From contig JBAZNZ010000003.1 of NCBI GenBank assembly GCA_041648975.1, positions 9,664 to 73,663 on the forward strand: a stretch of 64,000 nucleotides of DNA. The letters are read 5' to 3'. Below are positions 1 to 64,000 of this stretch, piece by piece. Both the position numbers and the translations under genes were made by a program. Positions within the stretch are counted from its first letter, which is position 1. Every line of letters starts with the position of its first letter. This stretch comes from Candidatus Omnitrophota bacterium (GTDB taxonomy: Bacteria > Omnitrophota > Gorgyraeia > 2-01-FULL-45-10). The notes below the pieces were generated by a model that made no database searches, was not told the DNA's origin, and saw nothing but the letters and a program-made list of their open reading frames with translations.

Positions 1-823
1 GGGAGCGGATATAGTCCACAGTCCACAGTCCATAGTCCATAGTTTTAAGGAATGCGACATAACGGACGAAAAGGTTGTTCTCGATGTTGTTACGGAAGTA
101 AGGCCTGATATTGTCATCCATACTGCCGCAATGACGGATGTAGACGAATGTGAAACCAATAAAGATAAAGCTTATAAAATAAATTCCGAGGGGACTTGGA
201 ATGTGGCGCTCGGATGTAAAAAGATTAACGCATCGCTCATTTACATAAGCACCGATTTTGTGTTTGATGGGAAGAAGAAGGAGCCTTACAAAGAGTCGGA
301 TAAAGTCAGCCCATTGAGTGTTTACGGTGATTCGAAGCTTAAAGGCGAAGAGGCCGTGAAAAAGGCTATAAAGAGGTATTTTATCGTCCGAACGAGCTGG
401 CTTTACGGAGGGCATGGCAAGAATTTTGTGGATACCATTCTCTTGAAAGCGAAAGCCGGGCAAACGTTGAAAGTGGTCGATGACCAGTCCGGATCGCCTA
501 CATATACGAAAGACCTGGCTAAGGCGCTGCATGCGCTGTTGGACAAGATGTTCACTGGTAGCGGATTAGAAATTGCGGATTATGGAACATATCACGTGTC
601 AAATTCCGGCAGCGTCTCCTGGTGCGATTACGCGAAAGAGATAATAAGGTCAGCCGGTTTGAAGATAAAAGTGGCGCCGATCTCTTCGGAAGAATTAGAC
701 AGGCCGGCGAAAAGGCCGGCTATGTCTGTGCTGGATAATTCAAAGTTCAGGGTGTTTACGGATTACCGGATGCGTGGATGGAAGGAAGCGTTAAGGGACT
801 ATATGACTGCAAATGTTACGTAA
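1..823 (+). CDS. rmlD: dTDP-4-dehydrorhamnose reductase (RmlD), 5'-truncated at window edge
   Basis: Frame 2 is open from nt 2 with no upstream stop. Translation ...FKECDITDEKVVLDVVTEVRPDIVIHTAAMTDVDECE...YISTDFVFDG...PYKESD...PLSVYGDSKLKGE matches the conserved RmlD core (PDVVINAAAYTAVDKAE / STDYVFDG / YGxSKLxGE). The track start at 131 is an internal Met. Confidence 0.8.
   Translation, partial: GADIVHSPQSIVHSFKECDITDEKVVLDVVTEVRPDIVIHTAAMTDVDECETNKDKAYKINSEGTWNVALGCKKINASLIYISTDFVFDGKKKEPYKESDKVSPLSVYGDSKLKGEEAVKKAIKRYFIVRTSWLYGGHGKNFVDTILLKAKAGQTLKVVDDQSGSPTYTKDLAKALHALLDKMFTGSGLEIADYGTYHVSNSGSVSWCDYAKEIIRSAGLKIKVAPISSEELDRPAKRPAMSVLDNSKFRVFTDYRMRGWKEALRDYMTANVT
13..43 (+). repeat. Tandem heptanucleotide repeat (AGTCCAC)2(AGTCCAT)2 plus partial unit, inside the 5' part of rmlD
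   Basis: Direct reading of nt 13-43: agtccac agtccac agtccat agtccat agt. The unit length is not a multiple of 3. Confidence 0.6.
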
Positions 824-910
824 GGGTAGAGAAGGTTAATTAAGGTTACGTAAGGTTGATTTTTGTAACTTTACGTAACCTTCACTAACTTTCGTAACAT
901 TACGTAACCT
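816..910. promoter_or_regulatory. Array of four perfect copies of the 8-bp palindrome TTACGTAA (816, 846, 871, 900) plus a degenerate copy TTCGTAAC (891). Extended sites GGTTACGTAA are arranged head-to-head and form a 12-bp inverted repeat (842-853 / 871-882). Candidate operator or regulatory element upstream of the dehydrogenase gene.
   Basis: Read directly from the 102-bp gap between rmlD stop (821-823) and ATG 926. The motif spacing is 30/25/29 bp. GGAG Shine-Dalgarno at 914-917. Confidence 0.45.
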
Positions 911-925
911 AAATGGAGATAGAGT

Positions 926-2230
926 ATGTTCAAGGGACTTGAGAAGAAGATTCTAAGCAAAAAGGCGAAGATAGGCATAATAGGGCTCGGTTATGTAGGA
1001 CTGCCGCTTGCCGTCGTCTTCGCTAAAGGCGGATTTGAGACATACGGTATAGATATAGATAAGAAGAGGGTGGACAGGCTGAAGAGGGGCGAGTCGTACA
1101 TATTGGACGTGCCGGCCTCAGATGTCGCAAAGGCCCAGAAGAGCGGCAAGCTGACCGCGACCGCGGACTTCAGTGTCATTAAAAAGCTGGACGCCGTTAT
1201 AATATGCGTCCCTACTCCGCTCAATAAGACGAAAGAGCCGGACGTCTCATACATAGTGTCGGCCGTCGAGAACATAAAACGCCATATGAAACGCGGCCAG
1301 ATAGTCGTGCTGGAATCTACGACATATCCGGGCACTACCGAGGAGGTCATGCTGCCTGTCCTGGAGTCGAAAGACTTTAAGGAAGGAAAGGATTTTTATC
1401 TGGCGTTCTCGCCGGAAAGGATAGACCCGGGCAACGCCAAATATAAGACCGAGAATACCCCTAAGATAATCGGCGGCATATCCGAAGAATCTACGCGAAT
1501 AACGAAGATATTGTATGAACAGGTGATAGAGACGATCATCCCTGTGTCGTCCTGCAAAGTTGCGGAGATGGTGAAACTGCTGGAGAACACGTTCAGGATA
1601 GTGAACATAGGAATGGTGAACGAGTTGATGCTCATGTGCGATAAGCTGGGAATCGATGTATGGGAGGTAATCGAGGCGGCCAGGACAAAGCCTTACGGTT
1701 TTATGCCCTTCTATCCCGGACCCGGCGTCGGCGGCCATTGTATTCCCGTGGATCCGATATATCTATCGTGGAAAGCCAGGGGGCATGGTTTTGAAGCCAG
1801 GTTCATAGACCTGGCGTCCCACGTGAATTCACTTATGCCGCATTATGTGATCGAAAAGGTAACAAGCGGGCTTAACGACCATAAAAAGGCGCTTAAAGGA
1901 TCAAACGTTTTCGTGATGGGAGTTACCTATAAGAAAGACATAAAGGACCTTCGAGAGTCGCCGGCGCTGGAGATCATACATATTTTACAGCAGAAAGGCG
2001 CGAACGTTTCATATTACGATCCCTATCTTCCGTATTTGAAGATGGACGATATGGATCTGAAGTGCGTTAAATTCGATAAGCATACGTTTGAGAACGCGGA
2101 TTGTGTCGTCATAATCACAGACCATTCGAGCGTGGATTACAAATTTATGCTTAAGCACTCGAGGCTCGTGGTAGACACGAGGAACGTATTGAAAAACATG
2201 AAAGACAGGACCAAGATAGTGAGGTTATGA
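926..2230 (+). CDS. Nucleotide-sugar 6-dehydrogenase, UDP-GlcNAc/UDP-ManNAc dehydrogenase family (TviB/WbpA/WecC-like)
   Basis: N-terminal Rossmann GIIGLGYVGLPLAVVFAKGG, catalytic GGHCIPVDP, 434 aa. Typical of the TviB/WbpA family rather than short Ugd. Confidence 0.8.
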   Translation: MFKGLEKKILSKKAKIGIIGLGYVGLPLAVVFAKGGFETYGIDIDKKRVDRLKRGESYILDVPASDVAKAQKSGKLTATADFSVIKKLDAVIICVPTPLNKTKEPDVSYIVSAVENIKRHMKRGQIVVLESTTYPGTTEEVMLPVLESKDFKEGKDFYLAFSPERIDPGNAKYKTENTPKIIGGISEESTRITKILYEQVIETIIPVSSCKVAEMVKLLENTFRIVNIGMVNELMLMCDKLGIDVWEVIEAARTKPYGFMPFYPGPGVGGHCIPVDPIYLSWKARGHGFEARFIDLASHVNSLMPHYVIEKVTSGLNDHKKALKGSNVFVMGVTYKKDIKDLRESPALEIIHILQQKGANVSYYDPYLPYLKMDDMDLKCVKFDKHTFENADCVVIITDHSSVDYKFMLKHSRLVVDTRNVLKNMKDRTKIVRL

Positions 2231-3174
2231 TGGCGCGTTACCTGGTTACCGGCGGAGCCGGATTCATAGGATCGAATATAGTAGAAGAGCTTGTCAGGCG
2301 CAAGGCGAAGGTAAGGGTGCTCGACAGTTTCATCACCGGGAAGATGGAGAATATAAAACCTTTTATGGGCAGGATAGAGCTCGTAAAAGGTGATATACGG
2401 GATAAGAGGGCGCTTGGCAAAGCTCTTAAAAGCATAGATTTTGTAATCCATCAGGCGGCTCTTCGCTCAGTCCCTAAATCGGTTGACGATCCGTTCACGA
2501 CTAATGACATAAACGTATTCGGCACGCTCAACCTGCTCATGGCCGCGAAGAAGGCGAAGGTGAAGAGGGTCGTCTACGCTTCCTCAAGCTCGGTTTATGG
2601 GGACGCTAAGACTTTTCCACAGAGAGAGTCGGACCTTACGTCGCCGATCTCTCCTTACGGCGTATCGAAACTGGCGGCTGAGAACTACTGCATCACTTTT
2701 GCTAAGACGTTCGGGCTGGAGACCGTATCGCTCAGGTATTTTAACGTATTCGGCCCACGCCAGAATCCGGAGTCGAAGTATTCAGCCGTCATACCGATGT
2801 TCATATTCCAGATGATGAAAGGGAAGCCTCCGGTAGTCGAGTGGGACGGCAAGCAGGCCAGGGACTTTACGTATGTGGCAAATGTAGTCGAAGCGAATTT
2901 AAGGGCCTGCGTTACGCCCGGTATATCCGGAGAGGTATTTAATGTGGCATGCGGTACGAGCATTTCAGTTAACGAGATTGTGAATGAGCTGAATGAGATC
3001 CTCGGCACGGATATTAAAGCTATCCGCGCGCCCAAGAGAAGGGGAGATGTCCGGACTACATATGCGGACATATCTAAGATGAAGAGCTTGCTGCGGCCGA
3101 AAAAGATAGTGCCTTTCAGCGAAGGCCTGCGTCTTACCATCGACTGGTTTCTGAGGTCGAAAAGGACAGGGTAA
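2227..3174 (+). CDS. NAD-dependent nucleotide-sugar 4-epimerase (TviC/WbpP/Cap-like SDR)
   Basis: [16 protein letters not shown] Rossmann, YGVSKLAAENYC (YxxxK). ATGA overlap with the upstream dehydrogenase, as in the TviB-TviC arrangement. Confidence 0.8.
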   Translation: MMARYLVTGGAGFIGSNIVEELVRRKAKVRVLDSFITGKMENIKPFMGRIELVKGDIRDKRALGKALKSIDFVIHQAALRSVPKSVDDPFTTNDINVFGTLNLLMAAKKAKVKRVVYASSSSVYGDAKTFPQRESDLTSPISPYGVSKLAAENYCITFAKTFGLETVSLRYFNVFGPRQNPESKYSAVIPMFIFQMMKGKPPVVEWDGKQARDFTYVANVVEANLRACVTPGISGEVFNVACGTSISVNEIVNELNEILGTDIKAIRAPKRRGDVRTTYADISKMKSLLRPKKIVPFSEGLRLTIDWFLRSKRTG

Positions 3175-3176
3175 CT

Positions 3177-3719
3177 ATGTCACATATCCTTAAAAGATCT
3201 CTGGTTGTATTTTCCTTCCTGCTGGTGGTCTTGCTGGGATTTTTTTCGTCATCCCCGTATTTCAAGTCGCGCCTGGGCGGGGCGGTGAAACAGGTCGAAG
3301 AGATGGCGTACGATTACCATTTTAAGAAATTAGAGATATATCCGTCGGCTAGACTTTTTTTTATTCTTCCCGAAGGAGCGTACTCTACGTTTTACAGGAC
3401 CAGGTTCACGGACGGCATGGCATACCAGGTATTGTCGAACGTCTTCATAAACTCGTTCTTCCAACCTCTATTCCTGTGTATTTTTACCCCGCAGGTAGTC
3501 CTGCATTACCTGCTCCTGCCGTTTTTCTTATACGGCTCGATAAGGTATTTCAAGAAGGTCCCGCTCCTGATAATATTTTTTATCGTGTCTATGTTTGGTT
3601 TGTGTGTAAAGAATGCGGTGGTAGAAACCCTGGTGAGGCACAGGATGGTATGCGACTTAATATACATATCGATCGGTATAGCTGGTTTGACAGACTCGAT
3701 TACAAGAAAGTTATTCTGA
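3177..3719 (+). CDS. Hypothetical polytopic membrane protein (frame 0). Possibly a fragment of a larger frameshifted membrane-protein gene.
   Basis: ATG 3177 coupled to the upstream stop. Strongly hydrophobic 180 aa. Overlaps the next ORF by at least 74 nt in another frame. Confidence 0.35.
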   Translation: MSHILKRSLVVFSFLLVVLLGFFSSSPYFKSRLGGAVKQVEEMAYDYHFKKLEIYPSARLFFILPEGAYSTFYRTRFTDGMAYQVLSNVFINSFFQPLFLCIFTPQVVLHYLLLPFFLYGSIRYFKKVPLLIIFFIVSMFGLCVKNAVVETLVRHRMVCDLIYISIGIAGLTDSITRKLF

Positions 3720-4258
3720 TAGCTTTCCTGCTGCGGGTCATATTCGCTTCCGTATATGATATAGGCGTATCTGTTACGGGCAGGGATATCCTTCTGCCGG
3801 ACGGCAGGTTCTATTCGGCGATGGGCCGGTATATACAGATTTTGTTGAACGGCAACAGCGCGTTCCGGATCACCGATGCCATGGCGCCGCAGGACACACA
3901 TAGCCGGGAACTTCTTGCCGCAACGATAGCAAGGACCAAGGGAGGCCTTCCTGTCGTGGATAACGAGACAGGAGCTTTTCTTTATGTCGTAGGCGCCATA
4001 TATTTCCTGTTCGGGTATTTCCCGATCTTTGTGAGGATTTTTAATATCATCCTCAGCATCTCCTGCGTCTTTTTCATCTTCAGGATAGCGGCCAGGCATT
4101 TCGGCGAAACGCCGGCGAAGATATTTCTTATTATAGGGCTGTTCCTGCCCACGCAATTAGTTTATTCTATTACGCTTTCCAAGGACTTCACCAGGATGTT
4201 CCTTGTCTGTTTTGTTCTATGGATCATTTACGGAGGTGTGAGATGGAAAAGAGTATAA
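3646..4258 (+). CDS. Hypothetical polytopic membrane protein (frame 2), start uncertain. ORF open from 3476.
   Basis: First ATG in frame at 3646 (MRLNIHID...). Hydrophobic segments FLLRVIFASVY, FLYVVGAIYFLFGYFPIF and IIGLFLPTQLVYSI resemble N-terminal helices of GT-C/ArnT-like proteins. Confidence 0.3.
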
Positions 4259-4557
4259 AGAGGCTCATAATATTCCTTCTTGTATATCTTGTGCTTTTCT
4301 GGATAGGATTCAGGTCGGGCGAGATATATAACCGGATGAAGAACAAGGTCGCGATCGAAAGGGTAATAATACCGCAGTCCCCCAGATATTACTACATCGT
4401 AGAAAATAGTACGGGAAACTGGGGCAGTACCGTTACGTTTTCAAGAGTCGGTGAGGACGATACCATACTGCAGTTTTTCTTCAATGAAAAGCTCAGGCCT
4501 CTTCTCAAACTGCGCGACCTGAAAATATATAAAAATGACGGTGAAAGGATATATTAA
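4243..4557 (+). CDS. Hypothetical small membrane-anchored protein (frame 1), start uncertain. ORF open from 4219.
   Basis: MEKSIKRLIIFLLVYLVLFWIGF transmembrane anchor followed by a soluble about 80 aa tail. Overlaps the previous ORF. Confidence 0.3.
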   Translation: MEKSIKRLIIFLLVYLVLFWIGFRSGEIYNRMKNKVAIERVIIPQSPRYYYIVENSTGNWGSTVTFSRVGEDDTILQFFFNEKLRPLLKLRDLKIYKNDGERIY

Positions 4558-5502
4558 ATGAAAAGAGCAAAAAGCGTTCTTATCACCGGAGGGGCAGGTT
4601 TTATAGGATCGCATCTTTGTGAACGTTACATACGCAAAGGGTGTAGAGTCATATGCATGGACAACCTGATAACCGGCGGCATGGAGAACATCTCCCACCT
4701 TCTGCGTGATAAAAACTGCAGATTTATAAAACATAACGTTACCAAATATATCGATGTGAAGGGCCCGGTCGATTATATACTGCATTTTGCGTCTCCCGCG
4801 AGCCCGGTCGATTACATAAAATATCCGATACAAACGCTGAAAGTCGGCTCTCTGGGTACGCATAATGCGCTCGGTCTTGCCAAAGCAAAAGGAGCCAAAT
4901 TCCTTTTGGCGTCCACAAGCGAGATATATGGGGACCCTATGGTAAATCCTCAGCCCGAGACTTACTGGGGGCACGTGAACACCATCGGCCCGAGAGGCGT
5001 CTATGACGAGGCTAAGAGATTCGCGGAGGCTATAACTATGGCCTATCACAGGATACATAGAGTCGATACCAAGATAGTTCGTATATTTAATACATTCGGC
5101 GAAAGGATGAGGAAAGAAGACGGAAGGGTTATACCGAATTTCATAACACAGGCTATTAATAATAAGCCTATCACTGTATACGGCGCAGGTTTGCAGACCA
5201 GGAGCTTCTGCTATATTTCAGACCTGACAGAGGGTATTTGCAAACTCATGGTGTCGTCTATGCATGACCCTGTTAATATAGGAAATCCCCGTGAAATGAC
5301 TCTCTTGGAACTTGCGCGTATAGTTATAAAGATTACCGGAAGCAAAAGCAGGATGGTATTCAGAACATTACCCGTCGACGATCCGAAGGTCAGGTGCCCG
5401 GATATAAGGAAGGCCCGCCGGCTATTGAGATGGCAGCCGAAGGTAAGCATCGAAGAGGGCCTTGGCAGGACCATTGAGTTCTTTAAGTCGAAGACATGCT
5501 AA
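4558..5502 (+). CDS. UDP-glucuronate decarboxylase / UDP-xylose synthase (UXS/ArnA-decarboxylase-like SDR)
   Basis: [41 protein letters not shown] (YxxxK), NTFGERM. High similarity pattern to the UXS1 family. Shine-Dalgarno GGTGAAAGGA upstream. Confidence 0.8.
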
Positions 5503-5509
5503 GACATGT

Positions 5510-6943
5510 ATGAAAAAAATTCTTCTCATAAATCCTCCGTATTTTTACCAGATATTTTCCGGATCCATGGTCAGGGCGATGGTGAGCCCCGGCATAATGC
5601 CTCTGGGGTTGGCCTGTGTCGCAGCTTCTCTCAGGGAAATCTCCTTCAGGGTTGAGATACTGGACCTTAATCTCGTTAAAGACCCCGAAGCAACCTTGAG
5701 ATCCAAGATCAATTCATTTAAACCGGATATTGCGGGTGTTACTTTCACAACACCTTTGTCCGGTATAGCGAAAATTTTGGCCGGAATAATAAAAGACGCG
5801 GACCCGGGTATAATAACGGTCTGCGGCGGGCCCCACGTATCGATACTGCCGGAAGAGACGCTGAAAGATTCGAAGTTTGACGTAGCCGTCTTGAGAGAAG
5901 GGGATCTTTCGTTGAAAGAGATAGCCCTGGATGTTCCATTAAGCCGGATAGACGGAGTAGCCTATAAGGCGCAGGGCGGTATAATGGTAAATCAACCGAA
6001 ATCATATATAGAAAACCTTGATAAGCTTCCCTATGCCGGCGTGGACCTGTTCGATTCCGGTAAGTATACCTATCCAAGGGTTACCGCAAGGAGAAATCCC
6101 GTGGCCTCTCTCGAGACGAGCAGGGGATGTTTTTCGAGATGCTCCTACTGTAATAAATCCATTTTCGGACACAAGTTTCGGGCGAAGAGCGCGGGAAGGG
6201 TCGTCGATGAGGCTGAATTCATCCTGAAATCCGGATACAGGGAAATACACATTATAGACGACGGTTTTACGACCGACATGGAAAGGGCTTTTGCGATATG
6301 CAGCGAAGTGAAGAAGCGAGGCCTTAACTTCCCATGGTATGTACGCGGCGGCGTAAGGGTAGACAGGGTATCGAGGGATCTTCTGCGCGAGATGAAGAGC
6401 GCCGGATGTTACAGGGTGCCTTACGGGATAGAATCCGGCGATCAGTCTGTTCTTGATAATATAAGGAAAGGGATAACGCTTCAGCAGGTTGACAATGCCG
6501 TAAAATGGGCGAAAGAAGCGGGGATGATAGTAGACGGTTATTTTATGATAGGCCTCCCGGGAGAGACGGTCGCATCGGTGGAAAAGTCGATTGCCTTTGC
6601 CCGCAGCCTGGACCTGGATTACGCCAAATTCTCCATAACCGTTCCTCTCCCCGGGACGGAAATGTTTGAAAAACTGAAGAGGGACGGAAGGCTCCTGACC
6701 GAGGATTGGACCAAGTATAATTTCGCGCAGTCCCCGAGGTGCATATATAAGCATGAGAATATCAGCTGGAGCGACCTTGAGATGTACTATAACCGCGCTC
6801 ATAATAACTTCTATTTCAGGCCGGGTTATATACTAAGGCGCTTTATCGCCGGTGTGAAGAACGGCGAACTTCTCGCGTATATTAAAGCATTCTTCGATTT
6901 CGCGGGTAGTATTGTCGTAAACTTTAGGAGGACGCATGGATAG
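5510..6943 (+). CDS. Cobalamin (B12)-binding radical SAM protein (class B), copy 1
   Basis: N-terminal B12-binding-domain signature (MKKILLINPP..., CGGPHVS), radical SAM SRGCFSRCSYCNKS (CxxxCxxC). The track TTG start at 5462 was moved to ATG 5510. Confidence 0.85.
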   Translation: MKKILLINPPYFYQIFSGSMVRAMVSPGIMPLGLACVAASLREISFRVEILDLNLVKDPEATLRSKINSFKPDIAGVTFTTPLSGIAKILAGIIKDADPGIITVCGGPHVSILPEETLKDSKFDVAVLREGDLSLKEIALDVPLSRIDGVAYKAQGGIMVNQPKSYIENLDKLPYAGVDLFDSGKYTYPRVTARRNPVASLETSRGCFSRCSYCNKSIFGHKFRAKSAGRVVDEAEFILKSGYREIHIIDDGFTTDMERAFAICSEVKKRGLNFPWYVRGGVRVDRVSRDLLREMKSAGCYRVPYGIESGDQSVLDNIRKGITLQQVDNAVKWAKEAGMIVDGYFMIGLPGETVASVEKSIAFARSLDLDYAKFSITVPLPGTEMFEKLKRDGRLLTEDWTKYNFAQSPRCIYKHENISWSDLEMYYNRAHNNFYFRPGYILRRFIAGVKNGELLAYIKAFFDFAGSIVVNFRRTHG

Positions 6944-7820
6944 ATCCTTGAGCGTGATAGTTCCGGTGTTTAATGAAGAGGGCGGTATAAAGGCCGTTTT
7001 GGATTCCCTCATTTCGGAACTTGGGAATATAAAAATCCCGTATGAGATAATAGTTGTGGACGACGGTTCGGCGGACTCTACGGCCGAGATACTGAAGAGC
7101 TACAAAGACAGGGTCGGGATCATACGTCATCCGGAGAACATGGGTTACGGGCGGTCCATTAAGGACGGCATTCTCAAGGCGAAATATCCGTATATAGCAA
7201 TGCTTGACGGCGACGGTTCCTATCCCGTCGGAAGCATAGGCGATCTCTTCCGTAATATGGGCGAATATGACATGGTGGTGGGAGCGAGGACGGGAGATAA
7301 TTATAAAGGCGCGCTCTTGAAGTATCCGGCCAGGCTCGTTTTTTTATGGCTGAGCGAATTCGCGTGCGGCAGGCGCATCCCGGACGTCAATTCCGGGTTC
7401 AGGATCTTTAAGAAAGAGGTTGTGATGAAATACTTTAATACGTTATGCCTGGGGTTTTCGTTCACCACGACCATCACTCTGGCCATGTCGCTGGGAGGGT
7501 ATTTCATAAAATATATGCCGATCGAATACCACAAACGCAAGGGCGCTTCGAAGGTAAGGTATTTCAGAGATACCTTAAGGTCGCTCCAGATAATAGTGGA
7601 GACGATACTCTATTATAACCCTATAAAGATATTCATACTTTTATGCGGTTTCCTGTGGGCCGTTATGGTCATAGCAGTCGTTGCGTGCGCGTTTTTGGGA
7701 CTGGATTTTCTCACACTCCTGGCAATAGAATCATTCCTTGCGTCGTTTATAGTATTTGGTCTCGGCCTGATAGCGGATCTTATGAGAAAGATTGATCTTA
7801 AGAATTCCGATACCGAATAA
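6936..7820 (+). CDS. GT2 polyprenyl-phosphate glycosyltransferase (Dpm1/ArnC/GtrB-like) with C-terminal transmembrane helices
   Basis: SVIVPVFNEEGGI...YEIIVVDDGSADST DxD region. Two C-terminal hydrophobic helices. AGGAGGA Shine-Dalgarno at 6926-6932. Confidence 0.8.
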   Translation: MDRSLSVIVPVFNEEGGIKAVLDSLISELGNIKIPYEIIVVDDGSADSTAEILKSYKDRVGIIRHPENMGYGRSIKDGILKAKYPYIAMLDGDGSYPVGSIGDLFRNMGEYDMVVGARTGDNYKGALLKYPARLVFLWLSEFACGRRIPDVNSGFRIFKKEVVMKYFNTLCLGFSFTTTITLAMSLGGYFIKYMPIEYHKRKGASKVRYFRDTLRSLQIIVETILYYNPIKIFILLCGFLWAVMVIAVVACAFLGLDFLTLLAIESFLASFIVFGLGLIADLMRKIDLKNSDTE

Positions 7821-7836
7821 AATATAAGAGAGAGAT

Positions 7837-9591
7837 ATGTCCTGGAAAAGAGCCCTGCCTATTTTCCTCATTGGCTATATCGCGGCTAATTTAGTTTATG
7901 CTTCGCAAAAGACGGTTCTTGTAGATCCCGATGGCGCGTCGCGCGGAATGTTTGCGGTAATGGCCAAAGAGATCACACAGGATATCGCCTCGTCGAGATC
8001 TTTCTCCGCAGCCCGGATACTGCGGATAGTCAAAAAATATAATGCGCATTACCAGGTAGGCCCCGAACCGCTTTTTGTATGGACGCCGCTCCAATTATCC
8101 TACCTGTACCCATTAAGCTTTATTCCTCTTGATCACGAATTTGTCTTTGCCCTCACGAATCTTGCTTTTCTCATACTCCTGGCTGTATTCATATATAAAT
8201 TGGCTTATCTGACATTCGAGAATGAGGGATACGCGTTAATATCAAGCATATTATTTTTACTGCATCCCATTGTTTTCGATACCGCCATATCCTTGAGGCG
8301 GGGAATGGGGGAGACGGCTTTTCTTACAGCCGCAAGCTACTGTTTTGTCGTGTTTTTGAAGACCCGCAGCATAAGAGCGTTCCTCGATTCACTTATCATA
8401 GCGCTTATCGGCTTCTTTTACAGAGAAACAATGCTTCTTCCCGTCGTTGCCATTTGTGCGCTCGGAGTTTTCGTTATATCCCGCAATATACCATGGCCCG
8501 AGTATGCTAAAGGCTTTCTACGCTACCGCGGCAGGTTATCGGTGATCGCGGTATTATGCCTTATTCTTTTTTTATACCTGTCCTCTGAGATATATATGAC
8601 TAAAAAAGGCGTAGGAACCCTTTTAACGAAGGGAAAAGAATATAACAGCCAGCGCGTGAAGAATGTGGCCGTTAAAGGTCTCGTTACCATGGACGATTAT
8701 TTTAAAGTGGAGTCTGTATACGCGCCGCTTAGATTTGACAGGAACCTGTTTGAAAAGATGGAGCAGACGCAACCGGAGTTTTACTCAAAGATTCGGCTCA
8801 TAGAATCACGGTTTGGCATCCCGCACTATAAAAAATCATTTTTTATCGCAAGCACCATCTTTTATCAATGGTATCTTCTGCCTTTTTTCATTATAGGGAT
8901 CATCGCGGCCCGCAAAGCCGCTAAGATACGATATGCGTCCGGCTTTATCCTGTTCTCCGCGCTCCTTTACTTCGCGGCGCTCTCGCTGACAGGCACTATA
9001 CCCGATTTCAGCCTTCCTATGATACCCGCTGTCATGATATTTTGTACTTTAGGGATATTCGAAGTCGCCGGTAACCTGAATAAGTATTTAAAGGCCGCTT
9101 TATTTTGCGGGCTTTTTTTCATAATTACAATAAGCGGTTTATATGCGTTGCAAAATATCCAACTTCACCAAAGGATGCATGTAAGGTCTTCGCTGGTCAT
9201 AAGCGACATATTAAAAGATAACAGCGGAGGCGCTCCTTTTACATTAATGGTGGACAGCTATGTCGCTCCGGAATACGGCCTTCGCGCTGTTCAAATGGAT
9301 AAAGCAGGCGTGATGTATCTATTACCGGTTTCCGCTTTCACATTGAAGAAAGATAGATTGGCGGATTGCATGAAAAGGAAAGGGCTTAATCGGAGGTCGG
9401 GCTTTCTGGGCGATATATCCTGCCCTGGAATAGAATATATCGCGGCATTTTCCGAAAAACAATATGACTATTACAATTCGATAATATCGCCGGCAAAGAT
9501 GCCTTTCAATATAGATATGGTAATAAGCGAGCCTAGCGCCGCCACGAAAACATATATATATAAGAGGAATGATGATTACGACATTATTTAA
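7837..9591 (+). CDS. Polytopic membrane protein, putative GT-C fold glycosyltransferase (ArnT/PMT-like) with C-terminal soluble domain
   Basis: 584 aa with more than 10 predicted transmembrane segments, then an about 130 aa hydrophilic C-terminus. Sits immediately downstream of a Dpm1-like GT2, as in the ArnC/ArnT and GtrB/GtrC pairs. Confidence 0.5.
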   Translation: MSWKRALPIFLIGYIAANLVYASQKTVLVDPDGASRGMFAVMAKEITQDIASSRSFSAARILRIVKKYNAHYQVGPEPLFVWTPLQLSYLYPLSFIPLDHEFVFALTNLAFLILLAVFIYKLAYLTFENEGYALISSILFLLHPIVFDTAISLRRGMGETAFLTAASYCFVVFLKTRSIRAFLDSLIIALIGFFYRETMLLPVVAICALGVFVISRNIPWPEYAKGFLRYRGRLSVIAVLCLILFLYLSSEIYMTKKGVGTLLTKGKEYNSQRVKNVAVKGLVTMDDYFKVESVYAPLRFDRNLFEKMEQTQPEFYSKIRLIESRFGIPHYKKSFFIASTIFYQWYLLPFFIIGIIAARKAAKIRYASGFILFSALLYFAALSLTGTIPDFSLPMIPAVMIFCTLGIFEVAGNLNKYLKAALFCGLFFIITISGLYALQNIQLHQRMHVRSSLVISDILKDNSGGAPFTLMVDSYVAPEYGLRAVQMDKAGVMYLLPVSAFTLKKDRLADCMKRKGLNRRSGFLGDISCPGIEYIAAFSEKQYDYYNSIISPAKMPFNIDMVISEPSAATKTYIYKRNDDYDII

Positions 9592-9705
9592 ATCGTTTAA
9601 TATAAAATAAACACTCCCGCTTTATAATGCATCGCAATATCCCTATCTAATTGATAACAAACAAGTTATATAAATAGCTAATGGTCAGTACATTCTATTT
9701 TGATA

Positions 9706-9734
9706 TTGACATATTACTGATAAAATGCTATTAT
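9706..9734 (+). promoter_or_regulatory. Sigma70-like promoter TTGACA-N17-TATTAT
   Basis: TTGACA 9706-9711, exact 17-nt spacer, TATTAT 9729-9734. AT-rich 190-bp gap. GGAGAT Shine-Dalgarno at 9771-9776 then GTG 9782. Confidence 0.5.
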
Positions 9735-9781
9735 TCCCATTGTAATCTGACACTAATATCGCAAAAAAAAGGAGATCGAGC

Positions 9782-10888
9782 GTGAAGACACCGTTATTGG
9801 ACTTAAGGGCTCAATACAAACAGATAAAGTCAGACGTAGACAAAGCCATCCGTAAGGTTATCGACAACCAGAATTTTGTATTGGGCGAGGATGTAAAGAA
9901 GCTTGAAGTCGAAATTGCGTCATATTGCAACGTAAGATACGCTGTCGGGGTGGCTTCAGGCACGGACGCCCTGATATTATCGCTTAAGGCCCTCGGGATA
10001 AGGGAAGGAGATGAAGTCATCACGTCTCCTTTTACTTTTTTTGCGACTGCGGAGGCGGTCTCGATCGTCGGCGCGAAGCCGGTATTCGTTGATATCGATC
10101 CAAAGACTTTTAATATAGACCCGTCCCTCATCGAAAAGAAGATCAACAGAAATACAAAAGCGATAATACCGGTCCATTTATACGGCCAGTGCGCGGATAT
10201 GGACCCAATAGTAACAGTGGCTAAGAAAAATGGGCTTAAGATAATAGAGGACTGCGCCCAGGCCGTAGGGGCCAAGTATAACGGCATAAAGGCCGGCTCG
10301 ATGGGAGACGCGGGAGCTTTAAGCTTTTTCCCGAGCAAGAATCTCGGGGCCTTCGGTGACGGAGGAATGGTGATCACTAACGATGAAAAGATCGCCGAAA
10401 AGATAAAGATGCTGCGCGTCCATGGCAGCGCAGCCAGATACATCCATTCCGAAATAGGAATGAATTCCAGGCTGGATAATCTTCAGGCTGCAGTCCTAAG
10501 AGTAAAACTTAAACGTCTCGATAAATGGCTCGATATGCGGCGGCAGAAAGCTCGTTACTACAACGAACGCCTTAAGGGTTTACCTCTGACTACGCCCCAT
10601 GTTCCCTCGTATAATATACATACCTACCATCTATATGTCCTGAGGGTCAAGTCCGACCTTCAAAGACTTATGACCTTTCTGACGGATTCAGGCATTGAGA
10701 CCAGGACCTACTATCCAGTACCTCTTCATCTGCAGGAATGCTATAAGCACCTCGGGTATAAGGAAGGCGATCTTGTCCATGCCGAGTCGGCCGCGCGGCA
10801 GACATTCTCTATTGCCGTCTATCCTGAGATGAAGAGACAGGCAGCGGATCATGTGATAAATAAGATCAAGGCGTTTTTTGGAAAGTAG
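9782..10888 (+). CDS. DegT/DnrJ/EryC1/StrS-family PLP-dependent sugar aminotransferase (GTG start)
   Basis: Family-typical N-terminus VKTPLLDLRAQYKQIKSDVDKAI, plus TSPFTFFATAEAV and IIEDCAQAVGAKY. Confidence 0.85.
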   Translation: MKTPLLDLRAQYKQIKSDVDKAIRKVIDNQNFVLGEDVKKLEVEIASYCNVRYAVGVASGTDALILSLKALGIREGDEVITSPFTFFATAEAVSIVGAKPVFVDIDPKTFNIDPSLIEKKINRNTKAIIPVHLYGQCADMDPIVTVAKKNGLKIIEDCAQAVGAKYNGIKAGSMGDAGALSFFPSKNLGAFGDGGMVITNDEKIAEKIKMLRVHGSAARYIHSEIGMNSRLDNLQAAVLRVKLKRLDKWLDMRRQKARYYNERLKGLPLTTPHVPSYNIHTYHLYVLRVKSDLQRLMTFLTDSGIETRTYYPVPLHLQECYKHLGYKEGDLVHAESAARQTFSIAVYPEMKRQAADHVINKIKAFFGK

Positions 10889-10893
10889 CCGAT

Positions 10894-12765
10894 ATGTGCG
10901 GAATAGTTGGAGCCTTCAATCTAAATAACCGGCCTGTTGACCATGCCAGCATTGAAAAGATGGGCAGGGTCCTTTCTCACAGGGGGCCCGACGACGAAGG
11001 CTCGTTTTTTGACGGCAATATAGGCCTGGCACACCGTAGGCTTTCTATCATCGACCTATCCAGCGATGGCCATCAGCCTATGCATAATGAAGATAACACC
11101 TTGTGCATAGTACATAACGGCGAGATCTACAACTATCTGGAGCTCATGGCCGAGCTCAAATCCCTCGGGCATCTATTCAGGTCCCATTCGGATACGGAAG
11201 TCATAATCCACGCATATGAAGAATGGGGAGCCGGTTGTCCGGGCAAATTCAACGGGATGTGGTCGTTTGCCATATGGGACAGGGGCTGTAAGACTCTTTT
11301 CTGCAGCCGCGATAGGTTCGGGGTAAAGCCGTTCTATTATTTTATGGATAAGGACAAATTCGTCTTTGCTTCGGAGATCAAGGCCGTCCTGGAGTATGAC
11401 GGTGTCCCTAAAGCCCCCGACAATGACGCCATATACCGGTATCTCGCCAAAGGCTACGGATATATGGATACCGACGAAAATACCTTCTTCTCACGCATTA
11501 AACAGCTTAAGAGCGGTCATTGCCTGTCGGTATCAGCGGACAATTTTGAATGCAGGAGATACTGGAATATAGATTTTGAAAATAAAGACCACGCCATAGA
11601 TTTTGGACGCGCTAAAGAAAAATTTTCATTTCTGCTGGATGATTCGGTGAAATTAAGGCTGAGAAGCGATGTCCCTGTTGGCATATCCCTGAGCGGCGGG
11701 ATAGATTCGTCGTCGCTTGCTGTAGTAATGTCCGGGATGCTGGATAAGAAGATAGAGAGCTTCTCGGCATGCTTTGATATGGAAGGATTTGACGAGCGCT
11801 CCTATATCAACGAAACGCTAAAGGATAAGAAGATAGTTCCAAACTTTGTCTTTCCTGAAGCGAAATCGCTTATGAGTGAATTCGAGAAGATGGTATGGCA
11901 TCAGGACGAACCGTACAGCGGGGCCAGCGTTTATTCGCAGTGGCGGGTTATGGAAGAGGCTCATAAAAAAGGGATAAAGGTGCTCTTGACCGGCCAGGGA
12001 GGGGACGAGACCCTGGGAGGTTACTACAAATATTATCCTTATTACCTGGCTGACCTGTTCGCGTCGTTCAGATGGCCGTATTTTTCCATGGAGCTGAAGA
12101 CCCTAAGCTCGGTTGCCGGCTATTCACTATCGAGCGCTTTTTTCTCAACGATGAAAGTGATGGGTTCCAAGTGGTGCCCCGCATGGATCAAGGAAGGTAT
12201 AAACGGGGGTTTTGATCGCCGTCCGTTATTCCTCGACAGGGATTTCCCGGGCGCAGATCCGGTCAATAAGAAAGACCGCAGACGGGCCGGTTTCGGATCC
12301 TTCACAGACACGGAATTGTATAATTCTCTGGTAGTGTCGCCGCTCCCGTCACTCCTGCACATAGACGACAGGAACAGCATGGCCCATTCGGTAGAATCAC
12401 GCACGCCGTTCCTGGATTACAGGCTTGTAGAATTTCTCTTTTCGCTGCCGTACGACATGAAGATATCCAATGGCTATACGAAATACATATTGCGCGAGAC
12501 GTTAAAGGGCCGCTTGCCGGAGAGCATAAGGACTCGGCGCGACAAGATGGGTTTCGTCACGCCTACCGGCGTCTGGTTCAGGCGCGAGCTTAAAGACGAT
12601 ATATTGGAGATATTCAATTCCTCCGATTTCAAAAAGAGAGGAATATTCGATAAGAAAGGCGTGGACGAAGCGCTCTACGCGCATTTTTCCGGAAAGAGGG
12701 ACTTGTCATTTACTATATGGAGTTGGATTAACCTGGAGCTTTGGTTCAGGCGATTTTTTAACTAA
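10894..12765 (+). CDS. Asparagine synthase (glutamine-hydrolysing)-family amidotransferase (AsnB/WbpS/PseA-like)
   Basis: MCGIVGAF Ntn Cys2 start, class-II GATase domain, PP-loop SLSGGIDSS, 623 aa. Confidence 0.85.
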   Translation: MCGIVGAFNLNNRPVDHASIEKMGRVLSHRGPDDEGSFFDGNIGLAHRRLSIIDLSSDGHQPMHNEDNTLCIVHNGEIYNYLELMAELKSLGHLFRSHSDTEVIIHAYEEWGAGCPGKFNGMWSFAIWDRGCKTLFCSRDRFGVKPFYYFMDKDKFVFASEIKAVLEYDGVPKAPDNDAIYRYLAKGYGYMDTDENTFFSRIKQLKSGHCLSVSADNFECRRYWNIDFENKDHAIDFGRAKEKFSFLLDDSVKLRLRSDVPVGISLSGGIDSSSLAVVMSGMLDKKIESFSACFDMEGFDERSYINETLKDKKIVPNFVFPEAKSLMSEFEKMVWHQDEPYSGASVYSQWRVMEEAHKKGIKVLLTGQGGDETLGGYYKYYPYYLADLFASFRWPYFSMELKTLSSVAGYSLSSAFFSTMKVMGSKWCPAWIKEGINGGFDRRPLFLDRDFPGADPVNKKDRRRAGFGSFTDTELYNSLVVSPLPSLLHIDDRNSMAHSVESRTPFLDYRLVEFLFSLPYDMKISNGYTKYILRETLKGRLPESIRTRRDKMGFVTPTGVWFRRELKDDILEIFNSSDFKKRGIFDKKGVDEALYAHFSGKRDLSFTIWSWINLELWFRRFFN

Positions 12766-12774
12766 AGGCAGGAC

Positions 12775-13851
12775 ATGAATAGCATGAAAGACGTTCTAAA
12801 TGTATTCCGCGCAAATTATTCTTTCCGTCAAAAGATGAACTATCTGAAATACCGTTTTTCCGCGAAAGAGGAGACCCTGGGCTACGAACCGATAGTGATT
12901 TCTGTCGTAGCTACGGGACGCTGCACCCTTTCCTGCGACATGTGCCCTACGCACTCGAAGAAAATGCCTAAAGACTACCCGCATATTCAGAGTCCTTCGA
13001 AAGATATTTCATTCGAGGATTTTAAGCGAGCGGTGGACGCGCTCCCCAGGGCTTTACATGTCCATATAATAGGCTCCGGCGAGCCGCTTTTGAACAGGGA
13101 CTTTTTCAGGATAGCCGAATATGCGGCCGTTAAAAAGCGCATGAAGGTAAAGACATTCTCAAACGGCACTACGATAGAGAAGAACATCGATAACATTATC
13201 AACTCGCCGCTTGACGGTATTACCATAAGCCTCAACGGCCATTCTCCAGAGGAATTCAGCCGAATGACGGGATGCCCCAAAGAGACATATTCCAGGATAT
13301 ATGACGCTACGGCCAGGCTAATAAAGGCGCGCGATAGTTCAGGCTCGAAGGTCAAGGTCAAGCTCTCATTCATAATAGACAGGGTAAATTATGTGAATAT
13401 GCCGTTGATGATAGAAACAGGCGAGCGCCTCGGCGCGGATTCGATATTTTTCTGTAACTTTCTTCCGGCCCCTTACAAGGGGTTTACTGCGGACGAGCGC
13501 ATGATATTTACCTATGATTTGAGAGAAATCGATTTTATGAGGGGCGTCTATTCGCGGCTGGATCCGGTCATGAAAAAAAAGATCAGTCTTCCCGACGCGA
13601 TCGATCCTGGCAGGACCAAGAACGGCTGTAATACATATTTTACGCAGATACGCATTGACGGTGAAGGAAGGGCGTCGAGCTGCTCTATAATGCTCTTGAA
13701 TATGAAAGGTAGCGGCCGCGTATGGGATTACGGCGTGTGGAACAACGCGTTCTTCAGAAATATGCGGAAGACCTTCCTCTCGGACAGCGCCGGGCTGCTC
13801 CCCGAGCCATGCCGCGTATGCCCTGAAAATAAAGGCGTTATTTTAAGGTAA
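12775..13851 (+). CDS. Radical SAM protein with C-terminal Cys-rich SPASM/twitch-like domain
   Basis: GRCTLSCDMCPTH (CxxxCxxC). C-terminal cysteines (CNTYF, SSCS, CRVCPE). Confidence 0.75.
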   Translation: MNSMKDVLNVFRANYSFRQKMNYLKYRFSAKEETLGYEPIVISVVATGRCTLSCDMCPTHSKKMPKDYPHIQSPSKDISFEDFKRAVDALPRALHVHIIGSGEPLLNRDFFRIAEYAAVKKRMKVKTFSNGTTIEKNIDNIINSPLDGITISLNGHSPEEFSRMTGCPKETYSRIYDATARLIKARDSSGSKVKVKLSFIIDRVNYVNMPLMIETGERLGADSIFFCNFLPAPYKGFTADERMIFTYDLREIDFMRGVYSRLDPVMKKKISLPDAIDPGRTKNGCNTYFTQIRIDGEGRASSCSIMLLNMKGSGRVWDYGVWNNAFFRNMRKTFLSDSAGLLPEPCRVCPENKGVILR

Positions 13852-13859
13852 AAATATTT

Positions 13860-15398
13860 ATGAGAATACTTTTTATAGATCCATTGGGCGATGAGGAATC
13901 GACCGGCCTGAATATAGGGATAGCGTATTGCGCGGTGAGCCTGATTGAGAGAGGCCATACGGTCAGCATCCTGGATATGGTGAATCTGCGGCAGCATGAC
14001 CCGTTCGAACGCATAGAGGCGGCTGTGAAAAGCCTGGATCCCCATATTGTAGGGATCTCGATAACTAACATGAGTTTTAACAACTCCAGGTCCTGTATAA
14101 AAGATATGAAGCGTTATTTTAAAGGCAAGATATTGCTGGGGGGGCCTGAGATAACGGTGCTGGGCTCCAGGTCGCTGGAGATGATGCCGGAGGCGGATAT
14201 GGCGGTTATCGGCGAGGGAGAGAGAACTCTTCCTGAGCTGTTAAGCGCTCTCGAAGGAGAAAAGGACCTGTCGTCCGTCCAAGGGCTGGTTTGGCGCAGT
14301 CTCGGCAGGATAACGGCCAATCCTCCGCGCCCTTTTATCATGGATCTGGATTCAGTTTCTTTCCCGCAGTATGCCGCCTTCGGCGTAGATGCCATGGACG
14401 TTTATCCTATTATAACAAGCCGCGGCTGCCCCTATGGGTGCATATTCTGTTTTTCGCATCTTGGCAAGAAATGGAGGCCCAGGACCCCGGAGAACATCTT
14501 AAAAGAGATAAAAACGGCTAAAGAAGTTTATCGCGCAAAAATGTTCCATGTAACCGACGCCTCATTTAACGTAGACATAAACCGGGTGGAGAGGTTCTGC
14601 GACCTGCTGATAGAAAATAAGATCGACATGCCCTGGGTTATACAGGGGTTCAGGGCGGACAGGGTAACTGAAAAAATGGTAAAGCGGCTTCATGACGCGC
14701 GCTGCAGGCGCATATGGGTGGGTATAGAGACGCTCGAGCAGGATGTATTCAAAAATATCAATAAAGGGGAAACGATAGACCAGATAAAAAATAGCATTGC
14801 GCTGATGAAGAAGTACGATATGGAGATCTTTGGATACATGTTGATGGGTTTACCGGGAGATACATTCAAGAAAACTTTATGGTCATTTGAAAATGCCCGA
14901 AAGCTCGATCTGGATGTCCTGGCATACTCGTCATGCGTCCCTTTTACCGGGACAGCCATGGAGAAATGGGTGAAGGCGAATGCTGTCAGCCTGGAGGATT
15001 CGTATAACATATCCTCGATAGGAACGCGGTATGACCGTATCGCGTTCGAGACGAACGAATTCTCCGCGAAGGAGAGGGTGCGTGCGCGGATGATCTTAAA
15101 TGTAAAGAGCGGCAGCTATAATGAGCCGGGCCTGCATCCCGTTATTTTCAAGATAAAAAAATGGATATTGATATTGAGATACGATCTTGCCAATATATCG
15201 AAGCGCCTGAAGCAGTCGATCGTATACAGACATCGGTATAAAAAGAGCGTTGATAATATCAATCTTAAGAGGGGGATTTATTTCTCGCGGCTGCCCGACG
15301 GGACGTGGGGAGCGAAAAAAGGCGGATGCGAGCGGAAGGCGCAGGGTAAAAGAATATTTCTGGACCTTAAGCGCCTTGTCGCGCATGAAGTGGACTAG
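13860..15398 (+). CDS. B12-binding radical SAM protein, copy 2
   Basis: MRILFIDPLG B12-domain start, SRGCPYGCIFCFS. Confidence 0.85.
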   Translation: MRILFIDPLGDEESTGLNIGIAYCAVSLIERGHTVSILDMVNLRQHDPFERIEAAVKSLDPHIVGISITNMSFNNSRSCIKDMKRYFKGKILLGGPEITVLGSRSLEMMPEADMAVIGEGERTLPELLSALEGEKDLSSVQGLVWRSLGRITANPPRPFIMDLDSVSFPQYAAFGVDAMDVYPIITSRGCPYGCIFCFSHLGKKWRPRTPENILKEIKTAKEVYRAKMFHVTDASFNVDINRVERFCDLLIENKIDMPWVIQGFRADRVTEKMVKRLHDARCRRIWVGIETLEQDVFKNINKGETIDQIKNSIALMKKYDMEIFGYMLMGLPGDTFKKTLWSFENARKLDLDVLAYSSCVPFTGTAMEKWVKANAVSLEDSYNISSIGTRYDRIAFETNEFSAKERVRARMILNVKSGSYNEPGLHPVIFKIKKWILILRYDLANISKRLKQSIVYRHRYKKSVDNINLKRGIYFSRLPDGTWGAKKGGCERKAQGKRIFLDLKRLVAHEVD

Positions 15399-15401
15399 AG
15401 C

Positions 15402-16742
15402 ATGGGATCACGAAAACGGAAAGCGCTTCTCATATCTTACGCATGGCCGCCGATGGAAGGCATCGGCCTTTTGCGGGTGTTGAAGTTCGCTCAATACCTG
15501 CCGCTGTACGGATGGGAGGCGTCCATATTAACCGTAAAAACAGCGGCGGACAGCTCATCGTGCGACGAGGGCTTTGTTCAAGCCGGCACAAAAGTTTTCA
15601 GGTCTGAATACAGGGATCGCGCGGAAGATATCAGGCGGATTTTCAGGATTACTAAGAAGAGCGGCCTCGCGCATAGCGGCAGTTCTAATCGGGATCCGGA
15701 AAAAAAGAGGAGAAAAAATACTGTTCCGTCTTTTATGCGGGAACTCATAACGATGCCGGACGGCCAGATAGGGTGGTATCCTTTTGCCGTTCAATTGGGG
15801 ATGGAAGTCCTGCAGAAGAATAGGTTTGATATCGTTTTCAGCACATCGCCTCCCGAGACCGCCCATCTGATTGCCCGAAAGATGAAAAAAGAATATGGTA
15901 TCCCGTGGGTCGCCGATCTAAGGGACCTTTGGGCAGACGACCATTTTAGGCCCAGAACTATATTTAAAAAGGTAATGTTAAAATTCATAGAAAGGAATAC
16001 GTTGAGAGACGCCGATGCCGTGGTAACGGTATCGGAGCCATGGGCCCGGACGCTGCGGACTTCGTTGGGCAAAAGCTGCCCCGATGTTAAGGTGATAACA
16101 AACGCTTTTGACGACAATGATTTCGCTTCCATGCGGTACGGCAGAAATAAGAAATTCACCATAAGCTATACCGGGAAATTGCACAGGGAGTATCAGAGGG
16201 TAGATCCTTTTTTCAAAGCGCTCAGGGATCTTATAGCGGAAGGCCGCATAGACAGGAACAAAATATTTGTAGATTTTTTTATAATGGGTTATGACAAGCC
16301 GGATATAACGGCTATCGCAAAGATGTACGGGCTCAGCGACGTGGTAAGAGAGTCCGCAAAAGTCAGCTATTCCGAGTCCCTTAAGATACAGAAGGCGTCC
16401 GATGCCCTGCTTTTAATACAATGGATCGGTAAGGGCGGCGAAGGGTGCCATACCGCGAAGCTGTATGATTACCTGGGAGCGAGGAGGCCTGTGATTGCCT
16501 TGACGACCAGGGGAGGCGTTATGAAAGATCTGGTGCGGGCCACATCATGCGGTGCCGCAGTTTACGGCGATCACGATCTGCGGGAGAGCATATTGGGATT
16601 ATATACAGAGTATGTAGCTAAGGGGTATGTTGATTATACCGGGAACGAGTTGGAGATACAAAAACATACCAGGGCGATCAAGGCCGGAGAATTGGCCGGC
16701 CTTTTCGATTCACTTGTCGCCGATACGGGTAAATTAGAATGA
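15402..16742 (+). CDS. Glycosyltransferase, GT4-like (GT-B fold)
   Basis: N-terminal LLISYAWPPMEGIG..., C-terminal GKGGEG...RPVIALTTRGGV sugar-nucleotide-binding region. Confidence 0.7.
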   Translation: MGSRKRKALLISYAWPPMEGIGLLRVLKFAQYLPLYGWEASILTVKTAADSSSCDEGFVQAGTKVFRSEYRDRAEDIRRIFRITKKSGLAHSGSSNRDPEKKRRKNTVPSFMRELITMPDGQIGWYPFAVQLGMEVLQKNRFDIVFSTSPPETAHLIARKMKKEYGIPWVADLRDLWADDHFRPRTIFKKVMLKFIERNTLRDADAVVTVSEPWARTLRTSLGKSCPDVKVITNAFDDNDFASMRYGRNKKFTISYTGKLHREYQRVDPFFKALRDLIAEGRIDRNKIFVDFFIMGYDKPDITAIAKMYGLSDVVRESAKVSYSESLKIQKASDALLLIQWIGKGGEGCHTAKLYDYLGARRPVIALTTRGGVMKDLVRATSCGAAVYGDHDLRESILGLYTEYVAKGYVDYTGNELEIQKHTRAIKAGELAGLFDSLVADTGKLE

Positions 16743-18043
16743 AAAAAATATTTTTTCCTATAGATGCGGTTATTTTCCTGGTGTTATACTGCGCTCTCGC
16801 GCTCTGGCTCGCCGTGGTAACGGTATACTCCGCTTTCAATCCGCGCAAGAAGAAGATAGGCAAAAAAATGCTGGAATTGGCGCATTACAATATTAACGAT
16901 ATAGAGCGTGAGGGGCTGTCACATCCGGTCTTTGAATATGACCTCGGGGGCTATTTTGAAAATATAGTCACGGTCATTTTTTCAACTACGGATACAAAGG
17001 AGTCGGATAAAATATACAAGCCTTTCCATCGGATAATCAGCGTCCCTCAGCAGCCGGAAGGCATATTGAGGCGTCTCGGTTTTAGTAAGACCAACTTTGC
17101 ATTGAGCGTTATACGGCTTTTGTCTAAATGCGTCAAGGCGGCGAAGGAAGAGAAGGCGACATTTTTCAGGGCTCAGGATCCGCATATGCTGGGGCTTGCG
17201 GCTTTCCTTTGCTCCGCTATTGCAGGGATCCCGTATACCATACATGTGCTCCAAAACTACGATATCTCGACAAGACGCGTCCAGCGGATAGTCTTTCCTC
17301 CTTTTATATTTAGGTCCGTTGAGAACGGCATCGAGCGGATGATATTGAAAAATGCCTTATTTGTGACCGCCGGATGCGCCAATTATAAATTCTACGCGCT
17401 GTCTCACGGCGCCATGCCTGAAAGCGTTTTTTCATCCAGGATGCCGGCCGGGAAAGCCCATTTGAAGGAACCCGCTCTCCGCAAGGACCTGAAAGGCGAG
17501 CTGGGCCTTTCAGGCAAGCGCGTTATACTCTATGTGGGAAGGTTGGAAAAGGTAAAGTTCGTGGAAGACCTCATCCTGTGTTTTAAGGAAGTAGCGGTTT
17601 TAGCGGATGACGCAAGGCTTGTGATCGCCGGGATGGGCAGCCTGGGAGAGGACCTGAAAGCCATGGCAAGACGATCCGGCTTGGAGAATAAGACCCTGTT
17701 TCTCGGGAAAGTTTCCCGGGACCGTCTGGTGGACCTTTATTACACAGCCGATGTCATACTATTTACGCATGCCGGCGTTACTATCGTGGAGGCCCTGCTC
17801 GCTGAAAAACCTGTGGTAGCTTATGACCATGACTGGGCGGGGGAAGTAACAGGATATAACGAGAGAGGGCTGTTGGCGCAATTCAGGGATTTCCGCGCCC
17901 TGGCGCGCTGTGTTACGGAAATATTGAATGATAAAGAGCGCGCTGCGTCTCTTGGTTCAGCTGGAAGGAAATTCGCGCTTTCCTACTTTACCAGAGATGT
18001 GATATCCGGCATAGAACGTGCCGCTTTTGAGCGGTTCGAATAA
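16739..18043 (+). CDS. Glycosyltransferase family 4 with N-terminal transmembrane anchor
   Basis: ATGA overlap. N-terminal hydrophobic helix. C-terminal glycos_transf_1 region VILYVGRLEKVK...TIVEALLAEKPVVA. Confidence 0.75.
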   Translation: MKKIFFPIDAVIFLVLYCALALWLAVVTVYSAFNPRKKKIGKKMLELAHYNINDIEREGLSHPVFEYDLGGYFENIVTVIFSTTDTKESDKIYKPFHRIISVPQQPEGILRRLGFSKTNFALSVIRLLSKCVKAAKEEKATFFRAQDPHMLGLAAFLCSAIAGIPYTIHVLQNYDISTRRVQRIVFPPFIFRSVENGIERMILKNALFVTAGCANYKFYALSHGAMPESVFSSRMPAGKAHLKEPALRKDLKGELGLSGKRVILYVGRLEKVKFVEDLILCFKEVAVLADDARLVIAGMGSLGEDLKAMARRSGLENKTLFLGKVSRDRLVDLYYTADVILFTHAGVTIVEALLAEKPVVAYDHDWAGEVTGYNERGLLAQFRDFRALARCVTEILNDKERAASLGSAGRKFALSYFTRDVISGIERAAFERFE

Positions 18044-18055
18044 GGCGGTCTTATT

Positions 18056-19543
18056 ATGAAAAAGATGCTTAAAGCGACGGCTACGGCAAGCTCGATAACC
18101 GTATCCAATATCTTTACGGCGCTGGTTAGGTCCAAGTTTACGGCTGTTGTTCTCGGAACCTCGGGCGTAGGGCTTTTTTCCCAGGCGTTCAATCTGTTGA
18201 ACTTTTCCATAACGGTAGCGTCTCTGGGCATAGGCAGGGGAGTCACTAAGTACGTTTCCACATTTTCCGCGCAGGATAAGGAAGAAAAGACGTCGTATAC
18301 GATCTCTTTCGCGGTTATGACGCAGCTTGCGGCTACGGTGGCGCTGGCTGTTTTGATGATCGTTTTTTCCGGTTTTGTATCGCGCTACCTATTCCTTTCG
18401 GAAAGTTATTCGAGACTTGTGCTTTTTCTTGCGGTAAGCATCCCTCTGATAGTCTTATCCGGCACGTTTGAGGCGGTGCTTGTAGGATTTGGCCACTATA
18501 AAAATTTTACGTATGGCAGGGTTGCGGCGGCCCTTATTTCTCTTGTGCCGTTATTCGGCTTCATATATTTCATGGGATTCAGGGGGACATTCCCGTATCT
18601 TTTAGCCAGTTCCCTTATAGCGTTCGGCATAGGATACTACCTGATATACCGCAAAGTGCCGAGGGAGGTGTTCGCCTCTATATTTGATTTCCGTAATTTA
18701 ATAAAGAGGTACGATAAGGGCTTGAGCCGGATGATCCTGTCATACGGCGCGACGTCTTTTATTACGGGAGGGCTGGGGCTTTTTTGCGTAGTCTTCTTAA
18801 GGACTATACTCATTAACTATTTCGGCCCTGAAGCAAACGGCCTTTATCAGGTCGTATTCGCCATGTCCGCGAACTACCTGACGCTCTTTACCAACGGGAT
18901 ATGGGCCTACTTTTTCCCCAAGGTCTCTTCTCTGTCCGCCGGCCCGGACAAGCAGGAGTATATGAATGAATTGAATAACGCTTTGAGGTTCTGCCTTGTC
19001 GGGGTTATCCCGTTCGCCGTATGCTTATATATTTTGCGCGATGTTGTCATAAGGGTAGTATTCTCGGTGAAATTCCTTCCGGCCGCGGACCTTTTTTCTA
19101 CACAGCTTGCGGGAGACATGTTCTACCTGATCTTTTATCTGTTATGCGCATCGCTATTGGCCAGGGAGAAATTGAAGATGTACCTGGGCATAGGGCTCGT
19201 ATACAACGCCTGCCTTGTCGTGGTATTTCTATGTGCCGCAGGGCATATGGGCTTGAGGGCTATTACCTTCTCGTATATGGTCTCAAACATGGCCGCAGCT
19301 CTTATCCTCGTGTTTTATCACAGCAGGGTCCTGGGCGTAAAAATATCTCATGATAATTTGAAATTGGCCGTTAAGGGCGCGCTGGTGCTGGGGGCGGTAT
19401 TTTTCACCGGCGACTTCGGAATTTTGGGCGCTCTTCTCAAGACAGTCTTTACCGCGGTATGCATCTATTTCATATTGACGGAACATGAAAGAGGAAAGGT
19501 GTTCGGATATATAAGGTCCAAATTGAGCTATGGCAGAAGATAA
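18056..19543 (+). CDS. Wzx-type oligosaccharide flippase (MOP superfamily polysaccharide biosynthesis protein)
   Basis: 495 aa with about 12-14 transmembrane helices. AAGGCGG Shine-Dalgarno. Sits in a glycosyltransferase block. Confidence 0.7.
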   Translation: MKKMLKATATASSITVSNIFTALVRSKFTAVVLGTSGVGLFSQAFNLLNFSITVASLGIGRGVTKYVSTFSAQDKEEKTSYTISFAVMTQLAATVALAVLMIVFSGFVSRYLFLSESYSRLVLFLAVSIPLIVLSGTFEAVLVGFGHYKNFTYGRVAAALISLVPLFGFIYFMGFRGTFPYLLASSLIAFGIGYYLIYRKVPREVFASIFDFRNLIKRYDKGLSRMILSYGATSFITGGLGLFCVVFLRTILINYFGPEANGLYQVVFAMSANYLTLFTNGIWAYFFPKVSSLSAGPDKQEYMNELNNALRFCLVGVIPFAVCLYILRDVVIRVVFSVKFLPAADLFSTQLAGDMFYLIFYLLCASLLAREKLKMYLGIGLVYNACLVVVFLCAAGHMGLRAITFSYMVSNMAAALILVFYHSRVLGVKISHDNLKLAVKGALVLGAVFFTGDFGILGALLKTVFTAVCIYFILTEHERGKVFGYIRSKLSYGRR

Positions 19544-20495
19544 GATAAGTCTTATTATACCGATGCGGGACGAAGAGGGCTCGGCAAACGCTTTGCTGGC
19601 ATCGGTGTTCGAACAGAGCCGGATACCTGATGAAGTTGTAATTGCGGACGGCGGGTCGACCGACAGGACGCCGGAGATAGTGCGGTCTTTTATAGATAAG
19701 GGATATCCGGTAAATTTTATAAAGTCGGGCGACGCTTATCCGGGGAAGGCCAGGAATATCGCGATAGAGGCGTCGCGCAATGAGCTCATAGCGATGACCG
19801 ACGCGGGTATCACGGTCGATAAGGCGTGGCTTGAGAATCTATACAAAAAGATTAAGGAAGACGCTTCCGTAGATGTCGTATATGGAGTATTTGAGCCAAA
19901 AAAAGACACGATCTTTAAACGGTATTCCTCTATAGCGTTCGTGCCGCCGAAGAGGCACGTTGACGGCAGGCAGATGAGGACGTTCTTCCTTGCCTCTATG
20001 CTGCTTAAGAAGCGCGTCTGGAGGGACATCGGAGGATTGCCGGAAGACCTGAGGTCAGCGGAAGACAGGATATTCATGGAAGAGATAAAAGCGAAGGGAT
20101 ATAAGACGCTCTTCGCTCCCGACGCGCTTGTGACTTGGGACATACCGAGGGGGCCGAAAGAATTATTCGGCAGGTTTTTTCTCTATTCGTATCACGGCGC
20201 GCGGGCCGGAAGGATGAAGGATTGGCATATACCGGTGATCCGGATATATTCCGTTCTCTTGCTCATGGCCGCTATGGGGATAGTCATTTCGCCGCTCTTT
20301 TTTTACGCGCCTCTATTGCTTCTCATGGCAAGAGCTTTCGGGCTTATCCTGGAGAGGGAAGAGGGCGGGCTTTGGCATAAGCTAGATCCTATGCAATTCG
20401 CCGTGGTATTTTTCTGCATGCTTCTTATAGATGCAGCCATGTTCTCAGGCATGGTGAAGTATTTCTTAATAAATAGGAAAGAAAGATGCGCATAA
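19530..20495 (+). CDS. Glycosyltransferase family 2 with C-terminal membrane helices
   Basis: LIIPMRDEEG...VVIADGGSTDRT. Confidence 0.8.
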   Translation: MAEDKISLIIPMRDEEGSANALLASVFEQSRIPDEVVIADGGSTDRTPEIVRSFIDKGYPVNFIKSGDAYPGKARNIAIEASRNELIAMTDAGITVDKAWLENLYKKIKEDASVDVVYGVFEPKKDTIFKRYSSIAFVPPKRHVDGRQMRTFFLASMLLKKRVWRDIGGLPEDLRSAEDRIFMEEIKAKGYKTLFAPDALVTWDIPRGPKELFGRFFLYSYHGARAGRMKDWHIPVIRIYSVLLLMAAMGIVISPLFFYAPLLLLMARAFGLILEREEGGLWHKLDPMQFAVVFFCMLLIDAAMFSGMVKYFLINRKERCA

Positions 20496-23191
20496 CTTTA
20501 ATATATCCGCTGTTATCAAGAAGGCGCGCCTCTGTAGACGAGAATAAGCAGTTCTGGCCGCCGCTGGGTTTGGCATATCTTGCCTCTGTGCTCGAAGACG
20601 CCGGACACAGCGTCCAGATAATAGACAGGGATATAGTGTTGAGGCAGAACTCTCTCGATTTTGGGAAAACAGATCTTATAATGATAGACAGGATAGGGCA
20701 ATTCCGCTCGGATATGGTGGGGATAAGCGCAACGACCCCTAATATGCCGGACGTCGACCATATTTCAGGCGTTATAAAGAAGAACAGGGATATACCGATA
20801 GTTTTGGGCGGCACCCACGCGACAGGCGAGCCCGAGCTTTCCATAGAGGAGTTGAAGAATGTGGATCTCGTCGCCCGCGGCGAAGGTGAGAATATCGTTG
20901 TAAGCCTGGCAAATGGGTTAAATTGGCAGGATATAAATGGACTGACGTTCAGGAAAGGAGCCGATATTATATCGACGCCTGACGCCGAGCCGATATCCGA
21001 CCTGGACAAATTGCCTCTTCCCGCAAGACATCTTCTCGAGATGTCTTATTACACAAGGCCAAGCAGGTTCACGAGCAGGAACCTGAGCCTTAGGACTACT
21101 TCGATATTTACGGCCAGAGGATGCCCGTATAGATGTAATTTCTGCGCGGGGCCGCTGATATTCAACGGAAAGGTCAGGTATCATTCGCCTGAAAGGGTGG
21201 TAAAGGAGGCCGAGGAACTTGCAGACAGGTATGCTGTCGAAGCCTTATATTTTGCGGAGGATATGTTCCTGAGCAATAAGAAGAGGGCCGAAGAGGTGCT
21301 CAATCTTTTTATACAAAAGGGCCTCGACAAGAGGCTGCGGTGGGTCGCCCAGGCTAAGGCGAGCGTCATCACGGAAGACCTCCTGGCGTTCATGAAGAGG
21401 TCCGGGTGCATAGGCGTAGAATACGGGTTCGAATCCGGCTCGCAGCGCGTCCTGGATCTAATGAACAAAAAGATGAAAGTGGAAGAGAGTGTAATGGCCG
21501 CGAGCCTGGCGAAGAAGGCCGGCATGAGATTCCAGGCGAATATCATAGTGGGGTATCCGGGCGAAAAACCGGAAGACTTCAATATGACCATTAAGCTTAT
21601 CAAAAAGACCAGGCCTAACATGATCGGCTTTAACATATTTATGCCGCTTCCGGGAACACAGAGTTACAGAGACCTTAAAGCGGCTGGCAGGGAGCTGCCG
21701 GACTGGCAGGATGTCGGCGATCAGGAGAAGACTCAAGTCAATTACGCGGATATGGGTGAGGGCGTATTCGAAAAGATGTATCTAAGGGCCAGATTCACGA
21801 CGATATTGCCGATAAATTTTTATAATTTCGTAAAAGATAACATCGCCAACCCCGCCAGGCTTTTCAGTGTCCTCACTACGCAGTTCGGCGGGATAATGGT
21901 CAAAACCATGCGGGCGTTTCCGGCGATGCTCGGTGTTAAAAGACGGAAAACACGTGTTGTTTCCCGCATGAATATATTATTCCTGTCTTACAACGGACTT
22001 TTAGAGCCTATACTGCCATCCCAGGGTTTGTCTTATATGAAAGAGCTGAGCAAAAAAGGAGCGAGTTTTGTCCTGTTGACGTATGAGAAAGAGAAAGACC
22101 TGAGAAAGGCCGGAAGGAACGGAATAAAAGACCTGAAAGAGAGCCTTAAAAAAGAAGGTATAGAATGGCATATCCTGAGGTATCATAAATATCCACCGAT
22201 AATATCGACCGTATTCGATCTTACGATGGGCGTGTTATGGTCGTATTTTTTAATGATAGCGAATAATATCAGAGTGGTCCATGTTAGGGGCGTTACGCCC
22301 GGTTTTATCGCGCTCGCCCTGTCCCATATCAGGAAGATTAAAATAATTTTCGATATGAGGGGTTTCCTGGCGGAAGAATATGCCGCCGGCGGGATATGGA
22401 AAGAGGGAAGCGTTATCTATAATATGGTAAAGCGTCTCGAGAAGAATCTTTTAAAACGCGCCGACGCCGTCACAGTTCTTACTAACAAGCACTATGAGTT
22501 TAACGGGGCTTCCGGTTCCGTGAAGCCGGGTTCAAAACCTATGGAGGTCGTGCCATGCTGCGTAGACCTCGGTCGATTCAAACCGGACGCCGCGGAGGCT
22601 AAGCGTATCAGAAAAGAGACCGGCATCGGCAGCCGGTTCGTCTTCATGTATCCCGGTAAGATAGGGACGTTCTATCTTATGGACGAAATGATGGAGTTCT
22701 TTAAGTGCGCCAAAGCACTTATACCCGAAAGCCTGTTTTTAGTATTGACCAAAGACGCCAAGGAGCTTATCGCCGCGTCGGCAAAAGACCACGGTATAGA
22801 TCCGCAGGACATCAGGATAATGACCGCTGAATTTGATGAGATGCCCAAATATCTTAATCTTGCCGACGCCGGGATATTTTTCATCAACCCGTACAAAAAA
22901 ACAGGATCGTCGCCTATAAAGATGGGAGAGTTCCTTTCTTCCGGTATCCCGGTTATAATAAATCCGGGGGTCGGCGATACCGAGGAGATAGTCAGGTCGA
23001 ACCGCGTCGGTGTAGTCGTTGATAAATTCGACAGTGAACATTATGTAAGAGGGGTCAAAGAAATAACGGACCTCCTCGCCGGGGACGGCGGACTGAAAGA
23101 ACGGTGCAGGGACACTGCAAGAAGTTATTTATCGCTGGAAGAAGGCGTTAATAAATATTACAAAATATACGAAAGCCTGATCAAGGTATGA
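20486..23191 (+). CDS. Fusion protein: N-terminal B12-binding radical SAM domain (copy 3, about aa 1-480) plus C-terminal GT4 glycosyltransferase domain (about aa 495-901)
   Basis: MRITLIYPLL and RGCPYRCNFCAGP in the N-terminal half. In-frame continuation through MNILFLSYNGLLEPILPSQGLSY...glycos_transf_1 region GIPVIINPGVGDTEEIV. No stop codon between the domains. Confidence 0.8.
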   Translation: MRITLIYPLLSRRRASVDENKQFWPPLGLAYLASVLEDAGHSVQIIDRDIVLRQNSLDFGKTDLIMIDRIGQFRSDMVGISATTPNMPDVDHISGVIKKNRDIPIVLGGTHATGEPELSIEELKNVDLVARGEGENIVVSLANGLNWQDINGLTFRKGADIISTPDAEPISDLDKLPLPARHLLEMSYYTRPSRFTSRNLSLRTTSIFTARGCPYRCNFCAGPLIFNGKVRYHSPERVVKEAEELADRYAVEALYFAEDMFLSNKKRAEEVLNLFIQKGLDKRLRWVAQAKASVITEDLLAFMKRSGCIGVEYGFESGSQRVLDLMNKKMKVEESVMAASLAKKAGMRFQANIIVGYPGEKPEDFNMTIKLIKKTRPNMIGFNIFMPLPGTQSYRDLKAAGRELPDWQDVGDQEKTQVNYADMGEGVFEKMYLRARFTTILPINFYNFVKDNIANPARLFSVLTTQFGGIMVKTMRAFPAMLGVKRRKTRVVSRMNILFLSYNGLLEPILPSQGLSYMKELSKKGASFVLLTYEKEKDLRKAGRNGIKDLKESLKKEGIEWHILRYHKYPPIISTVFDLTMGVLWSYFLMIANNIRVVHVRGVTPGFIALALSHIRKIKIIFDMRGFLAEEYAAGGIWKEGSVIYNMVKRLEKNLLKRADAVTVLTNKHYEFNGASGSVKPGSKPMEVVPCCVDLGRFKPDAAEAKRIRKETGIGSRFVFMYPGKIGTFYLMDEMMEFFKCAKALIPESLFLVLTKDAKELIAASAKDHGIDPQDIRIMTAEFDEMPKYLNLADAGIFFINPYKKTGSSPIKMGEFLSSGIPVIINPGVGDTEEIVRSNRVGVVVDKFDSEHYVRGVKEITDLLAGDGGLKERCRDTARSYLSLEEGVNKYYKIYESLIKV

Positions 23192-24267
23192 AAGTGTTAT
23201 TTATAGTTCCGTATCCGAACGAAGGCGCCTCTAACCGTCTCAGGGTGGAGCAGTTCCTGCCGTATTTAAGAGCGAACGGCATAGAATATACCTTAAGGCC
23301 GTTTATCGGAAGGGGCTTTTACAGGATATTATACCTGCGTCATAAATACTTGAAGAAGATATTGTTCTTCATTTTTGCCACAGTGGCCAGGATCTCGGAC
23401 ATATTCAGGGCCATGGCGCATGATATAATATTTATTCACCGCGAGGCGTATCCATTCGGCCCGCCCGTATTCGAACATATATTCCGCTGTCTCGGCAAGC
23501 CGATCATATACGATTTCGACGACGCGATATTTTTGCGCAATACGAGCGGTATAAATAATTACATCGAGAGGTTTAAGAATCCGGGTAAGATATCGGGGAT
23601 AGTAAGCCTAAGCCGGTATGTCATAGCCGGCAACCGGTATCTTCGCGATTTCGCGGCTAGATTTAATATAAATGTTATAATAATACCCACCACCATAGAT
23701 ACCGATATGTACCGTCCGCCGGCCAGGCGGCCGGACAAAAAAGAAGTGGTCATAGGATGGATAGGGAGCAATACGACAAGAAGGTTCCTGCGGGATATGG
23801 AGGACGTATTCAAAGAATTGTCCGCCCGTTACGACAATCTGGTATTCAAGATCGTCGGCGGTTATCATCACTCCGAATTAAAGAACGTCGTGAATATTGA
23901 ATGGTCCATGGAAAGAGAGATAGAGCTCCTGGGGACATTCGATATCGGCATAATGCCGATGCCGGACGATGAATGGACGCGCGGGAAGTGCGCTTTCAAG
24001 GCGATACTGTATATGGCATGCGGTATCGTGCCGGTCTGCTCTCCCGTTGGGGTGAATACGGAGGTCGTGCAGGACGGGGTGAACGGTTACCTGGCCAACG
24101 ACAAGAGCGAATGGGTCGGGAAACTATCGGCCCTCATAGAGGATAGGGGCCTGAGGGAAAGGATGGCCGCCTCGGCCAGGGCCCTTGTGGAAAAAAAATA
24201 TTCGGTGAAAACTTATGAGCCGGTTTTTCTCAGGACATTGAGAGCGGCGGGAAGTGAAAATGGCTAG
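23188..24267 (+). CDS. Glycosyltransferase family 4
   Basis: MKVLFIVPYPNEGASNRL, IGWIGSNT, CGIVPVCSPVGVNTEVV. Confidence 0.8.
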   Translation: MKVLFIVPYPNEGASNRLRVEQFLPYLRANGIEYTLRPFIGRGFYRILYLRHKYLKKILFFIFATVARISDIFRAMAHDIIFIHREAYPFGPPVFEHIFRCLGKPIIYDFDDAIFLRNTSGINNYIERFKNPGKISGIVSLSRYVIAGNRYLRDFAARFNINVIIIPTTIDTDMYRPPARRPDKKEVVIGWIGSNTTRRFLRDMEDVFKELSARYDNLVFKIVGGYHHSELKNVVNIEWSMEREIELLGTFDIGIMPMPDDEWTRGKCAFKAILYMACGIVPVCSPVGVNTEVVQDGVNGYLANDKSEWVGKLSALIEDRGLRERMAASARALVEKKYSVKTYEPVFLRTLRAAGSENG

Positions 24268-25681
24268 GATAGCGTTCCTTCAGCATATATGGTACGAGAC
24301 AATGGGCCCCATGTATCTCTCGGCGTCGGTCAAGGCCCGCGGCCACGAATGCGAAATGTTCATAGGCAGGGAGGACAGGATACTGGATGAGATCACGCGT
24401 TACAGGCCGGACATAGCGTGCTTTTCCGTCATGACGGCGCAGTTTCCCTGGGCCATAGCCCTGGCCGAGAAGATAAAGAGAAGTAACAGCGATATCGTCG
24501 TAGCTTTCGGCGGCGCGCATCCGACATTTTTCCCTGAAATGATAGAAGAGAAATCTGTCGATGTGATATGCGTCGGAGAAGGTGAACTCGCTTTGTCGGA
24601 GCTTGCCGACGCCCTAGACGCCGGGAAGGATATCACGGCTATAAAGAACCTGCATGTAAAACCAGGGGGCAGGGTCTATAAAAACGAGGTCAGGGACTTC
24701 GTGTCCGATATCGATACCCTGCCGCCGCCTGACAGGGCGCTCTACTACAAGTATCCTTTTCTGGCGAAAAGCCCTGAGAAATCGTTCATGTGCGGCAGGG
24801 GATGCCCTTATAACTGCACCTTCTGTTTCAACCATATATACATGCGTCTTTACAAGGACAAGGGGCCGTTCGTAAGATATCGGAAGGTGGAGAGCGTGAT
24901 CAGGGAGCTTATCGATGTGAAGAGTAAATACGGCCTTGAGCTCGTATACTTCCAGGACGACACATGGGTGCTTAACAAAAAATGGCTGTATGAATTCCTG
25001 CCGCGATATAAAAAAGAGGTGAGGCTTCCCTTCATAGCTTATGTGCGGGGCAATATGGTCGATGATGAACTCGCTTTCAAGCTAAAGGATGCGGGCTGCA
25101 GGGTGGTCGATATGGGGGTCGAGACCGGTGATGAGGCGCGCCGCAACGCGATACTGAAAAAAGGGATAACGGATTTCGATCTGGAGAACGCGGCCCGGTT
25201 ATTCCGGAAGCACAAACTTATGTTCAGGACCACAAATATGCTGGGCCTGCCGGGAGAGACGATTGACCAAGCGCTGAGGACCCTCGATGTCAACATTAAA
25301 CTCAGGCCGAATTTCAGCTGGTGCTCGATATTCCAGCCGTTCCCAAAACTCGAGCTTACGGATATGGCCATAGCAGAGGGGTATATTCCTAAGGATGGGA
25401 GTCTGAAGATAGGGGGGTCATACAAAACGAGCCTTCTGAATATGCCGGACATAAAACGCATCGTAAACCTCCAAAAATTCTTCATAATAACGGTCAAGTA
25501 TCCGTCGCTGTCGCCGCTGGTCAAAATATTGATACGGTTTCCAAATAATGCCCTGTATGATGTTATCGGATTTTTATGCTACGCTTTCATGTATTACAGA
25601 TACACGGGCACAAGTTTCATAAGGCTTCTAAGGGAAGCGGTCAGGATGTTCTCGGAAAAAAGCTATGAACATGTATCATAG
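24260..25681 (+). CDS. B12-binding radical SAM protein, copy 4
   Basis: CGRGCPYNCTFCFNH. GTG 24254 / ATG 24260 start with 8-nt overlap of the upstream stop. Confidence 0.85.
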   Translation: MARIAFLQHIWYETMGPMYLSASVKARGHECEMFIGREDRILDEITRYRPDIACFSVMTAQFPWAIALAEKIKRSNSDIVVAFGGAHPTFFPEMIEEKSVDVICVGEGELALSELADALDAGKDITAIKNLHVKPGGRVYKNEVRDFVSDIDTLPPPDRALYYKYPFLAKSPEKSFMCGRGCPYNCTFCFNHIYMRLYKDKGPFVRYRKVESVIRELIDVKSKYGLELVYFQDDTWVLNKKWLYEFLPRYKKEVRLPFIAYVRGNMVDDELAFKLKDAGCRVVDMGVETGDEARRNAILKKGITDFDLENAARLFRKHKLMFRTTNMLGLPGETIDQALRTLDVNIKLRPNFSWCSIFQPFPKLELTDMAIAEGYIPKDGSLKIGGSYKTSLLNMPDIKRIVNLQKFFIITVKYPSLSPLVKILIRFPNNALYDVIGFLCYAFMYYRYTGTSFIRLLREAVRMFSEKSYEHVS

Positions 25682-25693
25682 CGGAAGACGGCA

Positions 25694-26665
25694 ATGATCG
25701 TAAAGACATACAGGTTAAAAGACAGAGGGGCCGCCGGCCAGGATATCTCGTCCTGGACAGAGGATTGGGATAAGGTGCAAAACCTGGCCCGGGGCGCGGA
25801 AGGCACAGACCGAAACCACCTCTCTTTCTTCCTGAAGAAATATTTTCCGCGCCCGCCCGCCAGGATACTCGACGGCGGATGCGGCACGGGCAGATATGTG
25901 ATATCGTACAGGTCAAAAGGATATGACATTACGGGGGTGGATTTCTCCGAGGAGACTATCAGGCGCATCAAGGCGGAGATGGGTGAGGATTATCCCGTCC
26001 AAACAGCTGATATAACGGCCCTTCCGTTCAAAGACGATGCGTTCGACTGCTATTTATCCGGCGGCGTAATGGAGCATTTCGAGGACGGCCCCGACAGGGC
26101 GCTTAGGGAAGCGCACAGGGTCCTGAAAAAAGGGAGCGGTATATTGCTTATGACCGTTCCTTATGTCAATGTCATTCGGAGGACACGGCTTTGTATTTCA
26201 GGCAAGAGGAAGGCCGGCGGACTTTTCCATAGAGTGGTTAAGAAGTGCGGTGTAGATACGGACAGCTGTCCGGGCCTATTATTTTGCGAATACGCTTTTG
26301 ACGCAGGCTCGATAAGTTTTTATCTTGAGAATAACGGGTTTAAAGTGAAGAAGGTCTACCCTACGGATTTTTTATGGGGTGAAATCGGTTCCCTGCTGCG
26401 CCGGTTTATGGTATCGCCACGCGCATCGTCGGGGACAGCGCCGCAGAAGACAGTATCCGCCGGCCAGATGGTAAGGGCCGGAATGGGACGTAATAATGCG
26501 ATAAGGGACACGATGTATGACCTGTTCGTTACGGAGAACAGAGAAAGATTGTTGTATAGATCGACGATCGGCAAGCTTAACCACCTGAGTGGTCATATGG
26601 TGCTCATAGTAGCCAGAGTTCTGCCGCGAACTGCGCAAGGAGAGGATGTCCATGAGCGAAAATAA
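25694..26665 (+). CDS. Class I SAM-dependent methyltransferase (type 11/12)
   Basis: ILDGGCGTGRYV motif I, GGVMEHFED post-I region. Confidence 0.8.
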   Translation: MIVKTYRLKDRGAAGQDISSWTEDWDKVQNLARGAEGTDRNHLSFFLKKYFPRPPARILDGGCGTGRYVISYRSKGYDITGVDFSEETIRRIKAEMGEDYPVQTADITALPFKDDAFDCYLSGGVMEHFEDGPDRALREAHRVLKKGSGILLMTVPYVNVIRRTRLCISGKRKAGGLFHRVVKKCGVDTDSCPGLLFCEYAFDAGSISFYLENNGFKVKKVYPTDFLWGEIGSLLRRFMVSPRASSGTAPQKTVSAGQMVRAGMGRNNAIRDTMYDLFVTENRERLLYRSTIGKLNHLSGHMVLIVARVLPRTAQGEDVHERK

Positions 26666-27401
26666 TAACGTAGATGTCAGCATAATCGTAGCCTGTTATA
26701 ATGACGCCCCTCATCTAAAGAACAATGTCGGCCAGATCATGGATATAATGGATACGACCAGATACTCATACGAGATCATATTTGTAGACGACAAGAGCCG
26801 CGATAATTCCAGGGATATGATAGATCAGATCATCGCCGAGCATCCCGGCCGGCGCCTGAGTAAAAAATTCCACGAACAGAATATGGGAAGAGGCCGCAGC
26901 GTTACCGACGGATTTATCGCCGCGAAAGGGAGGATCATGGGATATCTCGACATCGACCTCGAGATACACGCAAGGTATATACCTTCGGTGCTGCTCGAAA
27001 TAGAAAAAGGCGCCGACTTTGTCATTGCCAGAAGATTATTCGACCTCAATTATCATTCCATCGTACGGTTCATAGTGAGCAAGGGCTATATCAGGTTCTC
27101 CGGCATGGTCCTAGGCATGAAGGGGATAGATTCGGAAAGCGGGTTTAAGTTCTTTAACAGGAAGACGATGATGGGGGTAATAAATAGCGTCAAGGACGGC
27201 CACTGGTTCTGGGACACGGAGGTCGTCTGCCGGTCGAGACTCGCCGATAAAAAGATCATCGAGGTGCCGGCTCTATTTGTAAAATTACCGCACAAGCCCA
27301 GTACCGTAAGATTTTCAAAGGATATTGCCGATTATGTAATAAAGATATTCAAGTTCAGGCGGGAACTGCGGGAAGATATATGCAAAACAAAAGGGAGGTG
27401 A
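26646..27401 (+). CDS. GT2 polyprenyl-phosphate glycosyltransferase (Dpm1-like), second copy
   Basis: VSIIVACYNDAPHL...YEIIFVDDKSRDNS. Confidence 0.8.
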   Translation: MSMSENNNVDVSIIVACYNDAPHLKNNVGQIMDIMDTTRYSYEIIFVDDKSRDNSRDMIDQIIAEHPGRRLSKKFHEQNMGRGRSVTDGFIAAKGRIMGYLDIDLEIHARYIPSVLLEIEKGADFVIARRLFDLNYHSIVRFIVSKGYIRFSGMVLGMKGIDSESGFKFFNRKTMMGVINSVKDGHWFWDTEVVCRSRLADKKIIEVPALFVKLPHKPSTVRFSKDIADYVIKIFKFRRELREDICKTKGR

Positions 27402-27403
27402 AC

Positions 27404-29218
27404 ATGTCATACATATCATACGTGGCGGCTTTCGTATGTCTGTTTGCGGCTGGTTTTCTCACGACCCTTTTTACGCTCGAGATAAAGTCGATATACATAC
27501 AAGGAATATTTTGGAAGATGCCGCTCCCGGTAATATATTGGGGATTGGCTGTTCTATACGCATTCACCCATAGCAGGTTGTTTAAGGCCGGTTTTAAGAA
27601 CTCCCTGGCTCGTATAATAAAGCCCTGGCTCCTGGCGGAGCTGGCCGTTTTGCTGGTCGATCTTCATGTCAGGCTTGGCGCTTCAAATCCGCTTAACAAG
27701 GTGTATATGGTATACGTGATTGCTGTTATGCTGGCCGTTTTTGCCCTTGTGGGGTATCTTGCCGCGTGTTTTGCGAAAGACTGCTTTACAAAAAAGAGCG
27801 GTTTATTTGACATCGGATTAATATATCTTATGACATTCATTGCGCTTTCGGGCATTCTTTTGAAAAGCGGATTTGTTGCGGGGCTTCTGGCGATGGTTGG
27901 AGCGTTCGGCGCGTCGTTCGTCGTTGACGCCGGCGTCACATTCGGAAGAGCAGCGCGCGCAGTTTCGAAATTCTTTGAGAAGAGATGGAAATTCCTTGTA
28001 TTTGTGTATCTGCTGGCGGTCATTCTTCGCATCATGTTCGGGGTGATACTCATAATACAGACTGGGGAGCGTTTTACCGTCGCCAGCTGCGACGGACTCA
28101 GCTACGACGAGAACGCGCAGATGATAGCCAAGGATTTCAAATCCCTTTTTGACGGCTCGCTCGTCTTCGTCGTATTCGGTCCCTACTATTGGATATTCTT
28201 AGGCCTTATTTATAAAATATTCGGCAGGAACTTCTATGCGGTATCTTTCATACAGAGCATCCTGGCCTCTTTCATGGCGCCGCTGGTCTATTATATTATG
28301 CTCAAACTGACCAGCCAGGAGAGGATGGCCAGGCTTGCCGCCATATTGACGGCATTGTGCATGTCGCTTGTATATCTTGCCGCGGTGCTCCAGCCCGAGG
28401 CTCTCATGATACCGCTATTATACCTGTATGTGCTTTTACTGGCAGGCTATTCCGAAAAAGGAAAAAATATTATAGGTATATCGGCACTAACAGGGCTCGT
28501 CTTCGGCCTCATGAACGGCGTGCGGTCCATAATGGTCCTCTTTCCGGTGTTCGCCTTTATATGGCTTCTCTTTTTTGTAAAAAGCATGGGCCTGAGGTCG
28601 AAGGTGGTCAACTTCATACTGTTCCTCGCCGTTACGTTCATCGCGACCTACCCGGCGGAATACATGTACTCAAAATACCGGAACGCCGATTTTACGCAAG
28701 ATGCAAATACGCTCGTCATAAGCCAGGGGGTGGGGACGTTCAGGCACCATCATTCGGAACTCGACAAGCTCGGCTTCAACCCGTTCGCCAGTATCACAGG
28801 CTCGATAAAGGCGCTCCAGGAGCATCCCGTCGAGATCCCCACCATATTCCTTAAGAAAGTAGCGGTCAACATCCATGCCTTCTTTTTCATAACGTTCTTC
28901 GGGTTCTTCAATCCTTTTATTCTCGTCCTGCCGTCCAGGTACTATAACGCTTTCGGCTCGTACATGCTTTCCTACATATACATCTTTATCATACTTGGCG
29001 CATTCCTGTGGTTCTCGAAAAAAAACAGGCGGGACCTCGTCTGGCTGTTTTTCCTGATCTTTGTGTATTATTTCATATCGCATCCTCTGTTTTTTACCAT
29101 AAGGACCGGCCGCCACAGGGCGCCGCTCCATCCGTTCTTTATTATGCTGTTCGTGATAGGTTTCTATTATGTATGGGATTGTATTAAAAAATGGGAAAAG
29201 AACCGGAAGATAAAATGA
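27404..29218 (+). CDS. Polytopic membrane protein, putative GT-C (ArnT/PMT-like) glycosyltransferase, second copy
   Basis: About 604 aa, hydrophobic throughout. GGGAGGTG Shine-Dalgarno at 27393-27400 precedes ATG 27404. Downstream of a Dpm1-like GT2. Confidence 0.5.
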   Translation: MSYISYVAAFVCLFAAGFLTTLFTLEIKSIYIQGIFWKMPLPVIYWGLAVLYAFTHSRLFKAGFKNSLARIIKPWLLAELAVLLVDLHVRLGASNPLNKVYMVYVIAVMLAVFALVGYLAACFAKDCFTKKSGLFDIGLIYLMTFIALSGILLKSGFVAGLLAMVGAFGASFVVDAGVTFGRAARAVSKFFEKRWKFLVFVYLLAVILRIMFGVILIIQTGERFTVASCDGLSYDENAQMIAKDFKSLFDGSLVFVVFGPYYWIFLGLIYKIFGRNFYAVSFIQSILASFMAPLVYYIMLKLTSQERMARLAAILTALCMSLVYLAAVLQPEALMIPLLYLYVLLLAGYSEKGKNIIGISALTGLVFGLMNGVRSIMVLFPVFAFIWLLFFVKSMGLRSKVVNFILFLAVTFIATYPAEYMYSKYRNADFTQDANTLVISQGVGTFRHHHSELDKLGFNPFASITGSIKALQEHPVEIPTIFLKKVAVNIHAFFFITFFGFFNPFILVLPSRYYNAFGSYMLSYIYIFIILGAFLWFSKKNRRDLVWLFFLIFVYYFISHPLFFTIRTGRHRAPLHPFFIMLFVIGFYYVWDCIKKWEKNRKIK

Positions 29219-30654
29219 AAAAGGCGTTCCTTTTATATCCGCCTACCGGATTGTACGACAGGTCGGACCGCTGCCAGTCGTACCTGGAGAGTGAAACAGG
29301 GGCTTTGGTCTCTCCTCCGATGGACATACTTTATATGGCCGCTGTATTGGAGAAGGCCGGATACAGATGCTTTGTCAGGGACTATACCATCGAAAAGAAA
29401 GGGTGGGCCGATGTGCGCCTGGACCTCGAGAGAGAGCTGCCTTCCGTGCTCGTTGTGAGCACAACGATGTCTACGCTGAAAGAGGACTTGAAGGCCTGCG
29501 ATATGGCTAAGGGCATTAAACCTGACTGTCTAACGGTCGCTAAAGGAGGATATGTAGGGGATGACAGCGAGGCGCTGCTCAGGGTCAACGGGAACCTGGA
29601 TATATTTATCAATAACGAACCGGAATTCGTGATTCGGGAGATAGTTTCTCTATCGCGCCTGCAGGATATAAGAGGCATAAGCTATAGGGCATACGGCCGG
29701 ACCTTCACAAACCAGCCCAGGCCTTTTGGGGACGATCTCGATTCTCTTCCTCTGCCTGCCAGGCACCTGATAAGGAACGAATTATACAGGATGCCGGACA
29801 CGCGCAGACGGTTCACGACCATATTGACAGGAAGGGGCTGTCCGTTCAAATGCATTTATTGCATGGCAGGTAAGGTCGGCGGCGCACACCTGAGGCTGCG
29901 ATCGCCGGAGAACATCGTCCGCGAGCTTGAAGAATGCATGACGCGGTTCGGCATAAAGGATTTCTGGATGAGGGCGGACACGTTCACTTTCGATAAGAAG
30001 TGGGTTGCCGAGATATGCCGTCTTATCACAGATAAGGGGCTGCATATAAAGTGGATGACGAACAGCCGCGTGGACAGGATAGACGATGAGATGCTGTACG
30101 CGATGAAACGTTCAGGCTGCACGGTAATAGGTTTCGGCATAGAGAGCGGCAACCAGGGACTTCTCGACAGGATGAAGAAGGGTATAACCCTGGAGCAGTC
30201 GCGCAGGGCCGTGGAGATGTGCCGAAAGCACCGGATAAAGACCTACCTTAACTTCATCGTAGGGCTTCCCTGGGAAAGCGAGGAGACTTTCGAAGAGACG
30301 ATAAGGTTCGCGAAGTCGTTAAAGGCGGATATGTATAATTTCAGCATCTCATACCCATTTCCGGGGACGGAGTTGTATGAATATGTGAAAGAGAAAGGGC
30401 TCCTGAAGTCCGACGAGGATCTGAAGACTTACGGGTTTTTCGAGCCCGTCGCGGATACGCATTACATGAAGCGCGAGAGGCTGGGCCGGCTGAAGGAGGC
30501 CGCTTTCAGGAAGGTCATGCTCGACCCGCGTTTCGTTCTCAGGACCATATCGAATATGAGGTCGCCCGCCTTGATCGCGGCTTATTGCAGGGAAGCGGCG
30601 CGGCTTTTAGGCGTAATCTACGGGAAAACCAGGAAAGGGAAAGGGCCGAGATGA
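29215..30654 (+). CDS. B12-binding radical SAM protein, copy 5
   Basis: MKKAFLLYPP start (ATGA overlap), TGRGCPFKCIYCMAG. Confidence 0.85.
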   Translation: MKKAFLLYPPTGLYDRSDRCQSYLESETGALVSPPMDILYMAAVLEKAGYRCFVRDYTIEKKGWADVRLDLERELPSVLVVSTTMSTLKEDLKACDMAKGIKPDCLTVAKGGYVGDDSEALLRVNGNLDIFINNEPEFVIREIVSLSRLQDIRGISYRAYGRTFTNQPRPFGDDLDSLPLPARHLIRNELYRMPDTRRRFTTILTGRGCPFKCIYCMAGKVGGAHLRLRSPENIVRELEECMTRFGIKDFWMRADTFTFDKKWVAEICRLITDKGLHIKWMTNSRVDRIDDEMLYAMKRSGCTVIGFGIESGNQGLLDRMKKGITLEQSRRAVEMCRKHRIKTYLNFIVGLPWESEETFEETIRFAKSLKADMYNFSISYPFPGTELYEYVKEKGLLKSDEDLKTYGFFEPVADTHYMKRERLGRLKEAAFRKVMLDPRFVLRTISNMRSPALIAAYCREAARLLGVIYGKTRKGKGPR

Positions 30655-31421
30655 CCGGAAAAAGAGTGTCGGACTCATGGGAGGAATTCCTTAGCCGCGG
30701 CGGGGTCTATTTCCCGAAAGATGTGGACAGAGGATTCTTTTCGGACATATTGTCATCGCGCTGGGTAGTATCCCTATTGAAGGACGGATCCCGTAAAAAA
30801 TTCCTGTCGGCGGGATGCGGGCTGGGAAGGTTTGCCATTGCCATAGCCGCAGCAGGGCGGGATGTTGCTTTGATGGATTGTTCGGAAGAGTCTCTCAACG
30901 CCGCTAGACTGCTGGGGGAGATAGCCAAACGGCACTTCGGCGACATTAGCATCAGGTTCTTAAAGGACGACTTGGAACGTACCTCGTTCGCGGACGGCGA
31001 GTTCGATGTTACATTTAATGAGGGCGTTGTGGAGCACTGGCTTGACCGCGGCGAGAGGATAAAGGTGATAAAGGAAATGGCGAGGATAACAAGGGATGGA
31101 GGGGTTGTTTCGATAAGGGTAATTAATAATAAGAACCCTTTATATAATCTCATATACAAGAAAGCGCTGAGGGAAGACGTGCCTGCGCACCACAGGTATG
31201 ACATGAGAGAGCTAAAGGCCGAGATGGAAGACGCAGGGCTCGATCCTGTCCTGTGGGACGGTGAGACGATCAATGATCCGGACGAATACTCCGCGAACAA
31301 GCTCCTGATAAAGACGCTTCGCATTGCGGCCCTGGCAATAAACACGGCCCCCAAATTCGTCAGGGAGGCTTTCTGTCCTTCGATATTCTGCACGGCGATT
31401 GTAAGGAGGACGCGGCCATGA
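30651..31421 (+). CDS. Class I SAM-dependent methyltransferase, second copy
   Basis: LSAGCGLGRFAIA motif I, EGVVEHW. ATGA overlap with the upstream gene. Confidence 0.75.
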   Translation: MTGKRVSDSWEEFLSRGGVYFPKDVDRGFFSDILSSRWVVSLLKDGSRKKFLSAGCGLGRFAIAIAAAGRDVALMDCSEESLNAARLLGEIAKRHFGDISIRFLKDDLERTSFADGEFDVTFNEGVVEHWLDRGERIKVIKEMARITRDGGVVSIRVINNKNPLYNLIYKKALREDVPAHHRYDMRELKAEMEDAGLDPVLWDGETINDPDEYSANKLLIKTLRIAALAINTAPKFVREAFCPSIFCTAIVRRTRP

Positions 31422-32830
31422 GAGCGCTTTTAATAAACCCTTCGCAGGAAAAAGTCTACGGGATGAAGATGTCGCAGATATATCCGCCGCTGGGGCTACT
31501 CTACGTCGGCACTGTCATTAAACTATTAGGACACGAGGTTCGGCTGCTGGATATAGATATCGATAAAGTGACGCCTGTATCGTTCAGGGAAAAATTATCC
31601 GGCTTCAAACCCGGACTTATAGTTATAACGAGCGTCACTCCTACGGTCAAAGACGCCTTAAGCTGGGCGCGCGCCGTCAAAGAATACGACAGTTCCATCA
31701 GGGTTATCATAGGCGGGATACATGCCACTATCGATCCCGTCGTTACGGCCGAAAAGAAAGAGATAGATTTTGTGGTCGTGGGGGAAGGCGAGAAGACTGT
31801 CGAAGAGCTGGTAAAGGCGATCGATGAAGGGAAGAACGATTATTCCGGGATAAGCGGAATATTATATAAAGAGGGCGGGCGGGTCATCCGTAATAAACCG
31901 CGCGAGTTGATAGCGAACCTCGACGATATAACATTCCCGGACAGGAGCCTCCTCCGGTCGCTCAATGATTATGTCCCGCCCGATGCGGTGCGCACTCCGG
32001 TCGCGACCATAATGACTTCAAGGGGCTGCCCGGGCGATTGCACATTTTGCTGCACCAAACAGATATTCACCAGGCATGTCAGGCTTAGAAGCGTGAAGAA
32101 TATAATGGATGAGATTGATATGCTGGTCGCCCAGCACGGCGTTAAAGAGATACATATAGCGGATGACACATTTACGATAAATAAGCAAAGGGTGCTTGAT
32201 TTCTGCAAAGCGATCCTGCAGAGAAATTATGACCTGACACTCGAGTTCATGAACGGCATCAGGGCGGACTGCGTGGATGAGGACATATTGAAGGCGCTCA
32301 GGTCGATAAAGGTAAGGAACGTCGGTTTCGGAGTTGAATCCGGCAATAAGGAAGTGTTGAAGCTCGCCAGGAAGAACATAAGCCTGGATAGGGTAAGGAG
32401 CGCTTTCAAGCTGGCCAAAAAATTCGGCTTCGAGACGTGGGCGTTTTTCATCATAGGGCTTCCGGGAGAGACTGAACAAAGCGTCAGGGAGTCGATAGAT
32501 TTTGCCAAGGAGCTCGATCCGGATTTTGCAAAGTTCCTGATACTTAAGCCTTATCCCGGCAGCGAAGCATTCAGCTACCTTTCGGAAAGAGCTCTTATAG
32601 ATAATTATGATTATGACATGTACGGAGTATATACACAGCCCGTACATCACCTGCCGGGGATGTCAAAAGACGACATGATACGGTGGCAGAAGAAGGCTTT
32701 TACCGGTTTCTATCTGCGCCCCTCGAAAGTGATGAGCCATTTACTTCGGATAAGGTCCCTGACTCAGCTGTCCCTTGTAGCGCGCGGCTTTGTGTTCGTT
32801 GTTTTCAATATATTCAAAAGGCGGAAATAA
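31418..32830 (+). CDS. B12-binding radical SAM protein, copy 6
   Basis: MRALLINPSQ, SRGCPGDCTFCCTK. AAGGAGGA Shine-Dalgarno at 31403-31410. Confidence 0.85.
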   Translation: MRALLINPSQEKVYGMKMSQIYPPLGLLYVGTVIKLLGHEVRLLDIDIDKVTPVSFREKLSGFKPGLIVITSVTPTVKDALSWARAVKEYDSSIRVIIGGIHATIDPVVTAEKKEIDFVVVGEGEKTVEELVKAIDEGKNDYSGISGILYKEGGRVIRNKPRELIANLDDITFPDRSLLRSLNDYVPPDAVRTPVATIMTSRGCPGDCTFCCTKQIFTRHVRLRSVKNIMDEIDMLVAQHGVKEIHIADDTFTINKQRVLDFCKAILQRNYDLTLEFMNGIRADCVDEDILKALRSIKVRNVGFGVESGNKEVLKLARKNISLDRVRSAFKLAKKFGFETWAFFIIGLPGETEQSVRESIDFAKELDPDFAKFLILKPYPGSEAFSYLSERALIDNYDYDMYGVYTQPVHHLPGMSKDDMIRWQKKAFTGFYLRPSKVMSHLLRIRSLTQLSLVARGFVFVVFNIFKRRK

Positions 32831-32833
32831 GAG

Positions 32834-33565
32834 ATGAGAGCGAAAAATATAAAGCGCGCGGCCATTATTCTGGTGTGCGTGTTAATAGTCGCCGGCGTTC
32901 TTAACTTACAGGTTTCAATACGGCAGAACATCGACGGTAAGACGCGGAGGATCACTATGCCGCTTTATGTGAAGTGGATAGAGTTTCTGTCGCGCCATTA
33001 TGAATACGACAGGATCGCGAAAGAGGTCGCCTCCTCCCGCAGGACGGACGCGGAAAAGGCATTGGCCATTTTTAAATGGACCGGCGATAGTATTAAAAAA
33101 GTGCCGCAAGGCATGCCGGTAGTAGATGACCATATCTATAATATTATCGTGAGGGGGTACGGCACCGACAGCCAATCGCAGGACGTCTTTACTACACTCT
33201 GTTCCTATGCTCATGTGCCGGCATTCTGGGAGAGGGTCTACTACAACGACCGCAAGTCGATGTTCATTATGTCATTTGTCAAATTGAACGGCAAGTGGGC
33301 TATCTTCGATTCGTATAATGGGACGTATTTCATGACCGCGGACGGGAAGATTGCTACTATCGATGATATGTCCGGCAAGGACTTCGGGGATTCGTCTTAT
33401 AGGGGAGTTCCTTTTAGCGAGCTGAAACAGGAATTGGAGCGTATTTTGAATGAAAAAAGGACGACTCGTCCCGAGAAACAGATGCCCGCAAGAAGGATAT
33501 GGTTTGAGATCAAAAAAGTCTTGGGTATAGAGAAAGAGGATGAGAAGGAGAGCGGAGAGGTATAA
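32834..33565 (+). CDS. Hypothetical membrane-anchored protein (possible transglutaminase-like Cys/His domain)
   Basis: N-terminal transmembrane helix AAIILVCVLIVAGVL. Segment GYGTDSQSQDVFTTLCSYAHVPAFWERVYY loosely resembles the transglutaminase-core Cys region. Confidence 0.4.
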   Translation: MRAKNIKRAAIILVCVLIVAGVLNLQVSIRQNIDGKTRRITMPLYVKWIEFLSRHYEYDRIAKEVASSRRTDAEKALAIFKWTGDSIKKVPQGMPVVDDHIYNIIVRGYGTDSQSQDVFTTLCSYAHVPAFWERVYYNDRKSMFIMSFVKLNGKWAIFDSYNGTYFMTADGKIATIDDMSGKDFGDSSYRGVPFSELKQELERILNEKRTTRPEKQMPARRIWFEIKKVLGIEKEDEKESGEV

Positions 33566-33568
33566 TTA

Positions 33569-33597
33569 TTGACATAATGCAGGTACTATGGTATATT
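33569..33597 (+). promoter_or_regulatory. Sigma70-like promoter TTGACA-N17-TATATT upstream of the regulator gene
   Basis: TTGACA 33569-33574, exact 17-nt spacer, TATATT 33592-33597, 38 nt upstream of ATG 33636. Confidence 0.55.
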
Positions 33598-33635
33598 ACG
33601 TTTGAAATGTTCTAAACAAAGCGAAAGGTAATAAT

Positions 33636-34133
33636 ATGAATAGAAAATTGGAGATGGCTCAGGATAAATTCATAGAGAGCATAGGTAAGCTATGCGGCAG
33701 CTTCGGTCTTAACAAATTTGTTGCGCAACTATATGCTGTGCTTTATCTTAGCAACAAGCCGCTGTCTCTGGATGAGATGGCTGAGGAACTCGAAGTCAGT
33801 AAAGGCAGTGTCAGTATTAATATCAGGGAACTGGAGAAATGGGGCGCTGTAAAGAATATATGGGTAAAGGGTTCCAGGAAGGACTATTATGAGGCCGAAC
33901 TTGATATAAAGAAGGTATTTGCCAACAAGCTGAGATCGGCAGTGCAGAAGAGGATAGCGGAAGTATCCAACATGACGGATGAATTCAAGAAGATAACAAA
34001 GTCCGCCGCGACTGAGCTTACCGATGAGGAGAAGGTCATAGCGCAGGTATATGAGGAGCGGTTGAAGAAGATAGAGGAGTTGAAGGCTATGGCTGCGACC
34101 GCGTTGAGCCTCGCGGAAAAATTTCTACAATAG
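33636..34133 (+). CDS. GbsR/MarR-type winged-helix transcriptional regulator
   Basis: FIESIGKLCGSFGLNKFVAQLYAVLYLSNKPLSLDEMAEELEVSKGSVSINIRELEKWGAV matches the GbsR/MarR_2 helix-turn-helix pattern. Confidence 0.6.
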   Translation: MNRKLEMAQDKFIESIGKLCGSFGLNKFVAQLYAVLYLSNKPLSLDEMAEELEVSKGSVSINIRELEKWGAVKNIWVKGSRKDYYEAELDIKKVFANKLRSAVQKRIAEVSNMTDEFKKITKSAATELTDEEKVIAQVYEERLKKIEELKAMAATALSLAEKFLQ

Positions 34134-34142
34134 GACGGTAAT

Positions 34143-35327
34143 ATGAAAGATTTCGGATTTAGGGTAAGGACAAATTTGAAATACGGGGTAGGCGTTTCAG
34201 CCAGGCTGGGGATATTTGTAAAGGAATTGGGTTTCCATAAGGCCGCGATTATAATAGATGCCGGAGTCAAGAGCCTGGATGCTACCGCAAAAGCCGCCTC
34301 AAGTTTGAAGAATGAAGGGCTGTACGTAGAGACGTTTATAAACGATGTTGCCGAGCCGGACTACGATTATCTCGAGAATTATAAGGCCGGGTTTATGGAT
34401 AAGGGGTTCGAGGTGATAATAGGCATAGGCGGCGGCAGCACAATGGATCTGGCAAAAGGAATAGCCACTCTGGTCACGAATCCGGGCAAGGCTATCGAAT
34501 ATAGAGGGTTTCCGGCGCTGAAGTCCAAGCCGCTTCCAGTGATCGCCATCCCCACCACAGCCGGGACCGGGAGTGAAGCAACGTATAATGCCGTATTTAC
34601 AGACGCCGCCCAGAAGAAGAAGCTCGGCATCAATTCCGAATATAACTTTCCTGTTCTCGCCATTCTGGACCCGTCATTCATCCTGAATTGTCCGAAGAGC
34701 GTCGCCGTATCTTCCGGGATGGACGCGCTTACACATACGCTCGAAAGTTTTGTCCATAAGGACCATACGCCGATATCCAGAATTTTTTCGAAAGAGGCCT
34801 TCAGGTTAATATTTAACAGCCTGATGGTTATGCCTGATAAGCCGCACGATATAGAGATCTGCTCAAGGTTGCAATGGGGGGCATATCTGGCGGGGATAGC
34901 GCTTATCAACGCCGGCTCCGGCCCGTCGGGGGCGCTCTCATATCCGTTGGGTGCGCATTATAAAGTGCCGCACGGGATGGCGGGCGCGGTATTTCTTTCA
35001 ACCGTTACGGAATTTAACGTCTCGCGCGGTTACCAGGATTACGCCGAGCTTTACGACCTGATAGAGGGCTCTGTCAGGGGACTTTCCATAAAAGAGAAGA
35101 ACGAAGCTTTCGTCGAATATATGAAAGCCTTGGACGAGAAGATGGGTATCCCCTCGAAGCTTTCAGCGCTGGGGCTGAAAGAGAGTGATGTCTCTTTTTT
35201 GATAGATCAATATGATGTTTTGAAGAAGGCCATTGAGCAAAACCCTGTCGACATAAGTAAAAAAGACTTATCGGATATGCTCGGCAGGATGAGAGAGGAA
35301 AGGGACCTTAAAGATGCCAGGATTTGA
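34143..35327 (+). CDS. Iron-containing (group III) alcohol dehydrogenase family oxidoreductase (possible KdnB-like sugar oxidase)
   Basis: GGGSTMDLAKGIA glycine-rich motif. His-rich metal site region (ALTHTLESF..., HGMAGA). Confidence 0.8.
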   Translation: MKDFGFRVRTNLKYGVGVSARLGIFVKELGFHKAAIIIDAGVKSLDATAKAASSLKNEGLYVETFINDVAEPDYDYLENYKAGFMDKGFEVIIGIGGGSTMDLAKGIATLVTNPGKAIEYRGFPALKSKPLPVIAIPTTAGTGSEATYNAVFTDAAQKKKLGINSEYNFPVLAILDPSFILNCPKSVAVSSGMDALTHTLESFVHKDHTPISRIFSKEAFRLIFNSLMVMPDKPHDIEICSRLQWGAYLAGIALINAGSGPSGALSYPLGAHYKVPHGMAGAVFLSTVTEFNVSRGYQDYAELYDLIEGSVRGLSIKEKNEAFVEYMKALDEKMGIPSKLSALGLKESDVSFLIDQYDVLKKAIEQNPVDISKKDLSDMLGRMREERDLKDARI

Positions 35328-36489
35328 ATTGGTGGGCAAGGAGGAACGCCAGGCGGTACTCGATATATTTGATAAGTACGGCGGTATCCTGTTCAAGCAC
35401 GGATTTGACGGAATGCGCAACGGTTCTTTTAAAGTCCAGGAATTCCAGAAGGTTTTCGCGAAGAAATTCGGTTCAGGATACGCGCAGGCCGTTACTTCGG
35501 GCTCGGTGGCGCTGAAGGTAGCGCTGCAGGCTCTCGGGATCAGGCCCGGCGACGAGGTGATAACACAGAGCTTCACCTTTGTAGCCACGGTCGAAGCTAT
35601 AATGGAATGCGGCGCCGTCCCCGTAATTACGGAAGTGAACGAGACCCTTACCATGGATCCTGAGGACCTTAAACGCAGGATCACACAGAAGACAAAGGCG
35701 GTGATACCGGTCCATATGTACGGCGCTTCCTGCAACATGGATAAGATAATGAAGATAGCGAAAGACGCGGGGCTCAAGGTCCTGGAAGACAGCGCGCAGG
35801 CGATAGGCGGGAAATATAAGGGAAAGCTCCTGGGCTCGATAGGAGACGCGGGGGCGTTCAGTTTCGATTTCGGGAAAGCGGTCACCTGCGGCGAGGGTGG
35901 GATGATCATTACGGATGACAAAGAGATATACCAGAAGGCGATGGAGTTTGCCGATCACGGCCACCAGTGCAACCCGAACTTCCCCAGGGGCGAGGACACG
36001 AGACGGCAGGCCGGATTCAACTATCGCATGATGGAACTGCAGGGCGCGTTAGGGATCGTCCAGCTTGCCAAGCTTGACTACGCAATCTCTCAGCAGAAAA
36101 AGAATAAAGCGGAGATAATGGCGGGGATTAAAAATGTGAAAGGGCTCAAGTTCAGGTCCTTTAACGACGCGGAAGGCGAGACTGCCGATACGCTTACTTT
36201 TACCGTGGAGAGCGTCGAAAAAGCTAAAAAGTTCGTAGAGAAACTTAAGGAGAAGAAGGTAGGCACTAAGAACCTGCCGGACGCGTTCAATTGGCATTTT
36301 TCGGGGACGTGGGACCATCTGCTCTCCGGCCTGGACCCATATAAAGGGAAAGACCTCACCGGGTTGTGGCCGAGATCTTACGACCATTTGAGGAGGACGA
36401 TAGCGCTCCCGATCAATATAAAGATGTCCGGCGAACAGATCGACAGGATCGTTGGGTCTGTAAAAGAGATAGCTAAAGAGGTTTTATGA
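35314..36489 (+). CDS. DegT-family sugar aminotransferase
   Basis: AVTSGSVALKVAL, ITQSFTFVATVEAI, AFSFDFGKAVTCGEGG (PLP lysine). Confidence 0.85.
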   Translation: MPGFELVGKEERQAVLDIFDKYGGILFKHGFDGMRNGSFKVQEFQKVFAKKFGSGYAQAVTSGSVALKVALQALGIRPGDEVITQSFTFVATVEAIMECGAVPVITEVNETLTMDPEDLKRRITQKTKAVIPVHMYGASCNMDKIMKIAKDAGLKVLEDSAQAIGGKYKGKLLGSIGDAGAFSFDFGKAVTCGEGGMIITDDKEIYQKAMEFADHGHQCNPNFPRGEDTRRQAGFNYRMMELQGALGIVQLAKLDYAISQQKKNKAEIMAGIKNVKGLKFRSFNDAEGETADTLTFTVESVEKAKKFVEKLKEKKVGTKNLPDAFNWHFSGTWDHLLSGLDPYKGKDLTGLWPRSYDHLRRTIALPINIKMSGEQIDRIVGSVKEIAKEVL

Positions 36490-37118
36490 CGTTAGGTATA
36501 ATACCGGCCCGCGGAGGGTCTAAGGGCATACCGCGAAAAAATATAAAGATGGTAGCAGGTAAGCCCCTGATCGCATGGACTATTGAGGCGGCGAAGAAGT
36601 CGAAACTATTGGATCGCTTTGTGGTCTCGACGGACGACGCGGTAATAGCCAATATCGCAAAACGGTGCGGAGCGGACGTTATAAATCGCCCCGCGAGACT
36701 GGCGACGGATAAAGCGACGACGCTTTCCGCGTTGCAGCATGTGCTTTCGCTGATCGACACGGACACGGTAGTGCTGCTCCAACCTACTTCCCCGGTCCGT
36801 AGCCCGGGATTGATAGACAGGTGTATAAAGAAGTTTCGCAGGACGAAAGCGGACAATCTCGCGACAGGATTTATATGCAAATTCATGGAGTATGGCTCGT
36901 ATATAAATAAGAGGCGCCAGGACCTGAAAGGATTTTTCTACGACGACGGCAATGTATATGTTATAAAGGCAGACCTGATAAAGAAGGGAAAGATATTCGG
37001 TAAAAAGGCTGGACGTATATTTACCTCGAAAGAAGAGAACGTAGAGATAGACGATGAATTTGAATTATGGATGGCGGGAGAGATCCTGTCGAAACGCGCC
37101 GGCGGGGGCAGACAGTAA
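36486..37118 (+). CDS. Acylneuraminate cytidylyltransferase family (CMP-nonulosonic acid synthetase; NeuA/LegF-like)
   Basis: IIPARGGSKGIPRKNI CTP_transf_3 signature. ATGA and TAATG overlaps with neighbours. Confidence 0.8.
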   Translation: MTLGIIPARGGSKGIPRKNIKMVAGKPLIAWTIEAAKKSKLLDRFVVSTDDAVIANIAKRCGADVINRPARLATDKATTLSALQHVLSLIDTDTVVLLQPTSPVRSPGLIDRCIKKFRRTKADNLATGFICKFMEYGSYINKRRQDLKGFFYDDGNVYVIKADLIKKGKIFGKKAGRIFTSKEENVEIDDEFELWMAGEILSKRAGGGRQ

Positions 37119-38164
37119 TGCGAAGATATGTTACGATTGCGGGAAGGAAGATAGGAGAAGGCCGGCCGGTATTTATCATAGCCGAGGCCGGCGTGAACCA
37201 TAATGGCAGCCTTGCCATAGCGATGAAGATGGTCGACGCGGCTAAAAACGCCGGCGCCGACGCCGTTAAATTCCAGACCTTTAGGGCAGAGGAGCTTGTG
37301 GTGAAGGACGCGCCGAAAGCCGCTTATCAAAAGAGGGCGGTCCCCGGGAAATCGCAGTTCCAGATGCTCAAGTCGCTTGAGCTCTCCGAAGAAGCGTTTA
37401 AAAGATTATCCGATCACTGCAAAAAAAGAAAGATACTATTCCTCTCTACTCCGTTCGATCTTCAAAGCGCCACTCTCTTGAATAGGCTTGGAGTGTCCGC
37501 CTTTAAGATCAGTTCGGGTGAGATAACCAACACCCCTTTACTAAAACAGGCAGCCGGATACGGGAAACCGATCATCCTTTCTACCGGCATGTCAACTCTA
37601 CGTGAGGTGAGGGAAGCCGTTGATGTAATTTATTCGGCCGGCAACAGGCGCCTGATACTGCTGCACTGCACTTCTAATTATCCGGCGCGTTACGAAGACG
37701 CCAATCTAAGGGCGATCGTTACGCTTCAGAAAAATTTTGACTGTCCGGTAGGATATTCGGATCACACAGAAGGATTGGAGGCGTCGATTGCGGCGACGGC
37801 ATTAGGAGCCTGTGTTATCGAGAGACATTTTACCCTGGACAGAGCCATGAAGGGCCCGGACCATAAGGCGTCCTTAGACGTTAAGGGGCTGGAGGATCTG
37901 GTGAGGTCTGTCAGAAATACCGAAAAGTCCATGGGCGGCGGCATAAAAGCCCCTGCCTCCGCCGAGGAAGAAGTGAAGAGGATAGCAAGGAAGAGCGTCG
38001 TGGCGCTTGAAGATATCCCAAAAGGCCGAACAATAAGACGGAGCATGCTTACGGTGAAGAGGCCAGGGACAGGTTTGAGTCCTAAATACCTGTATATTCT
38101 GGATGGAAAGAAAGCCAAACTACGCATAAAGAAGGACGAGGTCTTGACCTCGGATATGATATGA
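37118..38164 (+). CDS. NeuB-family nonulosonic acid synthase with SAF domain (NeuB/LegI-like)
   Basis: FIIAEAGVNHNGSLAIA, DAVKFQTF, GYSDHTEG, C-terminal SAF region. The track start at 37067 was moved to ATG 37118. Confidence 0.85.
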   Translation: MRRYVTIAGRKIGEGRPVFIIAEAGVNHNGSLAIAMKMVDAAKNAGADAVKFQTFRAEELVVKDAPKAAYQKRAVPGKSQFQMLKSLELSEEAFKRLSDHCKKRKILFLSTPFDLQSATLLNRLGVSAFKISSGEITNTPLLKQAAGYGKPIILSTGMSTLREVREAVDVIYSAGNRRLILLHCTSNYPARYEDANLRAIVTLQKNFDCPVGYSDHTEGLEASIAATALGACVIERHFTLDRAMKGPDHKASLDVKGLEDLVRSVRNTEKSMGGGIKAPASAEEEVKRIARKSVVALEDIPKGRTIRRSMLTVKRPGTGLSPKYLYILDGKKAKLRIKKDEVLTSDMI

Positions 38165-39306
38165 AACGTAAAGTCTGCGTTATAACAGGGTCGCGGTCGG
38201 ATTATGGGATTCTCCAACCGGTGATGAAGGCGATAAAAAAATCTAAGCGCCTGGAACTCTTTGTTATCGCCACTTCCATGCATCTGATGAAGGAATTCGG
38301 CTATACGGTCCGCGAGATAGAGAAAGACGGTTTTCATATAAACAACAGGATAAACATTTCGTATTGGGAGGATACCGGCCATGCAATGGCGTTCTCCGTC
38401 GGGAAGGCCGTATCGATGTTCTCTGACAGTTTTCTCCGGCTGAAGCCCGATATAGTATTGGTGCTGGGCGATAGAGGAGAGATGCTTGCCGCGGCCATCG
38501 CCGCGAATTATATGAATATACCCGTCGCGCACATTCACGGAGGCGAGGTGTCGGGGCACATAGACGGACTTGTCAGGCACGCTATAACGAAGTTGTCCAA
38601 CATACACTTTCCCGCTACGGATAAGGCGAAAGAAAGGATAAAAAAGCTGGGTGAGAGGCCGGATACGGTCTTTAAAGTCGGCGCGCCTGCCCTGGATAGT
38701 GTACTATCCGGCCGTTACGCGGGCAAGAAAGAACTTCTTAAGAAATACGGCCTCAATGACGGTCCGACATTGATCGTGGTCCAGCATCCTGTAAGCGCCG
38801 AAACAGGCAAGTCGGCGTCGCATATGCGGACGACGCTGGAAGCGGTCAAAGAGTTACAGATACAGACTATTGTAATATACTCCAATGCCGACGCCGGAGG
38901 CAGGAAGATGATCGATGTGATAAAAAGATACGAGAGGCATTCGCTCATAAAAGCCTTTAAGAGCATACCGCACGCAGACTACCTGGGGCTTATGAGAATA
39001 TCGTCCGTCCTGGTGGGAAATTCTTCAAGCGGTATTATCGAAGCCGCTTCGTTCAAGCTTCCGGTCGTAAATATTGGCGATCGACAAAGGGGCCGCGAGC
39101 GTTGCGGTAACGTCATAGACGCCGATCATGGGATGAACGCAATTTTAAGGGCGATCAAAAAGGCGCTTTTCGATAAGAAATTCAGGAATAAGGTGAGACA
39201 TTGCAATAATCCTTACGGCGACGGTCACGCAGGGCAACGTATAGCAGACAGACTGGCCGCAATACGCCTGAACAAAGAACTGCTTGTTAAGCAATTGACC
39301 TATTGA
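38161..39306 (+). CDS. UDP/GDP-N-acetylglucosamine 2-epimerase (hydrolysing), NeuC/LegG family
   Basis: VCVITGSRSDYGILQP, HIHGGEVSG, 381 aa. Confidence 0.85.
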   Translation: MKRKVCVITGSRSDYGILQPVMKAIKKSKRLELFVIATSMHLMKEFGYTVREIEKDGFHINNRINISYWEDTGHAMAFSVGKAVSMFSDSFLRLKPDIVLVLGDRGEMLAAAIAANYMNIPVAHIHGGEVSGHIDGLVRHAITKLSNIHFPATDKAKERIKKLGERPDTVFKVGAPALDSVLSGRYAGKKELLKKYGLNDGPTLIVVQHPVSAETGKSASHMRTTLEAVKELQIQTIVIYSNADAGGRKMIDVIKRYERHSLIKAFKSIPHADYLGLMRISSVLVGNSSSGIIEAASFKLPVVNIGDRQRGRERCGNVIDADHGMNAILRAIKKALFDKKFRNKVRHCNNPYGDGHAGQRIADRLAAIRLNKELLVKQLTY

Positions 39307-39314
39307 GGGGCAAA

Positions 39315-39938
39315 ATGAAGAAAAGGGAAAAGATCGTGATATTCGGCGCCGGCGGGCATGGCAGGGTAGTCCTCGATATCCTCGCGGAGGCAGGCGCCGA
39401 TACAGCCGGTTTTATCGATGAGGATATACAAAAGGCAGGCTCTATTATAAACGGTTTTAAGGTCCTGGGAGACTGGAAGTATCTGGAGGGCAGGAAGGAT
39501 CTCTCTGTCGCCCTGGGTATAGGCGATAATGAAATGCGTGAGAAGATATTCAGAAAAGCAAAAAAGTTTGGCCTGGATATCCGCTCAGCCGTACATCCGA
39601 AGGCAGTCATTTCCAGAACGGCAAAACTTGGCGAAGGCGTTGTCATTATGGCCGGGGCGGTGGTCAATACTGGCGCCGCGCTGGAAGACGGGGTTGTGGT
39701 TAATACAGGAGCGACGGTCGATCACGATTGCCGTCTCGGAAGGTTCTGCCAGTTATGGCCCGGTTCGCATCTGGCGGGCACTGTAAGTGTCGGTGAATTT
39801 TCGTATATCGGTACGGGCGCATCCGTTATCAATAATATAAGAATAGGCAGGGAAGTCACAGTGGGCGCAGGGGCCGCGGTCATATCGGATATACCCGATA
39901 ACGTGAAGGCTGTAGGCGTGCCCGCAAAAATTATATAA
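39315..39938 (+). CDS. Hexapeptide-repeat sugar N-acetyltransferase (NeuD/PglD family)
   Basis: IVIFGAGGHGRVVLDIL N-terminal Rossmann-like region, then left-handed beta-helix hexapeptide repeats. The track TTG start at 39303 was moved to ATG 39315, which has a GAGGGG Shine-Dalgarno. Confidence 0.8.
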   Translation: MKKREKIVIFGAGGHGRVVLDILAEAGADTAGFIDEDIQKAGSIINGFKVLGDWKYLEGRKDLSVALGIGDNEMREKIFRKAKKFGLDIRSAVHPKAVISRTAKLGEGVVIMAGAVVNTGAALEDGVVVNTGATVDHDCRLGRFCQLWPGSHLAGTVSVGEFSYIGTGASVINNIRIGREVTVGAGAAVISDIPDNVKAVGVPAKII

Positions 39939-39949
39939 GGAAATATGTC

Positions 39950-41329
39950 ATGAAGCTGAAAAACCTTAAAGATGTCATTGCCGGCGCGGGGTCGTCGATA
40001 AAAGACGTCATGAGACTTATCGACCATTCGGGCTTGAGAGTAGCTTACATAGTAGACGCGCAAAAAAGATTGGCAGGAGCCATAAGCGATAGCGAGATCA
40101 GGAAGGCGATCCTGCGGGGTGTGGACATTCGTAACAAAGCGTTGGATATAGCCAATCCCGACCCGATCGTCTTCCGGGAAGAAGACGCGGCAAATCCTTA
40201 TTCCGCGGAGCGGGCCGTCAAGCGCTTGCTGGAGAAGATGCCGGACAGCCGCTATATTCTTGTCGTTGACAGGAATAGCCGGCCGAAAAAGATCGTGCGC
40301 TGCCGGGCATTCACAAGCGTGGCGAATAAAGAAAAACATGAACATACGGGAAGGAAGATACTTGTGGTGGGCGGCGCGGGATATCTGGGATCTATCCTTG
40401 TAAGAAAGCTTCTCGCGCGCGATATCAAGGTCAGAGTCCTCGATATCCTGATGTACGGGTCAAAATCGGTAGAGGGCCTTCTTAAAAACAGGATGTTCGA
40501 ACTTGTAAATGGCGATATGCGTGACATATCTACAATAGTCAGGGCGCTGTCGGGCGTCGACGCGGTTGTCAACCTTGCGGCGATAGTAGGCGACCCGGCC
40601 TGCAAAAACAGGCCTGAAGCGGCGATAGAGACAAACTACCTCGCGAATAAGGCCTTGGCCGAGGCGTGCAAGTATCACCAGATAAACAGGTTCGTCTATG
40701 CCTCTACGTGCAGCGTGTACGGGACGATGGATGGGAATAAACTACTGGACGAAAATTCCGCCCTCAATCCGGTTTCGCTCTACGCCAGGTCCAAGATACA
40801 TGCCGAGGAGGGGATACTAAGCCTCATGGACGAGAACTTCTCCCCGACCATATTGCGGATGGGGACATTATACGGCTGTTCGCCGAGGATGAGGTTTGAC
40901 CTCGTAGTGAATACAATGACTAAAACAGCGGTGAAGTCAGGCAGGATATCGGTCCATGGAGGCGGTAAACAGTGGCGTCCTATGCTGCATGTCGACGATG
41001 CCGCCGAGGCCTACATAAAATGTCTGGAGGCCCCTATTCACAGGATAAGAGGCGAGATATTCAATGTCGGCTCGGAAGACGAGAACTACAGGATAATCCG
41101 CCTGGCAGAGATAGTGAAGGGGTGTGTACCGGGCTCGAAGCTGGTAATGGAGGGGAAGGCAAATGATCCGAGGAACTATTCGGTCTCATTCGCCAAGATA
41201 AGGAAGGCCCTGAAGTTCAGGCCTGTCGTCAGGATGGAGAAGGGCGTCATGGACATAAAGAAGAAGATAGGCGAGGAGATCGATAACGTGGACGATCCGA
41301 AATATTATAACGTGGAATACAGCCAATGA
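39950..41329 (+). CDS. Fusion of tandem CBS domains with an NAD-dependent epimerase/dehydratase (SDR) domain
   Basis: N-terminal about 120 aa CBS-pair-like region (VMRLIDHSGLRVAYIVD...AISDSEIRKAIL). Then VVGGAGYLGSILVRKL Rossmann and YARSK (YxxxK). Confidence 0.75.
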   Translation: MKLKNLKDVIAGAGSSIKDVMRLIDHSGLRVAYIVDAQKRLAGAISDSEIRKAILRGVDIRNKALDIANPDPIVFREEDAANPYSAERAVKRLLEKMPDSRYILVVDRNSRPKKIVRCRAFTSVANKEKHEHTGRKILVVGGAGYLGSILVRKLLARDIKVRVLDILMYGSKSVEGLLKNRMFELVNGDMRDISTIVRALSGVDAVVNLAAIVGDPACKNRPEAAIETNYLANKALAEACKYHQINRFVYASTCSVYGTMDGNKLLDENSALNPVSLYARSKIHAEEGILSLMDENFSPTILRMGTLYGCSPRMRFDLVVNTMTKTAVKSGRISVHGGGKQWRPMLHVDDAAEAYIKCLEAPIHRIRGEIFNVGSEDENYRIIRLAEIVKGCVPGSKLVMEGKANDPRNYSVSFAKIRKALKFRPVVRMEKGVMDIKKKIGEEIDNVDDPKYYNVEYSQ

Positions 41330-42510
41330 ACCATAAAGAGAAGCCGGCGATATTAGGCGGAAAACCCGTTTTCAAAGAACCGGTCCCCATTACCAGGCCC
41401 ACTATCGGCCGCATAGGGCGCCTGAAGAAAGCGTTTGGGGAGATATTGCGCACCAGGATGATCACGAACTCGGATTACGTCAGGCGTTTCGAATCGAAGC
41501 TGTCGAGGCATATAGGGGTAAAACACGCCGTTGCACTTTCCAGCTGCACAAGCGGGCTCATGCTGATAATGAAAGCGCTTGAGCTGAAGGGTGAGGTGAT
41601 AATGCCGAGCTTCACCTTTCACGCTACTGCCCACGCGGCAGTATGGAACGGCCTTAAGCCGGTATTTGTCGACTGCAATATAGATACCTACAATATTGAC
41701 CCGGACGAAGTGGAAAGATCCATCACATCCAGAACGTCGGCGATAGTCGCAGTGCACATATTCGGGAACCCGCCGGACATAGGAGCCCTGACCAAGATAG
41801 CTAAAAGGCACGGGCTGAAGCTGGTCTTTGATGCCGCCCACGGCCTCGGATCCGCATATAAAGGGAAGAGGGTGGGTTGTTTTGGGGACGCCGAATCGTT
41901 CAGTTTGAGTCCCACCAAACTTCTGACCACCGGCGAGGGCGGCGTAGTGACGACGAATAATGACCGGATCGCCAATTTCGTCCGTATGGGCAGGACGTAT
42001 GGGGATCCTGGTAGTTACGATCCCGCGTTCTCGGGCCTCAGCTCGAGAATGACGGAGTTTTCCGCGCTGCTCGGTATCGAAGGGCTCGACCTCCTGGAAG
42101 AAAACGCAAGACGGAGGAACAGGCTGGCCGGATTGTACAAAGAACTGTTATCCGGGATACCCGGCCTGAGTTTTCAGAAAATAGATAAAAGCCTCCGGTC
42201 GAGCTATAAGGACTTCTCGGTCCTGGTCGATAAGGATATGTTCGGCTTGTCGAGGGACTTACTCTTTGATTCTTTGGCCGCCGAGAACATTAGCGCCAAA
42301 AAATATTTTTATCCTCCTGTACACCGCCAGAGAGCATTCGCCTCTTTCGGCCAGGCCGGCAAAAAGCTAAAAAATACAGAAATACTGTCCGACAACTCAT
42401 TGAGCCTGCCGCTCTATTCCGATATGCCGGAGTCCGACGTAAGTAAGATATGTCTTGCCGTGCGCCGCTCGCATCGTTATGCCCGGGAGATATCGAAGGC
42501 CGAGAGATGA
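41326..42510 (+). CDS. DegT-family sugar aminotransferase
   Basis: PAILGGKPVF, SCTSGLMLIM, SLSPTKLLTTGEGG. Confidence 0.85.
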   Translation: MNHKEKPAILGGKPVFKEPVPITRPTIGRIGRLKKAFGEILRTRMITNSDYVRRFESKLSRHIGVKHAVALSSCTSGLMLIMKALELKGEVIMPSFTFHATAHAAVWNGLKPVFVDCNIDTYNIDPDEVERSITSRTSAIVAVHIFGNPPDIGALTKIAKRHGLKLVFDAAHGLGSAYKGKRVGCFGDAESFSLSPTKLLTTGEGGVVTTNNDRIANFVRMGRTYGDPGSYDPAFSGLSSRMTEFSALLGIEGLDLLEENARRRNRLAGLYKELLSGIPGLSFQKIDKSLRSSYKDFSVLVDKDMFGLSRDLLFDSLAAENISAKKYFYPPVHRQRAFASFGQAGKKLKNTEILSDNSLSLPLYSDMPESDVSKICLAVRRSHRYAREISKAER

Positions 42511-43664
42511 AAAAGATATGTTTTTTCTTACAGACGCCTCTCACAAGACGCGATTATGAAAGATTCGGAGTAGAGTTGCTTAGAAATATTGGGTTTGAGG
42601 TATTGTTCCTGGATATGACGGCAGTCATGAATCCTGATTATAAGTCATCAGAAAAGATTGCTACGGATAGTACAGTATACTGTAATACTTACGATGATGC
42701 AGATAAATTTCTGAGGGATAGCGGGGATATGTTCGGTATAGACATGATAGGCGCCCGCGTGATAAACGTATTTTTTTACAGGATATTGAAAAGACATAAG
42801 GTACGCTATGCCGCTTTTTGTGCTAATAGTATTCCGACCTCTTATTCCTGGAACAGCAAAGGCATGGATCTTATCGGAAATATAAAAATATTATTTGGAA
42901 GCATAGTTTGGCGGCTTCCGAATTCATTGTTGGGGCTGCCTACGCCAGATTATGTCTTAGCCGGCGGAGAGAGATATTCTCCAAAACGACCTCAACCCGG
43001 CAGTGCCACGCGGGTAATATGGGCACATTCACTTGATTACGATAAATATCTGGAATATTGTTTGAGCGACCGCATTCCTCTTATTGACGGAGGGTATGCC
43101 GTTTTTCTTGACGAATATTTTCCGCTACATCCAGATTATAATATAAAAGGCGGTATGCATAAAAATCCTTTTAGCGAGGACAGGCAAGGCGAATATTATA
43201 CAGGAATGAACAGGTTTTTTTCTTATCTGGAAAACCGTATTGGCATACCTATCGCTATCGCTGCACACCCGAAGTCGAAGTACGAAGACATGCCGGGTGT
43301 GTTCGGAGAGCGTAAGATGTTTAAAGGTAAAACTATAGAATTGGTGTCGCGCGCCAGATATGTAATAGCACACGTCAGCACTTCCGTAAATTTTGCGGTA
43401 TTGTTCAGAAAACCGATAGTATTCGTTACCATGAATGCGATGGAAAGTACGCCTTATGGTCCTTTAATATCGAATTTCGCATCTCAATTTAATGAGAGGG
43501 TTGTCAATATAGATCTTGACCCTGCCGGTTGGCCTGCGAAAGAACCGGTTATTGTGGCAGAGGGGCCGTATAAGGAATACGTTAGGCGTTTTATCAAAAC
43601 CGACGGTTCTCCGCAACTTCCGTTCTGGCAGATAGTGGGCGACAGGCTAAAGGCTTATAACTGA
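42507..43664 (+). CDS. Hypothetical protein; candidate GT-B-like (sialyl/NulO- or capsule-type) transferase
   Basis: No signature motif recognised. Two His-Pro dipeptides (FPLHPDY, AAHPKSKY). Sits just after the CMP-nonulosonate pathway. ATGA overlap places the start at 42507. Confidence 0.3.
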   Translation: MKKICFFLQTPLTRRDYERFGVELLRNIGFEVLFLDMTAVMNPDYKSSEKIATDSTVYCNTYDDADKFLRDSGDMFGIDMIGARVINVFFYRILKRHKVRYAAFCANSIPTSYSWNSKGMDLIGNIKILFGSIVWRLPNSLLGLPTPDYVLAGGERYSPKRPQPGSATRVIWAHSLDYDKYLEYCLSDRIPLIDGGYAVFLDEYFPLHPDYNIKGGMHKNPFSEDRQGEYYTGMNRFFSYLENRIGIPIAIAAHPKSKYEDMPGVFGERKMFKGKTIELVSRARYVIAHVSTSVNFAVLFRKPIVFVTMNAMESTPYGPLISNFASQFNERVVNIDLDPAGWPAKEPVIVAEGPYKEYVRRFIKTDGSPQLPFWQIVGDRLKAYN

Positions 43665-43665
43665 T

Positions 43666-45633
43666 ATGACTAAGATGGCAGTATTCGAAAAGTTGAGTTT
43701 CATCTCGCTTCCCATCGCGGCGGGTTATCTGGCCATGGGATATGAGGTGGGCTATTTCGATAAGAACGTATCGTCCGCTTTTTCAGTGTTATACGGATAT
43801 TTTCATCGCACCGGGAAGATCAAGAAAATGCCGCCGGAAGACTTTACTCTTGCGATGCAGTATGAAGCCCATAACGCGGCGCTTGACATCGTAGAGAGCG
43901 CATATGAGGTGCGCTTCAGTAAGAGCGGTGCCATAAGGCTTATAGCAAGGATGATGGGTTCCGACCTGGTCCATTCTATTTACAAAAAAGCCCTCCTTGC
44001 AAGGATATACGATTATTATCGTATGCAGTCGGTGTTGAATAAGATGGCGGTTGACGCCGGTCCCGGCAGCCGGCTTTGTTTTGTCGCCTGCGATTATATG
44101 GTCATGGAGAAGATGACCGCTTTCGGCAAGCCGCGCGGCGGTCTCGATAAACGTTTTTTCATATCATGGTGGTCGCGCATATTGTCATTAGCTGCGGGGA
44201 TGGGCGGTTATATAGCAAATATATTCTGCCTTTTTGCCTTTCCCGTATGGATATCGGCCAAAGTGAAAAAGGTAGACCGTGACAAGCCGCTGGTAAAGGA
44301 CTATCAGGCCGGTATCCGCGTATATCAGGGAGATTTCGGGATGTGCGGCAAATACCGCTCCATGGATTTTATTCTCGATGGCAGGGACCTCAATGCCTCG
44401 AATGTCCTTTTCTGCGCGGAGACGTATTTGTCCGGGGACTACGTTTCCGAGATAAGAAAACGTGGATACAGCCTTGTTGTCCTGCCGGAGATACTGTGCC
44501 GTGTCAGCCGCGCATTCTTAAAGGAAAAGGTATTCAAAGTCTTTCTGCCTTTCTGGGCCCAGTCCATGGCCGCCTCTTTGACGGAAAGCGGTTTTATAAC
44601 CAAGACGACCGTGACCATATTACGCGATTATCTCCTGTGGTCCAGGTTCCTGGATGAGTTCCGTATTAAGCACTACGCAGTCTACAACAATTATGAACGT
44701 GGGCACATAACGAGGAACATCCTCCTTTCGAAGAGGGACGTCACTACCTGGTATTATATACATTCCGGTCACAATCCGGACCTCTTCAATGCCCCGGACG
44801 AACCCGATTACAGACATACATTCTTCTCCTATATGTATTATGACAGGTTCCTGTCTTGGGGCGGCAGGGTGACGCGGTATTATTCATCTTTCATTACCCA
44901 TATTGGGAAGTTTGAGAACTCGGGATGCCTGTGGTCGGAGCATGTGAGGAAGGCGGCGGAGGACAAAGAACTTTATTCCTCAAAGCGAAGGTCTATTCTC
45001 AAAAGCCTGGGCAGGGACTCGGGCAGGATAGTGGCCGTATTCGATACGACGGTAGGAGCGGATGCGCCCCTGCAGCTTGAGGACATGGCCGCTTTTGTGA
45101 CTGGCATAGTGAGGCTTATGGATGAAGACCCTGATATCGTGGTCGTTTTCAAGGAAAAATGGCTGTGGAATGAATTGCTGGAGCGTGAACCCGGGATAGC
45201 GTCTTATTATCAGAAGCTTTATGAGCATGCGCGCTGTTACCGTACAGGAGGCAGCAACAGGGACTCCACGGAAGTGATGGCTGTTTCCGATCTTGTCATA
45301 TCCGCTCCTTTTACGGCACCTACAACGGAAGCGCTCGGCGCCCGGAAAAAGGCGATCTATTTCGATGCCACGAACAGGTTCAGGGGTCGTTTCTACGACA
45401 CGTTCCCGAAGCTGGTTGCTCATAATTATAATGAGTTGAAAGGCCTTGTACGTTACTGGCTGGACGAGGCTTCGGACAAGGATTTCAGCGACTATCTCGA
45501 CAGGCATATAAAAGGCAAGATAGACGCTTATGTCGACGGCAGGGGAATAACGAGATTCCGCGCCTTTCTGTGCGGAAAGGAAGAGGCAGCCAAGCATGGT
45601 GAAGATAGCTACGCCCATATCGGGTCTTTTTAA
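43666..45633 (+). CDS. Hypothetical large protein (655 aa), function unknown
   Basis: Long uninterrupted ORF with uniform codon usage and no recognisable motif. Confidence 0.3.
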   Translation: MTKMAVFEKLSFISLPIAAGYLAMGYEVGYFDKNVSSAFSVLYGYFHRTGKIKKMPPEDFTLAMQYEAHNAALDIVESAYEVRFSKSGAIRLIARMMGSDLVHSIYKKALLARIYDYYRMQSVLNKMAVDAGPGSRLCFVACDYMVMEKMTAFGKPRGGLDKRFFISWWSRILSLAAGMGGYIANIFCLFAFPVWISAKVKKVDRDKPLVKDYQAGIRVYQGDFGMCGKYRSMDFILDGRDLNASNVLFCAETYLSGDYVSEIRKRGYSLVVLPEILCRVSRAFLKEKVFKVFLPFWAQSMAASLTESGFITKTTVTILRDYLLWSRFLDEFRIKHYAVYNNYERGHITRNILLSKRDVTTWYYIHSGHNPDLFNAPDEPDYRHTFFSYMYYDRFLSWGGRVTRYYSSFITHIGKFENSGCLWSEHVRKAAEDKELYSSKRRSILKSLGRDSGRIVAVFDTTVGADAPLQLEDMAAFVTGIVRLMDEDPDIVVVFKEKWLWNELLEREPGIASYYQKLYEHARCYRTGGSNRDSTEVMAVSDLVISAPFTAPTTEALGARKKAIYFDATNRFRGRFYDTFPKLVAHNYNELKGLVRYWLDEASDKDFSDYLDRHIKGKIDAYVDGRGITRFRAFLCGKEEAAKHGEDSYAHIGSF

Positions 45634-46363
45634 AGATAAGGCCGCCGCGCTCTCTATATCGGCGCATTCGGACTGCCTGGAGTTCCGCGACCATAGCCTG
45701 GGCTCAGAGCTTAAGAAGCAGGAGATATTTCATTGCGACCTGCAACCTATACATGTTTTTAGCGATAAAGAGACAGGTTACTTGCGGCATGTCAAAAAAA
45801 ATAAGCCGGGATTGAAGCTTGTTACTTTTCACATCGCTTCATGCTGCGACAGGCCCAGGCTTAAAGGCGGCATGTTCGAGCCAGGCGGCAGGCGTTACAC
45901 GAGACAGGAGTTGCTGAGGACGGCCGGGCGCAATTTCAGGGCGATAAAGAGGATATTTGGCAGTAAGACGAAGATCGCCGTCGAGAACAACAACTTTTAT
46001 CCTACGGGCGCGTATAAATATATCACGGACGCGGATTTCGTTTCGGAGATGGTCCGCGGGAATGCCATATATTTCGTGTTTGACATCGCGCACGGCGTGA
46101 TAACGTCCCGAAACAGGGGGATCGACTACCGCGGATACAAGAGGGCGCTTCCGATGGACAGGGCGGTGCAGTTGCATGTAAGCGCCCCGGGATCGCGACA
46201 CGGCATTGCCTATGACGCGCATAGGCTGCCGGGCGATAATGAGTATGGGGAGGTCAGGGAGCTGCTGGCGGAATATCCCGGTATAGAATATGTGACCGTG
46301 GAGTATTATAAAGGCGCCAAGGATCTTGTCGCCTCACTGGAAAGGATGAGAAGGTTGCTATGA
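45596..46363 (+). CDS. Hypothetical protein; possible DUF692/xylose-isomerase-like TIM-barrel (MNIO-like) enzyme
   Basis: PISGLF, CLEFRDHS, LVTFHIAS, IAVENNNFYP and FVFDIAHG loosely parallel the conserved DUF692 blocks (GVGLR, WVEIHSEN, LSLHGVGLS, LENVS, LLDVNH). Confidence 0.3.
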   Translation: MVKIATPISGLFKDKAAALSISAHSDCLEFRDHSLGSELKKQEIFHCDLQPIHVFSDKETGYLRHVKKNKPGLKLVTFHIASCCDRPRLKGGMFEPGGRRYTRQELLRTAGRNFRAIKRIFGSKTKIAVENNNFYPTGAYKYITDADFVSEMVRGNAIYFVFDIAHGVITSRNRGIDYRGYKRALPMDRAVQLHVSAPGSRHGIAYDAHRLPGDNEYGEVRELLAEYPGIEYVTVEYYKGAKDLVASLERMRRLL

Positions 46364-47130
46364 GCTATCTAGACGGACAGTTCGGGCTCAGGGATAAAGT
46401 GGCGCTGATTACCGGTGCCTCGGGGCAGCTCGGCCGGCGGCTGTGCGAAAGTTTCGTCAAGGCGGGGGCCAAGGTGGCAGGGCTGGACAAGGTCATATCG
46501 AAAGCGAAGACAGACGGCGTCGAATATTACAGAGCCGATATAACGAAGAAGAAGGATGTTGAGGGTGCTCTGGGGCGCGTAGCCGGGAAATACGGGACCA
46601 TAGATATAATGATCAACAACGCGGGTGTCAGCGTTTTCGAGCCTTTCGAGAAGAGGCCCGAGAAGAGCATAGACCATGTCATGGACGTGAACCTGAAAGG
46701 GACGTTCTTCTGCATCCAGTCGTACGTCAATATATTCGACAGGTGTAAGCTGAAGAAGGGCTCGATCGTCAACGTTGCCTCCTTTTACGGCGTCATATCT
46801 CCGGACTTCAGGATATATACGGACTGCAAGAGAAAGAATTCCGAGATCTACGGGGCTACCAAGGCCGGTGTCATACAGATGACTAGATATTTCGCCGTCC
46901 ACCTGGCTTCCAGGAATATCCGGGTGAATGCGGTATCTCCGGGCGGGATATACAATCCCGATAATCCGCAGGGGAAAGATTTCATAAAGAACTATTCGGC
47001 GAGGTGCCCCATGGGAAGGATGGCCAGGGACGGGGAGATCGCGGGGGCCGTCATGTACCTTTCCGGTGACGCGGCAAGCTATACGACCGGGCACAATATA
47101 GTAGTAGACGGCGGCATGAGCTGCTGGTGA
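46360..47130 (+). CDS. Short-chain dehydrogenase/reductase (classical SDR)
   Basis: ITGASGQLG, NNAGV, YGATKAG (YxxxK). Confidence 0.8.
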   Translation: MSYLDGQFGLRDKVALITGASGQLGRRLCESFVKAGAKVAGLDKVISKAKTDGVEYYRADITKKKDVEGALGRVAGKYGTIDIMINNAGVSVFEPFEKRPEKSIDHVMDVNLKGTFFCIQSYVNIFDRCKLKKGSIVNVASFYGVISPDFRIYTDCKRKNSEIYGATKAGVIQMTRYFAVHLASRNIRVNAVSPGGIYNPDNPQGKDFIKNYSARCPMGRMARDGEIAGAVMYLSGDAASYTTGHNIVVDGGMSCW

Positions 47131-47147
47131 GAGAAGGCGGGTGCGAT

Positions 47148-47999
47148 ATGGGTTACTCAAGAAAAGACCTTAAAGATTACGGGCTCGGCACAAATAACGG
47201 CATCTACGTTATAGCGGAGATAGGTATAAACCACATGGGTGACATCGACTCCGCCAGGAACCTCATAGGGTCAGCGCGCAGGGCCGGCGCGGACGCGGTG
47301 AAATTCCAGACTTATGTGACAGAAAGAAGGACGCATAAAGGCTCTCCGATATTCGATATACTGAAAAGGTGCGAGCTTCCGTTCGAGGCCTTCAGGGAGC
47401 TTAAGGATTATTCGAGTTCGCTCGACATAGAATTTTTCTCGACGCCTTTTGACGCCGAGAGCGTGGATTTTCTGGAGAGCATCGGCTGCCGCATATACAA
47501 GGTATCGTCGTTCGATGTGACGAACCATGCGCTTCTTTCCAGGGTCGCCGCCACGGGCAAGACTGTCATGATGTCCGTAGGCATGGCCAATATGGGCGAG
47601 ATACAGGACGCTTACAATATCCTGAAAGGCGGGACCTCAAAGGTCGCGCTGTTACATTGTATCTCCGCGTATCCGTCCAGGCCGGAAGACGCGAACCTGG
47701 CCGCGATATATGTCCTGAAGGAAAAATTCGATTGTCTGATAGGCCAGTCCGACCATACGAACGATATCGTGATACCGTTGTATGCGGCCTCGGCCGGAGC
47801 GCAGGTCGTCGAGAAGCATTATAAGATCGATGAACGGATGGACTGCGTGGATGCGGCCGTGTCTATTACTGAGAAACAGATGGCCGGGATGGTGGAAGAG
47901 ATGAGAAAGCTCGATAAGGCGCTTGGAAGGGGCGAGCTGGGGGTGAGGCCCGCCGAAAAAGGCTGCGAGATATTCCGGAGAAAAGCGGGGGCGCGATGA
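47148..47999 (+). CDS. NeuB-family synthase catalytic (TIM-barrel) domain lacking the C-terminal SAF domain
   Basis: YVIAEIGINHMGD, DAVKFQTY, GQSDHTND. Stops about 60 aa short of SAF-containing NeuB. The start was moved from GTG 47127 to ATG 47148. Confidence 0.75.
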   Translation: MGYSRKDLKDYGLGTNNGIYVIAEIGINHMGDIDSARNLIGSARRAGADAVKFQTYVTERRTHKGSPIFDILKRCELPFEAFRELKDYSSSLDIEFFSTPFDAESVDFLESIGCRIYKVSSFDVTNHALLSRVAATGKTVMMSVGMANMGEIQDAYNILKGGTSKVALLHCISAYPSRPEDANLAAIYVLKEKFDCLIGQSDHTNDIVIPLYAASAGAQVVEKHYKIDERMDCVDAAVSITEKQMAGMVEEMRKLDKALGRGELGVRPAEKGCEIFRRKAGAR

Positions 48000-49069
48000 A
48001 TAAACTTTACGTTTTTCAGGATGGGAGGAAGAATGATTATTCTAAGGAACTGGAGTGCGCTTATAAGACGTACGGCAAGGGCTCTCCGAAGTCGAAATTT
48101 CGCGGTATTTCCGTGGACAAGCTCATCGACCACTCCACAGAGGTGATCATATCGAACGGGCTGCCCAAGAACTGGTATTTCATACTGAAGGGCCTCAACA
48201 TAGTGACGATCACGCTGGACAGGCTGGATAAGCATTTAAATCTGGCCGACATAGTCATAGATTTCAAGAGCCAGGACAGCAACAGGTATTTTACGGGCCC
48301 CGATTATTCCATACGCAACAATAAGGACCTGGAATTCGACAGCATAGCGAACCTGATCAAGAAGCTAGAGTGGGACTCGGGGTTCTTCGGTTTCCCCGTG
48401 GCCCTGCTCAGCTCGCGCTATCTTACGGAAAACATAATGCACCGAATAGAGAAGTTCATAAAGCGCGAGAATATAAGACTGGTCGAGTATCTCTGCAACT
48501 GCCACGACAGCCGGAGCGTCAAGATTGCCGAAAAGAACGGTTTCCATTTCGCCGACATTCGGCTCTCATTCGAAAAGGTCCTCAGGGAAAAGCATGGTCC
48601 GCAAATGCCGAAAGCGATACGGTTCGGAAAGGCTGATAAGAAGGATGTGAGGACGCTCAAGCATATCAGCGAGGACCTGTATAAGGACAGCAGGTACTTT
48701 TTCGATACCAATTTCAACAGGAGTAAGATAAACGAATTCTACCAGAACTGGATAGAGAAAGCCGTCCTGGGAAAATACGACGATGAATGTTTCTGCCTTT
48801 ATACGAATGGCGTTCCCGTGGCTTTCTGCTCGTTGAAATATAATATAGGATCGAGCGTCACCATAGGGTTGTTGGGGCTCTCCAACGAATATCAGGGCAA
48901 GGGGCTGGGCAAGGTGCTGCTATACAGCATCTTCGATATGCTGATCGACAGGGGGGTATCGAGAGTATCCGTCGTCACGCAGGGGCGTAATTATGCGGCC
49001 CAGCGCCTATACCAGAACGTCGGGTTCCTTACCAAGGCCACGGAGCTCTGGTACCACAAATGGATCTGA
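47996..49069 (+). CDS. GNAT-family N-acetyltransferase with an N-terminal about 180 aa domain of unknown function (PseH-like; N-domain possibly a PseG-like remnant)
   Basis: C-terminal GNAT core EYQGKGLGKVLL...RNYAAQRLYQNVGF. Confidence 0.7.
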   Translation: MNKLYVFQDGRKNDYSKELECAYKTYGKGSPKSKFRGISVDKLIDHSTEVIISNGLPKNWYFILKGLNIVTITLDRLDKHLNLADIVIDFKSQDSNRYFTGPDYSIRNNKDLEFDSIANLIKKLEWDSGFFGFPVALLSSRYLTENIMHRIEKFIKRENIRLVEYLCNCHDSRSVKIAEKNGFHFADIRLSFEKVLREKHGPQMPKAIRFGKADKKDVRTLKHISEDLYKDSRYFFDTNFNRSKINEFYQNWIEKAVLGKYDDECFCLYTNGVPVAFCSLKYNIGSSVTIGLLGLSNEYQGKGLGKVLLYSIFDMLIDRGVSRVSVVTQGRNYAAQRLYQNVGFLTKATELWYHKWI

Positions 49070-49968
49070 TGGAGAAGATATCGAGGTTTACCCTGGGCGC
49101 GGCGCAATTAGGGCTGCCTTACGGCATTTCCGGCAGGCCTCTCGTGGACTCGCCGGAGGACATACTGCGAGCCGCCCGCGAAGCGGGTATAGACACGATC
49201 GATACCGCTAAGGCATACGGAAACAGCGAAGAGATGATCGGCCGGTATCTGAAAAAGAACGCGGGATGGTCACCTGATATAATAACGAAGATAAAGATAG
49301 AGGGCGCAAGCGCCGCTGAGCTCGTTCGCGAGGTCGAGATGAAGTTGGACGACAGCCTGGAGAAGCTCGGCCGCAAAAGCATATACGGCCTCATGCTCCA
49401 TAATTACGGAGCGTTAGCCAGGCATAAGCGCTCTCTTGTCGACGCGATGGCGCAGTTGAAAGCGGCCCGTAAGGTAGCCAAGATAGGCATTTCGGTTTAC
49501 GGCGCCGATGAGCTGAAGATCTCGCTGGGATATGATGAGTTCGAGATATTTCAGGGGCCGGTAAACTTGTTCGACCGCAGGATAACGAGTTCGGGATCGT
49601 TGAAAGAGATAGTCCGGCGTAAAAAGTCTTTCTTCGCAAGGTCGGTGTTTCTGCAGGGGCTTTTTTTCATGGATGACGAAGCATTGGCCGGCAAGGTCCC
49701 GGAAGCCCGGACCTATATAGGTAAGCTGAGGGGATTGTCCGAAAAATCGGGCATGAGTGTGGCGGAACTGGCATTTTCATATACGGGAAGCATCGAGGGC
49801 ATAACGAGCCTTGTGTTGGGAGTCAAAAGCAGGAAACAGTTGAGCGATCTGATAGCGTTGTTAAAGACAAAACCCATCGCGCGGGACCTTGCGGGACAAA
49901 TAGAGAAGATATTCTCGGATGTGCCGCAGTATGTATACGATCCCAGGAGATGGCCTAACGCGGTATGA
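49060..49968 (+). CDS. Aldo/keto reductase
   Basis: IDTAKAYGNSEEMIG, LMLHNY. Confidence 0.8.
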   Translation: MDLMEKISRFTLGAAQLGLPYGISGRPLVDSPEDILRAAREAGIDTIDTAKAYGNSEEMIGRYLKKNAGWSPDIITKIKIEGASAAELVREVEMKLDDSLEKLGRKSIYGLMLHNYGALARHKRSLVDAMAQLKAARKVAKIGISVYGADELKISLGYDEFEIFQGPVNLFDRRITSSGSLKEIVRRKKSFFARSVFLQGLFFMDDEALAGKVPEARTYIGKLRGLSEKSGMSVAELAFSYTGSIEGITSLVLGVKSRKQLSDLIALLKTKPIARDLAGQIEKIFSDVPQYVYDPRRWPNAV

Positions 49969-50948
49969 CTATGAAGCGATATAAAACGGCAATAGTAGGG
50001 CTGGGGAATATAGCGTGGAAATTCGACGCGAGGGTAAGGTCGGCGGACCCGCTTACTCATGCGGGCGCGTATATGAAAAATCCCCGGACTGTCCTTGTCG
50101 GCGGCTGCTCGCCCGACAAGCAGGACCGCAGAGATTTCGAAAAAAGATACGGGGCGCCGGCATTCGCGGGCATAGAGGAGATGATCGGGAAGACGGAGCC
50201 CCATATAGTAAGCATATGCTCCCCGTCTGCTCTTCATTACGAGCACGTGGAGTACAGCCTCCGCAAGAGGGTGCCGATGATATGGCTGGAGAAGCCGCCT
50301 ACATTGACGGTCGAAGATATTGACGGCCTTATATATAAGGTAAGGGCAGCCGGTTCGTCCAGGTTACTGGTCAATTACCAGAGGCGCTATTGCCGGTCTT
50401 ACGCCCGGCTTAAAGAGCTTTTGGCGCGCCGAGCCCTGGGCAGGATCGTCTCCGTGAACTTGACGTATTCGAGAGGGCTGGCGACCAACGGTTCCCATAT
50501 CCTTGATATGGCGTTTTTCCTTACGGGAGACAAAGTAGATGCCGTGATCGGGCCTGTCTCTCCGGCTTCCGGGTCTGCCAATCCGTCGTTTATGATGAAA
50601 CTGGCCGGCGGGATCCCGTGTTCCGTATCCGGCATGGACCTGCCGTATCATTGCATCGACGTATCGGTCACCTGCGAACGGGGGCGCGCTTCCATAATAC
50701 ACGGCGGCATGAAGACCGTCTGGGAGATGAAGGAAGAACATGAGCTTTTCCCCGGGTTCTACAGGCTGCGTGACGCGGCGAAGAACCTTATAGGGCCAGG
50801 CGGTTTCAAGGGAAGCATGACTGCTGCGCTTGGTGATATTATTAACGCTCATGAAAAGAGAAGGGAGCCTGTGAGCAGCCTTCGCACCGCCAGACGCTCG
50901 CAGCTTGTGATGGAAGAGGTCAATAAAAGGATAAAGGCGGCGGGATGA
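49965..50948 (+). CDS. Gfo/Idh/MocA-family NAD(P)-dependent oxidoreductase
   Basis: TAIVGLGNIAWKF Rossmann, EKPP motif (WLEKPPTL). Confidence 0.8.
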   Translation: MTMKRYKTAIVGLGNIAWKFDARVRSADPLTHAGAYMKNPRTVLVGGCSPDKQDRRDFEKRYGAPAFAGIEEMIGKTEPHIVSICSPSALHYEHVEYSLRKRVPMIWLEKPPTLTVEDIDGLIYKVRAAGSSRLLVNYQRRYCRSYARLKELLARRALGRIVSVNLTYSRGLATNGSHILDMAFFLTGDKVDAVIGPVSPASGSANPSFMMKLAGGIPCSVSGMDLPYHCIDVSVTCERGRASIIHGGMKTVWEMKEEHELFPGFYRLRDAAKNLIGPGGFKGSMTAALGDIINAHEKRREPVSSLRTARRSQLVMEEVNKRIKAAG

Positions 50949-52060
50949 AGATACTTGCGGTTTCGGGAGATGTAGGCGGGGCCAGGGCCGTAATGCCGGT
51001 CCTGAAGAAGCTCTTTGACGAGAAGACGCCGTTCGTCATATCGGATAACGGTTTTCTCGGTAAAGAAGCGCCTGCCGAATGGCCGCGCGCGGTCCTGCCG
51101 GATTGGAGCGACAGGGATTCCGTGAAGGGGCTTATTGAAAAAGAGGGCGTCACACTTGTGATCTTCACTACGAGCGTCAAGGACGCTGTGCCTCTCGGCG
51201 TTGCCCGGGCCGCGCGGAACGCAGGTTTGCCTGTGATATGCATATTGGATAACTGGATGACCTACCGCAAACGCATGGAGGTCGACGGCCTGGAGACATT
51301 CCTTCCGGACGTATATGCGATGATGGACGAGCTTGCCTTTGAAGAGGCCGTAGCCGACGGCCTGCCGCCTTCGATACTGAAGGTCACAGGCCAGCCCGCA
51401 CTGGCGTCCATCGCGGAGTCCTACAGGTCGATGCGCAGAGAGGACTATGCGGACAAACTGCGTTCCTGCGGGATAATGAAGGATAAACAGCTTATAGTCT
51501 TTATCTCGGAACCCGCGGAGAAGGACCAGGGGGCGGGACCGTCATCGACGAATTTCAGGGGTTACACGGAGAAGACCGTGTTGCGGCAGTTGTGCGCCTG
51601 TTTGCAGCCGTATTCCGGCCGGATCCAGATAGGTATAGCGCCCCATCCGCGCGAAGACCAGGAGGAATTGAGCAGGTCCTGGGAGGCGTACCGGGGCGGC
51701 CTGACGGGCGGTATATTGAAAAATACAAGCGGCAGGGAATCGGTATTCCTTGCGGACGGCGTAGCGGGCATGGCATCCATACTTCTTTATGAGGCGTACC
51801 TGGTGGGCAAGCCTTCCATAAGTCTTCAGCCCGGCCTGAGACTGCCGCAGTTAGCCTTTATGAAGAAGAAGAAAGGGTGCCGCTTTCTCGACGATCCGGG
51901 ATCGTGGAAAGAGTATGTAGACGGCTGGATAGCCGATGTCAGGAAAGCGCCGGGGGCGCACAAGATCGACCCGGAGCTTGAATTTCACCTGAAGGCCTCG
52001 GACAGGATCATACGCACCATAAAGGATTCCATGAAGCTTATTAAAAAGAAGGGGGCTTGA
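50945..52060 (+). CDS. Hypothetical two-domain Rossmann-like (GT-B-like) protein, unknown specificity
   Basis: ILAVSGDVGGARAV N-terminus. Second half LIVFISEP...IAPHPRED. No clear family signature. Confidence 0.3.
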   Translation: MKILAVSGDVGGARAVMPVLKKLFDEKTPFVISDNGFLGKEAPAEWPRAVLPDWSDRDSVKGLIEKEGVTLVIFTTSVKDAVPLGVARAARNAGLPVICILDNWMTYRKRMEVDGLETFLPDVYAMMDELAFEEAVADGLPPSILKVTGQPALASIAESYRSMRREDYADKLRSCGIMKDKQLIVFISEPAEKDQGAGPSSTNFRGYTEKTVLRQLCACLQPYSGRIQIGIAPHPREDQEELSRSWEAYRGGLTGGILKNTSGRESVFLADGVAGMASILLYEAYLVGKPSISLQPGLRLPQLAFMKKKKGCRFLDDPGSWKEYVDGWIADVRKAPGAHKIDPELEFHLKASDRIIRTIKDSMKLIKKKGA

Positions 52061-52062
52061 GC

Positions 52063-52782
52063 ATGAATGTGGCGATAATACCCGCCAGAGGCGGGAGCAA
52101 GCGGGTACCAAAAAAGAATATCAAACTTTTCATAGGCAAACCGATCATAACGTATTCCCTGAAAGAGACCGTGGACAGCGGACTCTTCGATAGGGTCATA
52201 GTCTCTACCGATTCGGAAGAGATAGCGGCAATAGCCAGGAGCGCCGGGGCGGAGGTCCCGTTCATGCGCCCCGCCGAACTGTCGGACGATCATACACACA
52301 TAGCGGACGTCGTAGAACATGCGATCAAGTGGCTTAAGGCGGACGGCTGCGACGTTGAATATGTATGCTGTATATTCTGCACAGCCCCGTTCATACAGAA
52401 AAAATATCTAAAGGAAGGCCTTGAGAAGATAAGGAAGACCAAGACCGATTCGGTATTCACGGTCACCAGCTTTCCGTTCCCCATATTGCGGGGGATGAGG
52501 ATAACCGACAAAGGGACCCTCGAGATGTTCTGGCCGCAGTATGAATTCACCAGGTCCAACGACCTCGAGGAGGCATATCATGACGCGGGGCAGTTCTACT
52601 GGCTGGAGGCCGACCGCTTCCTCAAGAATAAGAGATTTTTTACGAAAGACGCCCTTCCGATAATCCTGCCCAGGTATCTTGTGCAGGACATAGATACCCC
52701 GGAGGACTGGGAGACGGCCGAGATGCTGTATGAATCCATCCAGAGAAAAGATAATAAAAAAGAGGAGGGAGTAAGAAGATGA
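52063..52782 (+). CDS. Acylneuraminate cytidylyltransferase family (PseF/LegF-like CMP-nonulosonate synthetase), second copy
   Basis: VAIIPARGGSKRVPKKNI. The start was moved from TTG 52057 to ATG 52063, which has an AAGGGGG Shine-Dalgarno. Confidence 0.8.
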   Translation: MNVAIIPARGGSKRVPKKNIKLFIGKPIITYSLKETVDSGLFDRVIVSTDSEEIAAIARSAGAEVPFMRPAELSDDHTHIADVVEHAIKWLKADGCDVEYVCCIFCTAPFIQKKYLKEGLEKIRKTKTDSVFTVTSFPFPILRGMRITDKGTLEMFWPQYEFTRSNDLEEAYHDAGQFYWLEADRFLKNKRFFTKDALPIILPRYLVQDIDTPEDWETAEMLYESIQRKDNKKEEGVRR

Positions 52783-54110
52783 AGTTGGCTATTAACGGCG
52801 GAAGCCCGGTAAGAAAGAAACTGTTCCCAGGATACAACTATATAGGCGCGGAGGAGAAAGCCGAGGTCATGAGGGTGCTCGATTCCGGAGTGCTGTCCCA
52901 GTTCCTGGGGTGCTGGCACGCCGACTTTTACGGCGGGCCCGAAGTGAGGACACTCGAAAAGGAATGGGCCGAGTATTTCGGCGCCAAGCACGCTATCTCG
53001 GTAAATTCCTGCACCTCCGGGCTGATATGCGCCGTAGGGGCCACAGGCGTGGAACCGGGGGAGGAGATAATAGTGACTCCGTACAGCATGTGCATATCCG
53101 CCGCGGCGCCCCTGTTCTACAACGCCGTCCCCGTTTTTGCCGATGTTGAGGAGGATTACTATTGCCTCGACGCCGATTCTATCGAAAAACGCATCACGCC
53201 GAGGACGCGCGCCATACTGGTCGTGGACCTTTTCGGCATGCCGTATGACGCCCAGAGGATAAACGCCATCGCGAAGAAGCACGGCCTGATAGTCATAGAG
53301 GATACCGCCCAGGCGCCCGGCGCCCTGAATAACGGCAAGTATACGGGGACGCTCGGACACATGGGAGTCCATTCGCTGAATTATCATAAGCATATCCATT
53401 CGGGCGAAGGCGGCGTCATCCTGACCAATGACGACAAGCTGGCGGAGAAGGTCCAGCTGATACGCAACCACGGGGAGGCCGTCGTCGAGAAAAAAGGAAC
53501 GAAAGATATAGTGAACATCATCGGGTATAATTTCAGGATGACGGAGATGGAGGCGGCCGTAGCGAGGTGTCAGCTCAGGAAGCTGAAGAAACTCTTATCC
53601 GATCGCCAGGACAACTGCGCCTATCTGAACGAAAAGCTCGGGCAGGTCCCCGGTATCGTCCCGACGAAGCTGAGGAAGGGATGCACGCATTCCTACTATG
53701 TCCATCCCCTGAAATATAAAGAAGAGGTCACCGGCGTGCCCCGGAACGTCTTCATAGACGCGGTCAGGGCGGAGCTCGCGCCGTTGGCGCTGCGCGAAGG
53801 CGAAGGCGTAAAGATAACGTCCGGTTACTGCAGGCCGCTGTATTTACAGCCGATATTCCAGAAGAAGATCGCTTACGGGTCCAAGGGTTGCCCGTTCACA
53901 AAACCGTGGTATGAAGGCAGCGTAAGTTATGACAAGGGAATATGCCCCACCGTCGAGCGCCTCTTCGAGAAAGAGCTGTTTATCCACGAGATGATAAGCC
54001 CCCCGATGACGAGAGAGGACCTTAACGATGTGGTCAAGGCATTCGAGAAGGTATACGAGAACAGAGAAGAGCTAATGCAGAAAGCAGCAGGAAAGGAGAC
54101 AGTTAGATGA
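52779..54110 (+). CDS. DegT-family sugar aminotransferase (PseC-like)
   Basis: SCTSGLICAV, HSLNYHKHIHSGEGG (PLP lysine). AGAGGAGGGA Shine-Dalgarno. Confidence 0.85.
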   Translation: MKLAINGGSPVRKKLFPGYNYIGAEEKAEVMRVLDSGVLSQFLGCWHADFYGGPEVRTLEKEWAEYFGAKHAISVNSCTSGLICAVGATGVEPGEEIIVTPYSMCISAAAPLFYNAVPVFADVEEDYYCLDADSIEKRITPRTRAILVVDLFGMPYDAQRINAIAKKHGLIVIEDTAQAPGALNNGKYTGTLGHMGVHSLNYHKHIHSGEGGVILTNDDKLAEKVQLIRNHGEAVVEKKGTKDIVNIIGYNFRMTEMEAAVARCQLRKLKKLLSDRQDNCAYLNEKLGQVPGIVPTKLRKGCTHSYYVHPLKYKEEVTGVPRNVFIDAVRAELAPLALREGEGVKITSGYCRPLYLQPIFQKKIAYGSKGCPFTKPWYEGSVSYDKGICPTVERLFEKELFIHEMISPPMTREDLNDVVKAFEKVYENREELMQKAAGKETVR

Positions 54111-55492
54111 AGTTGCTATTCGTGATGTATGACAATGAAGGGCCGAAAAACAGTATGCCGGTCGGGCCGTGCTACGTGGCGGCCTATGCCAAGGAGAACG
54201 GATACGGCGATATAGCCTACTACAGCCAGGATGTTTATCATTATCCGGAAGAGCATCTTACGAAGTATCTTGATGACAACCGTTTCGATGTGGTGGGCAT
54301 CGGTTTTTGCGCCGGCTATTTCCAGCTGAAAAAGATCAAGATGATATGCGACGCCATCCACAAGTCGAAACACAGACCCTTTATAGTGTTGGGCGGTCAT
54401 GGGCCGAGCCCCGTGCCGGAGTTTTACATTAAATACATGGGCGCGGATGCCACTGTTTCGGGCGACGGAGAGCTGCCGTTCCTGAATCTTGTGAAGGCGC
54501 TTGAGAACAAGACTCCTCTTAGCAAGGTAAAAGGGATATCCTACCGGGACGGCGATAAGGTGGTCGTGAACGAACGGGAAGCGGCCATAAAAGACCTGGA
54601 TAGTCTGCCGTTCCCTCTTTACGAACTCCTGCCTATGGAATATTATCTTGCCGCCAAACTGGCGGGCCAGAGCGCTACAGACCGCATGATATATCTTACG
54701 CCAAGCAGGGGATGTACGTATAATTGCAATTTCTGCCAGCGGCTTGAGCCCGGGATCCGCCTCAGGTCTCCCGGCAACATAGTAGAGGAGATAAAAAAAT
54801 ACAAGAAGGACTACAACGCGACGTTTATACATTTTGTAGATGAGCTGTTCATGTTAAGCAAGAAACGTATCTATGACCTTACGGAGGCATTTCTGAAGGC
54901 GGACCTTAATATAAAATATTTCTGCACGGGGCGCCTCAACATCGCCGATGAGGAGATACTCGGCATGATGAAACGCTCGGGTTGCGCATATATAGACTAC
55001 GGCATAGAACAGTTCGATAACGCTGCTCTCGCTGCCATGGATAAGCAGCAGACCGAGGATGATATAATCCGCGGCATAACGGCGACACAGAAGGCCGGCA
55101 TCAACATCGTATTTAATATAATATTCGGCAATATCGGGGATACGAAAAAAAGCCTTCGTAAGTCGATAGAACTGCTGAAGAAATACAATGATTACGGCCA
55201 GGTCAGGGCGATCAGGCCGGTAACGCCGTATCCGGGCTCGCCTCTTTATTATTATGCCATAGATAAGGGGCTTCTTAAGGGGCCGGAGGATTTTTACAGG
55301 AAGCATACGAATCTTGAGCTTCCGACGGTGAACTTCACCAGCATACCGGACAAAGAGTTCATAGACCTGATGTTCGAGGCTAATAAGGAAATACTTCACG
55401 ACCACTACGACCATGTAAGAGATGAGACCATTGAAACTTTCCGGAAGGTCTATTATGAGAAGGACGCGAGTTTCAGGGGGACGAGGCATTAG
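54107..55492 (+). CDS. B12-binding radical SAM protein, copy 7
   Basis: MKLLFVMYDN, SRGCTYNCNFCQRL. Confidence 0.85.
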   Translation: MKLLFVMYDNEGPKNSMPVGPCYVAAYAKENGYGDIAYYSQDVYHYPEEHLTKYLDDNRFDVVGIGFCAGYFQLKKIKMICDAIHKSKHRPFIVLGGHGPSPVPEFYIKYMGADATVSGDGELPFLNLVKALENKTPLSKVKGISYRDGDKVVVNEREAAIKDLDSLPFPLYELLPMEYYLAAKLAGQSATDRMIYLTPSRGCTYNCNFCQRLEPGIRLRSPGNIVEEIKKYKKDYNATFIHFVDELFMLSKKRIYDLTEAFLKADLNIKYFCTGRLNIADEEILGMMKRSGCAYIDYGIEQFDNAALAAMDKQQTEDDIIRGITATQKAGINIVFNIIFGNIGDTKKSLRKSIELLKKYNDYGQVRAIRPVTPYPGSPLYYYAIDKGLLKGPEDFYRKHTNLELPTVNFTSIPDKEFIDLMFEANKEILHDHYDHVRDETIETFRKVYYEKDASFRGTRH

Positions 55493-55495
55493 AAT

Positions 55496-56545
55496 ATGAA
55501 GAATAAGGCCGCGGAAAAGGAATGGAAGCAGCTACGGTATACCAGGGACCCGGACGAGATGATCGCCGGTGTAGTGGGTAAAGAGTATATGGAATACCGC
55601 AAGCGCTGGGAGCGCGCCGGCCGGTTGCAGGTGACCGGCAAATATCCGACGCATCTCGATTTCGAATTCCGGTACGGGTGTAACTTGAAATGCCCCTATT
55701 GCATACTCCAGATAGGGTCCTCGGAATTGGGCGAAAACCACCCTTATCACATCAGGAATAAGTCGCTCAGCATCACGTTCGAGAAGTTCGAGGAGATACT
55801 CAAAGAGGGTATATCGCATGGGCTTTCGTCCATTACGATAGGCGGCAATAATGAACCCCTGCTGACGCGAGATGTCGCCAGATACATAAAACGCGCCAGG
55901 GAACTGGGCATAGTAGATGTAATTATGCTTACCAACGCTACATTGCTTACGGAGAAGATCTCCGCAGAGCTGCTGGATTCCGGAATAACCAAGATATATT
56001 TCTCCCTGGACGCCATACGGCAAGAGACATACAGGATAGTGCGCAAGGGCGGCGATTTCGGTAAGGTCATGAAGAATATAGAATATTTCCTGAAACTGAA
56101 GAAAGAGAAAGGGCAGGTCCTGCCGATAACCAGGGTCTCTTTCGTAAAGAATAAGCTGAACGAGGCCGAAGCGGAAGAGTTTGCCGAGTACTGGAAAACA
56201 AAGGTCGATTTCCTTTGCTTCCAGGCGTTCGTGACGCCGGCCTACGGGTATTCGGGCTATGAGACGCTCCGGAAAAAGTTCCAGATGGAGAACAAGGAGC
56301 TGAAAGAACCGGGCGTCTGCAGCCAGCCTTACCAGCGCCTGACTATTTACAGCGACGGGTCCGTGCATCCCTGCTGCCGGTGGTACGGATCGACCATAAT
56401 CCTGGGAAATATTAATTCAGAGAGTATCTATGATATATGGAATTCCGCAAAGATGAAAAAATTCAGGCTTGCGGTAAATGACAGCGTTCCGGATAATGTG
56501 CCCAAGGAATGCCGGATATGCAGGAAGACTATCTTTGGTGAATAG
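55496..56545 (+). CDS. Radical SAM protein with C-terminal SPASM-like domain, second copy
   Basis: YGCNLKCPYCILQ. C-terminal CSQPY...HPCCRWYG...CRICRK. Confidence 0.75.
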   Translation: MKNKAAEKEWKQLRYTRDPDEMIAGVVGKEYMEYRKRWERAGRLQVTGKYPTHLDFEFRYGCNLKCPYCILQIGSSELGENHPYHIRNKSLSITFEKFEEILKEGISHGLSSITIGGNNEPLLTRDVARYIKRARELGIVDVIMLTNATLLTEKISAELLDSGITKIYFSLDAIRQETYRIVRKGGDFGKVMKNIEYFLKLKKEKGQVLPITRVSFVKNKLNEAEAEEFAEYWKTKVDFLCFQAFVTPAYGYSGYETLRKKFQMENKELKEPGVCSQPYQRLTIYSDGSVHPCCRWYGSTIILGNINSESIYDIWNSAKMKKFRLAVNDSVPDNVPKECRICRKTIFGE

Positions 56546-56548
56546 ATA

Positions 56549-58033
56549 ATGGCCACAGCGGAACATAAGATAAAAAATATATTGTTCTACCTTATACCTT
56601 CTTTCATAGGCAACGCGCTGCCTTTTATCACGCTTCCTATAATAACGCGTTTCCTGTCGCCGCAGGATTTCGGCATATCGGCTCTTGCTATGAGCACGAC
56701 GCTGATCATAGCGAATATCCTGGTATGCAATGTCGATACGGCGGCGTACCGGTACTATTTTGAATACAGGAAGAACGCGAAAGAAGTGGCGGGATTGATA
56801 AATACGAGCCTGGCGTATATTTTACTGGTCGGCGTCGTCTCCATTCCGATCGTCTATTTTGCCAGTAACGCTATTTCGAGGCTTATTATAGGTTCTGCGG
56901 AATATGCGCAGGCTTTATTCATTTCGTACATAAGCGCCTGCCTTTCCGTGCTGGTAAATTTTTATCTGATGTTCTACCGGAATATGGAAAAGGCCAAAGA
57001 TTTCTCTTATTTAAAGACAATCCAAACGCTTATAGGCACGATACTTACTCTGGTATTGATCATAAAATTCAGAATGGGTTATATGGGGCTCATATACGCG
57101 ACGTTCGGATCGTTTCTTATCGCGTTCCTGGTAGTTTCCGCGCGGTTCATGATAGATTTTCCTTTTCATTTCAGGGCTAAGATGCTTATCGATAACCTGA
57201 AATACGGGATACCGCTTTTGCCTAATATGTTCAGCGGCTCCATATACCAGTTCTTTGATAAATACATGCTGCAGAGGATCGTCTCGCTGTCGAGCACAGG
57301 CATATTCAGTATAGCGCAGAACATATCTACGAGGCTCTTCACGTTCATGACCGCGGTCCAATCGACGTTCGAGCCGATATTCATGAAAGACATGTTCGAC
57401 CGCGGCGCCGAAGGGGCGAGATCGGTCGGAAGGAATTTCACGGTATTTACATACATATCGCTGTCCGTCATCCTCGGCACTATATTGTTCGGGGAGGAGA
57501 TAATCTATATCCTGGCCCCGAGCAGCTATTATGGGGCTATAAATGTTTTCATGATCCTCCTGGGCGCTATATCAATGCAGACATTCGGCAAGATCGTCGG
57601 GCCGCAGCTGGCATATCCTAAAAAAGCCTATCTGTCGTTCCCCATAAGCCTTGCGGGGCTGGCAGTCAACATATCGCTGAACCTGTTCCTTATACCGAAG
57701 TGGGGGGCGTCCGGCGCCGCGTTCGCTACATTCGTTACCATCGCTTTGAGTAATGCCATATCGGTCTTCATAGCGCAAAAATTCTACAAAATAGAGTATG
57801 AGAAATTTTTCCTGCTGCTTATATATTCGAATGTTTTTATCAGCACATTCCTGCTGATATATATGAGGCTGATTGACGCCCCGATCCTGCTTAAGTATGG
57901 GTTGAAGATAGCGTCGTTGGCCGCTTACGCTTATGCCGGAGTAAGGGCCCGGATAATTACAAAAGGCAACATCAGGATCGTTATGAACATATTAAGATTA
58001 AGAACCTCTACTGAAAAATATGTAGAGATATAG
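56549..58033 (+). CDS. Wzx-type flippase (MOP superfamily), second copy
   Basis: PFITLPIITRFLSPQDFG N-terminal signature. About 14 transmembrane helices. Confidence 0.7.
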   Translation: MATAEHKIKNILFYLIPSFIGNALPFITLPIITRFLSPQDFGISALAMSTTLIIANILVCNVDTAAYRYYFEYRKNAKEVAGLINTSLAYILLVGVVSIPIVYFASNAISRLIIGSAEYAQALFISYISACLSVLVNFYLMFYRNMEKAKDFSYLKTIQTLIGTILTLVLIIKFRMGYMGLIYATFGSFLIAFLVVSARFMIDFPFHFRAKMLIDNLKYGIPLLPNMFSGSIYQFFDKYMLQRIVSLSSTGIFSIAQNISTRLFTFMTAVQSTFEPIFMKDMFDRGAEGARSVGRNFTVFTYISLSVILGTILFGEEIIYILAPSSYYGAINVFMILLGAISMQTFGKIVGPQLAYPKKAYLSFPISLAGLAVNISLNLFLIPKWGASGAAFATFVTIALSNAISVFIAQKFYKIEYEKFFLLLIYSNVFISTFLLIYMRLIDAPILLKYGLKIASLAAYAYAGVRARIITKGNIRIVMNILRLRTSTEKYVEI

Positions 58034-58045
58034 AAAGGACCGATC

Positions 58046-58816
58046 ATGATAGACCTGAAAGCCAGGTTAAAAGCCAATAAGCTTACTATAGGATCCTGGA
58101 TCACGCTTGCGTCCCCGGCCATACCGGAGATCATGGCCCGGTGCGGGTTCGACTGGCTCACAGTCGATATGGAACATTCGGCTATAACCATCGAAATTGC
58201 CCAGGACCTTATACGGATCATCGGGCTGTCAGGCGTCGTGCCTCTAGTGCGCGTCGGCAAGAACGACCCTAATCTAATAAAGAGGGTCATGGATGCCGGT
58301 GCGCACGGCGTGATCGTGCCTATGGTGAATTCGCCGGAAGATGCCGAGAGGGCGGTCAGCGCCGTCAAATATCCGCCTGTCGGGAAGAGGGGCGTCGGCC
58401 TTGCGCGGGCGCAGGGGTACGGCCTTGAATTCGGGAAGTATAAAAACTGGGTCAATAAAAAAAGCGTAGTTGTCGTCCAGGTAGAGCATATAGACGCGGT
58501 CGAAAGCCTAGAAGGCATACTCGCGACCCCGGGGGTGGATGCTTTTATTGTGGGACCGTATGACCTGTCGGCTTCGCTGGGAAGACCTGGGGAATTCGAA
58601 CATCCCGACGTCAAGGCGGCGCTTAAAGAGGTGATTTCTGTATCGAAACGGATGAATAAATGCGCCGGGTTTCACGTCATCCCGCCGGACAGCCGGCTGC
58701 TTGCTAAAAAATCCGAAGAAGGCTATAGGTTCTTAGGGTTCAGCCTCGATACGCTCTTTTTGGGCCGGTCATGCATGGATGAAACAACCGCCGCGCGCAG
58801 GAAGATGAGGAGATAA
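58046..58816 (+). CDS. HpcH/HpaI-family class II (pyruvate-specific) aldolase
   Basis: GSWITLASP, DWLTVDMEHS, GVIVPMVNS, VGKRGVG. AGAAAGGA Shine-Dalgarno. Confidence 0.8.
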   Translation: MIDLKARLKANKLTIGSWITLASPAIPEIMARCGFDWLTVDMEHSAITIEIAQDLIRIIGLSGVVPLVRVGKNDPNLIKRVMDAGAHGVIVPMVNSPEDAERAVSAVKYPPVGKRGVGLARAQGYGLEFGKYKNWVNKKSVVVVQVEHIDAVESLEGILATPGVDAFIVGPYDLSASLGRPGEFEHPDVKAALKEVISVSKRMNKCAGFHVIPPDSRLLAKKSEEGYRFLGFSLDTLFLGRSCMDETTAARRKMRR

Positions 58817-58819
58817 GAG

Positions 58820-59611
58820 ATGAATATCGCAGCTATAATACCCGCCAGGATGGCGTCGACAAGATACCCCGGAAAGCCCCTTGCCAGGATACTCGGCATG
58901 GAGATGATAGGCCATGTCTATTTCCGCAGCCGCATGTCCAAGCTCCTTAACGGTATATATATAGCCACATGCGATAGCGAGGTGAGTGATTACGCGAAAT
59001 CGATAGGCGCGCCGTACATCATGACAAAGGATACTCATGAGAGGGCGTCCGATCGCGCGGCGGAGGCTATGCTTAAGATCGAGGCGGATACCGGAAAGAA
59101 GCTGGACATAGTCGTGATGATACAGGGCGACGAGCCGATGATTGCGCCGGAAATGATAGACGAGGCCGTGAGGCCGCTTGTCGAAGACAGCTCGATACTC
59201 GTGTCGAACTCCATGGCCGATATCATGACCAGGCAGGAGCAGGAGGACCCGAACGAGGTGAAGGTCGTTGTCGATAATGACGGCTTTGCGTTATACTTTT
59301 CGCGCGAGCCGATACCGTCATGGAAGAAAGGCGCGAAGGCCGTGCCGATGCGCAAACAGGTATGTATAATACCTTTCAGGAGGGATTTTCTTTTGAAGTT
59401 CAACGGGCTTAAGCAGACGCCGCTCGAGATCGTCGAGTCGGTCGACATGCTGAGGGTCCTCGAAAACGGATATAAGGTAAAGATGGTCCCGACGAAATAT
59501 GTGACGTACAGCGTCGATACGCCGGAGGATCTAAGGACCGTCGAAGAGGCCATGAAGGGCGATAAGCTCCTGGCCGGGTATTTCCGGGCCGCAAAGGCAG
59601 GGAGGGGGTAG
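58820..59611 (+). CDS. KdsB-family cytidylyltransferase (CMP-3-deoxy-ulosonate synthetase)
   Basis: AAIIPARMASTRYPGKPL (KdsB IIPARxxSTRxPGKPL signature), VVMIQGDEP. Confidence 0.8.
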   Translation: MNIAAIIPARMASTRYPGKPLARILGMEMIGHVYFRSRMSKLLNGIYIATCDSEVSDYAKSIGAPYIMTKDTHERASDRAAEAMLKIEADTGKKLDIVVMIQGDEPMIAPEMIDEAVRPLVEDSSILVSNSMADIMTRQEQEDPNEVKVVVDNDGFALYFSREPIPSWKKGAKAVPMRKQVCIIPFRRDFLLKFNGLKQTPLEIVESVDMLRVLENGYKVKMVPTKYVTYSVDTPEDLRTVEEAMKGDKLLAGYFRAAKAGRG

Positions 59612-59615
59612 CCGT

Positions 59616-60056
59616 ATGGAAAAGGTCTCCGCGCTGAAAATAGAGGACTTTAAGGAAGGCAAGAGCTATTCGTTCGAAAAGACCGTGACGGCCGCGGACA
59701 TCGACGTCTTTGCCGCTATAACGGGCGATATCAGTCCTCTGCATATGAGCGATGAGTTTGCCCGGGCTAGAGGGTTCAAAGGCAGGGTCGCGCACGGCGT
59801 GCTCCTCGCGGGATTTGTGTCGAAGATTATAGGCGTGGACTTTCCCGGCGAGAACTGCCTCCTACAGACCATGAGCCTGAAATTTTCCACGCCATGTTAC
59901 GCCGGAGACACATTGCGTATCACCGCGTCCGTCAGCCAGGTTTCAACCGCCGCAGGCGCAGTGGTCCTTGATATAGTGATAGAAAATGCGGCAGACCGCG
60001 TAACTGTGGCAAAAGGGAAAGCGCAGGTAGGTTTTACGAAGACGACAGGAAAATAA
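59616..60056 (+). CDS. MaoC-like (R)-specific enoyl-CoA/ACP hydratase, hot-dog fold
   Basis: ITGDISPLHMSDEFA, RVAHGVL. Confidence 0.8.
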   Translation: MEKVSALKIEDFKEGKSYSFEKTVTAADIDVFAAITGDISPLHMSDEFARARGFKGRVAHGVLLAGFVSKIIGVDFPGENCLLQTMSLKFSTPCYAGDTLRITASVSQVSTAAGAVVLDIVIENAADRVTVAKGKAQVGFTKTTGK

Positions 60057-61693
60057 TGAAGGATATAGAGTTCATTTTTATAGCGCAGTCGGAGACGATC
60101 GATTACGGAGGGTATTCAAAGCTGCCCGCCGACAGGATCGAACTTTACAGGGATCTCGTCTATCCGCGCATGGTGTATTTTAAGGGAGCCTTCCGTTCGC
60201 ATCTCGACCTGATAAATTATTTTACGGAAGGAAAATTCTTTAACGAGGCAGGATACGCTGAGCGCCGTAAGCTTCTTAACATGTGGAACCTGCCCGGCAT
60301 GAACAGCCTCCATCTTGCGAACTACCTCGCGCAATACGGCATTGCGGCTAAGGTTATAAATAATTTCGACGCGGAATGGGATATATTCCGCGACGCGTAC
60401 GGATCCGCGAAACGCCCTCCGATCGTCGGCATTTCGACTACGTTCCATCTTTCTTATATGGAGGCTAAGCGTATCGCAGGAGAGATAAGGAAGGAATATC
60501 CGGACGCTGTCATAGCGCTGGGCGGCGCATTCGTGAACGAGCAGTCCATAAACGGGGAACTCAGGGACATGGAAAAGCCTATGCGCAAATACGGCATAAA
60601 TTACATACTCCATGCGTTCAATTCCGAGGCCGATCTGAGGGACCTTGTCCTGGCCTCAAGAAAAGGCGCGCTGCCGGGCAGCGTTAACAACCTCGCCTAT
60701 CTCGGCGGCGGCGATCTCAAGTCCTGCGCATTCGGGACGACGGGGACGAAATGGAACGACCCTGTCCTGGAGGATGATCCCGAGTTATGGGATAAGCTGG
60801 ATATGAAGTTCGTGAACCATACCGTCCAGACGAGGACTTCGTACGGCTGCCCGTTCTCCTGCGCGTTCTGCTCATATCCGAAGACGGCGAAAAAATTCTG
60901 CCAGATGGACATCGATGCTGTCGAAAAACAGGTAAATGGGCTTCTGAAGATTCCGGGCGTCGATAAGATAATATTCGTCGACGATACATTTAACGCGTCT
61001 CCTGCCCGTTTTAAGGACATATGCCGCAGTCTCGGCAAATATAATTTTGAATGGTTCGCCTTCCTGCGGGCCAACCTTATAGATGAGGAAACGGCAAGGC
61101 TGATGGTCAGGTCCGGATGCAGGGGCGTCTATCTCGGTATAGAATCGGCCGATGACGCTGTGCTGAAGAATATGAACAAGAAGGCCACGCACTCTCAATG
61201 TCTCGAGGGCATAAGGTTTCTGAAGAAATACGGCGTAACTACCGTGGCCGCGTTTATAATAGGTTTTCCGGGCGAGACGGAAGAGACCCTTAAGGAAGAT
61301 GTAGAGTTCATAGAGTCGAGCGGGGTCGATTTTTACACCCTGAAGGAGTTTTATTACATGAAGCATACGGCCGTATACGAGGATCGCGGCCGGTTCGGCC
61401 TGTCGGGCATTGGGAACAAGTGGCGGCACGATACGATGGATTACAAAAAGGCGCAAGCTGCGAAGATAGATATGTTCAGGTCAATCAAAAACAGCGTATA
61501 TGTCGATGCGGATACGAGCCTGTGGTATATAGCTTACCTTTATGACCAGGGATACGATATAAGCCGGACAGCGGCGGCACAGCGCCGTATAAACGGCATC
61601 GCGGCCCGGCAGATAGACGGTATGACGGATGATAACGACAGGCTCTTTAAAGAGCTAGGCGAAATATTATCGAAAGAGGCGGTGCGCAAATGA
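60056..61693 (+). CDS. B12-binding radical SAM protein, copy 8
   Basis: TSYGCPFSCAFCSYP. TAATG overlap with the upstream gene. Confidence 0.85.
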   Translation: MKDIEFIFIAQSETIDYGGYSKLPADRIELYRDLVYPRMVYFKGAFRSHLDLINYFTEGKFFNEAGYAERRKLLNMWNLPGMNSLHLANYLAQYGIAAKVINNFDAEWDIFRDAYGSAKRPPIVGISTTFHLSYMEAKRIAGEIRKEYPDAVIALGGAFVNEQSINGELRDMEKPMRKYGINYILHAFNSEADLRDLVLASRKGALPGSVNNLAYLGGGDLKSCAFGTTGTKWNDPVLEDDPELWDKLDMKFVNHTVQTRTSYGCPFSCAFCSYPKTAKKFCQMDIDAVEKQVNGLLKIPGVDKIIFVDDTFNASPARFKDICRSLGKYNFEWFAFLRANLIDEETARLMVRSGCRGVYLGIESADDAVLKNMNKKATHSQCLEGIRFLKKYGVTTVAAFIIGFPGETEETLKEDVEFIESSGVDFYTLKEFYYMKHTAVYEDRGRFGLSGIGNKWRHDTMDYKKAQAAKIDMFRSIKNSVYVDADTSLWYIAYLYDQGYDISRTAAAQRRINGIAARQIDGMTDDNDRLFKELGEILSKEAVRK

Positions 61694-63573
61694 ACGGTCA
61701 GGATAAAAAAGAAGCCTTGAGGAAGGTCAAAGAGGACATCAAACGCTCCGAATATAAGAGCGCATTTTCGCGCCTCGATCTCATAACCAGCCACGACGAC
61801 GATTTTGTCCTGCAATCGAGGTATGCCGCCCTTTTCAGATCGATCAGGACGGAAGGCCTCGATCTTAAAAAGATCCGTGTAGCGGTGCTTGCGACCAGCA
61901 CCGTCAGCCATTTCAACGATATATTAAGGTACTGGCTGGCGAAAGAAGGATTCGACGCCGACATATACGAATCGGAGTATGATACTGTCAGGCAAACGAT
62001 AATGGACAAGAACAGCCCCCTCTACGACTTCGGACCGGACATAGCCGTGATATTTACGAATTACAGGGATGTCGCGTTCGATGTGCCGCCGGGCAGCTCC
62101 CGCGAGGAAATTAAAAGCGCGGTTTCGTCGGCGGTCCGCGATGTAGCGTCCCTCTGGGACGCGCTTAACAGGAATTCGAAATGCCATATAATACAGAATA
62201 ACGCGGACCTGCCGTACCACCGCACTTTCGGAAACTTCGAAGGCGCGGCACCATGGACGAAGATCAATGTCCTGAGGCTGTTCAACCTTGAGCTCGCCAG
62301 CGCGGCCGTGCCCGGCGTGACCATATTCGATCTCGATTTCGTATCGTCGGCGTACGGTAAACGCAAATGGCATGACGCCGAGTATTGGTACCATTCCAAA
62401 CACGCTTTCAGCCTGGATGCGACAGGGCTGGTCGCACACGACCTGTCTAAGGTGATAGGCTCGATAAAAGGGCGGGCAAAAAAATGCCTCGTCCTCGACC
62501 TCGACAATACCATCTGGGGCGGAGTAATAGGCGATGACGGTATCGAGGGCATCGCGCTCGGCAGCGGTCCCGACGGCGAAGCATTCGCGGATTTCCAGCG
62601 GTATCTCGCGCTCCTGAAGAGACGCGGGGTCATACTTGCCGTATGCAGCAAGAACGACGAGGAGACCGCCAAAGAGCCGTTCCTCAAACACCCGGACATG
62701 CACCTTAAGCTGGAGGACATGGTCGTATTTAAAGCGAACTGGGATGATAAGCCGTCCAATATAAGGCAGATAGCGTCAGAGCTGAACATAGGGCTCGACG
62801 CAATAGTCTTCGTCGACGACAATCCGGCCGAGCGGGAGCTCGTGAGAAGCACTCTTCCGATGGTGAGCGTCCCGGAACTGCCGCCGGACCCGGCCGGTTA
62901 CGTCCACGCGTTGACAAGCCACTCATATTTCGAGACGGTCTCATTCTCCGACGAGGATAGGGCTCGGACCGAATATTATAAAAGTAATGTCACGCGCCTG
63001 GGGTTTCAAAAGCAGTTTACCGATCTCGCCGATTATCTGAAGAGCCTTGGCATGGAGATGGCGGTATGGACATTCGACGATTTCAACCTCCCCCGTATAT
63101 CGCAGCTTGTGAATAAGTCGAACCAGTTCCATCTTACTACGACCAGATACACCGAACAGGAACTGAGATCGATGCGGGACGACCCCAAGAGGATCTGCCG
63201 GTCATTCAGGCTTAGGGACCGTTTCGGCGACAACGGCCTGATATCGGCGGTAATACTTGAGAAGAAGACGCCCGGCGAGGCGGTGATAGATACCTGGGTC
63301 ATGAGCTGCCGCGTCCTGTCGAGAAGCTGCGAGGAATTTATCTGCCGGGAGATGATAACCCTGGCAGAAGAGGCAGGTGTGAAGAGGATAACGGGTAAGT
63401 ATATACCGACGAAGAAGAACAGGCTCGTCAGCGGATTATACGAAAGACTCGGCTTCCGTACCGCAGGTCAGGAAGCCGAGGCGTTTCTATGGTCGCTCGA
63501 TATCGGCCGGGGGACAACGCTTCCGGAGACATTCATAAAGAGGGCCGTTGAAACAGATAGTGTAAGGATGTAA
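61690..63573 (+). CDS. FkbH-like HAD-superfamily (subfamily IIIC) phosphatase/acyltransferase with C-terminal GNAT-like domain
   Basis: CLVLDLDNTIWGG HAD motif I, AVCSKND, VFVDDNP. Then a C-terminal acyltransferase-like domain, as in FkbH/OzmB glyceryl-ACP synthases. Confidence 0.75.
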   Translation: MNGQDKKEALRKVKEDIKRSEYKSAFSRLDLITSHDDDFVLQSRYAALFRSIRTEGLDLKKIRVAVLATSTVSHFNDILRYWLAKEGFDADIYESEYDTVRQTIMDKNSPLYDFGPDIAVIFTNYRDVAFDVPPGSSREEIKSAVSSAVRDVASLWDALNRNSKCHIIQNNADLPYHRTFGNFEGAAPWTKINVLRLFNLELASAAVPGVTIFDLDFVSSAYGKRKWHDAEYWYHSKHAFSLDATGLVAHDLSKVIGSIKGRAKKCLVLDLDNTIWGGVIGDDGIEGIALGSGPDGEAFADFQRYLALLKRRGVILAVCSKNDEETAKEPFLKHPDMHLKLEDMVVFKANWDDKPSNIRQIASELNIGLDAIVFVDDNPAERELVRSTLPMVSVPELPPDPAGYVHALTSHSYFETVSFSDEDRARTEYYKSNVTRLGFQKQFTDLADYLKSLGMEMAVWTFDDFNLPRISQLVNKSNQFHLTTTRYTEQELRSMRDDPKRICRSFRLRDRFGDNGLISAVILEKKTPGEAVIDTWVMSCRVLSRSCEEFICREMITLAEEAGVKRITGKYIPTKKNRLVSGLYERLGFRTAGQEAEAFLWSLDIGRGTTLPETFIKRAVETDSVRM

Positions 63574-63581
63574 GGAGGGCT

Positions 63582-63833
63582 ATGACCGGCAAGAGGGATT
63601 CTATAAAGGAGCGCCTGAACGGGATTTTCAGGGAAGTCTTTGACGACGATACGATCGAGATATCGGATACTATGACAGCGAAGGATATCGCCGAGTGGGA
63701 TTCGCTGAATCATATAGTACTCGTAGTCGCCGTGGAGAAAGAGTTCGGCCTGAAGCTTAACGCCGCAGAGGTCGGGAAGCTGGAGAATGTCGGATCGATG
63801 CTGACGCTCCTCGAAGGCCGCGCTACAAAATAA
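63582..63833 (+). CDS. Acyl carrier protein (phosphopantetheine attachment DSL motif)
   Basis: 83 aa, IAEWDSLNHIVLVVAVE. Perfect TAAGGAGGG Shine-Dalgarno, 6-nt spacer. Confidence 0.8.
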   Translation: MTGKRDSIKERLNGIFREVFDDDTIEISDTMTAKDIAEWDSLNHIVLVVAVEKEFGLKLNAAEVGKLENVGSMLTLLEGRATK

Positions 63834-63846
63834 TAACGAGGCACGG

Positions 63847-64000
63847 ATGGATTTCATATCTATTAAATTTGCCGTCTTTGTAATGCTTGCGCTTACCGCA
63901 TTTTCGGTCTGTCCGAAAGCGCGCCGCATGAGTGTTATCATGCCGTTTATCAATCTGGCGTTCCTAGCCACGTTTGTGACCGATCTGCGGCAGCTTGCGC
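63847..64000 (+). CDS. MBOAT-family membrane-bound O-acyltransferase (DltB/AlgI-like) N-terminus, 3'-truncated by window edge
   Basis: MDFISIKFAVFVMLALTAF... matches the characteristic MxFxSxxFxxFxxxxL MBOAT start. Immediately follows the ACP, as in dltC-dltB. Confidence 0.5.
   Translation, partial: MDFISIKFAVFVMLALTAFSVCPKARRMSVIMPFINLAFLATFVTDLRQLA

Follow-up and report, generated by a model that had tools for sequence, protein, structure and literature searches.

The 102-bp gap between rmlD and the UDP-sugar dehydrogenase gene is filled with short repeats, which raises the question of whether they serve this operon or belong to something more widespread. Within the window (the whole 64-kb stretch of DNA that was analyzed), this is the sole sizeable gap in the first ~9.6 kb. 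The upstream gene, rmlD (50-823, forward strand), encodes dTDP-4-dehydrorhamnose reductase (Pfam RmlD_sub_bind, E = 9e-81) and lacks its 5' end at the window edge. The downstream gene is preceded by the Shine-Dalgarno sequence GGAG (915-918) and starts with ATG at 926-928, both on the forward strand. A sequence-only reading of the same DNA had regarded the gap either as a multi-site operator for a dimeric regulator or as an RNA element controlling read-through from rmlD into the following genes.

The gap contains one ORF-less palindromic repeat of 98 bp (813-910, no strand assigned), which was delimited from its sequence, inverted repeats, and folding. It comprises five 10-bp units with a GTTAC core, a TTTTT center, and five inverted GTAAC units. 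The left arm (815-859, forward strand) is an array of five direct units with the cores GTTAC at 815, GGTAG at 825 (degenerate), GTTAA at 835, GTTAC at 845, and GTTGA at 855, and its spacers are purine-rich (AAGG). The 5-nt center (860-864, no strand assigned) would form the apical loop. The right arm (865-909, forward strand) carries five inverted units, with the cores GTAAC at 865, GTAAC at 875, CTAAC at 885, GTAAC at 894, and GTAAC at 904. Period-10 tandem repeats were computed at 832-861 in the left arm and at 865-908 in the right arm, along with inverted repeats I1-I7 and the direct-repeat families D1 and D2 within the gap. From the core positions and the tandem-repeat analysis, the true period is 10 bp, and not the 25-30 bp that the sequence-only reading had given as the site spacing.

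That reading had rested on the palindrome TTACGTAA, and its observations on the motif hold. Exact TTACGTAA occurs four times in the 64-kb window, at 816-823, 846-853, 871-878, and 900-907 (no strand assigned), all within 92 bp, against 0.63 expected from shuffles; the probability of at least four in any 92-bp span of 64 kb is ~2e-11 (Poisson). The first site lies within unit 1 and includes the rmlD stop codon TAA, the second falls on the junction of units 4 and 5, the third is in the right arm, and the fourth is in the outermost unit of that arm. A degenerate fifth site, TTTCGTAAC (890-898, no strand assigned), was located from the sequence and by approximate-match search; TTCGTAAC is present at 891-898, and TTTCGTAA at 890-897 is one mismatch away. 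When AAGGTTACGTAAGGTT was searched with up to three mismatches, five matches were returned, every one inside the rmlD-dehydrogenase gap. The perfect inverted repeat of 12 bp that had been noted (842-853 / 871-882, arms 17 nt apart) is likewise correct. The four palindromes arise only because this genome's version of the repeat unit is GGTTACGTAA; they are a side effect of the unit, without a function of their own.

At its left edge, the element overlaps the host gene: the final rmlD codons (N-V-T-stop) come from unit 1, and the stop codon lies at 821-823. At its right edge, the Shine-Dalgarno sequence of the dehydrogenase gene begins 6 nt past the last unit. In relatives without the element, rmlD ends differently (KG-stop and SARR-stop). 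A scan of 600-1100 detected no sigma-70-like promoter, no terminator-like site, and no U-tract, the last as reported earlier. An intrinsic terminator or attenuator was considered and rejected, with an A+U-rich stem followed by CUAAAUGGAG and no terminator-like site.

The gap folds as a single long imperfect hairpin (815-908, ~95 nt) at -42.5 kcal/mol (z = -5.8), and in the closest relative, L002, its orthologue folds at -46.4 kcal/mol. Complementary termini with a stable stem, a trait of intervening sequences (IVSs), are thus present in the window element. A strand test on 35 elements found sense and antisense to fold alike (17 vs 16, p = 0.18) and thus offers no sign that G-U pairs have been selected on the mRNA strand. 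Spacer complementarity showed no mirror excess (2.78 of 5 for mirror units vs 2.93 of 5 for non-mirror units), so the capacity to form a hairpin could follow simply from placing the same homogeneous unit in inverted arrays. In 18 of 70 cases a deviant pentamer is mirrored, against 14% expected, but the copies are not independent of one another. The window and 16 related loci gave no match in an Rfam search at gathering scores, and no rRNA was found in the window; in E-value mode, Rfam returned only sub-threshold, generic hairpin-like matches to miRNA precursor models.

The same junction was compared among relatives. In L002, whose dehydrogenase shares 94% amino acid identity, the element has 5(+1)+5 units in exact 10-bp phase. 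Its units read GGTTACAT / ATGTAACC, and no TTACGTAA occurs in it. The more distant L004 and L005 (79% identity) have only 4-17 bp between rmlD and the dehydrogenase gene and no element, and L005 keeps a similar GGAGAGAG..ATG before the dehydrogenase gene. The two genes are therefore also adjacent and syntenic in relatives that lack the element. No target-site duplication was visible at the window or L002 junctions.

A GTTAC-array repeat was defined as about five GTTAC-core units in 9-10 bp phase, a short center, and about five GTAAC-core units. In a genome-collection scan, this architecture was found in Omnitrophota, Planctomycetota, and a few other lineages, with several copies per genome. 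A pattern of just 2+2 units occurred at at least 120 loci, and 45 elements were strict 5+5. The mode is five units per arm (39 of 65 left arms and 37 of 65 right arms), and 25 of the 65 have exactly 5+5. One metagenome-assembled genome carries at least eight near-identical copies, loop sequence included. The GTTAC pentamer is conserved across phyla as spacers drift. Genes flanking the copies are functionally unrelated housekeeping genes; 35 pairs are co-directional, 4 are convergent, and 1 is divergent. Stop codons of upstream genes are commonly found between about -11 and +12 bp relative to the element and start codons of downstream genes commonly 5-30 bp past it, and in a minority of copies the gap is larger. 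The window element has both the unit architecture and the intercistronic placement of this family. One public contig begins inside the element. Among 14 matches in viral contigs, none had the canonical 5+5 layout, and a search for split arrays bracketing a transposase found none.

Full-length relatives carry a gene between the arms, at the place taken by TTTTT in the window copy. It is a ~130-aa gene of PF05635/TIGR02436 ('23S rRNA intervening-sequence protein', S23p; Avd-like), a four-helix-bundle protein. The ORF of L045 occupies exactly the space between the two arrays. L088 has two ORF-bearing copies (PF05635 E = 2e-15 and 6e-16, plus TIGR02436), and further full-length loci with a PF05635 ORF between the arms came from metagenomes (L126-L151). 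For 24 close metagenome homologues, the mean number of upstream forward units was 4.3 against a background of 0.47, and that of downstream inverted units was 3.5 against 0.36. The genome scan yielded only three ORF-bearing GTTAC-type copies, and most of the linkage evidence consists of short metagenome contigs. The flanks of the four-helix-bundle gene were complementary at z > 3 in 29 of 49 cases. The ORF is co-oriented with its upstream neighbor in 17 of 19 cases and with its downstream neighbor in 14 of 16; it lies in sense between co-directional host genes, and the cassette leaves no room for a promoter of its own.

More distant clades of the protein are flanked by other repeat motifs, with periods of 7-10 nt and arrays of 6-9 units. 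Because of the 6-9-unit arrays, it may be by chance that five-unit arms go with a pentameric protein, and helical phasing at 10 bp is weakened as a general rule because other clades use periods of 7, 8, and 9 nt. Each of the entries 2GSC and 2RLD, which are solved homologues, contains five chains. Neighbors of the cassettes are housekeeping genes: no reverse transcriptase or recombinase was enriched, no reverse transcriptase, template repeat, or variable repeat of a diversity-generating retroelement (DGR) was found near them, and 1 of 34 neighbors was a YhgA-like 'Transposase_31'. The 64-kb window itself contains no four-helix-bundle gene, as searched with phmmer and with an iterated HMM of 79 sequences.

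Membership of the window element in the dispersed GTTAC-array family linked to four-helix-bundle genes is very likely. We favor, with a probability of roughly 0.7, the reading that the gap is a non-autonomous, ORF-less miniature of a dispersed, IVS-like, selfish palindromic cassette, with proposed RNA folding and processing. Mobility of the family is suggested by its copy number, its near-identity within genomes, and its presence or absence among relatives; no catalytic partner, polymorphic site, or target-site duplication was found for it. In a recent ancestor, the element would have entered the rmlD / UDP-sugar dehydrogenase junction, giving rmlD a new stop codon and leaving the downstream Shine-Dalgarno sequence intact. 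Co-transcribed with the operon, it would fold as a ~45-bp interrupted stem, which RNase III would cut, by analogy with intervening sequences. The cut would split the polycistronic mRNA without ending transcription, and the effect on the host would be small, at most modulatory for the relative expression of rml and downstream genes. We place folding together with RNase III processing of this copy at slightly less than even odds. The repeat arrays might also be bound by the pentameric four-helix-bundle protein, which would maintain or spread ORF-less copies in trans; that the arrays are its cognate binding sites is a tentative proposal that we consider somewhat unlikely.

Of the two earlier suggestions, the RNA element fared better. 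A very stable hairpin, a transcribed position, the missing U-tract, and relatives with the architecture of rRNA intervening sequences, whose stems are excised as RNA, all agree with it. The element is, however, a member of a dispersed repeat family and not a device specific to this operon, and any control of read-through is hypothetical. The operator of TTACGTAA dyads, binding a dimeric regulator of this polysaccharide operon at this locus only, appeals to four perfect 8-bp palindromes in 92 bp with none elsewhere in 64 kb. We consider it extremely improbable. The palindrome is missing from the orthologous L002 element, which in practice already refutes it; what is repeated is a direct unit of 10-bp period and not a dyad, and the position is intercistronic without a promoter-like site. 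Frequent recurrence of the motif had itself been named as evidence against an operator, and in many genomes dozens of unrelated gaps between genes show this architecture with different spacers. A regulatory role could still take the form of a domesticated double-stranded DNA array, with phased GTTAC units on one helix face bound by a global DNA-binding protein, for which an OmpR/GlnR-type response regulator and the four-helix-bundle protein itself are candidates. Once bound, the protein would act as a roadblock or regulate the downstream polysaccharide genes from within the operon. Sites of the OmpR family consist of GTTAC-like cores in direct repeat with a 10-11 bp period, and OmpR/GlnR-type regulators recognize GTnAC-like direct repeats. 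In both the window and L002, the five units of each arm keep an exact 10-bp phase, which fits this explanation, as does the pentamer kept across phyla despite spacer drift, and the absence of mirror-position covariation favors sequence recognition over pairing. The window element has the ~10-11 bp period of OmpR/PhoB/GlnR-type arrays but not their location at the promoter of a regulon gene, and in the family the sites lie between co-directional genes (35:4:1) and not at promoters; the rmlD-dehydrogenase gap itself has no promoter-like site. Loop and spacer sequences are common to the copies of a given genome, a sign of descent and not of convergent operator evolution; the 7, 8, and 9 nt periods of related clades are not B-DNA helical repeats, and the flanking genes are functionally unrelated. 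We therefore regard the DNA array as improbable.

A conventional MITE would be a DNA transposon with an internal deletion; its arms would serve as ends with several transposase-binding sites, and the four-helix-bundle gene would be a mere passenger. It would account for inverted arms, for many copies that are near-identical within a genome, and for presence or absence at orthologous junctions. In IS607 elements, too, TnpA filaments bind direct repeats that lie in helical phase at the ends (PMC6188088). The window element has the inverted arms, but no target-site duplication was seen there or in L002, and the only parent-like full-length form carries the four-helix-bundle gene, the sole ORF found between the arms, and not a transposase; no transposase or recombinase ORF was found between or beside them. 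The strong sense-orientation bias of full-length copies (17/19) is unexpected for a DNA transposon, and the repeat motif changes with the clade of the four-helix-bundle protein. A MITE is thus highly unlikely. We give similarly little credence to an intercistronic RNA hairpin that evolved purely within the host, was never selfish or mobile, and serves, as REP/BIME stabilizers do, to stabilize the mRNA or as a site for its processing. Its very stable fold, its tight placement between a stop codon and a Shine-Dalgarno sequence, and its transcribed position would suit such a hairpin, and REP-like elements avoid divergent promoter regions. Against this, core sequence and unit number are conserved across phyla, which a simple stabilizer would not need; neither strand bias nor pair covariation was detected, full-length copies carry a gene, and the element is missing at close orthologous junctions.

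The selfish-cassette reading bears on more than this operon. The role of the S23p ORF and the mobility of IVSs have been open questions since the early 1990s (PMC4990558), and the present data set bears on both. Operons of Omnitrophota and Planctomycetota supply four-helix-bundle cassettes and ORF-less miniatures by the hundred, with modal five-unit arms and clade-dependent motifs. A 50-nt oligonucleotide and a 130-aa protein would thus suffice for a direct test of whether the IVS protein binds its own arms. A literature search that covered few subscription-journal papers returned no earlier description of GTTAC arrays or intercistronic S23p cassettes. Speculatively, and with the odds against it, PF05635 proteins and their flanking short-repeat arrays may form an unrecognized, multi-phylum class of selfish cassettes living inside transcripts (mRNA operons, rRNA). 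The pentamer would read its own phased arms, each subunit taking roughly one unit, and what it reads would probably be RNA, either single-stranded or in a hairpin; the motif would co-evolve with the protein clade. The protein would drive the maintenance or spread of ORF-less miniatures, possibly via an RNA intermediate, as Avd does with reverse transcriptase. Such elements break assemblies and create new host C-termini and stop codons, and in the annotation of uncultured phyla they can pass for operators or riboswitch-like leaders.

Among known systems, REP/BIME, ERIC, and Correia/NEMIS elements are multi-copy imperfect palindromes of up to ~100 bp in transcribed intergenic regions, between co-directional or convergent genes. 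They often lie tight against stop codons and can be RNA hairpins relevant to RNase III or exonucleases. The GTTAC-array family differs in having no GTAG head, no known RAYT association, and no TA target-site duplication or IHF site, and five phased pentamer units per arm with four-helix-bundle linkage are not known from those elements. REP/BIME itself (a 20-40 nt imperfect palindrome with a GTAG head) was rejected for the window element, which has 98 bp, ten phased units, and no such head. Integron attC (core order R'' RYYYAAC ... R' GTTRRRY, at the borders of promoter-less cassettes) was also rejected: the window order, GTTAC ... GTAAC, is the opposite, and the flanking housekeeping genes are syntenic and adjacent in relatives without the element. 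In TRAP-type rings, n subunits are matched by about n short single-stranded RNA repeats at fixed spacing, and binding competes with an alternative hairpin. The parallel is a mechanistic analogy only, as the fold is unrelated and binding by the four-helix-bundle pentamer is hypothetical.

Like the GTTAC-array family, IS607-family elements have several short direct repeats in helical phase (~10 bp) close to both ends; in IS607, four 9-bp repeats are bound cooperatively as a filament (PMC6188088). IS607 encodes the serine recombinase TnpA (and TnpB) and has no terminal inverted repeats, whereas GTTAC arrays have no such genes, and the likeness is an architectural analogy only. Avd, the accessory protein of DGRs and a PF05635-like, pentameric, positively charged barrel like S23p, binds RNA stem-loops, including structured RNA beside its own gene (bioRxiv 10.1101/2023.10.23.563531; PMC10053308). 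The stems that it binds are single ~9-bp hairpins, unlike the arrays here.

The 23S rRNA IVSs with an S23p ORF in Coxiella burnetii and Leptospira (PMC4990558) were likened to the full-length family, with several differences. The host transcript here is an mRNA operon and not 23S rRNA helix 45; each arm is built as a regular array, with about five phased units, and not as a 28-bp unique stem; and ORF-less miniatures are abundant and dispersed, with RNase III excision proposed by analogy only. The window copy is not in 23S rRNA (helix 25 or 45) and has no S23p ORF in its 5-nt center. The Coxiella IVS combines a terminal stem, RNase III excision, an S23p ORF in the loop, and tandem heptamers upstream of the ATG, and S23p has been reported as a homopentamer (PMC4990558). 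As in the full-length family, a long stem forms from terminal inverted sequences, a promoter-less PF05635 four-helix-bundle ORF lies in the loop in sense to the host transcript, and short tandem repeats stand directly upstream of its ATG. IVSs are regarded as selfish and show ORF decay, to which the family described here is likened.

The 102-bp gap between the stop codon of rmlD (821-823), which encodes an RmlD reductase, and the ATG (926) of the UDP-sugar (UDP-GlcNAc/ManNAc-type) dehydrogenase gene holds a palindromic repeat resembling the intervening sequences (IVSs) of 23S rRNA. The sequence-only reading had described four TTACGTAA sites here, a degenerate fifth, and a 12-bp perfect inverted repeat (842-853/871-882). 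All of these were recovered, as was the gap length; the four sites start at 816, 846, 871 and 900, with no other match in the 64 kb, and the fifth lies at 890-898. The closest homologues bear names that place the organism in Candidatus Omnitrophota. Shuffled sequences gave an expectation of 0.63 matches for the window, and the Poisson probability of at least four within one 92-bp span is about 2e-11.

The palindromes, however, are not the repeating unit. The left arm consists of five direct units with GTTAC-type cores at 815, 825 (degenerate), 835, 845 and 855, in 10-bp steps, followed by a TTTTT centre and by five inverted units with GTAAC-type cores at 865, 875, 885, 894 and 904; TTACGTAA is a by-product of any unit reading GGTTACGTAA. 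The arms form a single interrupted hairpin (815-908) spanning the entire gap, with a folding energy of -42.5 kcal/mol (z = -5.8) on the + strand and -34.6 kcal/mol on the - strand. The final codons of rmlD and its stop lie within unit 1, and the GGAG of the dehydrogenase gene begins 6 nt past the last unit. Because TAA lies inside the GTAAC core and the 10-nt period shifts the frame by one per unit, each arm closes all three + strand frames; on the - strand, stop codons occur in all three frames across the element (813-910) as a whole, and the pattern extends to the family. Upstream ORFs end within the first few units of the element, as rmlD does here. Additionally, the AAGG/GAGG spacers of the left arm look Shine-Dalgarno-like. 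No promoter-like or terminator-like sites were found around the gap, and the element had no match in Rfam.

Two readings had been offered for the TTACGTAA sites: a multi-site operator for a dimeric regulator, or an RNA element controlling read-through from rmlD. The first was rejected on the 10-bp direct repeat and on the closest relative, L002 (GCA_028715235.1; 94% amino acid identity in the dehydrogenase). This genome carries a homologue of the element between the same two genes, in exact 10-bp phase, with five to six left and five right units; its cores are GGTTACAT and ATGTAACC, and TTACGTAA is absent. The palindrome is spacer sequence specific to the lineage. A G-to-A change on the left arm and a C-to-T change on the right are each repeated in several units, so the units show concerted evolution. 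Of the second reading, the hairpin and its read-through position without a terminator-like site stand, and the account was incomplete. In two further relatives (L004 and L005; 79% identity), the rmlD-dehydrogenase gap measures only 4-17 bp and the RmlD C-termini differ; this comparison therefore indicates, in silico, that the element was inserted at the junction in a recent ancestor. One publicly available read-assembly contig matches the window identically and begins within the element (L001 1-97, window 829-925), consistent with assemblers breaking at the repeat. An 81%-identical relative has another hairpin, ATAACTTATGCA ... TGCATAAGTTAT, 5' of the dehydrogenase gene near its contig start (L003 40-95), which is no GTTAC array.

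The significance of the window copy lies mainly in the family it reveals and less in the single locus. We scanned one genome per prokaryotic species with the pattern GGTTA-N5-GGTTA-N(5-35)-GTAAC-N5-GTAAC and obtained at least 120 loci. Among the matches listed, the common architecture has a left arm of about five GTTAC units and a right arm of about five GTAAC units around a short centre that varies; the exceptions are chance matches within coding sequence and a small number of unrelated arrays. These matches come from many Omnitrophota MAGs and one SAG, Planctomycetota (Brocadiia, Planctomycetia), Saganbacteria, a few MAGs labelled Patescibacteria or Saccharibacteria, and unclassified bacteria. 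At least 45 loci passed a strict filter (5+5 units, 10-bp phase). Although the pattern required just two units per arm, the modal count among the matches listed is five (left arm 39/65, right arm 37/65, exactly 5+5 in 25/65). Spacers are uniform inside one genome and differ among genomes, and at least eight copies in one MAG also have a common loop sequence; therefore, the copies are related by descent. Of the flanking gene pairs in the matches listed, 35 are co-directional, 4 convergent and 1 divergent. Many copies have the upstream stop about -11 to +12 bp from the element and the downstream start 5-30 bp beyond it; a minority occupy wider gaps, reaching several hundred bp.

The Omnitrophota MAG STD1_168 (L017, L029, L031, L043, L062, L071, L079, L109) has the GTTAC element inside a longer conserved composite repeat, flanked at every copy by GGACGAG/GGACGAA-type heptamers on one side and GGCCGAG/GGCCCAC-type heptamers on the other, and the surrounding intergenic regions are crowded with more 7-8-mer arrays. 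Another Omnitrophota MAG (L124 775-849) carries six head-to-tail copies of the fused unit GGTTAGTAAC, apparently a collapsed left-plus-right unit that expanded in tandem. The scan pattern is also matched by GGTTACGCG-type inverted pairs in Thermus (L016, L027, L094) and by GTTACATTAG arrays in an Aenigmatarchaeota archaeon MAG (L112), all candidate family members.

Full-length relatives link the arrays to a four-helix-bundle (4HB) gene. L088 has two paralogous cassettes 3.5 kb apart (2096-2660 and 5608-6160), each running from five GTTAC units through an ORF of about 145 aa to a complete 5+5 hairpin; the ORFs match PF05635 '23S rRNA-intervening sequence protein' (E = 2e-15 and 6e-16) and TIGR02436 'four helix bundle protein'. 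Downstream of both cassettes lies a small lipoprotein-like gene, similar between the two, and the pair looks like a segmental duplication taking in the element. In L045, the homologous ORF lies exactly between five-unit left and right arrays; the array reaches the ATG and restarts at the stop codon. The innermost left-arm spacer serves as the Shine-Dalgarno of the ORF in full-length copies. A metagenome search seeded with these aligned 4HB proteins gave 69 loci. The 24 close homologues have a mean of 4.3 forward units in the 78 nt upstream (background 0.47) and 3.5 inverted units in the 80 nt downstream (background 0.36), with at least three upstream units in 18 of them. Complementary flanks (upstream versus downstream, z > 3) occur at 29/49 loci overall and at 19/23 close homologues. 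Upstream neighbours share the orientation of the ORF in 17/19 cases and downstream neighbours in 14/16, and the gaps around the ORF equal the array lengths, leaving no room for a promoter. The neighbours are housekeeping genes (hisB/hisH, proA/nadD, queA/ispD, fabD, radical-SAM/glycosyltransferase), with no enrichment of reverse transcriptase or recombinase among them. More distant 4HB clades keep the architecture with changed motifs and periods: CCCCTTTCA-like (9 nt), GGGAT and AGTGA (7 nt), TAGAA (8 nt), and GTAGATT in L114. L137/L140 (about 1400-1990) show an architectural variant, in which the ORF has a complete small hairpin on either side, upstream and downstream, in place of single arms.

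Short-period arrays, such as GTAGATT in L114 and a TAGTCAC-like one in STD1_168, are found next to 4HB genes or GTTAC elements. An akin tandem heptamer, AGTCCAC x4.4, lies at window 13-43 (and 1-60) in place of the N-terminal ~35 residues of RmlD, with the rmlD frame open across it up to the window edge. It may be an arm of a second element whose motif belongs to a different class, or the assembly may have broken at a repeat.

Computational evidence establishes the anatomy, multi-copy dispersal, intercistronic sense-oriented placement, and linkage to the 4HB gene. The window copy is read as a non-autonomous derivative of a 4HB-carrying cassette, transcribed with the operon and forming an interrupted stem of about 45 bp. 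By analogy with IVS stems, this stem is probably cleaved by RNase III, which would divide the mRNA without terminating transcription; the host effect is likely small. Folding of 35 elements gave no sense-strand advantage (sense versus antisense, 17 versus 16, p = 0.18), and spacer complementarity within the same element showed no mirror excess (2.78 of 5 for mirror-image units versus 2.93 for non-mirror units). Thus, inverted arrays of one homogeneous unit fully explain the pairing potential, and an RNA role of the hairpin is compatible with both tests and supported by neither. We hypothesize that the arrays may be cognate binding sites of a pentameric 4HB protein, because five units are modal, the motif tracks the protein clade, and the periods are 7-10 nt; such periods are more compatible with recognition of a single strand than with B-DNA phasing.

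A literature search, incomplete in coverage, found no previous description of GTTAC arrays or intercistronic S23p cassettes. Two settings are known for PF05635 proteins. One is S23p, whose gene occupies the loop of 23S rRNA IVSs; in Coxiella the IVS, a 'selfish' element of 428 nt, has a terminal stem of 28 bp, undergoes RNase III excision, and carries tandem heptamers directly 5' of the S23p ATG, and the Xanthomonas S23p homologue is a toroidal homopentamer (PMC4990558). The other is Avd, a positively charged pentamer that partners the DGR reverse transcriptase and holds an RNA stem-loop (bioRxiv 10.1101/2023.10.23.563531). The solved homologues 2GSC and 2RLD have five chains per entry. Like IVSs, the GTTAC-array elements have a stem, an ORF in sense orientation that lacks a promoter, and short tandem repeats ahead of the ATG. 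Unlike IVSs, they occupy mRNA operons, have regular phased arrays as arms, and gave rise to many ORF-less miniatures.

Follow-up and report, generated by a model that had tools for sequence, protein, structure and literature searches.

Most characterised class B radical SAM enzymes are methylases. Within this class, HpnJ, MoeK5 and GenK are the precedents for enzymes that act on sugars, free or lipid-linked. MoeK5 of moenomycin biosynthesis and GenK, GenD1 and Fms7 of aminoglycoside biosynthesis are sugar C-methylases with a B12-binding and a radical SAM domain, and they belong to actinomycete secondary metabolism, in which one or two such enzymes occur per cluster. The moenomycin enzyme has as its substrate a lipid-linked uronamide sugar, in whose synthesis an AsnB-type amidotransferase takes part. 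HpnJ, the hopanoid cyclitol-ether synthase (TIGR03471), contracts a sugar ring, its substrate being a lipid-linked glucosamine installed by the GT2 enzyme HpnI; in a sequence similarity network it is grouped together with MoeK5 and Fom3. BchE is an oxidative cyclase, and AprD4 is a sugar diol dehydratase that binds no cobalamin.

The window analysed here, a 64,000-nucleotide stretch of a Candidatus Omnitrophota MAG, holds eight B12-binding radical SAM enzymes (r1 to r8) and two further radical SAM enzymes (s1 and s2) and, unlike the actinomycete clusters, is a Wzx-type surface-glycan locus. The likeness to MoeK5 and GenK/GenD1/Fms7 is one of domain architecture and of presumed action on a sugar carbon. 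The uronamide route of moenomycin is paralleled in the window by a UDP-sugar dehydrogenase, AsnB, s1, r2 and a GT4 glycosyltransferase.

Gene content of the locus

The surface-glycan gene cluster exceeds 64 kb, an MBOAT gene running off the window end. About 56 genes of the window share one strand, and by Pfam they include three GT2, three GT4/GT1 and two clear GT-C (PMT_2) glycosyltransferases, two Wzx-type flippases, two class I methyltransferases, four DegT aminotransferases, two NeuB, three CMP-sugar cytidylyltransferases, AsnB, UDP-glucose dehydrogenase and epimerases. This gene map bears out the earlier note on this DNA, which had described radical SAM genes interleaved with glycan genes on a single strand. 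Neither an initiating phosphoglycosyltransferase, nor Wzy, nor an export gene was identified within the window; the product may be an O-antigen, a capsule or a glycan attached to protein. The window contains no cobalamin riboswitch. Taking our explanation as a whole, we consider it likely that the window covers the greater part of a super-locus for surface-glycan biosynthesis in this bacterium, which would comprise a glycan-assembly block (5.5-33.5 kb), two nonulosonic-acid (NeuB) sets and a Dlt-like acylation cassette. The genes up to the end of the assembly block and the regulator that follows are:

131-823, +, RmlD-like reductase (Pfam)
926-2230, +, UDP-glucose/GDP-mannose dehydrogenase (Pfam)
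2227-3174, +, NAD epimerase/dehydratase (Pfam)
3177-3719 and 3476-4258, +, overlapping membrane ORFs in different frames (hydropathy count of TM-like segments)
4558-5502, +, NAD epimerase/dehydratase (Pfam)
5510-6943, +, r1, B12-binding radical SAM enzyme, ORF also from 5462 (Pfam, motif)
6936-7820, +, GT2a, C-terminal TM segments, polyprenyl-phosphate-sugar-synthase-like (Pfam, NCBIfam, hydropathy)
7837-9591, +, GT-C/PMT_2-like membrane transferase (weak PMT_2 match, below Pfam cut-off)
9782-10888, +, DegT aminotransferase (Pfam)
10894-12765, +, AsnB-type glutamine amidotransferase (Pfam)
12775-13851, +, s1, radical SAM, twitch/SPASM-like C-terminal Cys pattern (Pfam, Cys spacing)
13860-15398, +, r2, B12-binding radical SAM enzyme (Pfam)
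15402-16742, +, GT4 (Pfam)
16739-18043, +, GT1 (Pfam)
18056-19543, +, first Wzx-type flippase (Pfam)
19530-20495, +, GT2 (Pfam)
20486-23191, +, r3, B12-binding radical SAM and GT4 fusion, 901 aa (Pfam, AF2 model)
23188-24267, +, GT1-family glycosyltransferase, kept downstream of r3 in related loci
24260-25681, +, r4, B12-binding radical SAM enzyme, ORF also from 24254 (Pfam)
25694-26665, +, class I SAM methyltransferase (Pfam)
26646-27401, +, GT2c, polyprenyl-P-sugar-synthase-like (Pfam, NCBIfam)
27380-29218, +, GT-C/PMT_2 membrane transferase (Pfam, hydropathy)
29191-30654, +, r5, B12-binding radical SAM enzyme (Pfam)
30585-31421, +, class I SAM methyltransferase (Pfam)
31418-32830, +, r6, B12-binding radical SAM enzyme (Pfam)
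32834-33565, +, transglutaminase-like protein (weak), kept at the assembly-block end in related loci
33636-34133, +, HTH regulator (Pfam)

The RmlD-like ORF starts at 131, but its Pfam match sets in at position 62 of the 287-position profile; its N-terminus seems to be short or to lie upstream. For r1 the start given in the earlier note, 5510, is right, as the sequence reads MKKILLINPP there and homologues are ~467 aa long. An identical Logan contig calls the methyltransferase at 30585-31421 with 256 aa (window 30651-31421).

Radical SAM enzymes and their relatives

Pfam and motif searches confirm that eight ORFs combine B12-binding and radical SAM domains: each has a PF04055 match (69-103 bits; cut-off 29.5 bits), exactly one CxxxCxxC motif and, N-terminal to the radical SAM domain, a PF02310 match that exceeds its cut-off of 32.1 bits in seven (34-80 bits) and stays below it in r8, the ORF at 60056 (22.3 bits). 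The eight share only 25-33% identity in pairwise comparison, which marks them as old paralogues, in keeping with the strong divergence and lack of recent duplication claimed before. The two ORFs put forward as radical SAM/SPASM enzymes fared differently: s2 (55496) has a SPASM match of 58.5 bits (cut-off 21.5 bits), but s1 matches Radical_SAM only, with no SPASM match at E<0.01, though the cysteines of its C-terminus (285, 303, 346, 349) follow a spacing similar to that in s2 (275, 293/294, 339, 342). No PDB relative was found for s1, and those of s2 (MoaA, BlsE, BtrN) are all weak.

None of the ten enzymes reaches a curated NCBIfam cut-off (HpnJ, BchE, PhpK and others tested). Every match lies far below, placing none in a known non-glycan family, and their reactions are therefore not transferable by homology. 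HpnJ is the best named match of r1 (223 bits; cut-off 577.6), r5 (221 bits, followed by BchE at 160 and AprD4 at 139 in a full-length alignment) and r4 (120 bits), and BchE that of r6 (242 bits; cut-off 481). The closest solved structures for r1, r3 and r6, by sequence and fold, are the C-methylase MgmA/QCMT (PDB 9CCB) and, second, AprD4 (PDB 6FD2), with sequence scores of only 79-94 bits and ~18-22% sequence identity in Foldseek alignments to the r3 model; they differ in that MgmA methylates a protein glutamine and AprD4 dehydrates an aminoglycoside sugar independently of cobalamin.

ORF 20486 (r3) is a conserved B12-binding radical SAM-GT4 fusion, with the radical SAM part at approximately residues 1-485 and, at approximately 495-900, a glycosyltransferase of GT4 type and GT-B fold. 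By sequence the glycosyltransferase half matches GT families below Pfam cut-offs; in the AF2 model (pLDDT 86.5) it matches the GT4 enzymes MshA, BshA and PglA (target TM-scores 0.75-0.82), and the N-terminal half matches TsrM, MgmA, AprD4 and TokK. At least 50 fused full-length homologues share 45-60% identity; split versions of ~500 aa also exist, the glycosyltransferase half occurs as a free-standing family of ~400 aa, and in three related loci (L004, L005, L009) the two halves are adjoining separate ORFs.

Comparison with related MAGs, as the earlier note had proposed, shows that the clustering of radical SAM and glycan genes recurs. MAG GCA_041643025.1 has seven B12-binding radical SAM enzymes in 34 kb, with the core gene order of the window and an r2 orthologue of 68% identity. 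The r1 family is present in three other loci, one in an Endomicrobiales MAG, one on a contig from a groundwater metagenome and one on an unclassified contig from a JGI metagenome, adjoined by a small polyprenyl-phosphate-sugar-synthase-like GT2 in all three and by a PMT_2 GT-C in two, together with class I methyltransferases and further B12-binding radical SAM enzymes. The neighbours conserved across related loci are GT2, GT-C, DegT and AsnB. Because the clustering recurs and the radical SAM part of r3 is physically fused to a glycosyltransferase, it is not due to chance. A literature search found neither a characterised polysaccharide pathway resembling this one nor a paper describing such loci. 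The locus is not uniquely exceptional: glycan loci with several radical SAM enzymes recur in Omnitrophota and are present in Elusimicrobiota, and a cultured Solidesulfovibrio carries a similar one on a plasmid. Having as many as eight of these enzymes is a trait of the lineage and not special to this locus. The cluster points to radical chemistry on sugars for which no characterised example is known, and clusters like it are found in several phyla of uncultured anaerobes.

Proposed chemistry and its alternatives

There is strong evidence that the radical SAM enzymes form part of the glycan locus and are linked to glycan synthesis; their substrates, the membrane face of the reactions and the chemistry we infer as follows. 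The enzymes r1-r6 and s1 would tailor sugar intermediates of the assembly block. Two sub-modules with an HpnJ-like enzyme can be proposed, r1/GT2/GT-C at 5510-9591 and GT2/GT-C/r5 with a methyltransferase at 26646-31421, in which the radical SAM enzyme would act at the cytoplasmic face on a monosaccharide bound to polyprenyl phosphate, before this is flipped and the GT-C enzyme transfers it; r3 may couple its radical step directly to GT4 glycosyl transfer in a single polypeptide. With a small GT2 carrying C-terminal TM segments and an adjoining GT-C (PMT_2), the sub-modules resemble three-component polyprenyl-phosphate-sugar glycosylation (GtrA/B/C, ArnC/ArnT, PgfS-type), although all GT2 scores in the window lie below curated cut-offs (best matches of GT2a and GT2c: AglJ, Dol-P-hexose transferase, PpgS, PgfS, ArnC) and the known systems lack the neighbouring B12-type radical SAM enzyme, which here comes alone or together with a methyltransferase. 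The GT2-radical SAM adjacency also recalls the hopanoid pathway, whereas scores here are far under the HpnJ cut-off, the partners are GT-C transferases and flippases, and Pfam scans of the window found neither squalene-hopene cyclase nor HpnH/G/K genes.

C-methylation, ring contraction and dehydration of sugars are all possible judging from sequence. The majority of the enzymes would most likely C-methylate unactivated sugar carbons with methylcobalamin, like MoeK5 and GenK; HpnJ-like ring rearrangement would be the next most likely chemistry. Heavily C-methylated or branched sugars, as first proposed, are not established, since the nearest named relatives include the non-methylating HpnJ, BchE and AprD4; overall the earlier interpretation is partly supported. 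It is possible, if somewhat doubtful, that the glycan is tailored mainly by non-methylating radical chemistry, in part perhaps independent of cobalamin. Such enzymes would contract the ring of a lipid-linked hexose to give a cyclitol, like HpnJ and calditol synthase, dehydrate a 1,2-diol or deoxygenate the sugar, like AprD4, or carry out oxidation or epimerisation. The top ranks of HpnJ and BchE, the alignment of r5 to AprD4 and the second place of that cobalamin-free enzyme among solved structures are in favour of this reading, as are the position of HpnJ after HpnI on a lipid-linked sugar, mirrored by the GT2-radical SAM adjacency, and the precedent of calditol synthase, another radical SAM enzyme, which makes a five-membered ring from a hexose bound to a lipid. 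However, seven of the eight enzymes pass the B12-binding cut-off, the closest solved structure is a C-methylase, characterised class B enzymes are mostly methylases, and HpnJ as best match leaves methylation open because it co-clusters with MoeK5 and Fom3.

Modification of a lipid (polyprenyl carrier, glycolipid anchor or membrane-spanning lipids), giving a glycolipid, seems improbable. Although all eight enzymes moderately match the 'lipid biosynthesis B12-binding/radical SAM protein' model (81-118 bits) and also HpnR, these are superfamily-level scores, far under the cut-offs of 360 and 650; homologues of the lipid-modifying Hbs/Mss enzymes are reported from Omnitrophota and one related locus (L026) holds a UbiA prenyltransferase, but Pfam scans found no lipid-synthesis genes in the window, and the covalent fusion partner is a GT4 and the conserved neighbours glycan genes. 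That the enzymes serve an unrelated pathway, such as the maturation of RiPP peptides or of cofactors, and share a locus with glycan genes by coincidence is very improbable: against moderate matches to the RiPP models ApyD and rSAM_ocin_1 and the weak MbnB/TglH-like match of a TIM-barrel protein stand the unreached family cut-offs, the lack of RiPP-type precursor-peptide, protease or transporter genes among ORFs of at least 150 aa by Pfam, and the fusion, its split forms and the cross-phylum synteny, which favour the glycan link.

Nonulosonic-acid sets and acylation cassette

Downstream of the assembly block lie:

34143-42510, +, nonulosonic-acid set 1 (Pfam): Fe-ADH, DegT, CMP-sugar cytidylyltransferase, NeuB+SAF, UDP-GlcNAc 2-epimerase, PglD-type acetyltransferase, CBS+dehydratase/epimerase, DegT
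42450-54110, +, nonulosonic-acid set 2 and accessories (Pfam, NCBIfam): protein without assigned family, PFTS-motif protein, TIM-barrel protein, SDR, NeuB, GNAT, aldo-keto reductase, GFO/IDH/MocA oxidoreductase, second protein without family, cytidylyltransferase, DegT
43666-45633, +, PFTS-motif polysaccharide protein
47127-47999, +, NeuB of set 2
54107-55492, +, r7, B12-binding radical SAM enzyme (Pfam)
55496-56545, +, s2, radical SAM/SPASM enzyme (Pfam)
56549-58033, +, second Wzx-type flippase
58046-58816, +, HpcH/HpaI-type aldolase
58820-59611, +, third cytidylyltransferase
59616-60056, +, MaoC dehydratase
60056-61693, +, r8, PhpK-like radical SAM enzyme (Pfam, NCBIfam)
61690-63573, +, FkbH-domain protein
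63582-63833, +, carrier protein, 83 aa, DSL motif
59616-64000, +, cassette, ending in the start of an MBOAT gene that continues beyond the window

One of the two NeuB sets is, by gene content, a complete set of legionaminic/pseudaminic type, and r7 and s2 are probable tailoring enzymes of the nonulosonic-acid sugar. The TIM-barrel protein with the weak MbnB/TglH-like match lies at 45596-46363.

The enzyme r8, earlier taken for a sugar-tailoring enzyme amid glycosyltransferases, instead belongs to a separate, widely conserved MaoC-radical SAM-FkbH-carrier-MBOAT cassette, kept in Candidatus Abyssobacteria and other taxa. It resembles the PhpK/Sden_1168 P-methyltransferase family (TIGR04479), to which it aligns full length at 377 bits, under the 600-bit cut-off; unlike in that family, its partners are those of the cassette, and Pfam scans found neither PEP mutase nor other phosphonate genes in the window. 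FkbH would load a glycerate-derived unit onto the small carrier protein, MaoC and r8 would modify the bound unit, and MBOAT would deliver it to the glycan outside the cell. Dlt D-alanylation and other carrier/MBOAT surface acylation systems are alike in the DSL carrier and the MBOAT, followed by a ~350-aa protein without known function; the cassette differs from Dlt in its FkbH-domain loader, which would load a glyceryl unit, in place of a DltA-type ligase, and in the addition of a MaoC dehydratase and a radical SAM enzyme.

Organisation of the locus and domain composition of its radical SAM enzymes

The window holds about 56 genes in 64 kb, nearly all on the + strand and many overlapping by a few bases, at a G+C content of about 50%. 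There are no tRNAs in the window, and an Rfam scan of it returned no cobalamin riboswitch and no other family. The blocks below were delimited with Pfam and NCBIfam; r1 to r8 are radical SAM (rSAM) ORFs with an N-terminus of the B12-binding type, and s1 and s2 are two further rSAM ORFs.

0.1-5.5 kb, + strand: nucleotide-sugar enzymes
5.5-33.5 kb, + strand: glycan-assembly block with r1 to r6 and s1
33636-34133, + strand: small HTH regulator, MarR/TrmB-like
34-54 kb, + strand: two NeuB (nonulosonic-acid synthase) gene sets
First NeuB set: full complement, with DegT aminotransferases, a PglD-type acetyltransferase and a 2-epimerase
Within 34-54 kb: PFTS-motif protein
After 54 kb, in order: r7, s2, second Wzx, HpcH-type aldolase, cytidylyltransferase, MaoC, r8, FkbH-domain protein, 83-aa carrier protein, start of an MBOAT gene
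59616-64000, + strand: r8 cassette, its MBOAT gene running past the window end

In the assembly block the rSAM genes are accompanied by three GT2 and three GT4/GT1 glycosyltransferases, two GT-C membrane transferases (PMT_2), a Wzx flippase, DegT, AsnB and two class I SAM methyltransferases (MTs). The genes of a legionaminic/pseudaminic-type pathway (NeuB-type synthase, CMP-transferase, DegT, PglD-type N-acetyltransferase and hydrolysing 2-epimerase) all lie at 35314-42510, and a second NeuB and second cytidylyltransferase follow at 47127-52782. The third of the three cytidylyltransferases, in the region 58820-59611, stands outside the stretch of the NeuB sets and directly 3' of the HpcH/HpaI-type aldolase; together this pair (58046-59611) may provide a way of making a 2-keto-3-deoxy acid sugar through an aldolase, apart from both NeuB synthases. 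The HTH regulator marks the exact boundary between the glycan-assembly and nonulosonic-acid blocks, and a 66% identical homologue adjoins an r3 homologue in a related locus (L007). Near the start of the window, two membrane-protein ORFs (3177-3719 and 3476-4258) share 244 bases in different frames; the second starts with GTG and has the N-terminal portion of a PMT_2-like domain at its end, after which comes a 300-bp gap. The pair could represent a GT-C gene that is frameshifted or truncated, or else a start wrongly called. Proteins identical to those of the window stand in public records as 'MAG: radical SAM protein [Candidatus Omnitrophica/Omnitrophota bacterium]', and the identical sequence on assembly GCA_028715235.1 and in run SRR8542065 carries generic annotation only.

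The earlier note had read eight of these ORFs as combining a B12-binding-like region with a radical SAM core, and domain searches bear this out. Each of the eight contains exactly one CxxxCxxC motif and matches Radical_SAM (PF04055) at 69-103 bits; an N-terminal B12-binding domain (PF02310) exceeds the 32.1-bit cut-off in seven and scores 22.3 bits in r8 (60056), and such a domain is by itself no proof of cobalamin use, because AprD4 has a similar domain and binds no cobalamin. The start at 5510 for r1 is correct, and the proposed strong divergence of the paralogues agrees with pairwise identities of only 25-33%. Of two ORFs read as rSAM/SPASM, s2 (55496-56545) has both domains, with SPASM (PF13186) at 58.5 bits against a cut-off of 21.5. 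In s1 (12775-13851) only the rSAM core was recovered by Pfam, with no SPASM match at E<0.01; its cysteines 285, 303, 346 and 349 are spaced as in s2, and a SPASM-like C-terminus is plausible from this spacing.

Family membership and possible chemistry

The earlier note had also named membership of a known family with a non-glycan function as an outcome that would speak against its reading, and no such membership was found: none of the ten rSAM enzymes reaches a curated NCBIfam cut-off, because of which the reaction of any one of them is not assignable by homology. The strongest matches are those of r1 and r5 to HpnJ (TIGR03471; 223 and 221 bits, cut-off 577.6), of r6 to BchE (TIGR02026; 242 bits, the best for this family, cut-off 481), of r3 to ApyD (178 bits, cut-off 750) and of r8, over its full length, to the PhpK-family P-methyltransferases (TIGR04479; 377 bits, cut-off 600). 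We accordingly rejected the HpnJ, BchE, PhpK, HpnR, ladderane-lipid, MgmA, AprD4 and RiPP families for all ten, every match being under the curated cut-off. By sequence, the closest solved structures are MgmA/QCMT (9CCB), a glutamine C-methylase, and AprD4 (6FD2), a cobalamin-independent sugar dehydratase, at only 79-94 bits, followed by TokK, TsrM, OxsB and CysS; s1 has no PDB relative in a sequence search.

Some class B rSAM enzymes have established sugar substrates. GenK, GenD1 and Fms7 C-methylate aminoglycoside sugars, MoeK5 performs a C-methylation in moenomycin biosynthesis, and HpnJ contracts the ring of a lipid-linked glucosamine put on by a GT2; their cobalamin-free relative AprD4 dehydrates a sugar, and calditol synthase, another rSAM, forms a five-membered ring from a lipid-linked hexose. 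We consider it probable that the rSAMs of the window work in glycan synthesis, with sugar intermediates or the substituents of sugars as their substrates. Four lines of comparative evidence, set out below, speak for this: the fusion of r3 to a glycosyltransferase, the gene neighbours of the r1 family, the core order shared with a related MAG, and further rSAM fusions. Tentatively, most of r1 to r7 may be C-methylases, as are GenK and MoeK5, and this is our leading estimate. Other radical chemistry on sugars, such as a ring contraction like that of HpnJ, seems somewhat less likely for r1 to r7; an HpnJ best match does not tell methylation from rearrangement, because a published similarity network places HpnJ in one cluster with MoeK5 and Fom3. 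We judge lipid-directed or unrelated roles of r1 to r7 highly improbable. Pfam and NCBIfam scans of the window found no hopanoid context (SHC, HpnH, HpnI or HpnK), and no bacteriochlorophyll genes are present in it.

Recurrent modules, fusions and the r8 cassette

Proteins of the r1 family are about 467 aa long; they form more than 120 clusters, 45-70% identical to r1, and come from Omnitrophota, Elusimicrobiota and a Woesearchaeota MAG. In three independent contexts its members adjoin a small GT2 each time and a PMT_2 GT-C twice, with class I MTs and further B12-rSAMs nearby. In the window two such GT2 enzymes, GT2a (6936-7820, with transmembrane segments at its C-terminus) and GT2c (26646-27401), are each paired with a GT-C and an rSAM that has HpnJ as its best match; both score best, under the cut-offs throughout, against polyprenyl-phosphate-sugar synthases (AglJ, Dol-P-hexose transferase, PpgS, PgfS, ArnC).

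In the assembly block, r3 (20486-23191, 901 aa) is a B12-rSAM fused to a GT4-type glycosyltransferase. At least 50 full-length fused homologues share 45-60% identity with it. The fusion is, on comparative sequence grounds, real: split forms of about 500 aa are also known, and three related loci carry the rSAM and GT portions as neighbouring separate ORFs. In an AlphaFold model of r3 (pLDDT 86.5) the N-terminal half matches class B rSAM structures by Foldseek, superposing on TsrM, MgmA, OxsB, CysS and TokK. The C-terminal half, which in Pfam scores 26.7 bits for GT4/GT1, slightly under the cut-offs of 28.5 and 27, matches MshA, BshA, PglA and HepE at target TM-scores of 0.75-0.82, and is thus predicted by the model to have a GT-B two-Rossmann fold resembling that of retaining GT4 enzymes. 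The GT half is known on its own too, as a separate family, and there are several other fused clusters. Homologues of the membrane-protein ORF 3476-4258 lie immediately upstream of the r3 fusion in three related loci (L007, L012, L013).

We also saw fusions of a B12-rSAM with a methyltransferase, of two B12-rSAMs, and of B12-rSAM, SPASM-rSAM and B12-rSAM in one chain; these echo the adjacencies r4-MT, r5-MT, s1-r2 and r7-s2. Four homologues of the rSAM half of r3 (P0067, P0082, P0084, P0097; about 750-1,000 aa) carry a class I SAM methyltransferase domain in the same chain. These domains gave no BLAST match above 45 bits to the window's two MTs, and the gene pairs r4-MT (24260-26665) and r5-MT (29191-31421) are therefore only a loose parallel. 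In five giant proteins (P0400, P0411, P0425, P0091, P0092; 1,000-2,330 aa) there are between two and six B12-rSAM-like stretches; one of these proteins has the order B12-rSAM, SPASM-rSAM, B12-rSAM. They may be related to giant proteins of Omnitrophota for which a 2026 preprint describes 'sugar metabolism/radical SAM' modules.

The enzyme r8 stands apart from the other rSAMs. Its cassette consists of MaoC, rSAM, FkbH, a carrier of about 84 aa, MBOAT and a protein of about 340 aa with no assigned function, which travel together; it was found in Omnitrophota and Candidatus Abyssobacteria in the loci compared (L022 to L025). The r8 family itself is strongly conserved: homologues in Desulfobulbus, Elusimicrobia, Bacteroidota, Rhodospirillales and Candidatus Abyssobacteria share 50-64% identity. 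In the window, the FkbH domain scores 312 bits (cut-off 147) and the 83-aa ORF at 63582-63833 has a DSL motif with a candidate phosphopantetheine-site serine; on two contigs identical to the window (L022, L023) the MBOAT gene comes after the carrier gene. Since PEP mutase is absent from the window in domain scans, r8 is no ordinary phosphonate P-methylase. By analogy, the cassette looks like a Dlt-like surface acylation system: it shares the small carrier and MBOAT with Dlt, but has a glyceryl-loading-type FkbH where Dlt has a ligase. In such a system r8 would act on an acyl group derived from glycerate and bound to the carrier, and the MBOAT would then pass this group to an extracytoplasmic polymer. 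A literature search for FkbH, MBOAT and radical SAM together returned no relevant paper. In a Thalassobaculum MAG a partial cassette (rSAM, MBOAT, carrier) adjoins a giant PKS.

Distribution and significance

The multi-rSAM glycan locus is a lineage-wide trait and not special to the window. A related MAG, GCA_041643025.1, has seven B12-rSAMs and one rSAM within 34 kb, with a core in the same order as the window: AsnB, r2 (68% identity), s1 (51%), GT4, Wzx, GT2, r3 (58%) and GT1 (55%), and further along r1 (48%) and a transglutaminase-like protein (44%), while the intervening modules vary. Surface-polysaccharide loci typically show this combination of a constant core and changing accessory genes, and it also agrees with a recent report of hypervariable polysaccharide cassettes in complete genomes of Omnitrophota. 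The same locus of this MAG (contig JBGGHK010000010.1) has a GT2-MT fusion (585 aa), a UbiA-family prenyltransferase, three consecutive PMT_2-like genes and a FemAB-like gene, none of which is present in the window.

Each part of the locus is a member of a known superfamily; it is the way they are combined that is uncharacterised, namely the eight rSAMs, the rSAM-GT fusion, the GT2/GT-C/rSAM modules and the FkbH/MBOAT/rSAM cassette. With close to an even chance of being right, we propose that Omnitrophota and other anaerobic, mostly uncultured lineages make surface glycans by an undescribed 'radical glycan tailoring', in which diverged class B rSAMs would form C-C or rearranged bonds on polyprenyl-linked sugars, nonulosonic acids and carrier-bound acyl groups, one of them being a bifunctional rSAM-GT that links a radical reaction with glycosyl transfer; such tailoring would yield sugars new to bacterial polysaccharides, for example multiply C-methylated, branched or carbocyclic ones.

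Class B rSAM enzymes are a large group of which most members are uncharacterised, and to our knowledge their sugar substrates are confined to antibiotics and one hopanoid head group. Our observations suggest that a sizeable share of the uncharacterised class B rSAMs in anaerobic candidate phyla belongs to cell-surface glycan synthesis, and the fused or split rSAM-GT and the recurring GT2/GT-C/rSAM modules are concrete units for discovering new sugar chemistry. Because Omnitrophota are small cells thought to depend on hosts, surface glycans are important for them. Two reviews of cobalamin-dependent rSAM enzymes make no mention of polysaccharides or glycans. Targeted full-text searches for B12 rSAMs in polysaccharide, O-antigen, capsule or Omnitrophota glycan loci returned nothing relevant, a silence that is absence of evidence only, because many subscription journals lie outside their coverage.

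A comparable locus is found in a cultured sulfate reducer, Solidesulfovibrio carbinolicus DSM 3852, which is thereby a possible experimental model. The glycan locus on its plasmid pDCAR1 (50989-88329) has at least four 'radical SAM protein' genes, whose neighbours include asnB, glycosyltransferases, a NeuB-family synthase, pseF and heptose-type genes, and is interrupted by IS elements. An r1-like gene is also present on 27-kb plasmids of Lawsonia intracellularis.

Follow-up and report, generated by a model that had tools for sequence, protein, structure and literature searches.

A predicted B12-binding radical SAM enzyme fused to a GT4-like glycosyltransferase in a surface-sugar gene cluster of Omnitrophota

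Class B radical SAM enzymes (rSAMs) are one of the largest enzyme pools without assigned function, and the assignment of their substrates is the bottleneck. The members compared here (TsrM, MgmA, TokK, CysS, AprD4, OxsB, HpnJ and BchE) have in common an N-terminal Rossmann-like B12-binding domain (in AprD4 a similar B12-binding-type domain), a partial TIM-barrel core with a CxxxCxxC motif and a C-terminal helical region. TsrM, MgmA, TokK and CysS are methylases, AprD4 is a sugar 1,2-diol dehydratase and OxsB catalyses a ring contraction. Some B12-rSAMs act on nucleotide-linked substrates, such as Fom3 (CMP-linked) and OxsB (nucleotides), while GenK and GenD1 C-methylate sugar carbons in a glycosylated aminoglycoside intermediate; the latter two are stand-alone enzymes of secondary metabolism and are not known to be fused to or paired with a glycosyltransferase (GT). 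A comparable division of labour is that of HpnI/HpnK/HpnJ, which make bacteriohopanetetrol cyclitol ether, and of calditol synthase (Cds), in which a GT attaches a hexose and an rSAM then remodels it (PMC13459092). Those systems consist of separate proteins acting on lipid substrates, whereas the enzymes described below form one chain or a coupled pair encoded in a polysaccharide cluster. In Omnitrophota, radical SAM and GT1 domains have been reported to co-occur in giant proteins (10.64898/2026.06.07.730766).

The analysed stretch, called the window here, comprises 64,000 nucleotides of a Candidatus Omnitrophota contig (JBAZNZ010000003.1). One of its forward-strand ORFs, 901 aa plus stop and without an internal stop, had been read in an earlier note as a complete B12-binding/radical SAM unit joined in frame to a complete GT4 retaining-glycosyltransferase domain. 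The ORF, its domains and its homologues bear out the fusion of two complete units, the second with a GT-B fold, and the sequence strings quoted in that note, including MNILFLSYNG from nt 21968, are present in the window. The protein begins with a B12-binding domain, followed by the radical SAM core and its helical extension; a disordered linker rich in Lys and Arg then leads to a GT-B glycosyltransferase, hereafter GT-X (Table 1). We found 47 full-length fused homologues with 45-60% identity, in which C213, C217, C220, G108, G109, H111, H599, R601, G602, D623, K812 and E815 are all invariant (47 of 47), indicating that neither half is truncated and that selection acts on both.

Table 1. Features of the fused gene and its immediate neighbours (nucleotide positions in the window; aa numbering of the encoded protein)
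Feature	Position	Strand	Evidence
Wzx-type flippase	18056..19543	+	Polysacc_synt; closest NCBIfam family WzxE
Upstream GT2 with C-terminal hydrophobic helices	19530..20495	+	Hydrophobic stretches 233-303; end overlaps fusion start
Whole fused gene, B12-rSAM + GT-X	20486..23191	+	Uninterrupted ORF; 47 full-length homologues; independent near-identical copy
B12-binding Rossmann-like domain, aa 19-141	20540..20908	+	PF02310, E=1.9e-21; fold like TsrM, MgmA, TokK
Radical SAM core, aa 209-372	21110..21601	+	PF04055, E=1.1e-24
CxxxCxxC [4Fe-4S] cluster motif, C213-P-Y-R-C217-N-F-C220	21122..21145	+	Read in sequence (Cys codons); invariant 47/47
Two long C-terminal helices of rSAM half, aa 425-487	21758..21946	+	AlphaFold2 model: 425-452, 456-487
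Lys/Arg-rich linker, aa 485-494	21938..21967	+	Low model confidence; length varies
GT-X, GT-B-fold GT4-like glycosyltransferase domain, aa 495-901	21968..23188	+	Pfam, NCBIfam and fold matches; orthology to stand-alone GT genes
Nucleotide-sugar binding segment S808-SPIKMGEFLSSGIP-V823	22907..22954	+	Alignment to BshA 3mbo and Gtf3 4w6q
Downstream partner GT3, 359 aa	23188..24267	+	Glyco_trans_1_4; start overlaps fusion stop (ATGA)
Next B12-rSAM paralogue, 475 aa	24254..25681	+	Overlaps GT3 end; 29% identity to fusion N half

The N-terminal half is a predicted class B rSAM with an intact cluster motif. The domain scan proposed in the earlier note gave scores well above the Pfam cut-offs for this half (PF02310 B12-binding, 76.6 against 32.1 bits; PF04055 Radical_SAM, 87.9 against 29.5 bits), the B12-binding domain lies N-terminal of the radical SAM core, and the three cysteines sit inside that core within RGCPYRCNFCAGP (aa 211-223). 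Class B rSAMs are also its best sequence and fold matches, the AlphaFold2 model being matched by Foldseek to TsrM, MgmA, AprD4, CysS, TokK and OxsB; the solved structures share 15-21% identity with it, and none of the class B enzymes compared has a glycosyltransferase domain, unlike the 901-aa protein. One of the closest solved structures, AprD4, acts on sugars. Among the NCBIfam equivalogs (ApyD, BchE, HpnJ, PhpK, MgmA, AprD4, HpnR and GenK-like), the rSAM half exceeds no cut-off: it scores 178 of 750 bits for ApyD, 169 of 481 for BchE, 163 of 578 for HpnJ, 115 of 360 for MgmA and 89 of 500 for AprD4, and the ladderane-lipid B12-rSAM family is also matched. Orthology with HpnJ is thus not supported, and since all scores are far below the equivalog cut-offs, the reaction type is not readable from homology. 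The two long C-terminal helices occur in fused and split forms alike, and split rSAMs, too, contain the conserved TQFxGV segment.

For the C-terminal half, which opens at M495, the domain scan was less clear-cut, for the GT4-type Pfam scores lie just below their gathering scores while the GT-B fold is matched. Glyco_transf_4 (aa 519-697) reaches 26.7 of 28.5 bits, Glyco_trans_1_4 (aa 751-860) 26.7 of 27 bits and a third GT4-type model 21.9 of 26.4 bits; several homologues carry precomputed Glyco_transf_4 or Glycos_transf_1 hits. The model shows two Rossmann-like domains, aa 495-900 having a pLDDT of about 85-95, and Foldseek matches it to the retaining GT4 enzymes BshA, MshA, sucrose-phosphate synthase, HepE and PimB', which have this two-Rossmann GT-B fold in common (target-normalised TM-score 0.77-0.81). 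GT-X also keeps the Lys/Glu pair of the C-domain nucleotide-binding loop conserved in GT4-type enzymes: in the alignment with BshA, E815 falls on the second Glu of that enzyme's EX7E motif (E-SFGLVLL-E). The first Glu of this CAZy GT4 motif is absent and replaced by Gly807 in the window, and Gly is the commonest residue there among the fused members (23 of 47). The segment of GT-X, SPIKxGE, is more like the CPYKLGA of the Gtf3 family. Among NCBIfam families, stp3 (TIGR04063) comes closest (E=4e-16), with 58.9 bits against a cut-off of 442 bits; a Flavisolibacter GT-X reaches 86 bits, also below it. The model and the conserved nucleotide-sugar-binding residues thus point to a GT4-like GT-B glycosyltransferase, so that the retaining GT4 domain claimed earlier is supported in part, by its fold, the Pfam scores being marginally sub-threshold and the first Glu of EX7E absent.

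The AlphaFold2 model of the whole protein has a mean pLDDT of 87, with each half confident, and a pTM of 0.57, so the relative orientation of the halves is not confidently predicted. The linker falls below pLDDT 50 at aa 485-492, and across fused homologues it varies in length and is rich in Lys (20%) and Arg (11%). The disordered linker together with the pTM suggests two bodies on a tether. Foldseek found no PDB chain that extends over the two halves (query-normalised TM-score 0.40 or less), and no transmembrane helix was found in the 901-aa protein.

Could the fusion be an artefact confined to this assembly, where the gain or loss of one base at an ATGA-type overlap made a single ORF out of two genes? 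L001, the closest split relative, does have an ATGA overlap, at which one altered base would be enough to join the frames, and the window protein retains a Met at the start of the GT. However, the ATG at nt 21968, preceded directly by GTTGTTTCCCGC, has no Shine-Dalgarno-like purine run ahead of it in the window sequence. Besides the identical database entry P0263 (MFA4981085.1), a near-identical strain carries the same 901-aa ORF on another contig with two substitutions (P0001, MDD5421808.1), and the closest relative (P0015, 74% identity) is fused across the junction with Pro at the M495 position. Both comparisons speak against a masked stop between the halves, a check asked for in the earlier note. 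The wider search for the same fusion, also suggested earlier, drew its 47 homologues from independent NCBI, JGI, ENA and Logan assemblies, and 44 of them lack a Met at the junction. The independent copy, the fused P0015 and the Met-less junctions effectively refute the artefact, which we regard as scarcely credible: the fusion is conserved and is not a sequencing error.

Fused or as overlapping genes, the rSAM and GT-X recur across Omnitrophota in surface-sugar gene clusters. We counted as a pair any rSAM orthologue that lies immediately 5' of, and on the same strand as, a GT-X orthologue, whether joined to it in frame or at most about 13 nt away; such pairs are present in the window and in loci L001, L002, L004, L007, L009-L015, L017, L019-L023 and L057. 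Split loci have the order rSAM, orthologous GT-X, GT3, with the rSAM directly 5' of GT-X and junctions that are either ATGA-type overlaps or 2-13 nt spacers. Split GT-X proteins share 54%, 35% and 36% identity with that of the window, their Met1 aligning to M495. The GTDB species representatives in which the rSAM is adjacent comprise 6 with the fused and 8 with the split form. In 14 GTDB species plus the metagenome loci, what directly follows the rSAM is always GT-X and no other gene. The trees of the two halves are congruent, and all GT-X sequences with an associated rSAM fall into one clade. Fused and split forms interleave in the tree; the junction has therefore switched several times (Fitch count of 8 changes over three states). 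The rSAM and GT-X are obligate neighbours in this lineage and have co-evolved; judging from the gene boundaries, they are either translationally coupled through overlapping stop and start codons or fused through a predicted flexible linker of about 10-20 residues. GT-X itself belongs to a wider family that occurs without any rSAM in Bacteroidota, Acidobacteriota and Gemmatimonadota, and clades with and without the rSAM keep the same invariant nucleotide-sugar-binding residues.

The surroundings of the fusion are those of a classical heteropolysaccharide cluster: they include a Wzx flippase, glycosyltransferases of the GT2, GT4 and GT-C types, sugar aminotransferases, NeuB/CMP-transferases and an AsnB-like amidotransferase, and no lipid-synthesis genes were found there. 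About 10 radical SAM genes are present in the window, and that of the next paralogue has HpnJ as its best NCBIfam match. A homologue of the upstream GT2 is also located 5' in L007, L012 and L014. The downstream GT3 shares 59% identity with the gene at the same position in L001 and follows GT-X in most loci, including those without an rSAM. The gene order AsnB, GT-X, GT3 is widespread in Bacteroidota, Acidobacteriota and Gemmatimonadota, and the best NCBIfam matches of these three proteins belong to XrtA/PEP-CTERM-type EPS modules (TIGR03108 amidotransferase, stp3 and stp2), all below the family cut-offs. Compared with those modules, the Omnitrophota version has a B12-rSAM added.

The two genes stay next to each other, their stop and start codons overlap, fusion has recurred and the trees of the halves agree; taken together, this suggests that this uncharacterised radical enzyme probably works together with the glycosyltransferase. 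The reading we favour, with a moderate degree of confidence, is a cytoplasmic (soluble or peripheral) bifunctional enzyme of a Wzx-dependent surface-glycan pathway (EPS or O-antigen-like), which adds a sugar and radical-tailors it. GT-X would move a sugar from an NDP-sugar to a lipid-linked oligosaccharide; the tethered rSAM would then abstract a hydrogen atom from that sugar or its immediate neighbour and tailor it, the fusion or tight complex passing the membrane-bound intermediate between the active sites. The most likely outcome, at nearly an even chance, would be C-methylation through methylcobalamin; the main competitors, jointly somewhat less probable, would be ring contraction as by HpnJ or OxsB and deoxygenation as by AprD4. 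The rSAM may have been joined once onto an older GT-X/GT3 module that works rSAM-free in other phyla, which would make it a tailoring add-on, not needed for glycosyl transfer itself.

Three other readings of the pair deserve weight. The two halves might act at different points of one glycan pathway, not in successive steps, and be joined simply since overlapping neighbours fuse easily in a fusion-prone lineage. Many neighbouring genes are fused in this lineage, and the junction changes state often, so fusion may reflect co-expression more than substrate channelling; GT-X also occurs fused to a GT2, to other GT4s and to a GT-C, rSAM/methyltransferase/GT mega-fusions exist, and the giant proteins with radical SAM and GT1 domains (10.64898/2026.06.07.730766) fit the same picture. 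Against this, the rSAM gene always stands immediately 5' of GT-X and of no other gene, the half-trees agree, the associated GT-X sequences are monophyletic, and the fused state is kept across lineages at 45-60% identity, and we therefore hold this reading to be rather unlikely.

It is less probable still that the pair remodels a glycolipid head group, with GT-X adding a sugar to a lipid of the membrane or to a polyprenyl carrier while the rSAM ring-contracts or otherwise rearranges that sugar, or modifies the lipid, in the manner of HpnI/HpnJ or calditol synthase (precedents reviewed in PMC13459092). HpnJ, BchE and the ladderane-lipid family are among the best matches of the rSAM half, the paralogue at 24254 resembles HpnJ most, and many GT4 enzymes make glycolipids (PimB' is among the fold matches); yet all those family matches are far below cut-offs, the cluster has Wzx flippases, many GTs, and nucleotide-sugar and nonulosonic-acid genes without lipid-synthesis genes, and the closest named family of GT-X is an EPS-type GT (stp3). 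Very improbable, finally, is donor preparation, in which the rSAM would modify the NDP-sugar before transfer, as Fom3 does on a CMP-linked and OxsB on nucleotide substrates. The order rSAM then GT and the fold match to OxsB would suit it, but GT-X keeps the same invariant nucleotide-sugar-binding residues with and without an rSAM, and nothing sets this reading apart from post-transfer tailoring. The earlier note had proposed that the rSAM enzymes of the locus act on the glycan or the glycosyl donor. As the fusion is labile and the GT family is rSAM-free in other phyla, the partnership is what the data support, not the glycan or donor as specific substrate; that all rSAM genes of the locus act in this way is plausible. 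Mega-fusions of rSAM, GT2 and methyltransferase are seen in other relatives.

Returning to sugar addition followed by radical tailoring, the fused or split pair offers a testable hint for one uncharacterised rSAM subfamily, namely that its substrate is the product of the attached glycosyltransferase. Omnitrophota is an uncultured phylum of often ultra-small, host-associated bacteria, for which the cell surface is likely central to the lifestyle. If the proposal is true, unusual sugars would be expected in these organisms, and radical, probably cobalamin-dependent, chemistry would reach surface polysaccharides, beyond antibiotics, RiPPs, cofactors and lipids. The roughly 10 rSAM genes in the window and the rSAM-methyltransferase-GT mega-fusions in relatives suggest a whole tailoring system, not a single oddity. 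We tentatively propose, at lower confidence than for the enzyme itself, that a battery of B12-rSAMs modifies unactivated carbons in the sugars of the surface glycan, through C-methylation, ring contraction or deoxygenation, each enzyme being tied by fusion or a coupled complex to the GT that installs its substrate. This would be an assembly line for a radical-tailored polysaccharide and the first class B rSAM chemistry on a primary bacterial surface polysaccharide, with the 901-aa protein as its simplest experimentally tractable module and a convenient single-chain target for heterologous expression.

Related B12-rSAMs have been fused independently to other GTs, for example to another GT4 (P0061) and in an rSAM-MT-GT2-MT-GT2-rSAM protein (P0190). 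The earlier suggestion that the architecture is undescribed holds in so far as our literature search found no published description of this architecture; at least 50 such proteins are nevertheless present in public databases, listed at NCBI as 'radical SAM protein' and at IMG under the two-part name 'radical SAM superfamily enzyme YgiQ.../glycosyltransferase involved in cell wall biosynthesis'.

Translation gave one uninterrupted ORF of 901 codons for the fusion, and both strings quoted in the earlier note were recovered in it: RGCPYRCNFCAGP spans aa 211-223, with its Cys codons falling at nt 21122-21145, and MNILFLSYNG begins at nt 21968, which encodes M495. The in-frame fusion claimed there is real, and an assembly artefact was rejected, given a near-identical independent copy, a fused relative whose junction has no Met, and the fused homologues in other genomes. 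NCBI holds an identical protein (MFA4981085.1, on a 104-kb contig), and MDD5421808.1 (37.6-kb contig) likewise has 901 aa with two substitutions (M337R, N654S). Apart from these copies, the nearest relative is P0015 (74% identity), an incomplete protein from the end of a contig, which is continuous across the junction (...IIRPKALFLSYNG) and has Pro at the position of M495. Besides, the same fusion was found in other genomes when 5.8 billion proteins were searched, with 47 full-length homologues (861-910 aa, 45-60% identity, 97-100% coverage) drawn from NCBI, JGI, ENA and Logan assemblies, 44 of which carry a residue other than Met at the junction position.

The junction linker is rich in Lys/Arg and variable in length, with 21-32 residues separating two conserved anchor columns. 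Shine-Dalgarno-like purine-rich runs precede the starts at 20486 and 23188, and none was found in the window 5' of the ATG at 21968 (GTTGTTTCCCGC-ATG). C213, C217, C220, G108, G109 and H111 in the radical SAM (rSAM)/B12 half and H599, R601, G602, D623, K812 and E815 in the glycosyltransferase half are invariant in all 47 homologues, so both domains are under purifying selection.

The earlier note had described a complete domain on each side of the junction. In the domain scan this held for the N half, where both Pfam domains score over their cut-offs, but the two Pfam signatures of the C half fall marginally under their gathering scores. The AlphaFold2 model, built on the 47 homologues, has a mean pLDDT of 87 and a pTM of 0.57, with pLDDT below 50 only at aa 196-199 and in the linker (aa 485-492). 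It depicts two bodies predicted to be well folded, whose mutual orientation is left unfixed by this pTM and the disordered linker. In Foldseek searches of PDB, the N half matched TsrM, MgmA (9ccb), AprD4, CysS, TokK and OxsB, while the C half matched the retaining GT4 GT-B enzymes sucrose-phosphate synthase, BshA, MshA, HepE and PimB' with target-normalised TM-scores of 0.77-0.81; no solved PDB chain in this search spanned both halves (query-normalised TM-score at most 0.40). Because of the Pfam matches, the model and these structural matches, both halves are complete domains. No hydrophobic, transmembrane-like stretch was found in the fusion.

Positions of the fusion, its domains and the genes discussed (nucleotides of the window unless residues, aa, or another locus are named)
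Feature	Position	Details
B12-binding/rSAM-glycosyltransferase fusion	20486-23191 (+)	901 aa
B12-binding	aa 19-141	Pfam, E=1.9e-21, well over cut-off
Radical_SAM	aa 209-372	Pfam, E=1.1e-24, well over cut-off
GT-X (C half)	aa 495-901	
Glyco_transf_4	aa 519-697	Pfam, 26.7 bits vs gathering score 28.5
Glyco_trans_1_4	aa 751-860	Pfam, 26.7 bits vs gathering score 27
GT3, downstream glycosyltransferase	23188-24267 (+)	359 aa
Nine further rSAM genes	5462-6943, 12775-13851, 13860-15398, 24254-25681, 29191-30654, 31418-32830, 54107-55492, 55496-56545, 60056-61693	
Two NeuB and three CMP-cytidylyltransferases	36486-38164, 47127-47999, 52057-52782, 58820-59611	
Two Wzx-type flippases	18056-19543, 56549-58033	
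GT-C genes	7837-9591, 27380-29218	
MbnB/TglH/ChrH (DUF692) family protein	45596-46363	255 aa, E=1.6e-9
Two ORFs 5' of the DUF692-family gene	42450-43664, 43666-45633	no Pfam match
HpcH/HpaI-type aldolase and FkbH-like/HAD protein	58046-58816, 61690-63573	3' end of cluster
Transglutaminase-core-like protein	32834-33565; L001 9813-10562; L007 11766-12461	~240 aa, at most weak match
AsnB-like/GT-X/GT3 module, Flavisolibacter ginsengisoli	L031 4097-8252	no rSAM
Frameshifted rSAM, Nitrospirae bacterium GWF2_44_13	L023 4552-5968	5' of GT-X

The N half shows, in sequence and fold, the features of the radical SAM superfamily and of B12-binding class B, on which we assign it to the cobalamin-type class B, with cobalamin use predicted. 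Its best NCBIfam scores (ApyD 178, BchE 169, HpnJ 163, PhpK 129 and MgmA 115 bits) are all far under the cut-offs, so it belongs to no curated equivalog, and HpnJ, BchE, ApyD, MgmA, AprD4 and PhpK were each rejected as its identity. For the C half, which we call GT-X together with its stand-alone orthologues, the closest named family is stp3 (EPS-type GT), yet the score is well under the cut-off. E815 aligns with the second Glu of the EX7E motif of BshA, while the first Glu is Gly807 in the fusion, and the SPIKxGE loop resembles that of the Gtf3 family. With cut-offs not reached and EX7E incomplete, neither a bona fide GT4 nor stp3 was accepted. The fold (GT-B, GT4-like) and the Pfam signatures of the proposed retaining GT4 stand, but since scores are under the cut-offs and the first EX7E Glu is missing, GT-X is GT4-like rather than a proven retaining GT4.

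Stand-alone relatives of the N half also exist, such as P0052 (505 aa, 64% identity). On their contigs the gene order does not vary: rSAM, then a glycosyltransferase of ~400 aa, then another of ~357 aa. The middle gene is orthologous to the C half of the fusion (54% identity over 405 aa in locus L001; 35-36% in L002 and L004), with its Met1 aligned to M495, and the third gene is orthologous to GT3 (59% identity). In L001 the rSAM and GT-X genes share an ATGA overlap, from which the window arrangement differs in reading frame only. When GTDB species representatives were scanned with a profile of the glycosyltransferase half, 51 loci were obtained, and an rSAM orthologue lies directly upstream of GT-X in 14 of them, either fused (six loci: L011, L012, L013, L014, L020 and L021) or as two ORFs (eight loci: L009, L010, L015, L017, L019, L022, L023 and L057) with overlaps of 4-17 nt or spacers of 2-13 nt. 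The remaining loci (Bacteroidota, Acidobacteriota, Gemmatimonadota and others), including those of the cultured Flavisolibacter ginsengisoli and Niabella hirudinis, have GT-X and usually GT3, and no rSAM.

Neighbour-joining trees of the N and C halves are broadly congruent. In the GT-X tree, sequences with an rSAM partner group in a single clade, within which fused and split forms are interleaved, and a Fitch count gives 8 changes over three states (fused, split, no rSAM); as none of these distance trees carries support values, the exact number of switches is an approximation. It appears that an older GT-X/GT3 module took on a B12-rSAM partner a single time, within the Omnitrophota lineage, and that the stop/start junction has since toggled repeatedly. 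A few MAGs that carry rSAM/GT-X are labelled Nitrospirae, Planctomycetia or Parcubacteria, which may be binning errors. In L023 the tblastn match to the rSAM changes frame after about residue 244, a frameshift that marks either a pseudogene or a faulty assembly. In L024-L056, for example L031 and L053 (Niabella hirudinis), the module, which is widespread in Bacteroidota, Acidobacteriota and Gemmatimonadota, runs from an AsnB-like amidotransferase through GT-X to GT3; the AsnB-like protein, often directly upstream of GT-X, is closest to the XrtA/PEP-CTERM amidotransferase TIGR03108, under the cut-off.

That rSAM and GT-X are partners is shown by their obligate adjacency, by coupled translation or fusion, by a shared phylogeny and by catalytic motifs that are intact on both sides. 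We propose that GT-X would extend a lipid-linked oligosaccharide using an NDP-sugar, after which the tethered B12-rSAM domain would make a 5'-deoxyadenosyl radical and tailor the newly added or an adjacent sugar. Elsewhere GT-X functions with no rSAM, so the rSAM would be an addition for tailoring that transfer itself does not need. Sugars remodelled after glycosyl transfer have precedents in HpnI/HpnK/HpnJ and calditol synthase (PMC13459092). The reaction type is not readable from homology, and the closest structures are mixed: TsrM, MgmA, TokK and CysS are methylases, AprD4 is a sugar diol-dehydratase and OxsB contracts a ring. Because most class-B enzymes carry a methylase annotation (PMC13459092), we rank C-methylation first as the candidate reaction, with ring contraction or deoxygenation second.

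In the main rival explanation, genes that lie side by side and are expressed together simply became fused in a lineage prone to such events, and no substrate would pass directly from one domain to the other. The junction's lability agrees with it, and so do the many other fusions. GT-X is also fused to a PMT_2-like GT-C (P0196), to GT2 on either side and to other GT4 domains (P0196, P0186, P0208, P0122-P0126, P0211), while kindred B12-rSAMs are joined to a different GT4 (P0061), to class-I methyltransferases (Methyltransf_11; P0067, P0082, P0084) and, in the set of these four proteins and P0072, to TPR repeats. P0190 (1879 aa) runs B12-rSAM, methyltransferase, GT2, methyltransferase, GT2, B12-rSAM, and P0160 and P0185 (~2300 aa) contain five rSAM units each, one SPASM and four more, at least three with a B12-binding domain. 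However, the strict order of rSAM then GT-X and the co-evolution of the halves stand against this explanation. We rate the protein as a putative bifunctional enzyme of glycan tailoring, in which the tailoring would fall to an uncharacterised radical SAM domain of class B. The fusion event is evolutionarily unremarkable.

The earlier note took the architecture to be undescribed. No description or characterisation of an rSAM-glycosyltransferase fusion or an rSAM/GT-X pair was found in the full texts searched, which take in only a minority of subscription-journal papers, and those found there on cobalamin rSAM with polysaccharide or O-antigen, or on Omnitrophota with radical SAM, do not describe the protein; but the architecture is already in public databases, as 'radical SAM protein' in NCBI and under two-part COG names in IMG. 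The one paper found to name a radical SAM domain with a glycosyltransferase domain (PMC7159879) reportedly deals with conflict systems. A 2026 preprint on complete Omnitrophota genomes (10.64898/2026.06.07.730766) says no more than that the radical SAM and GT1 Pfam domains co-occur in giant proteins. What makes the fusion valuable is the hint that it gives about the substrate of an orphan B12-rSAM subfamily, and the cultured strains with the rSAM-less AsnB-like/GT-X/GT3 module could serve genetics.

In essence the 64-kb window is a single glycan cluster on the plus strand, in which the fusion overlaps, with its start, the end of a GT2 bearing C-terminal helices and, with its stop, the start of GT3. 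With about ten radical SAM genes, the fusion and nine more, the rSAM density is unusually high for a glycan cluster, and the fusion points to possibly extensive radical tailoring of an Omnitrophota surface glycan. Eight of the roughly ten genes are counted as related to the N half (25-31% identity). Among the nine further genes the relatives number seven, a Pfam B12-binding domain being detectable in six of them; the other two are one SPASM-type and one plain rSAM. Most of the further genes directly adjoin a glycosyltransferase or class-I methyltransferase gene. Part of the window gene order at 24254-32830 (rSAM, methyltransferase, GT2, then rSAM, methyltransferase, rSAM) is mirrored in P0190.

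The cluster also encodes various nucleotide-sugar enzymes (RmlD-like, UDP-glucose dehydrogenase, epimerases/dehydratases, five DegT aminotransferases, UDP-GlcNAc 2-epimerase and a PglD-like acetyltransferase), GT2, GT4 and PMT_2-like GT-C transferases, class-I methyltransferases and an AsnB-like amidotransferase. From its NeuB and CMP-cytidylyltransferase genes, it appears to encode more than one nonulosonic or ulosonic acid pathway; several DegT aminotransferases lie close to these genes. The two Wzx flippases may mean that the window holds two adjoining glycan pathways instead of one. In L001, L002, L004, L007, L012 and L017 the gene immediately 5' of the rSAM/GT-X pair is a PMT_2-like GT-C; no homologue of it was found in the window at E < 1e-5, and the two window GT-C genes were too divergent to be accepted as such. 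At the 3' end, the aldolase and FkbH-like genes adjoin the last rSAM gene. Glyceryl units are the usual load of FkbH-type enzymes, and the FkbH-like protein suggests a non-sugar substituent. The middle of a sugar cluster is an odd location for the DUF692 (RiPP-modification) family gene. The transglutaminase-core-like protein (35-52% identity) is encoded just 3' of the rSAM/GT-X/GT3 module in many loci and ~9 kb downstream of it in the window.
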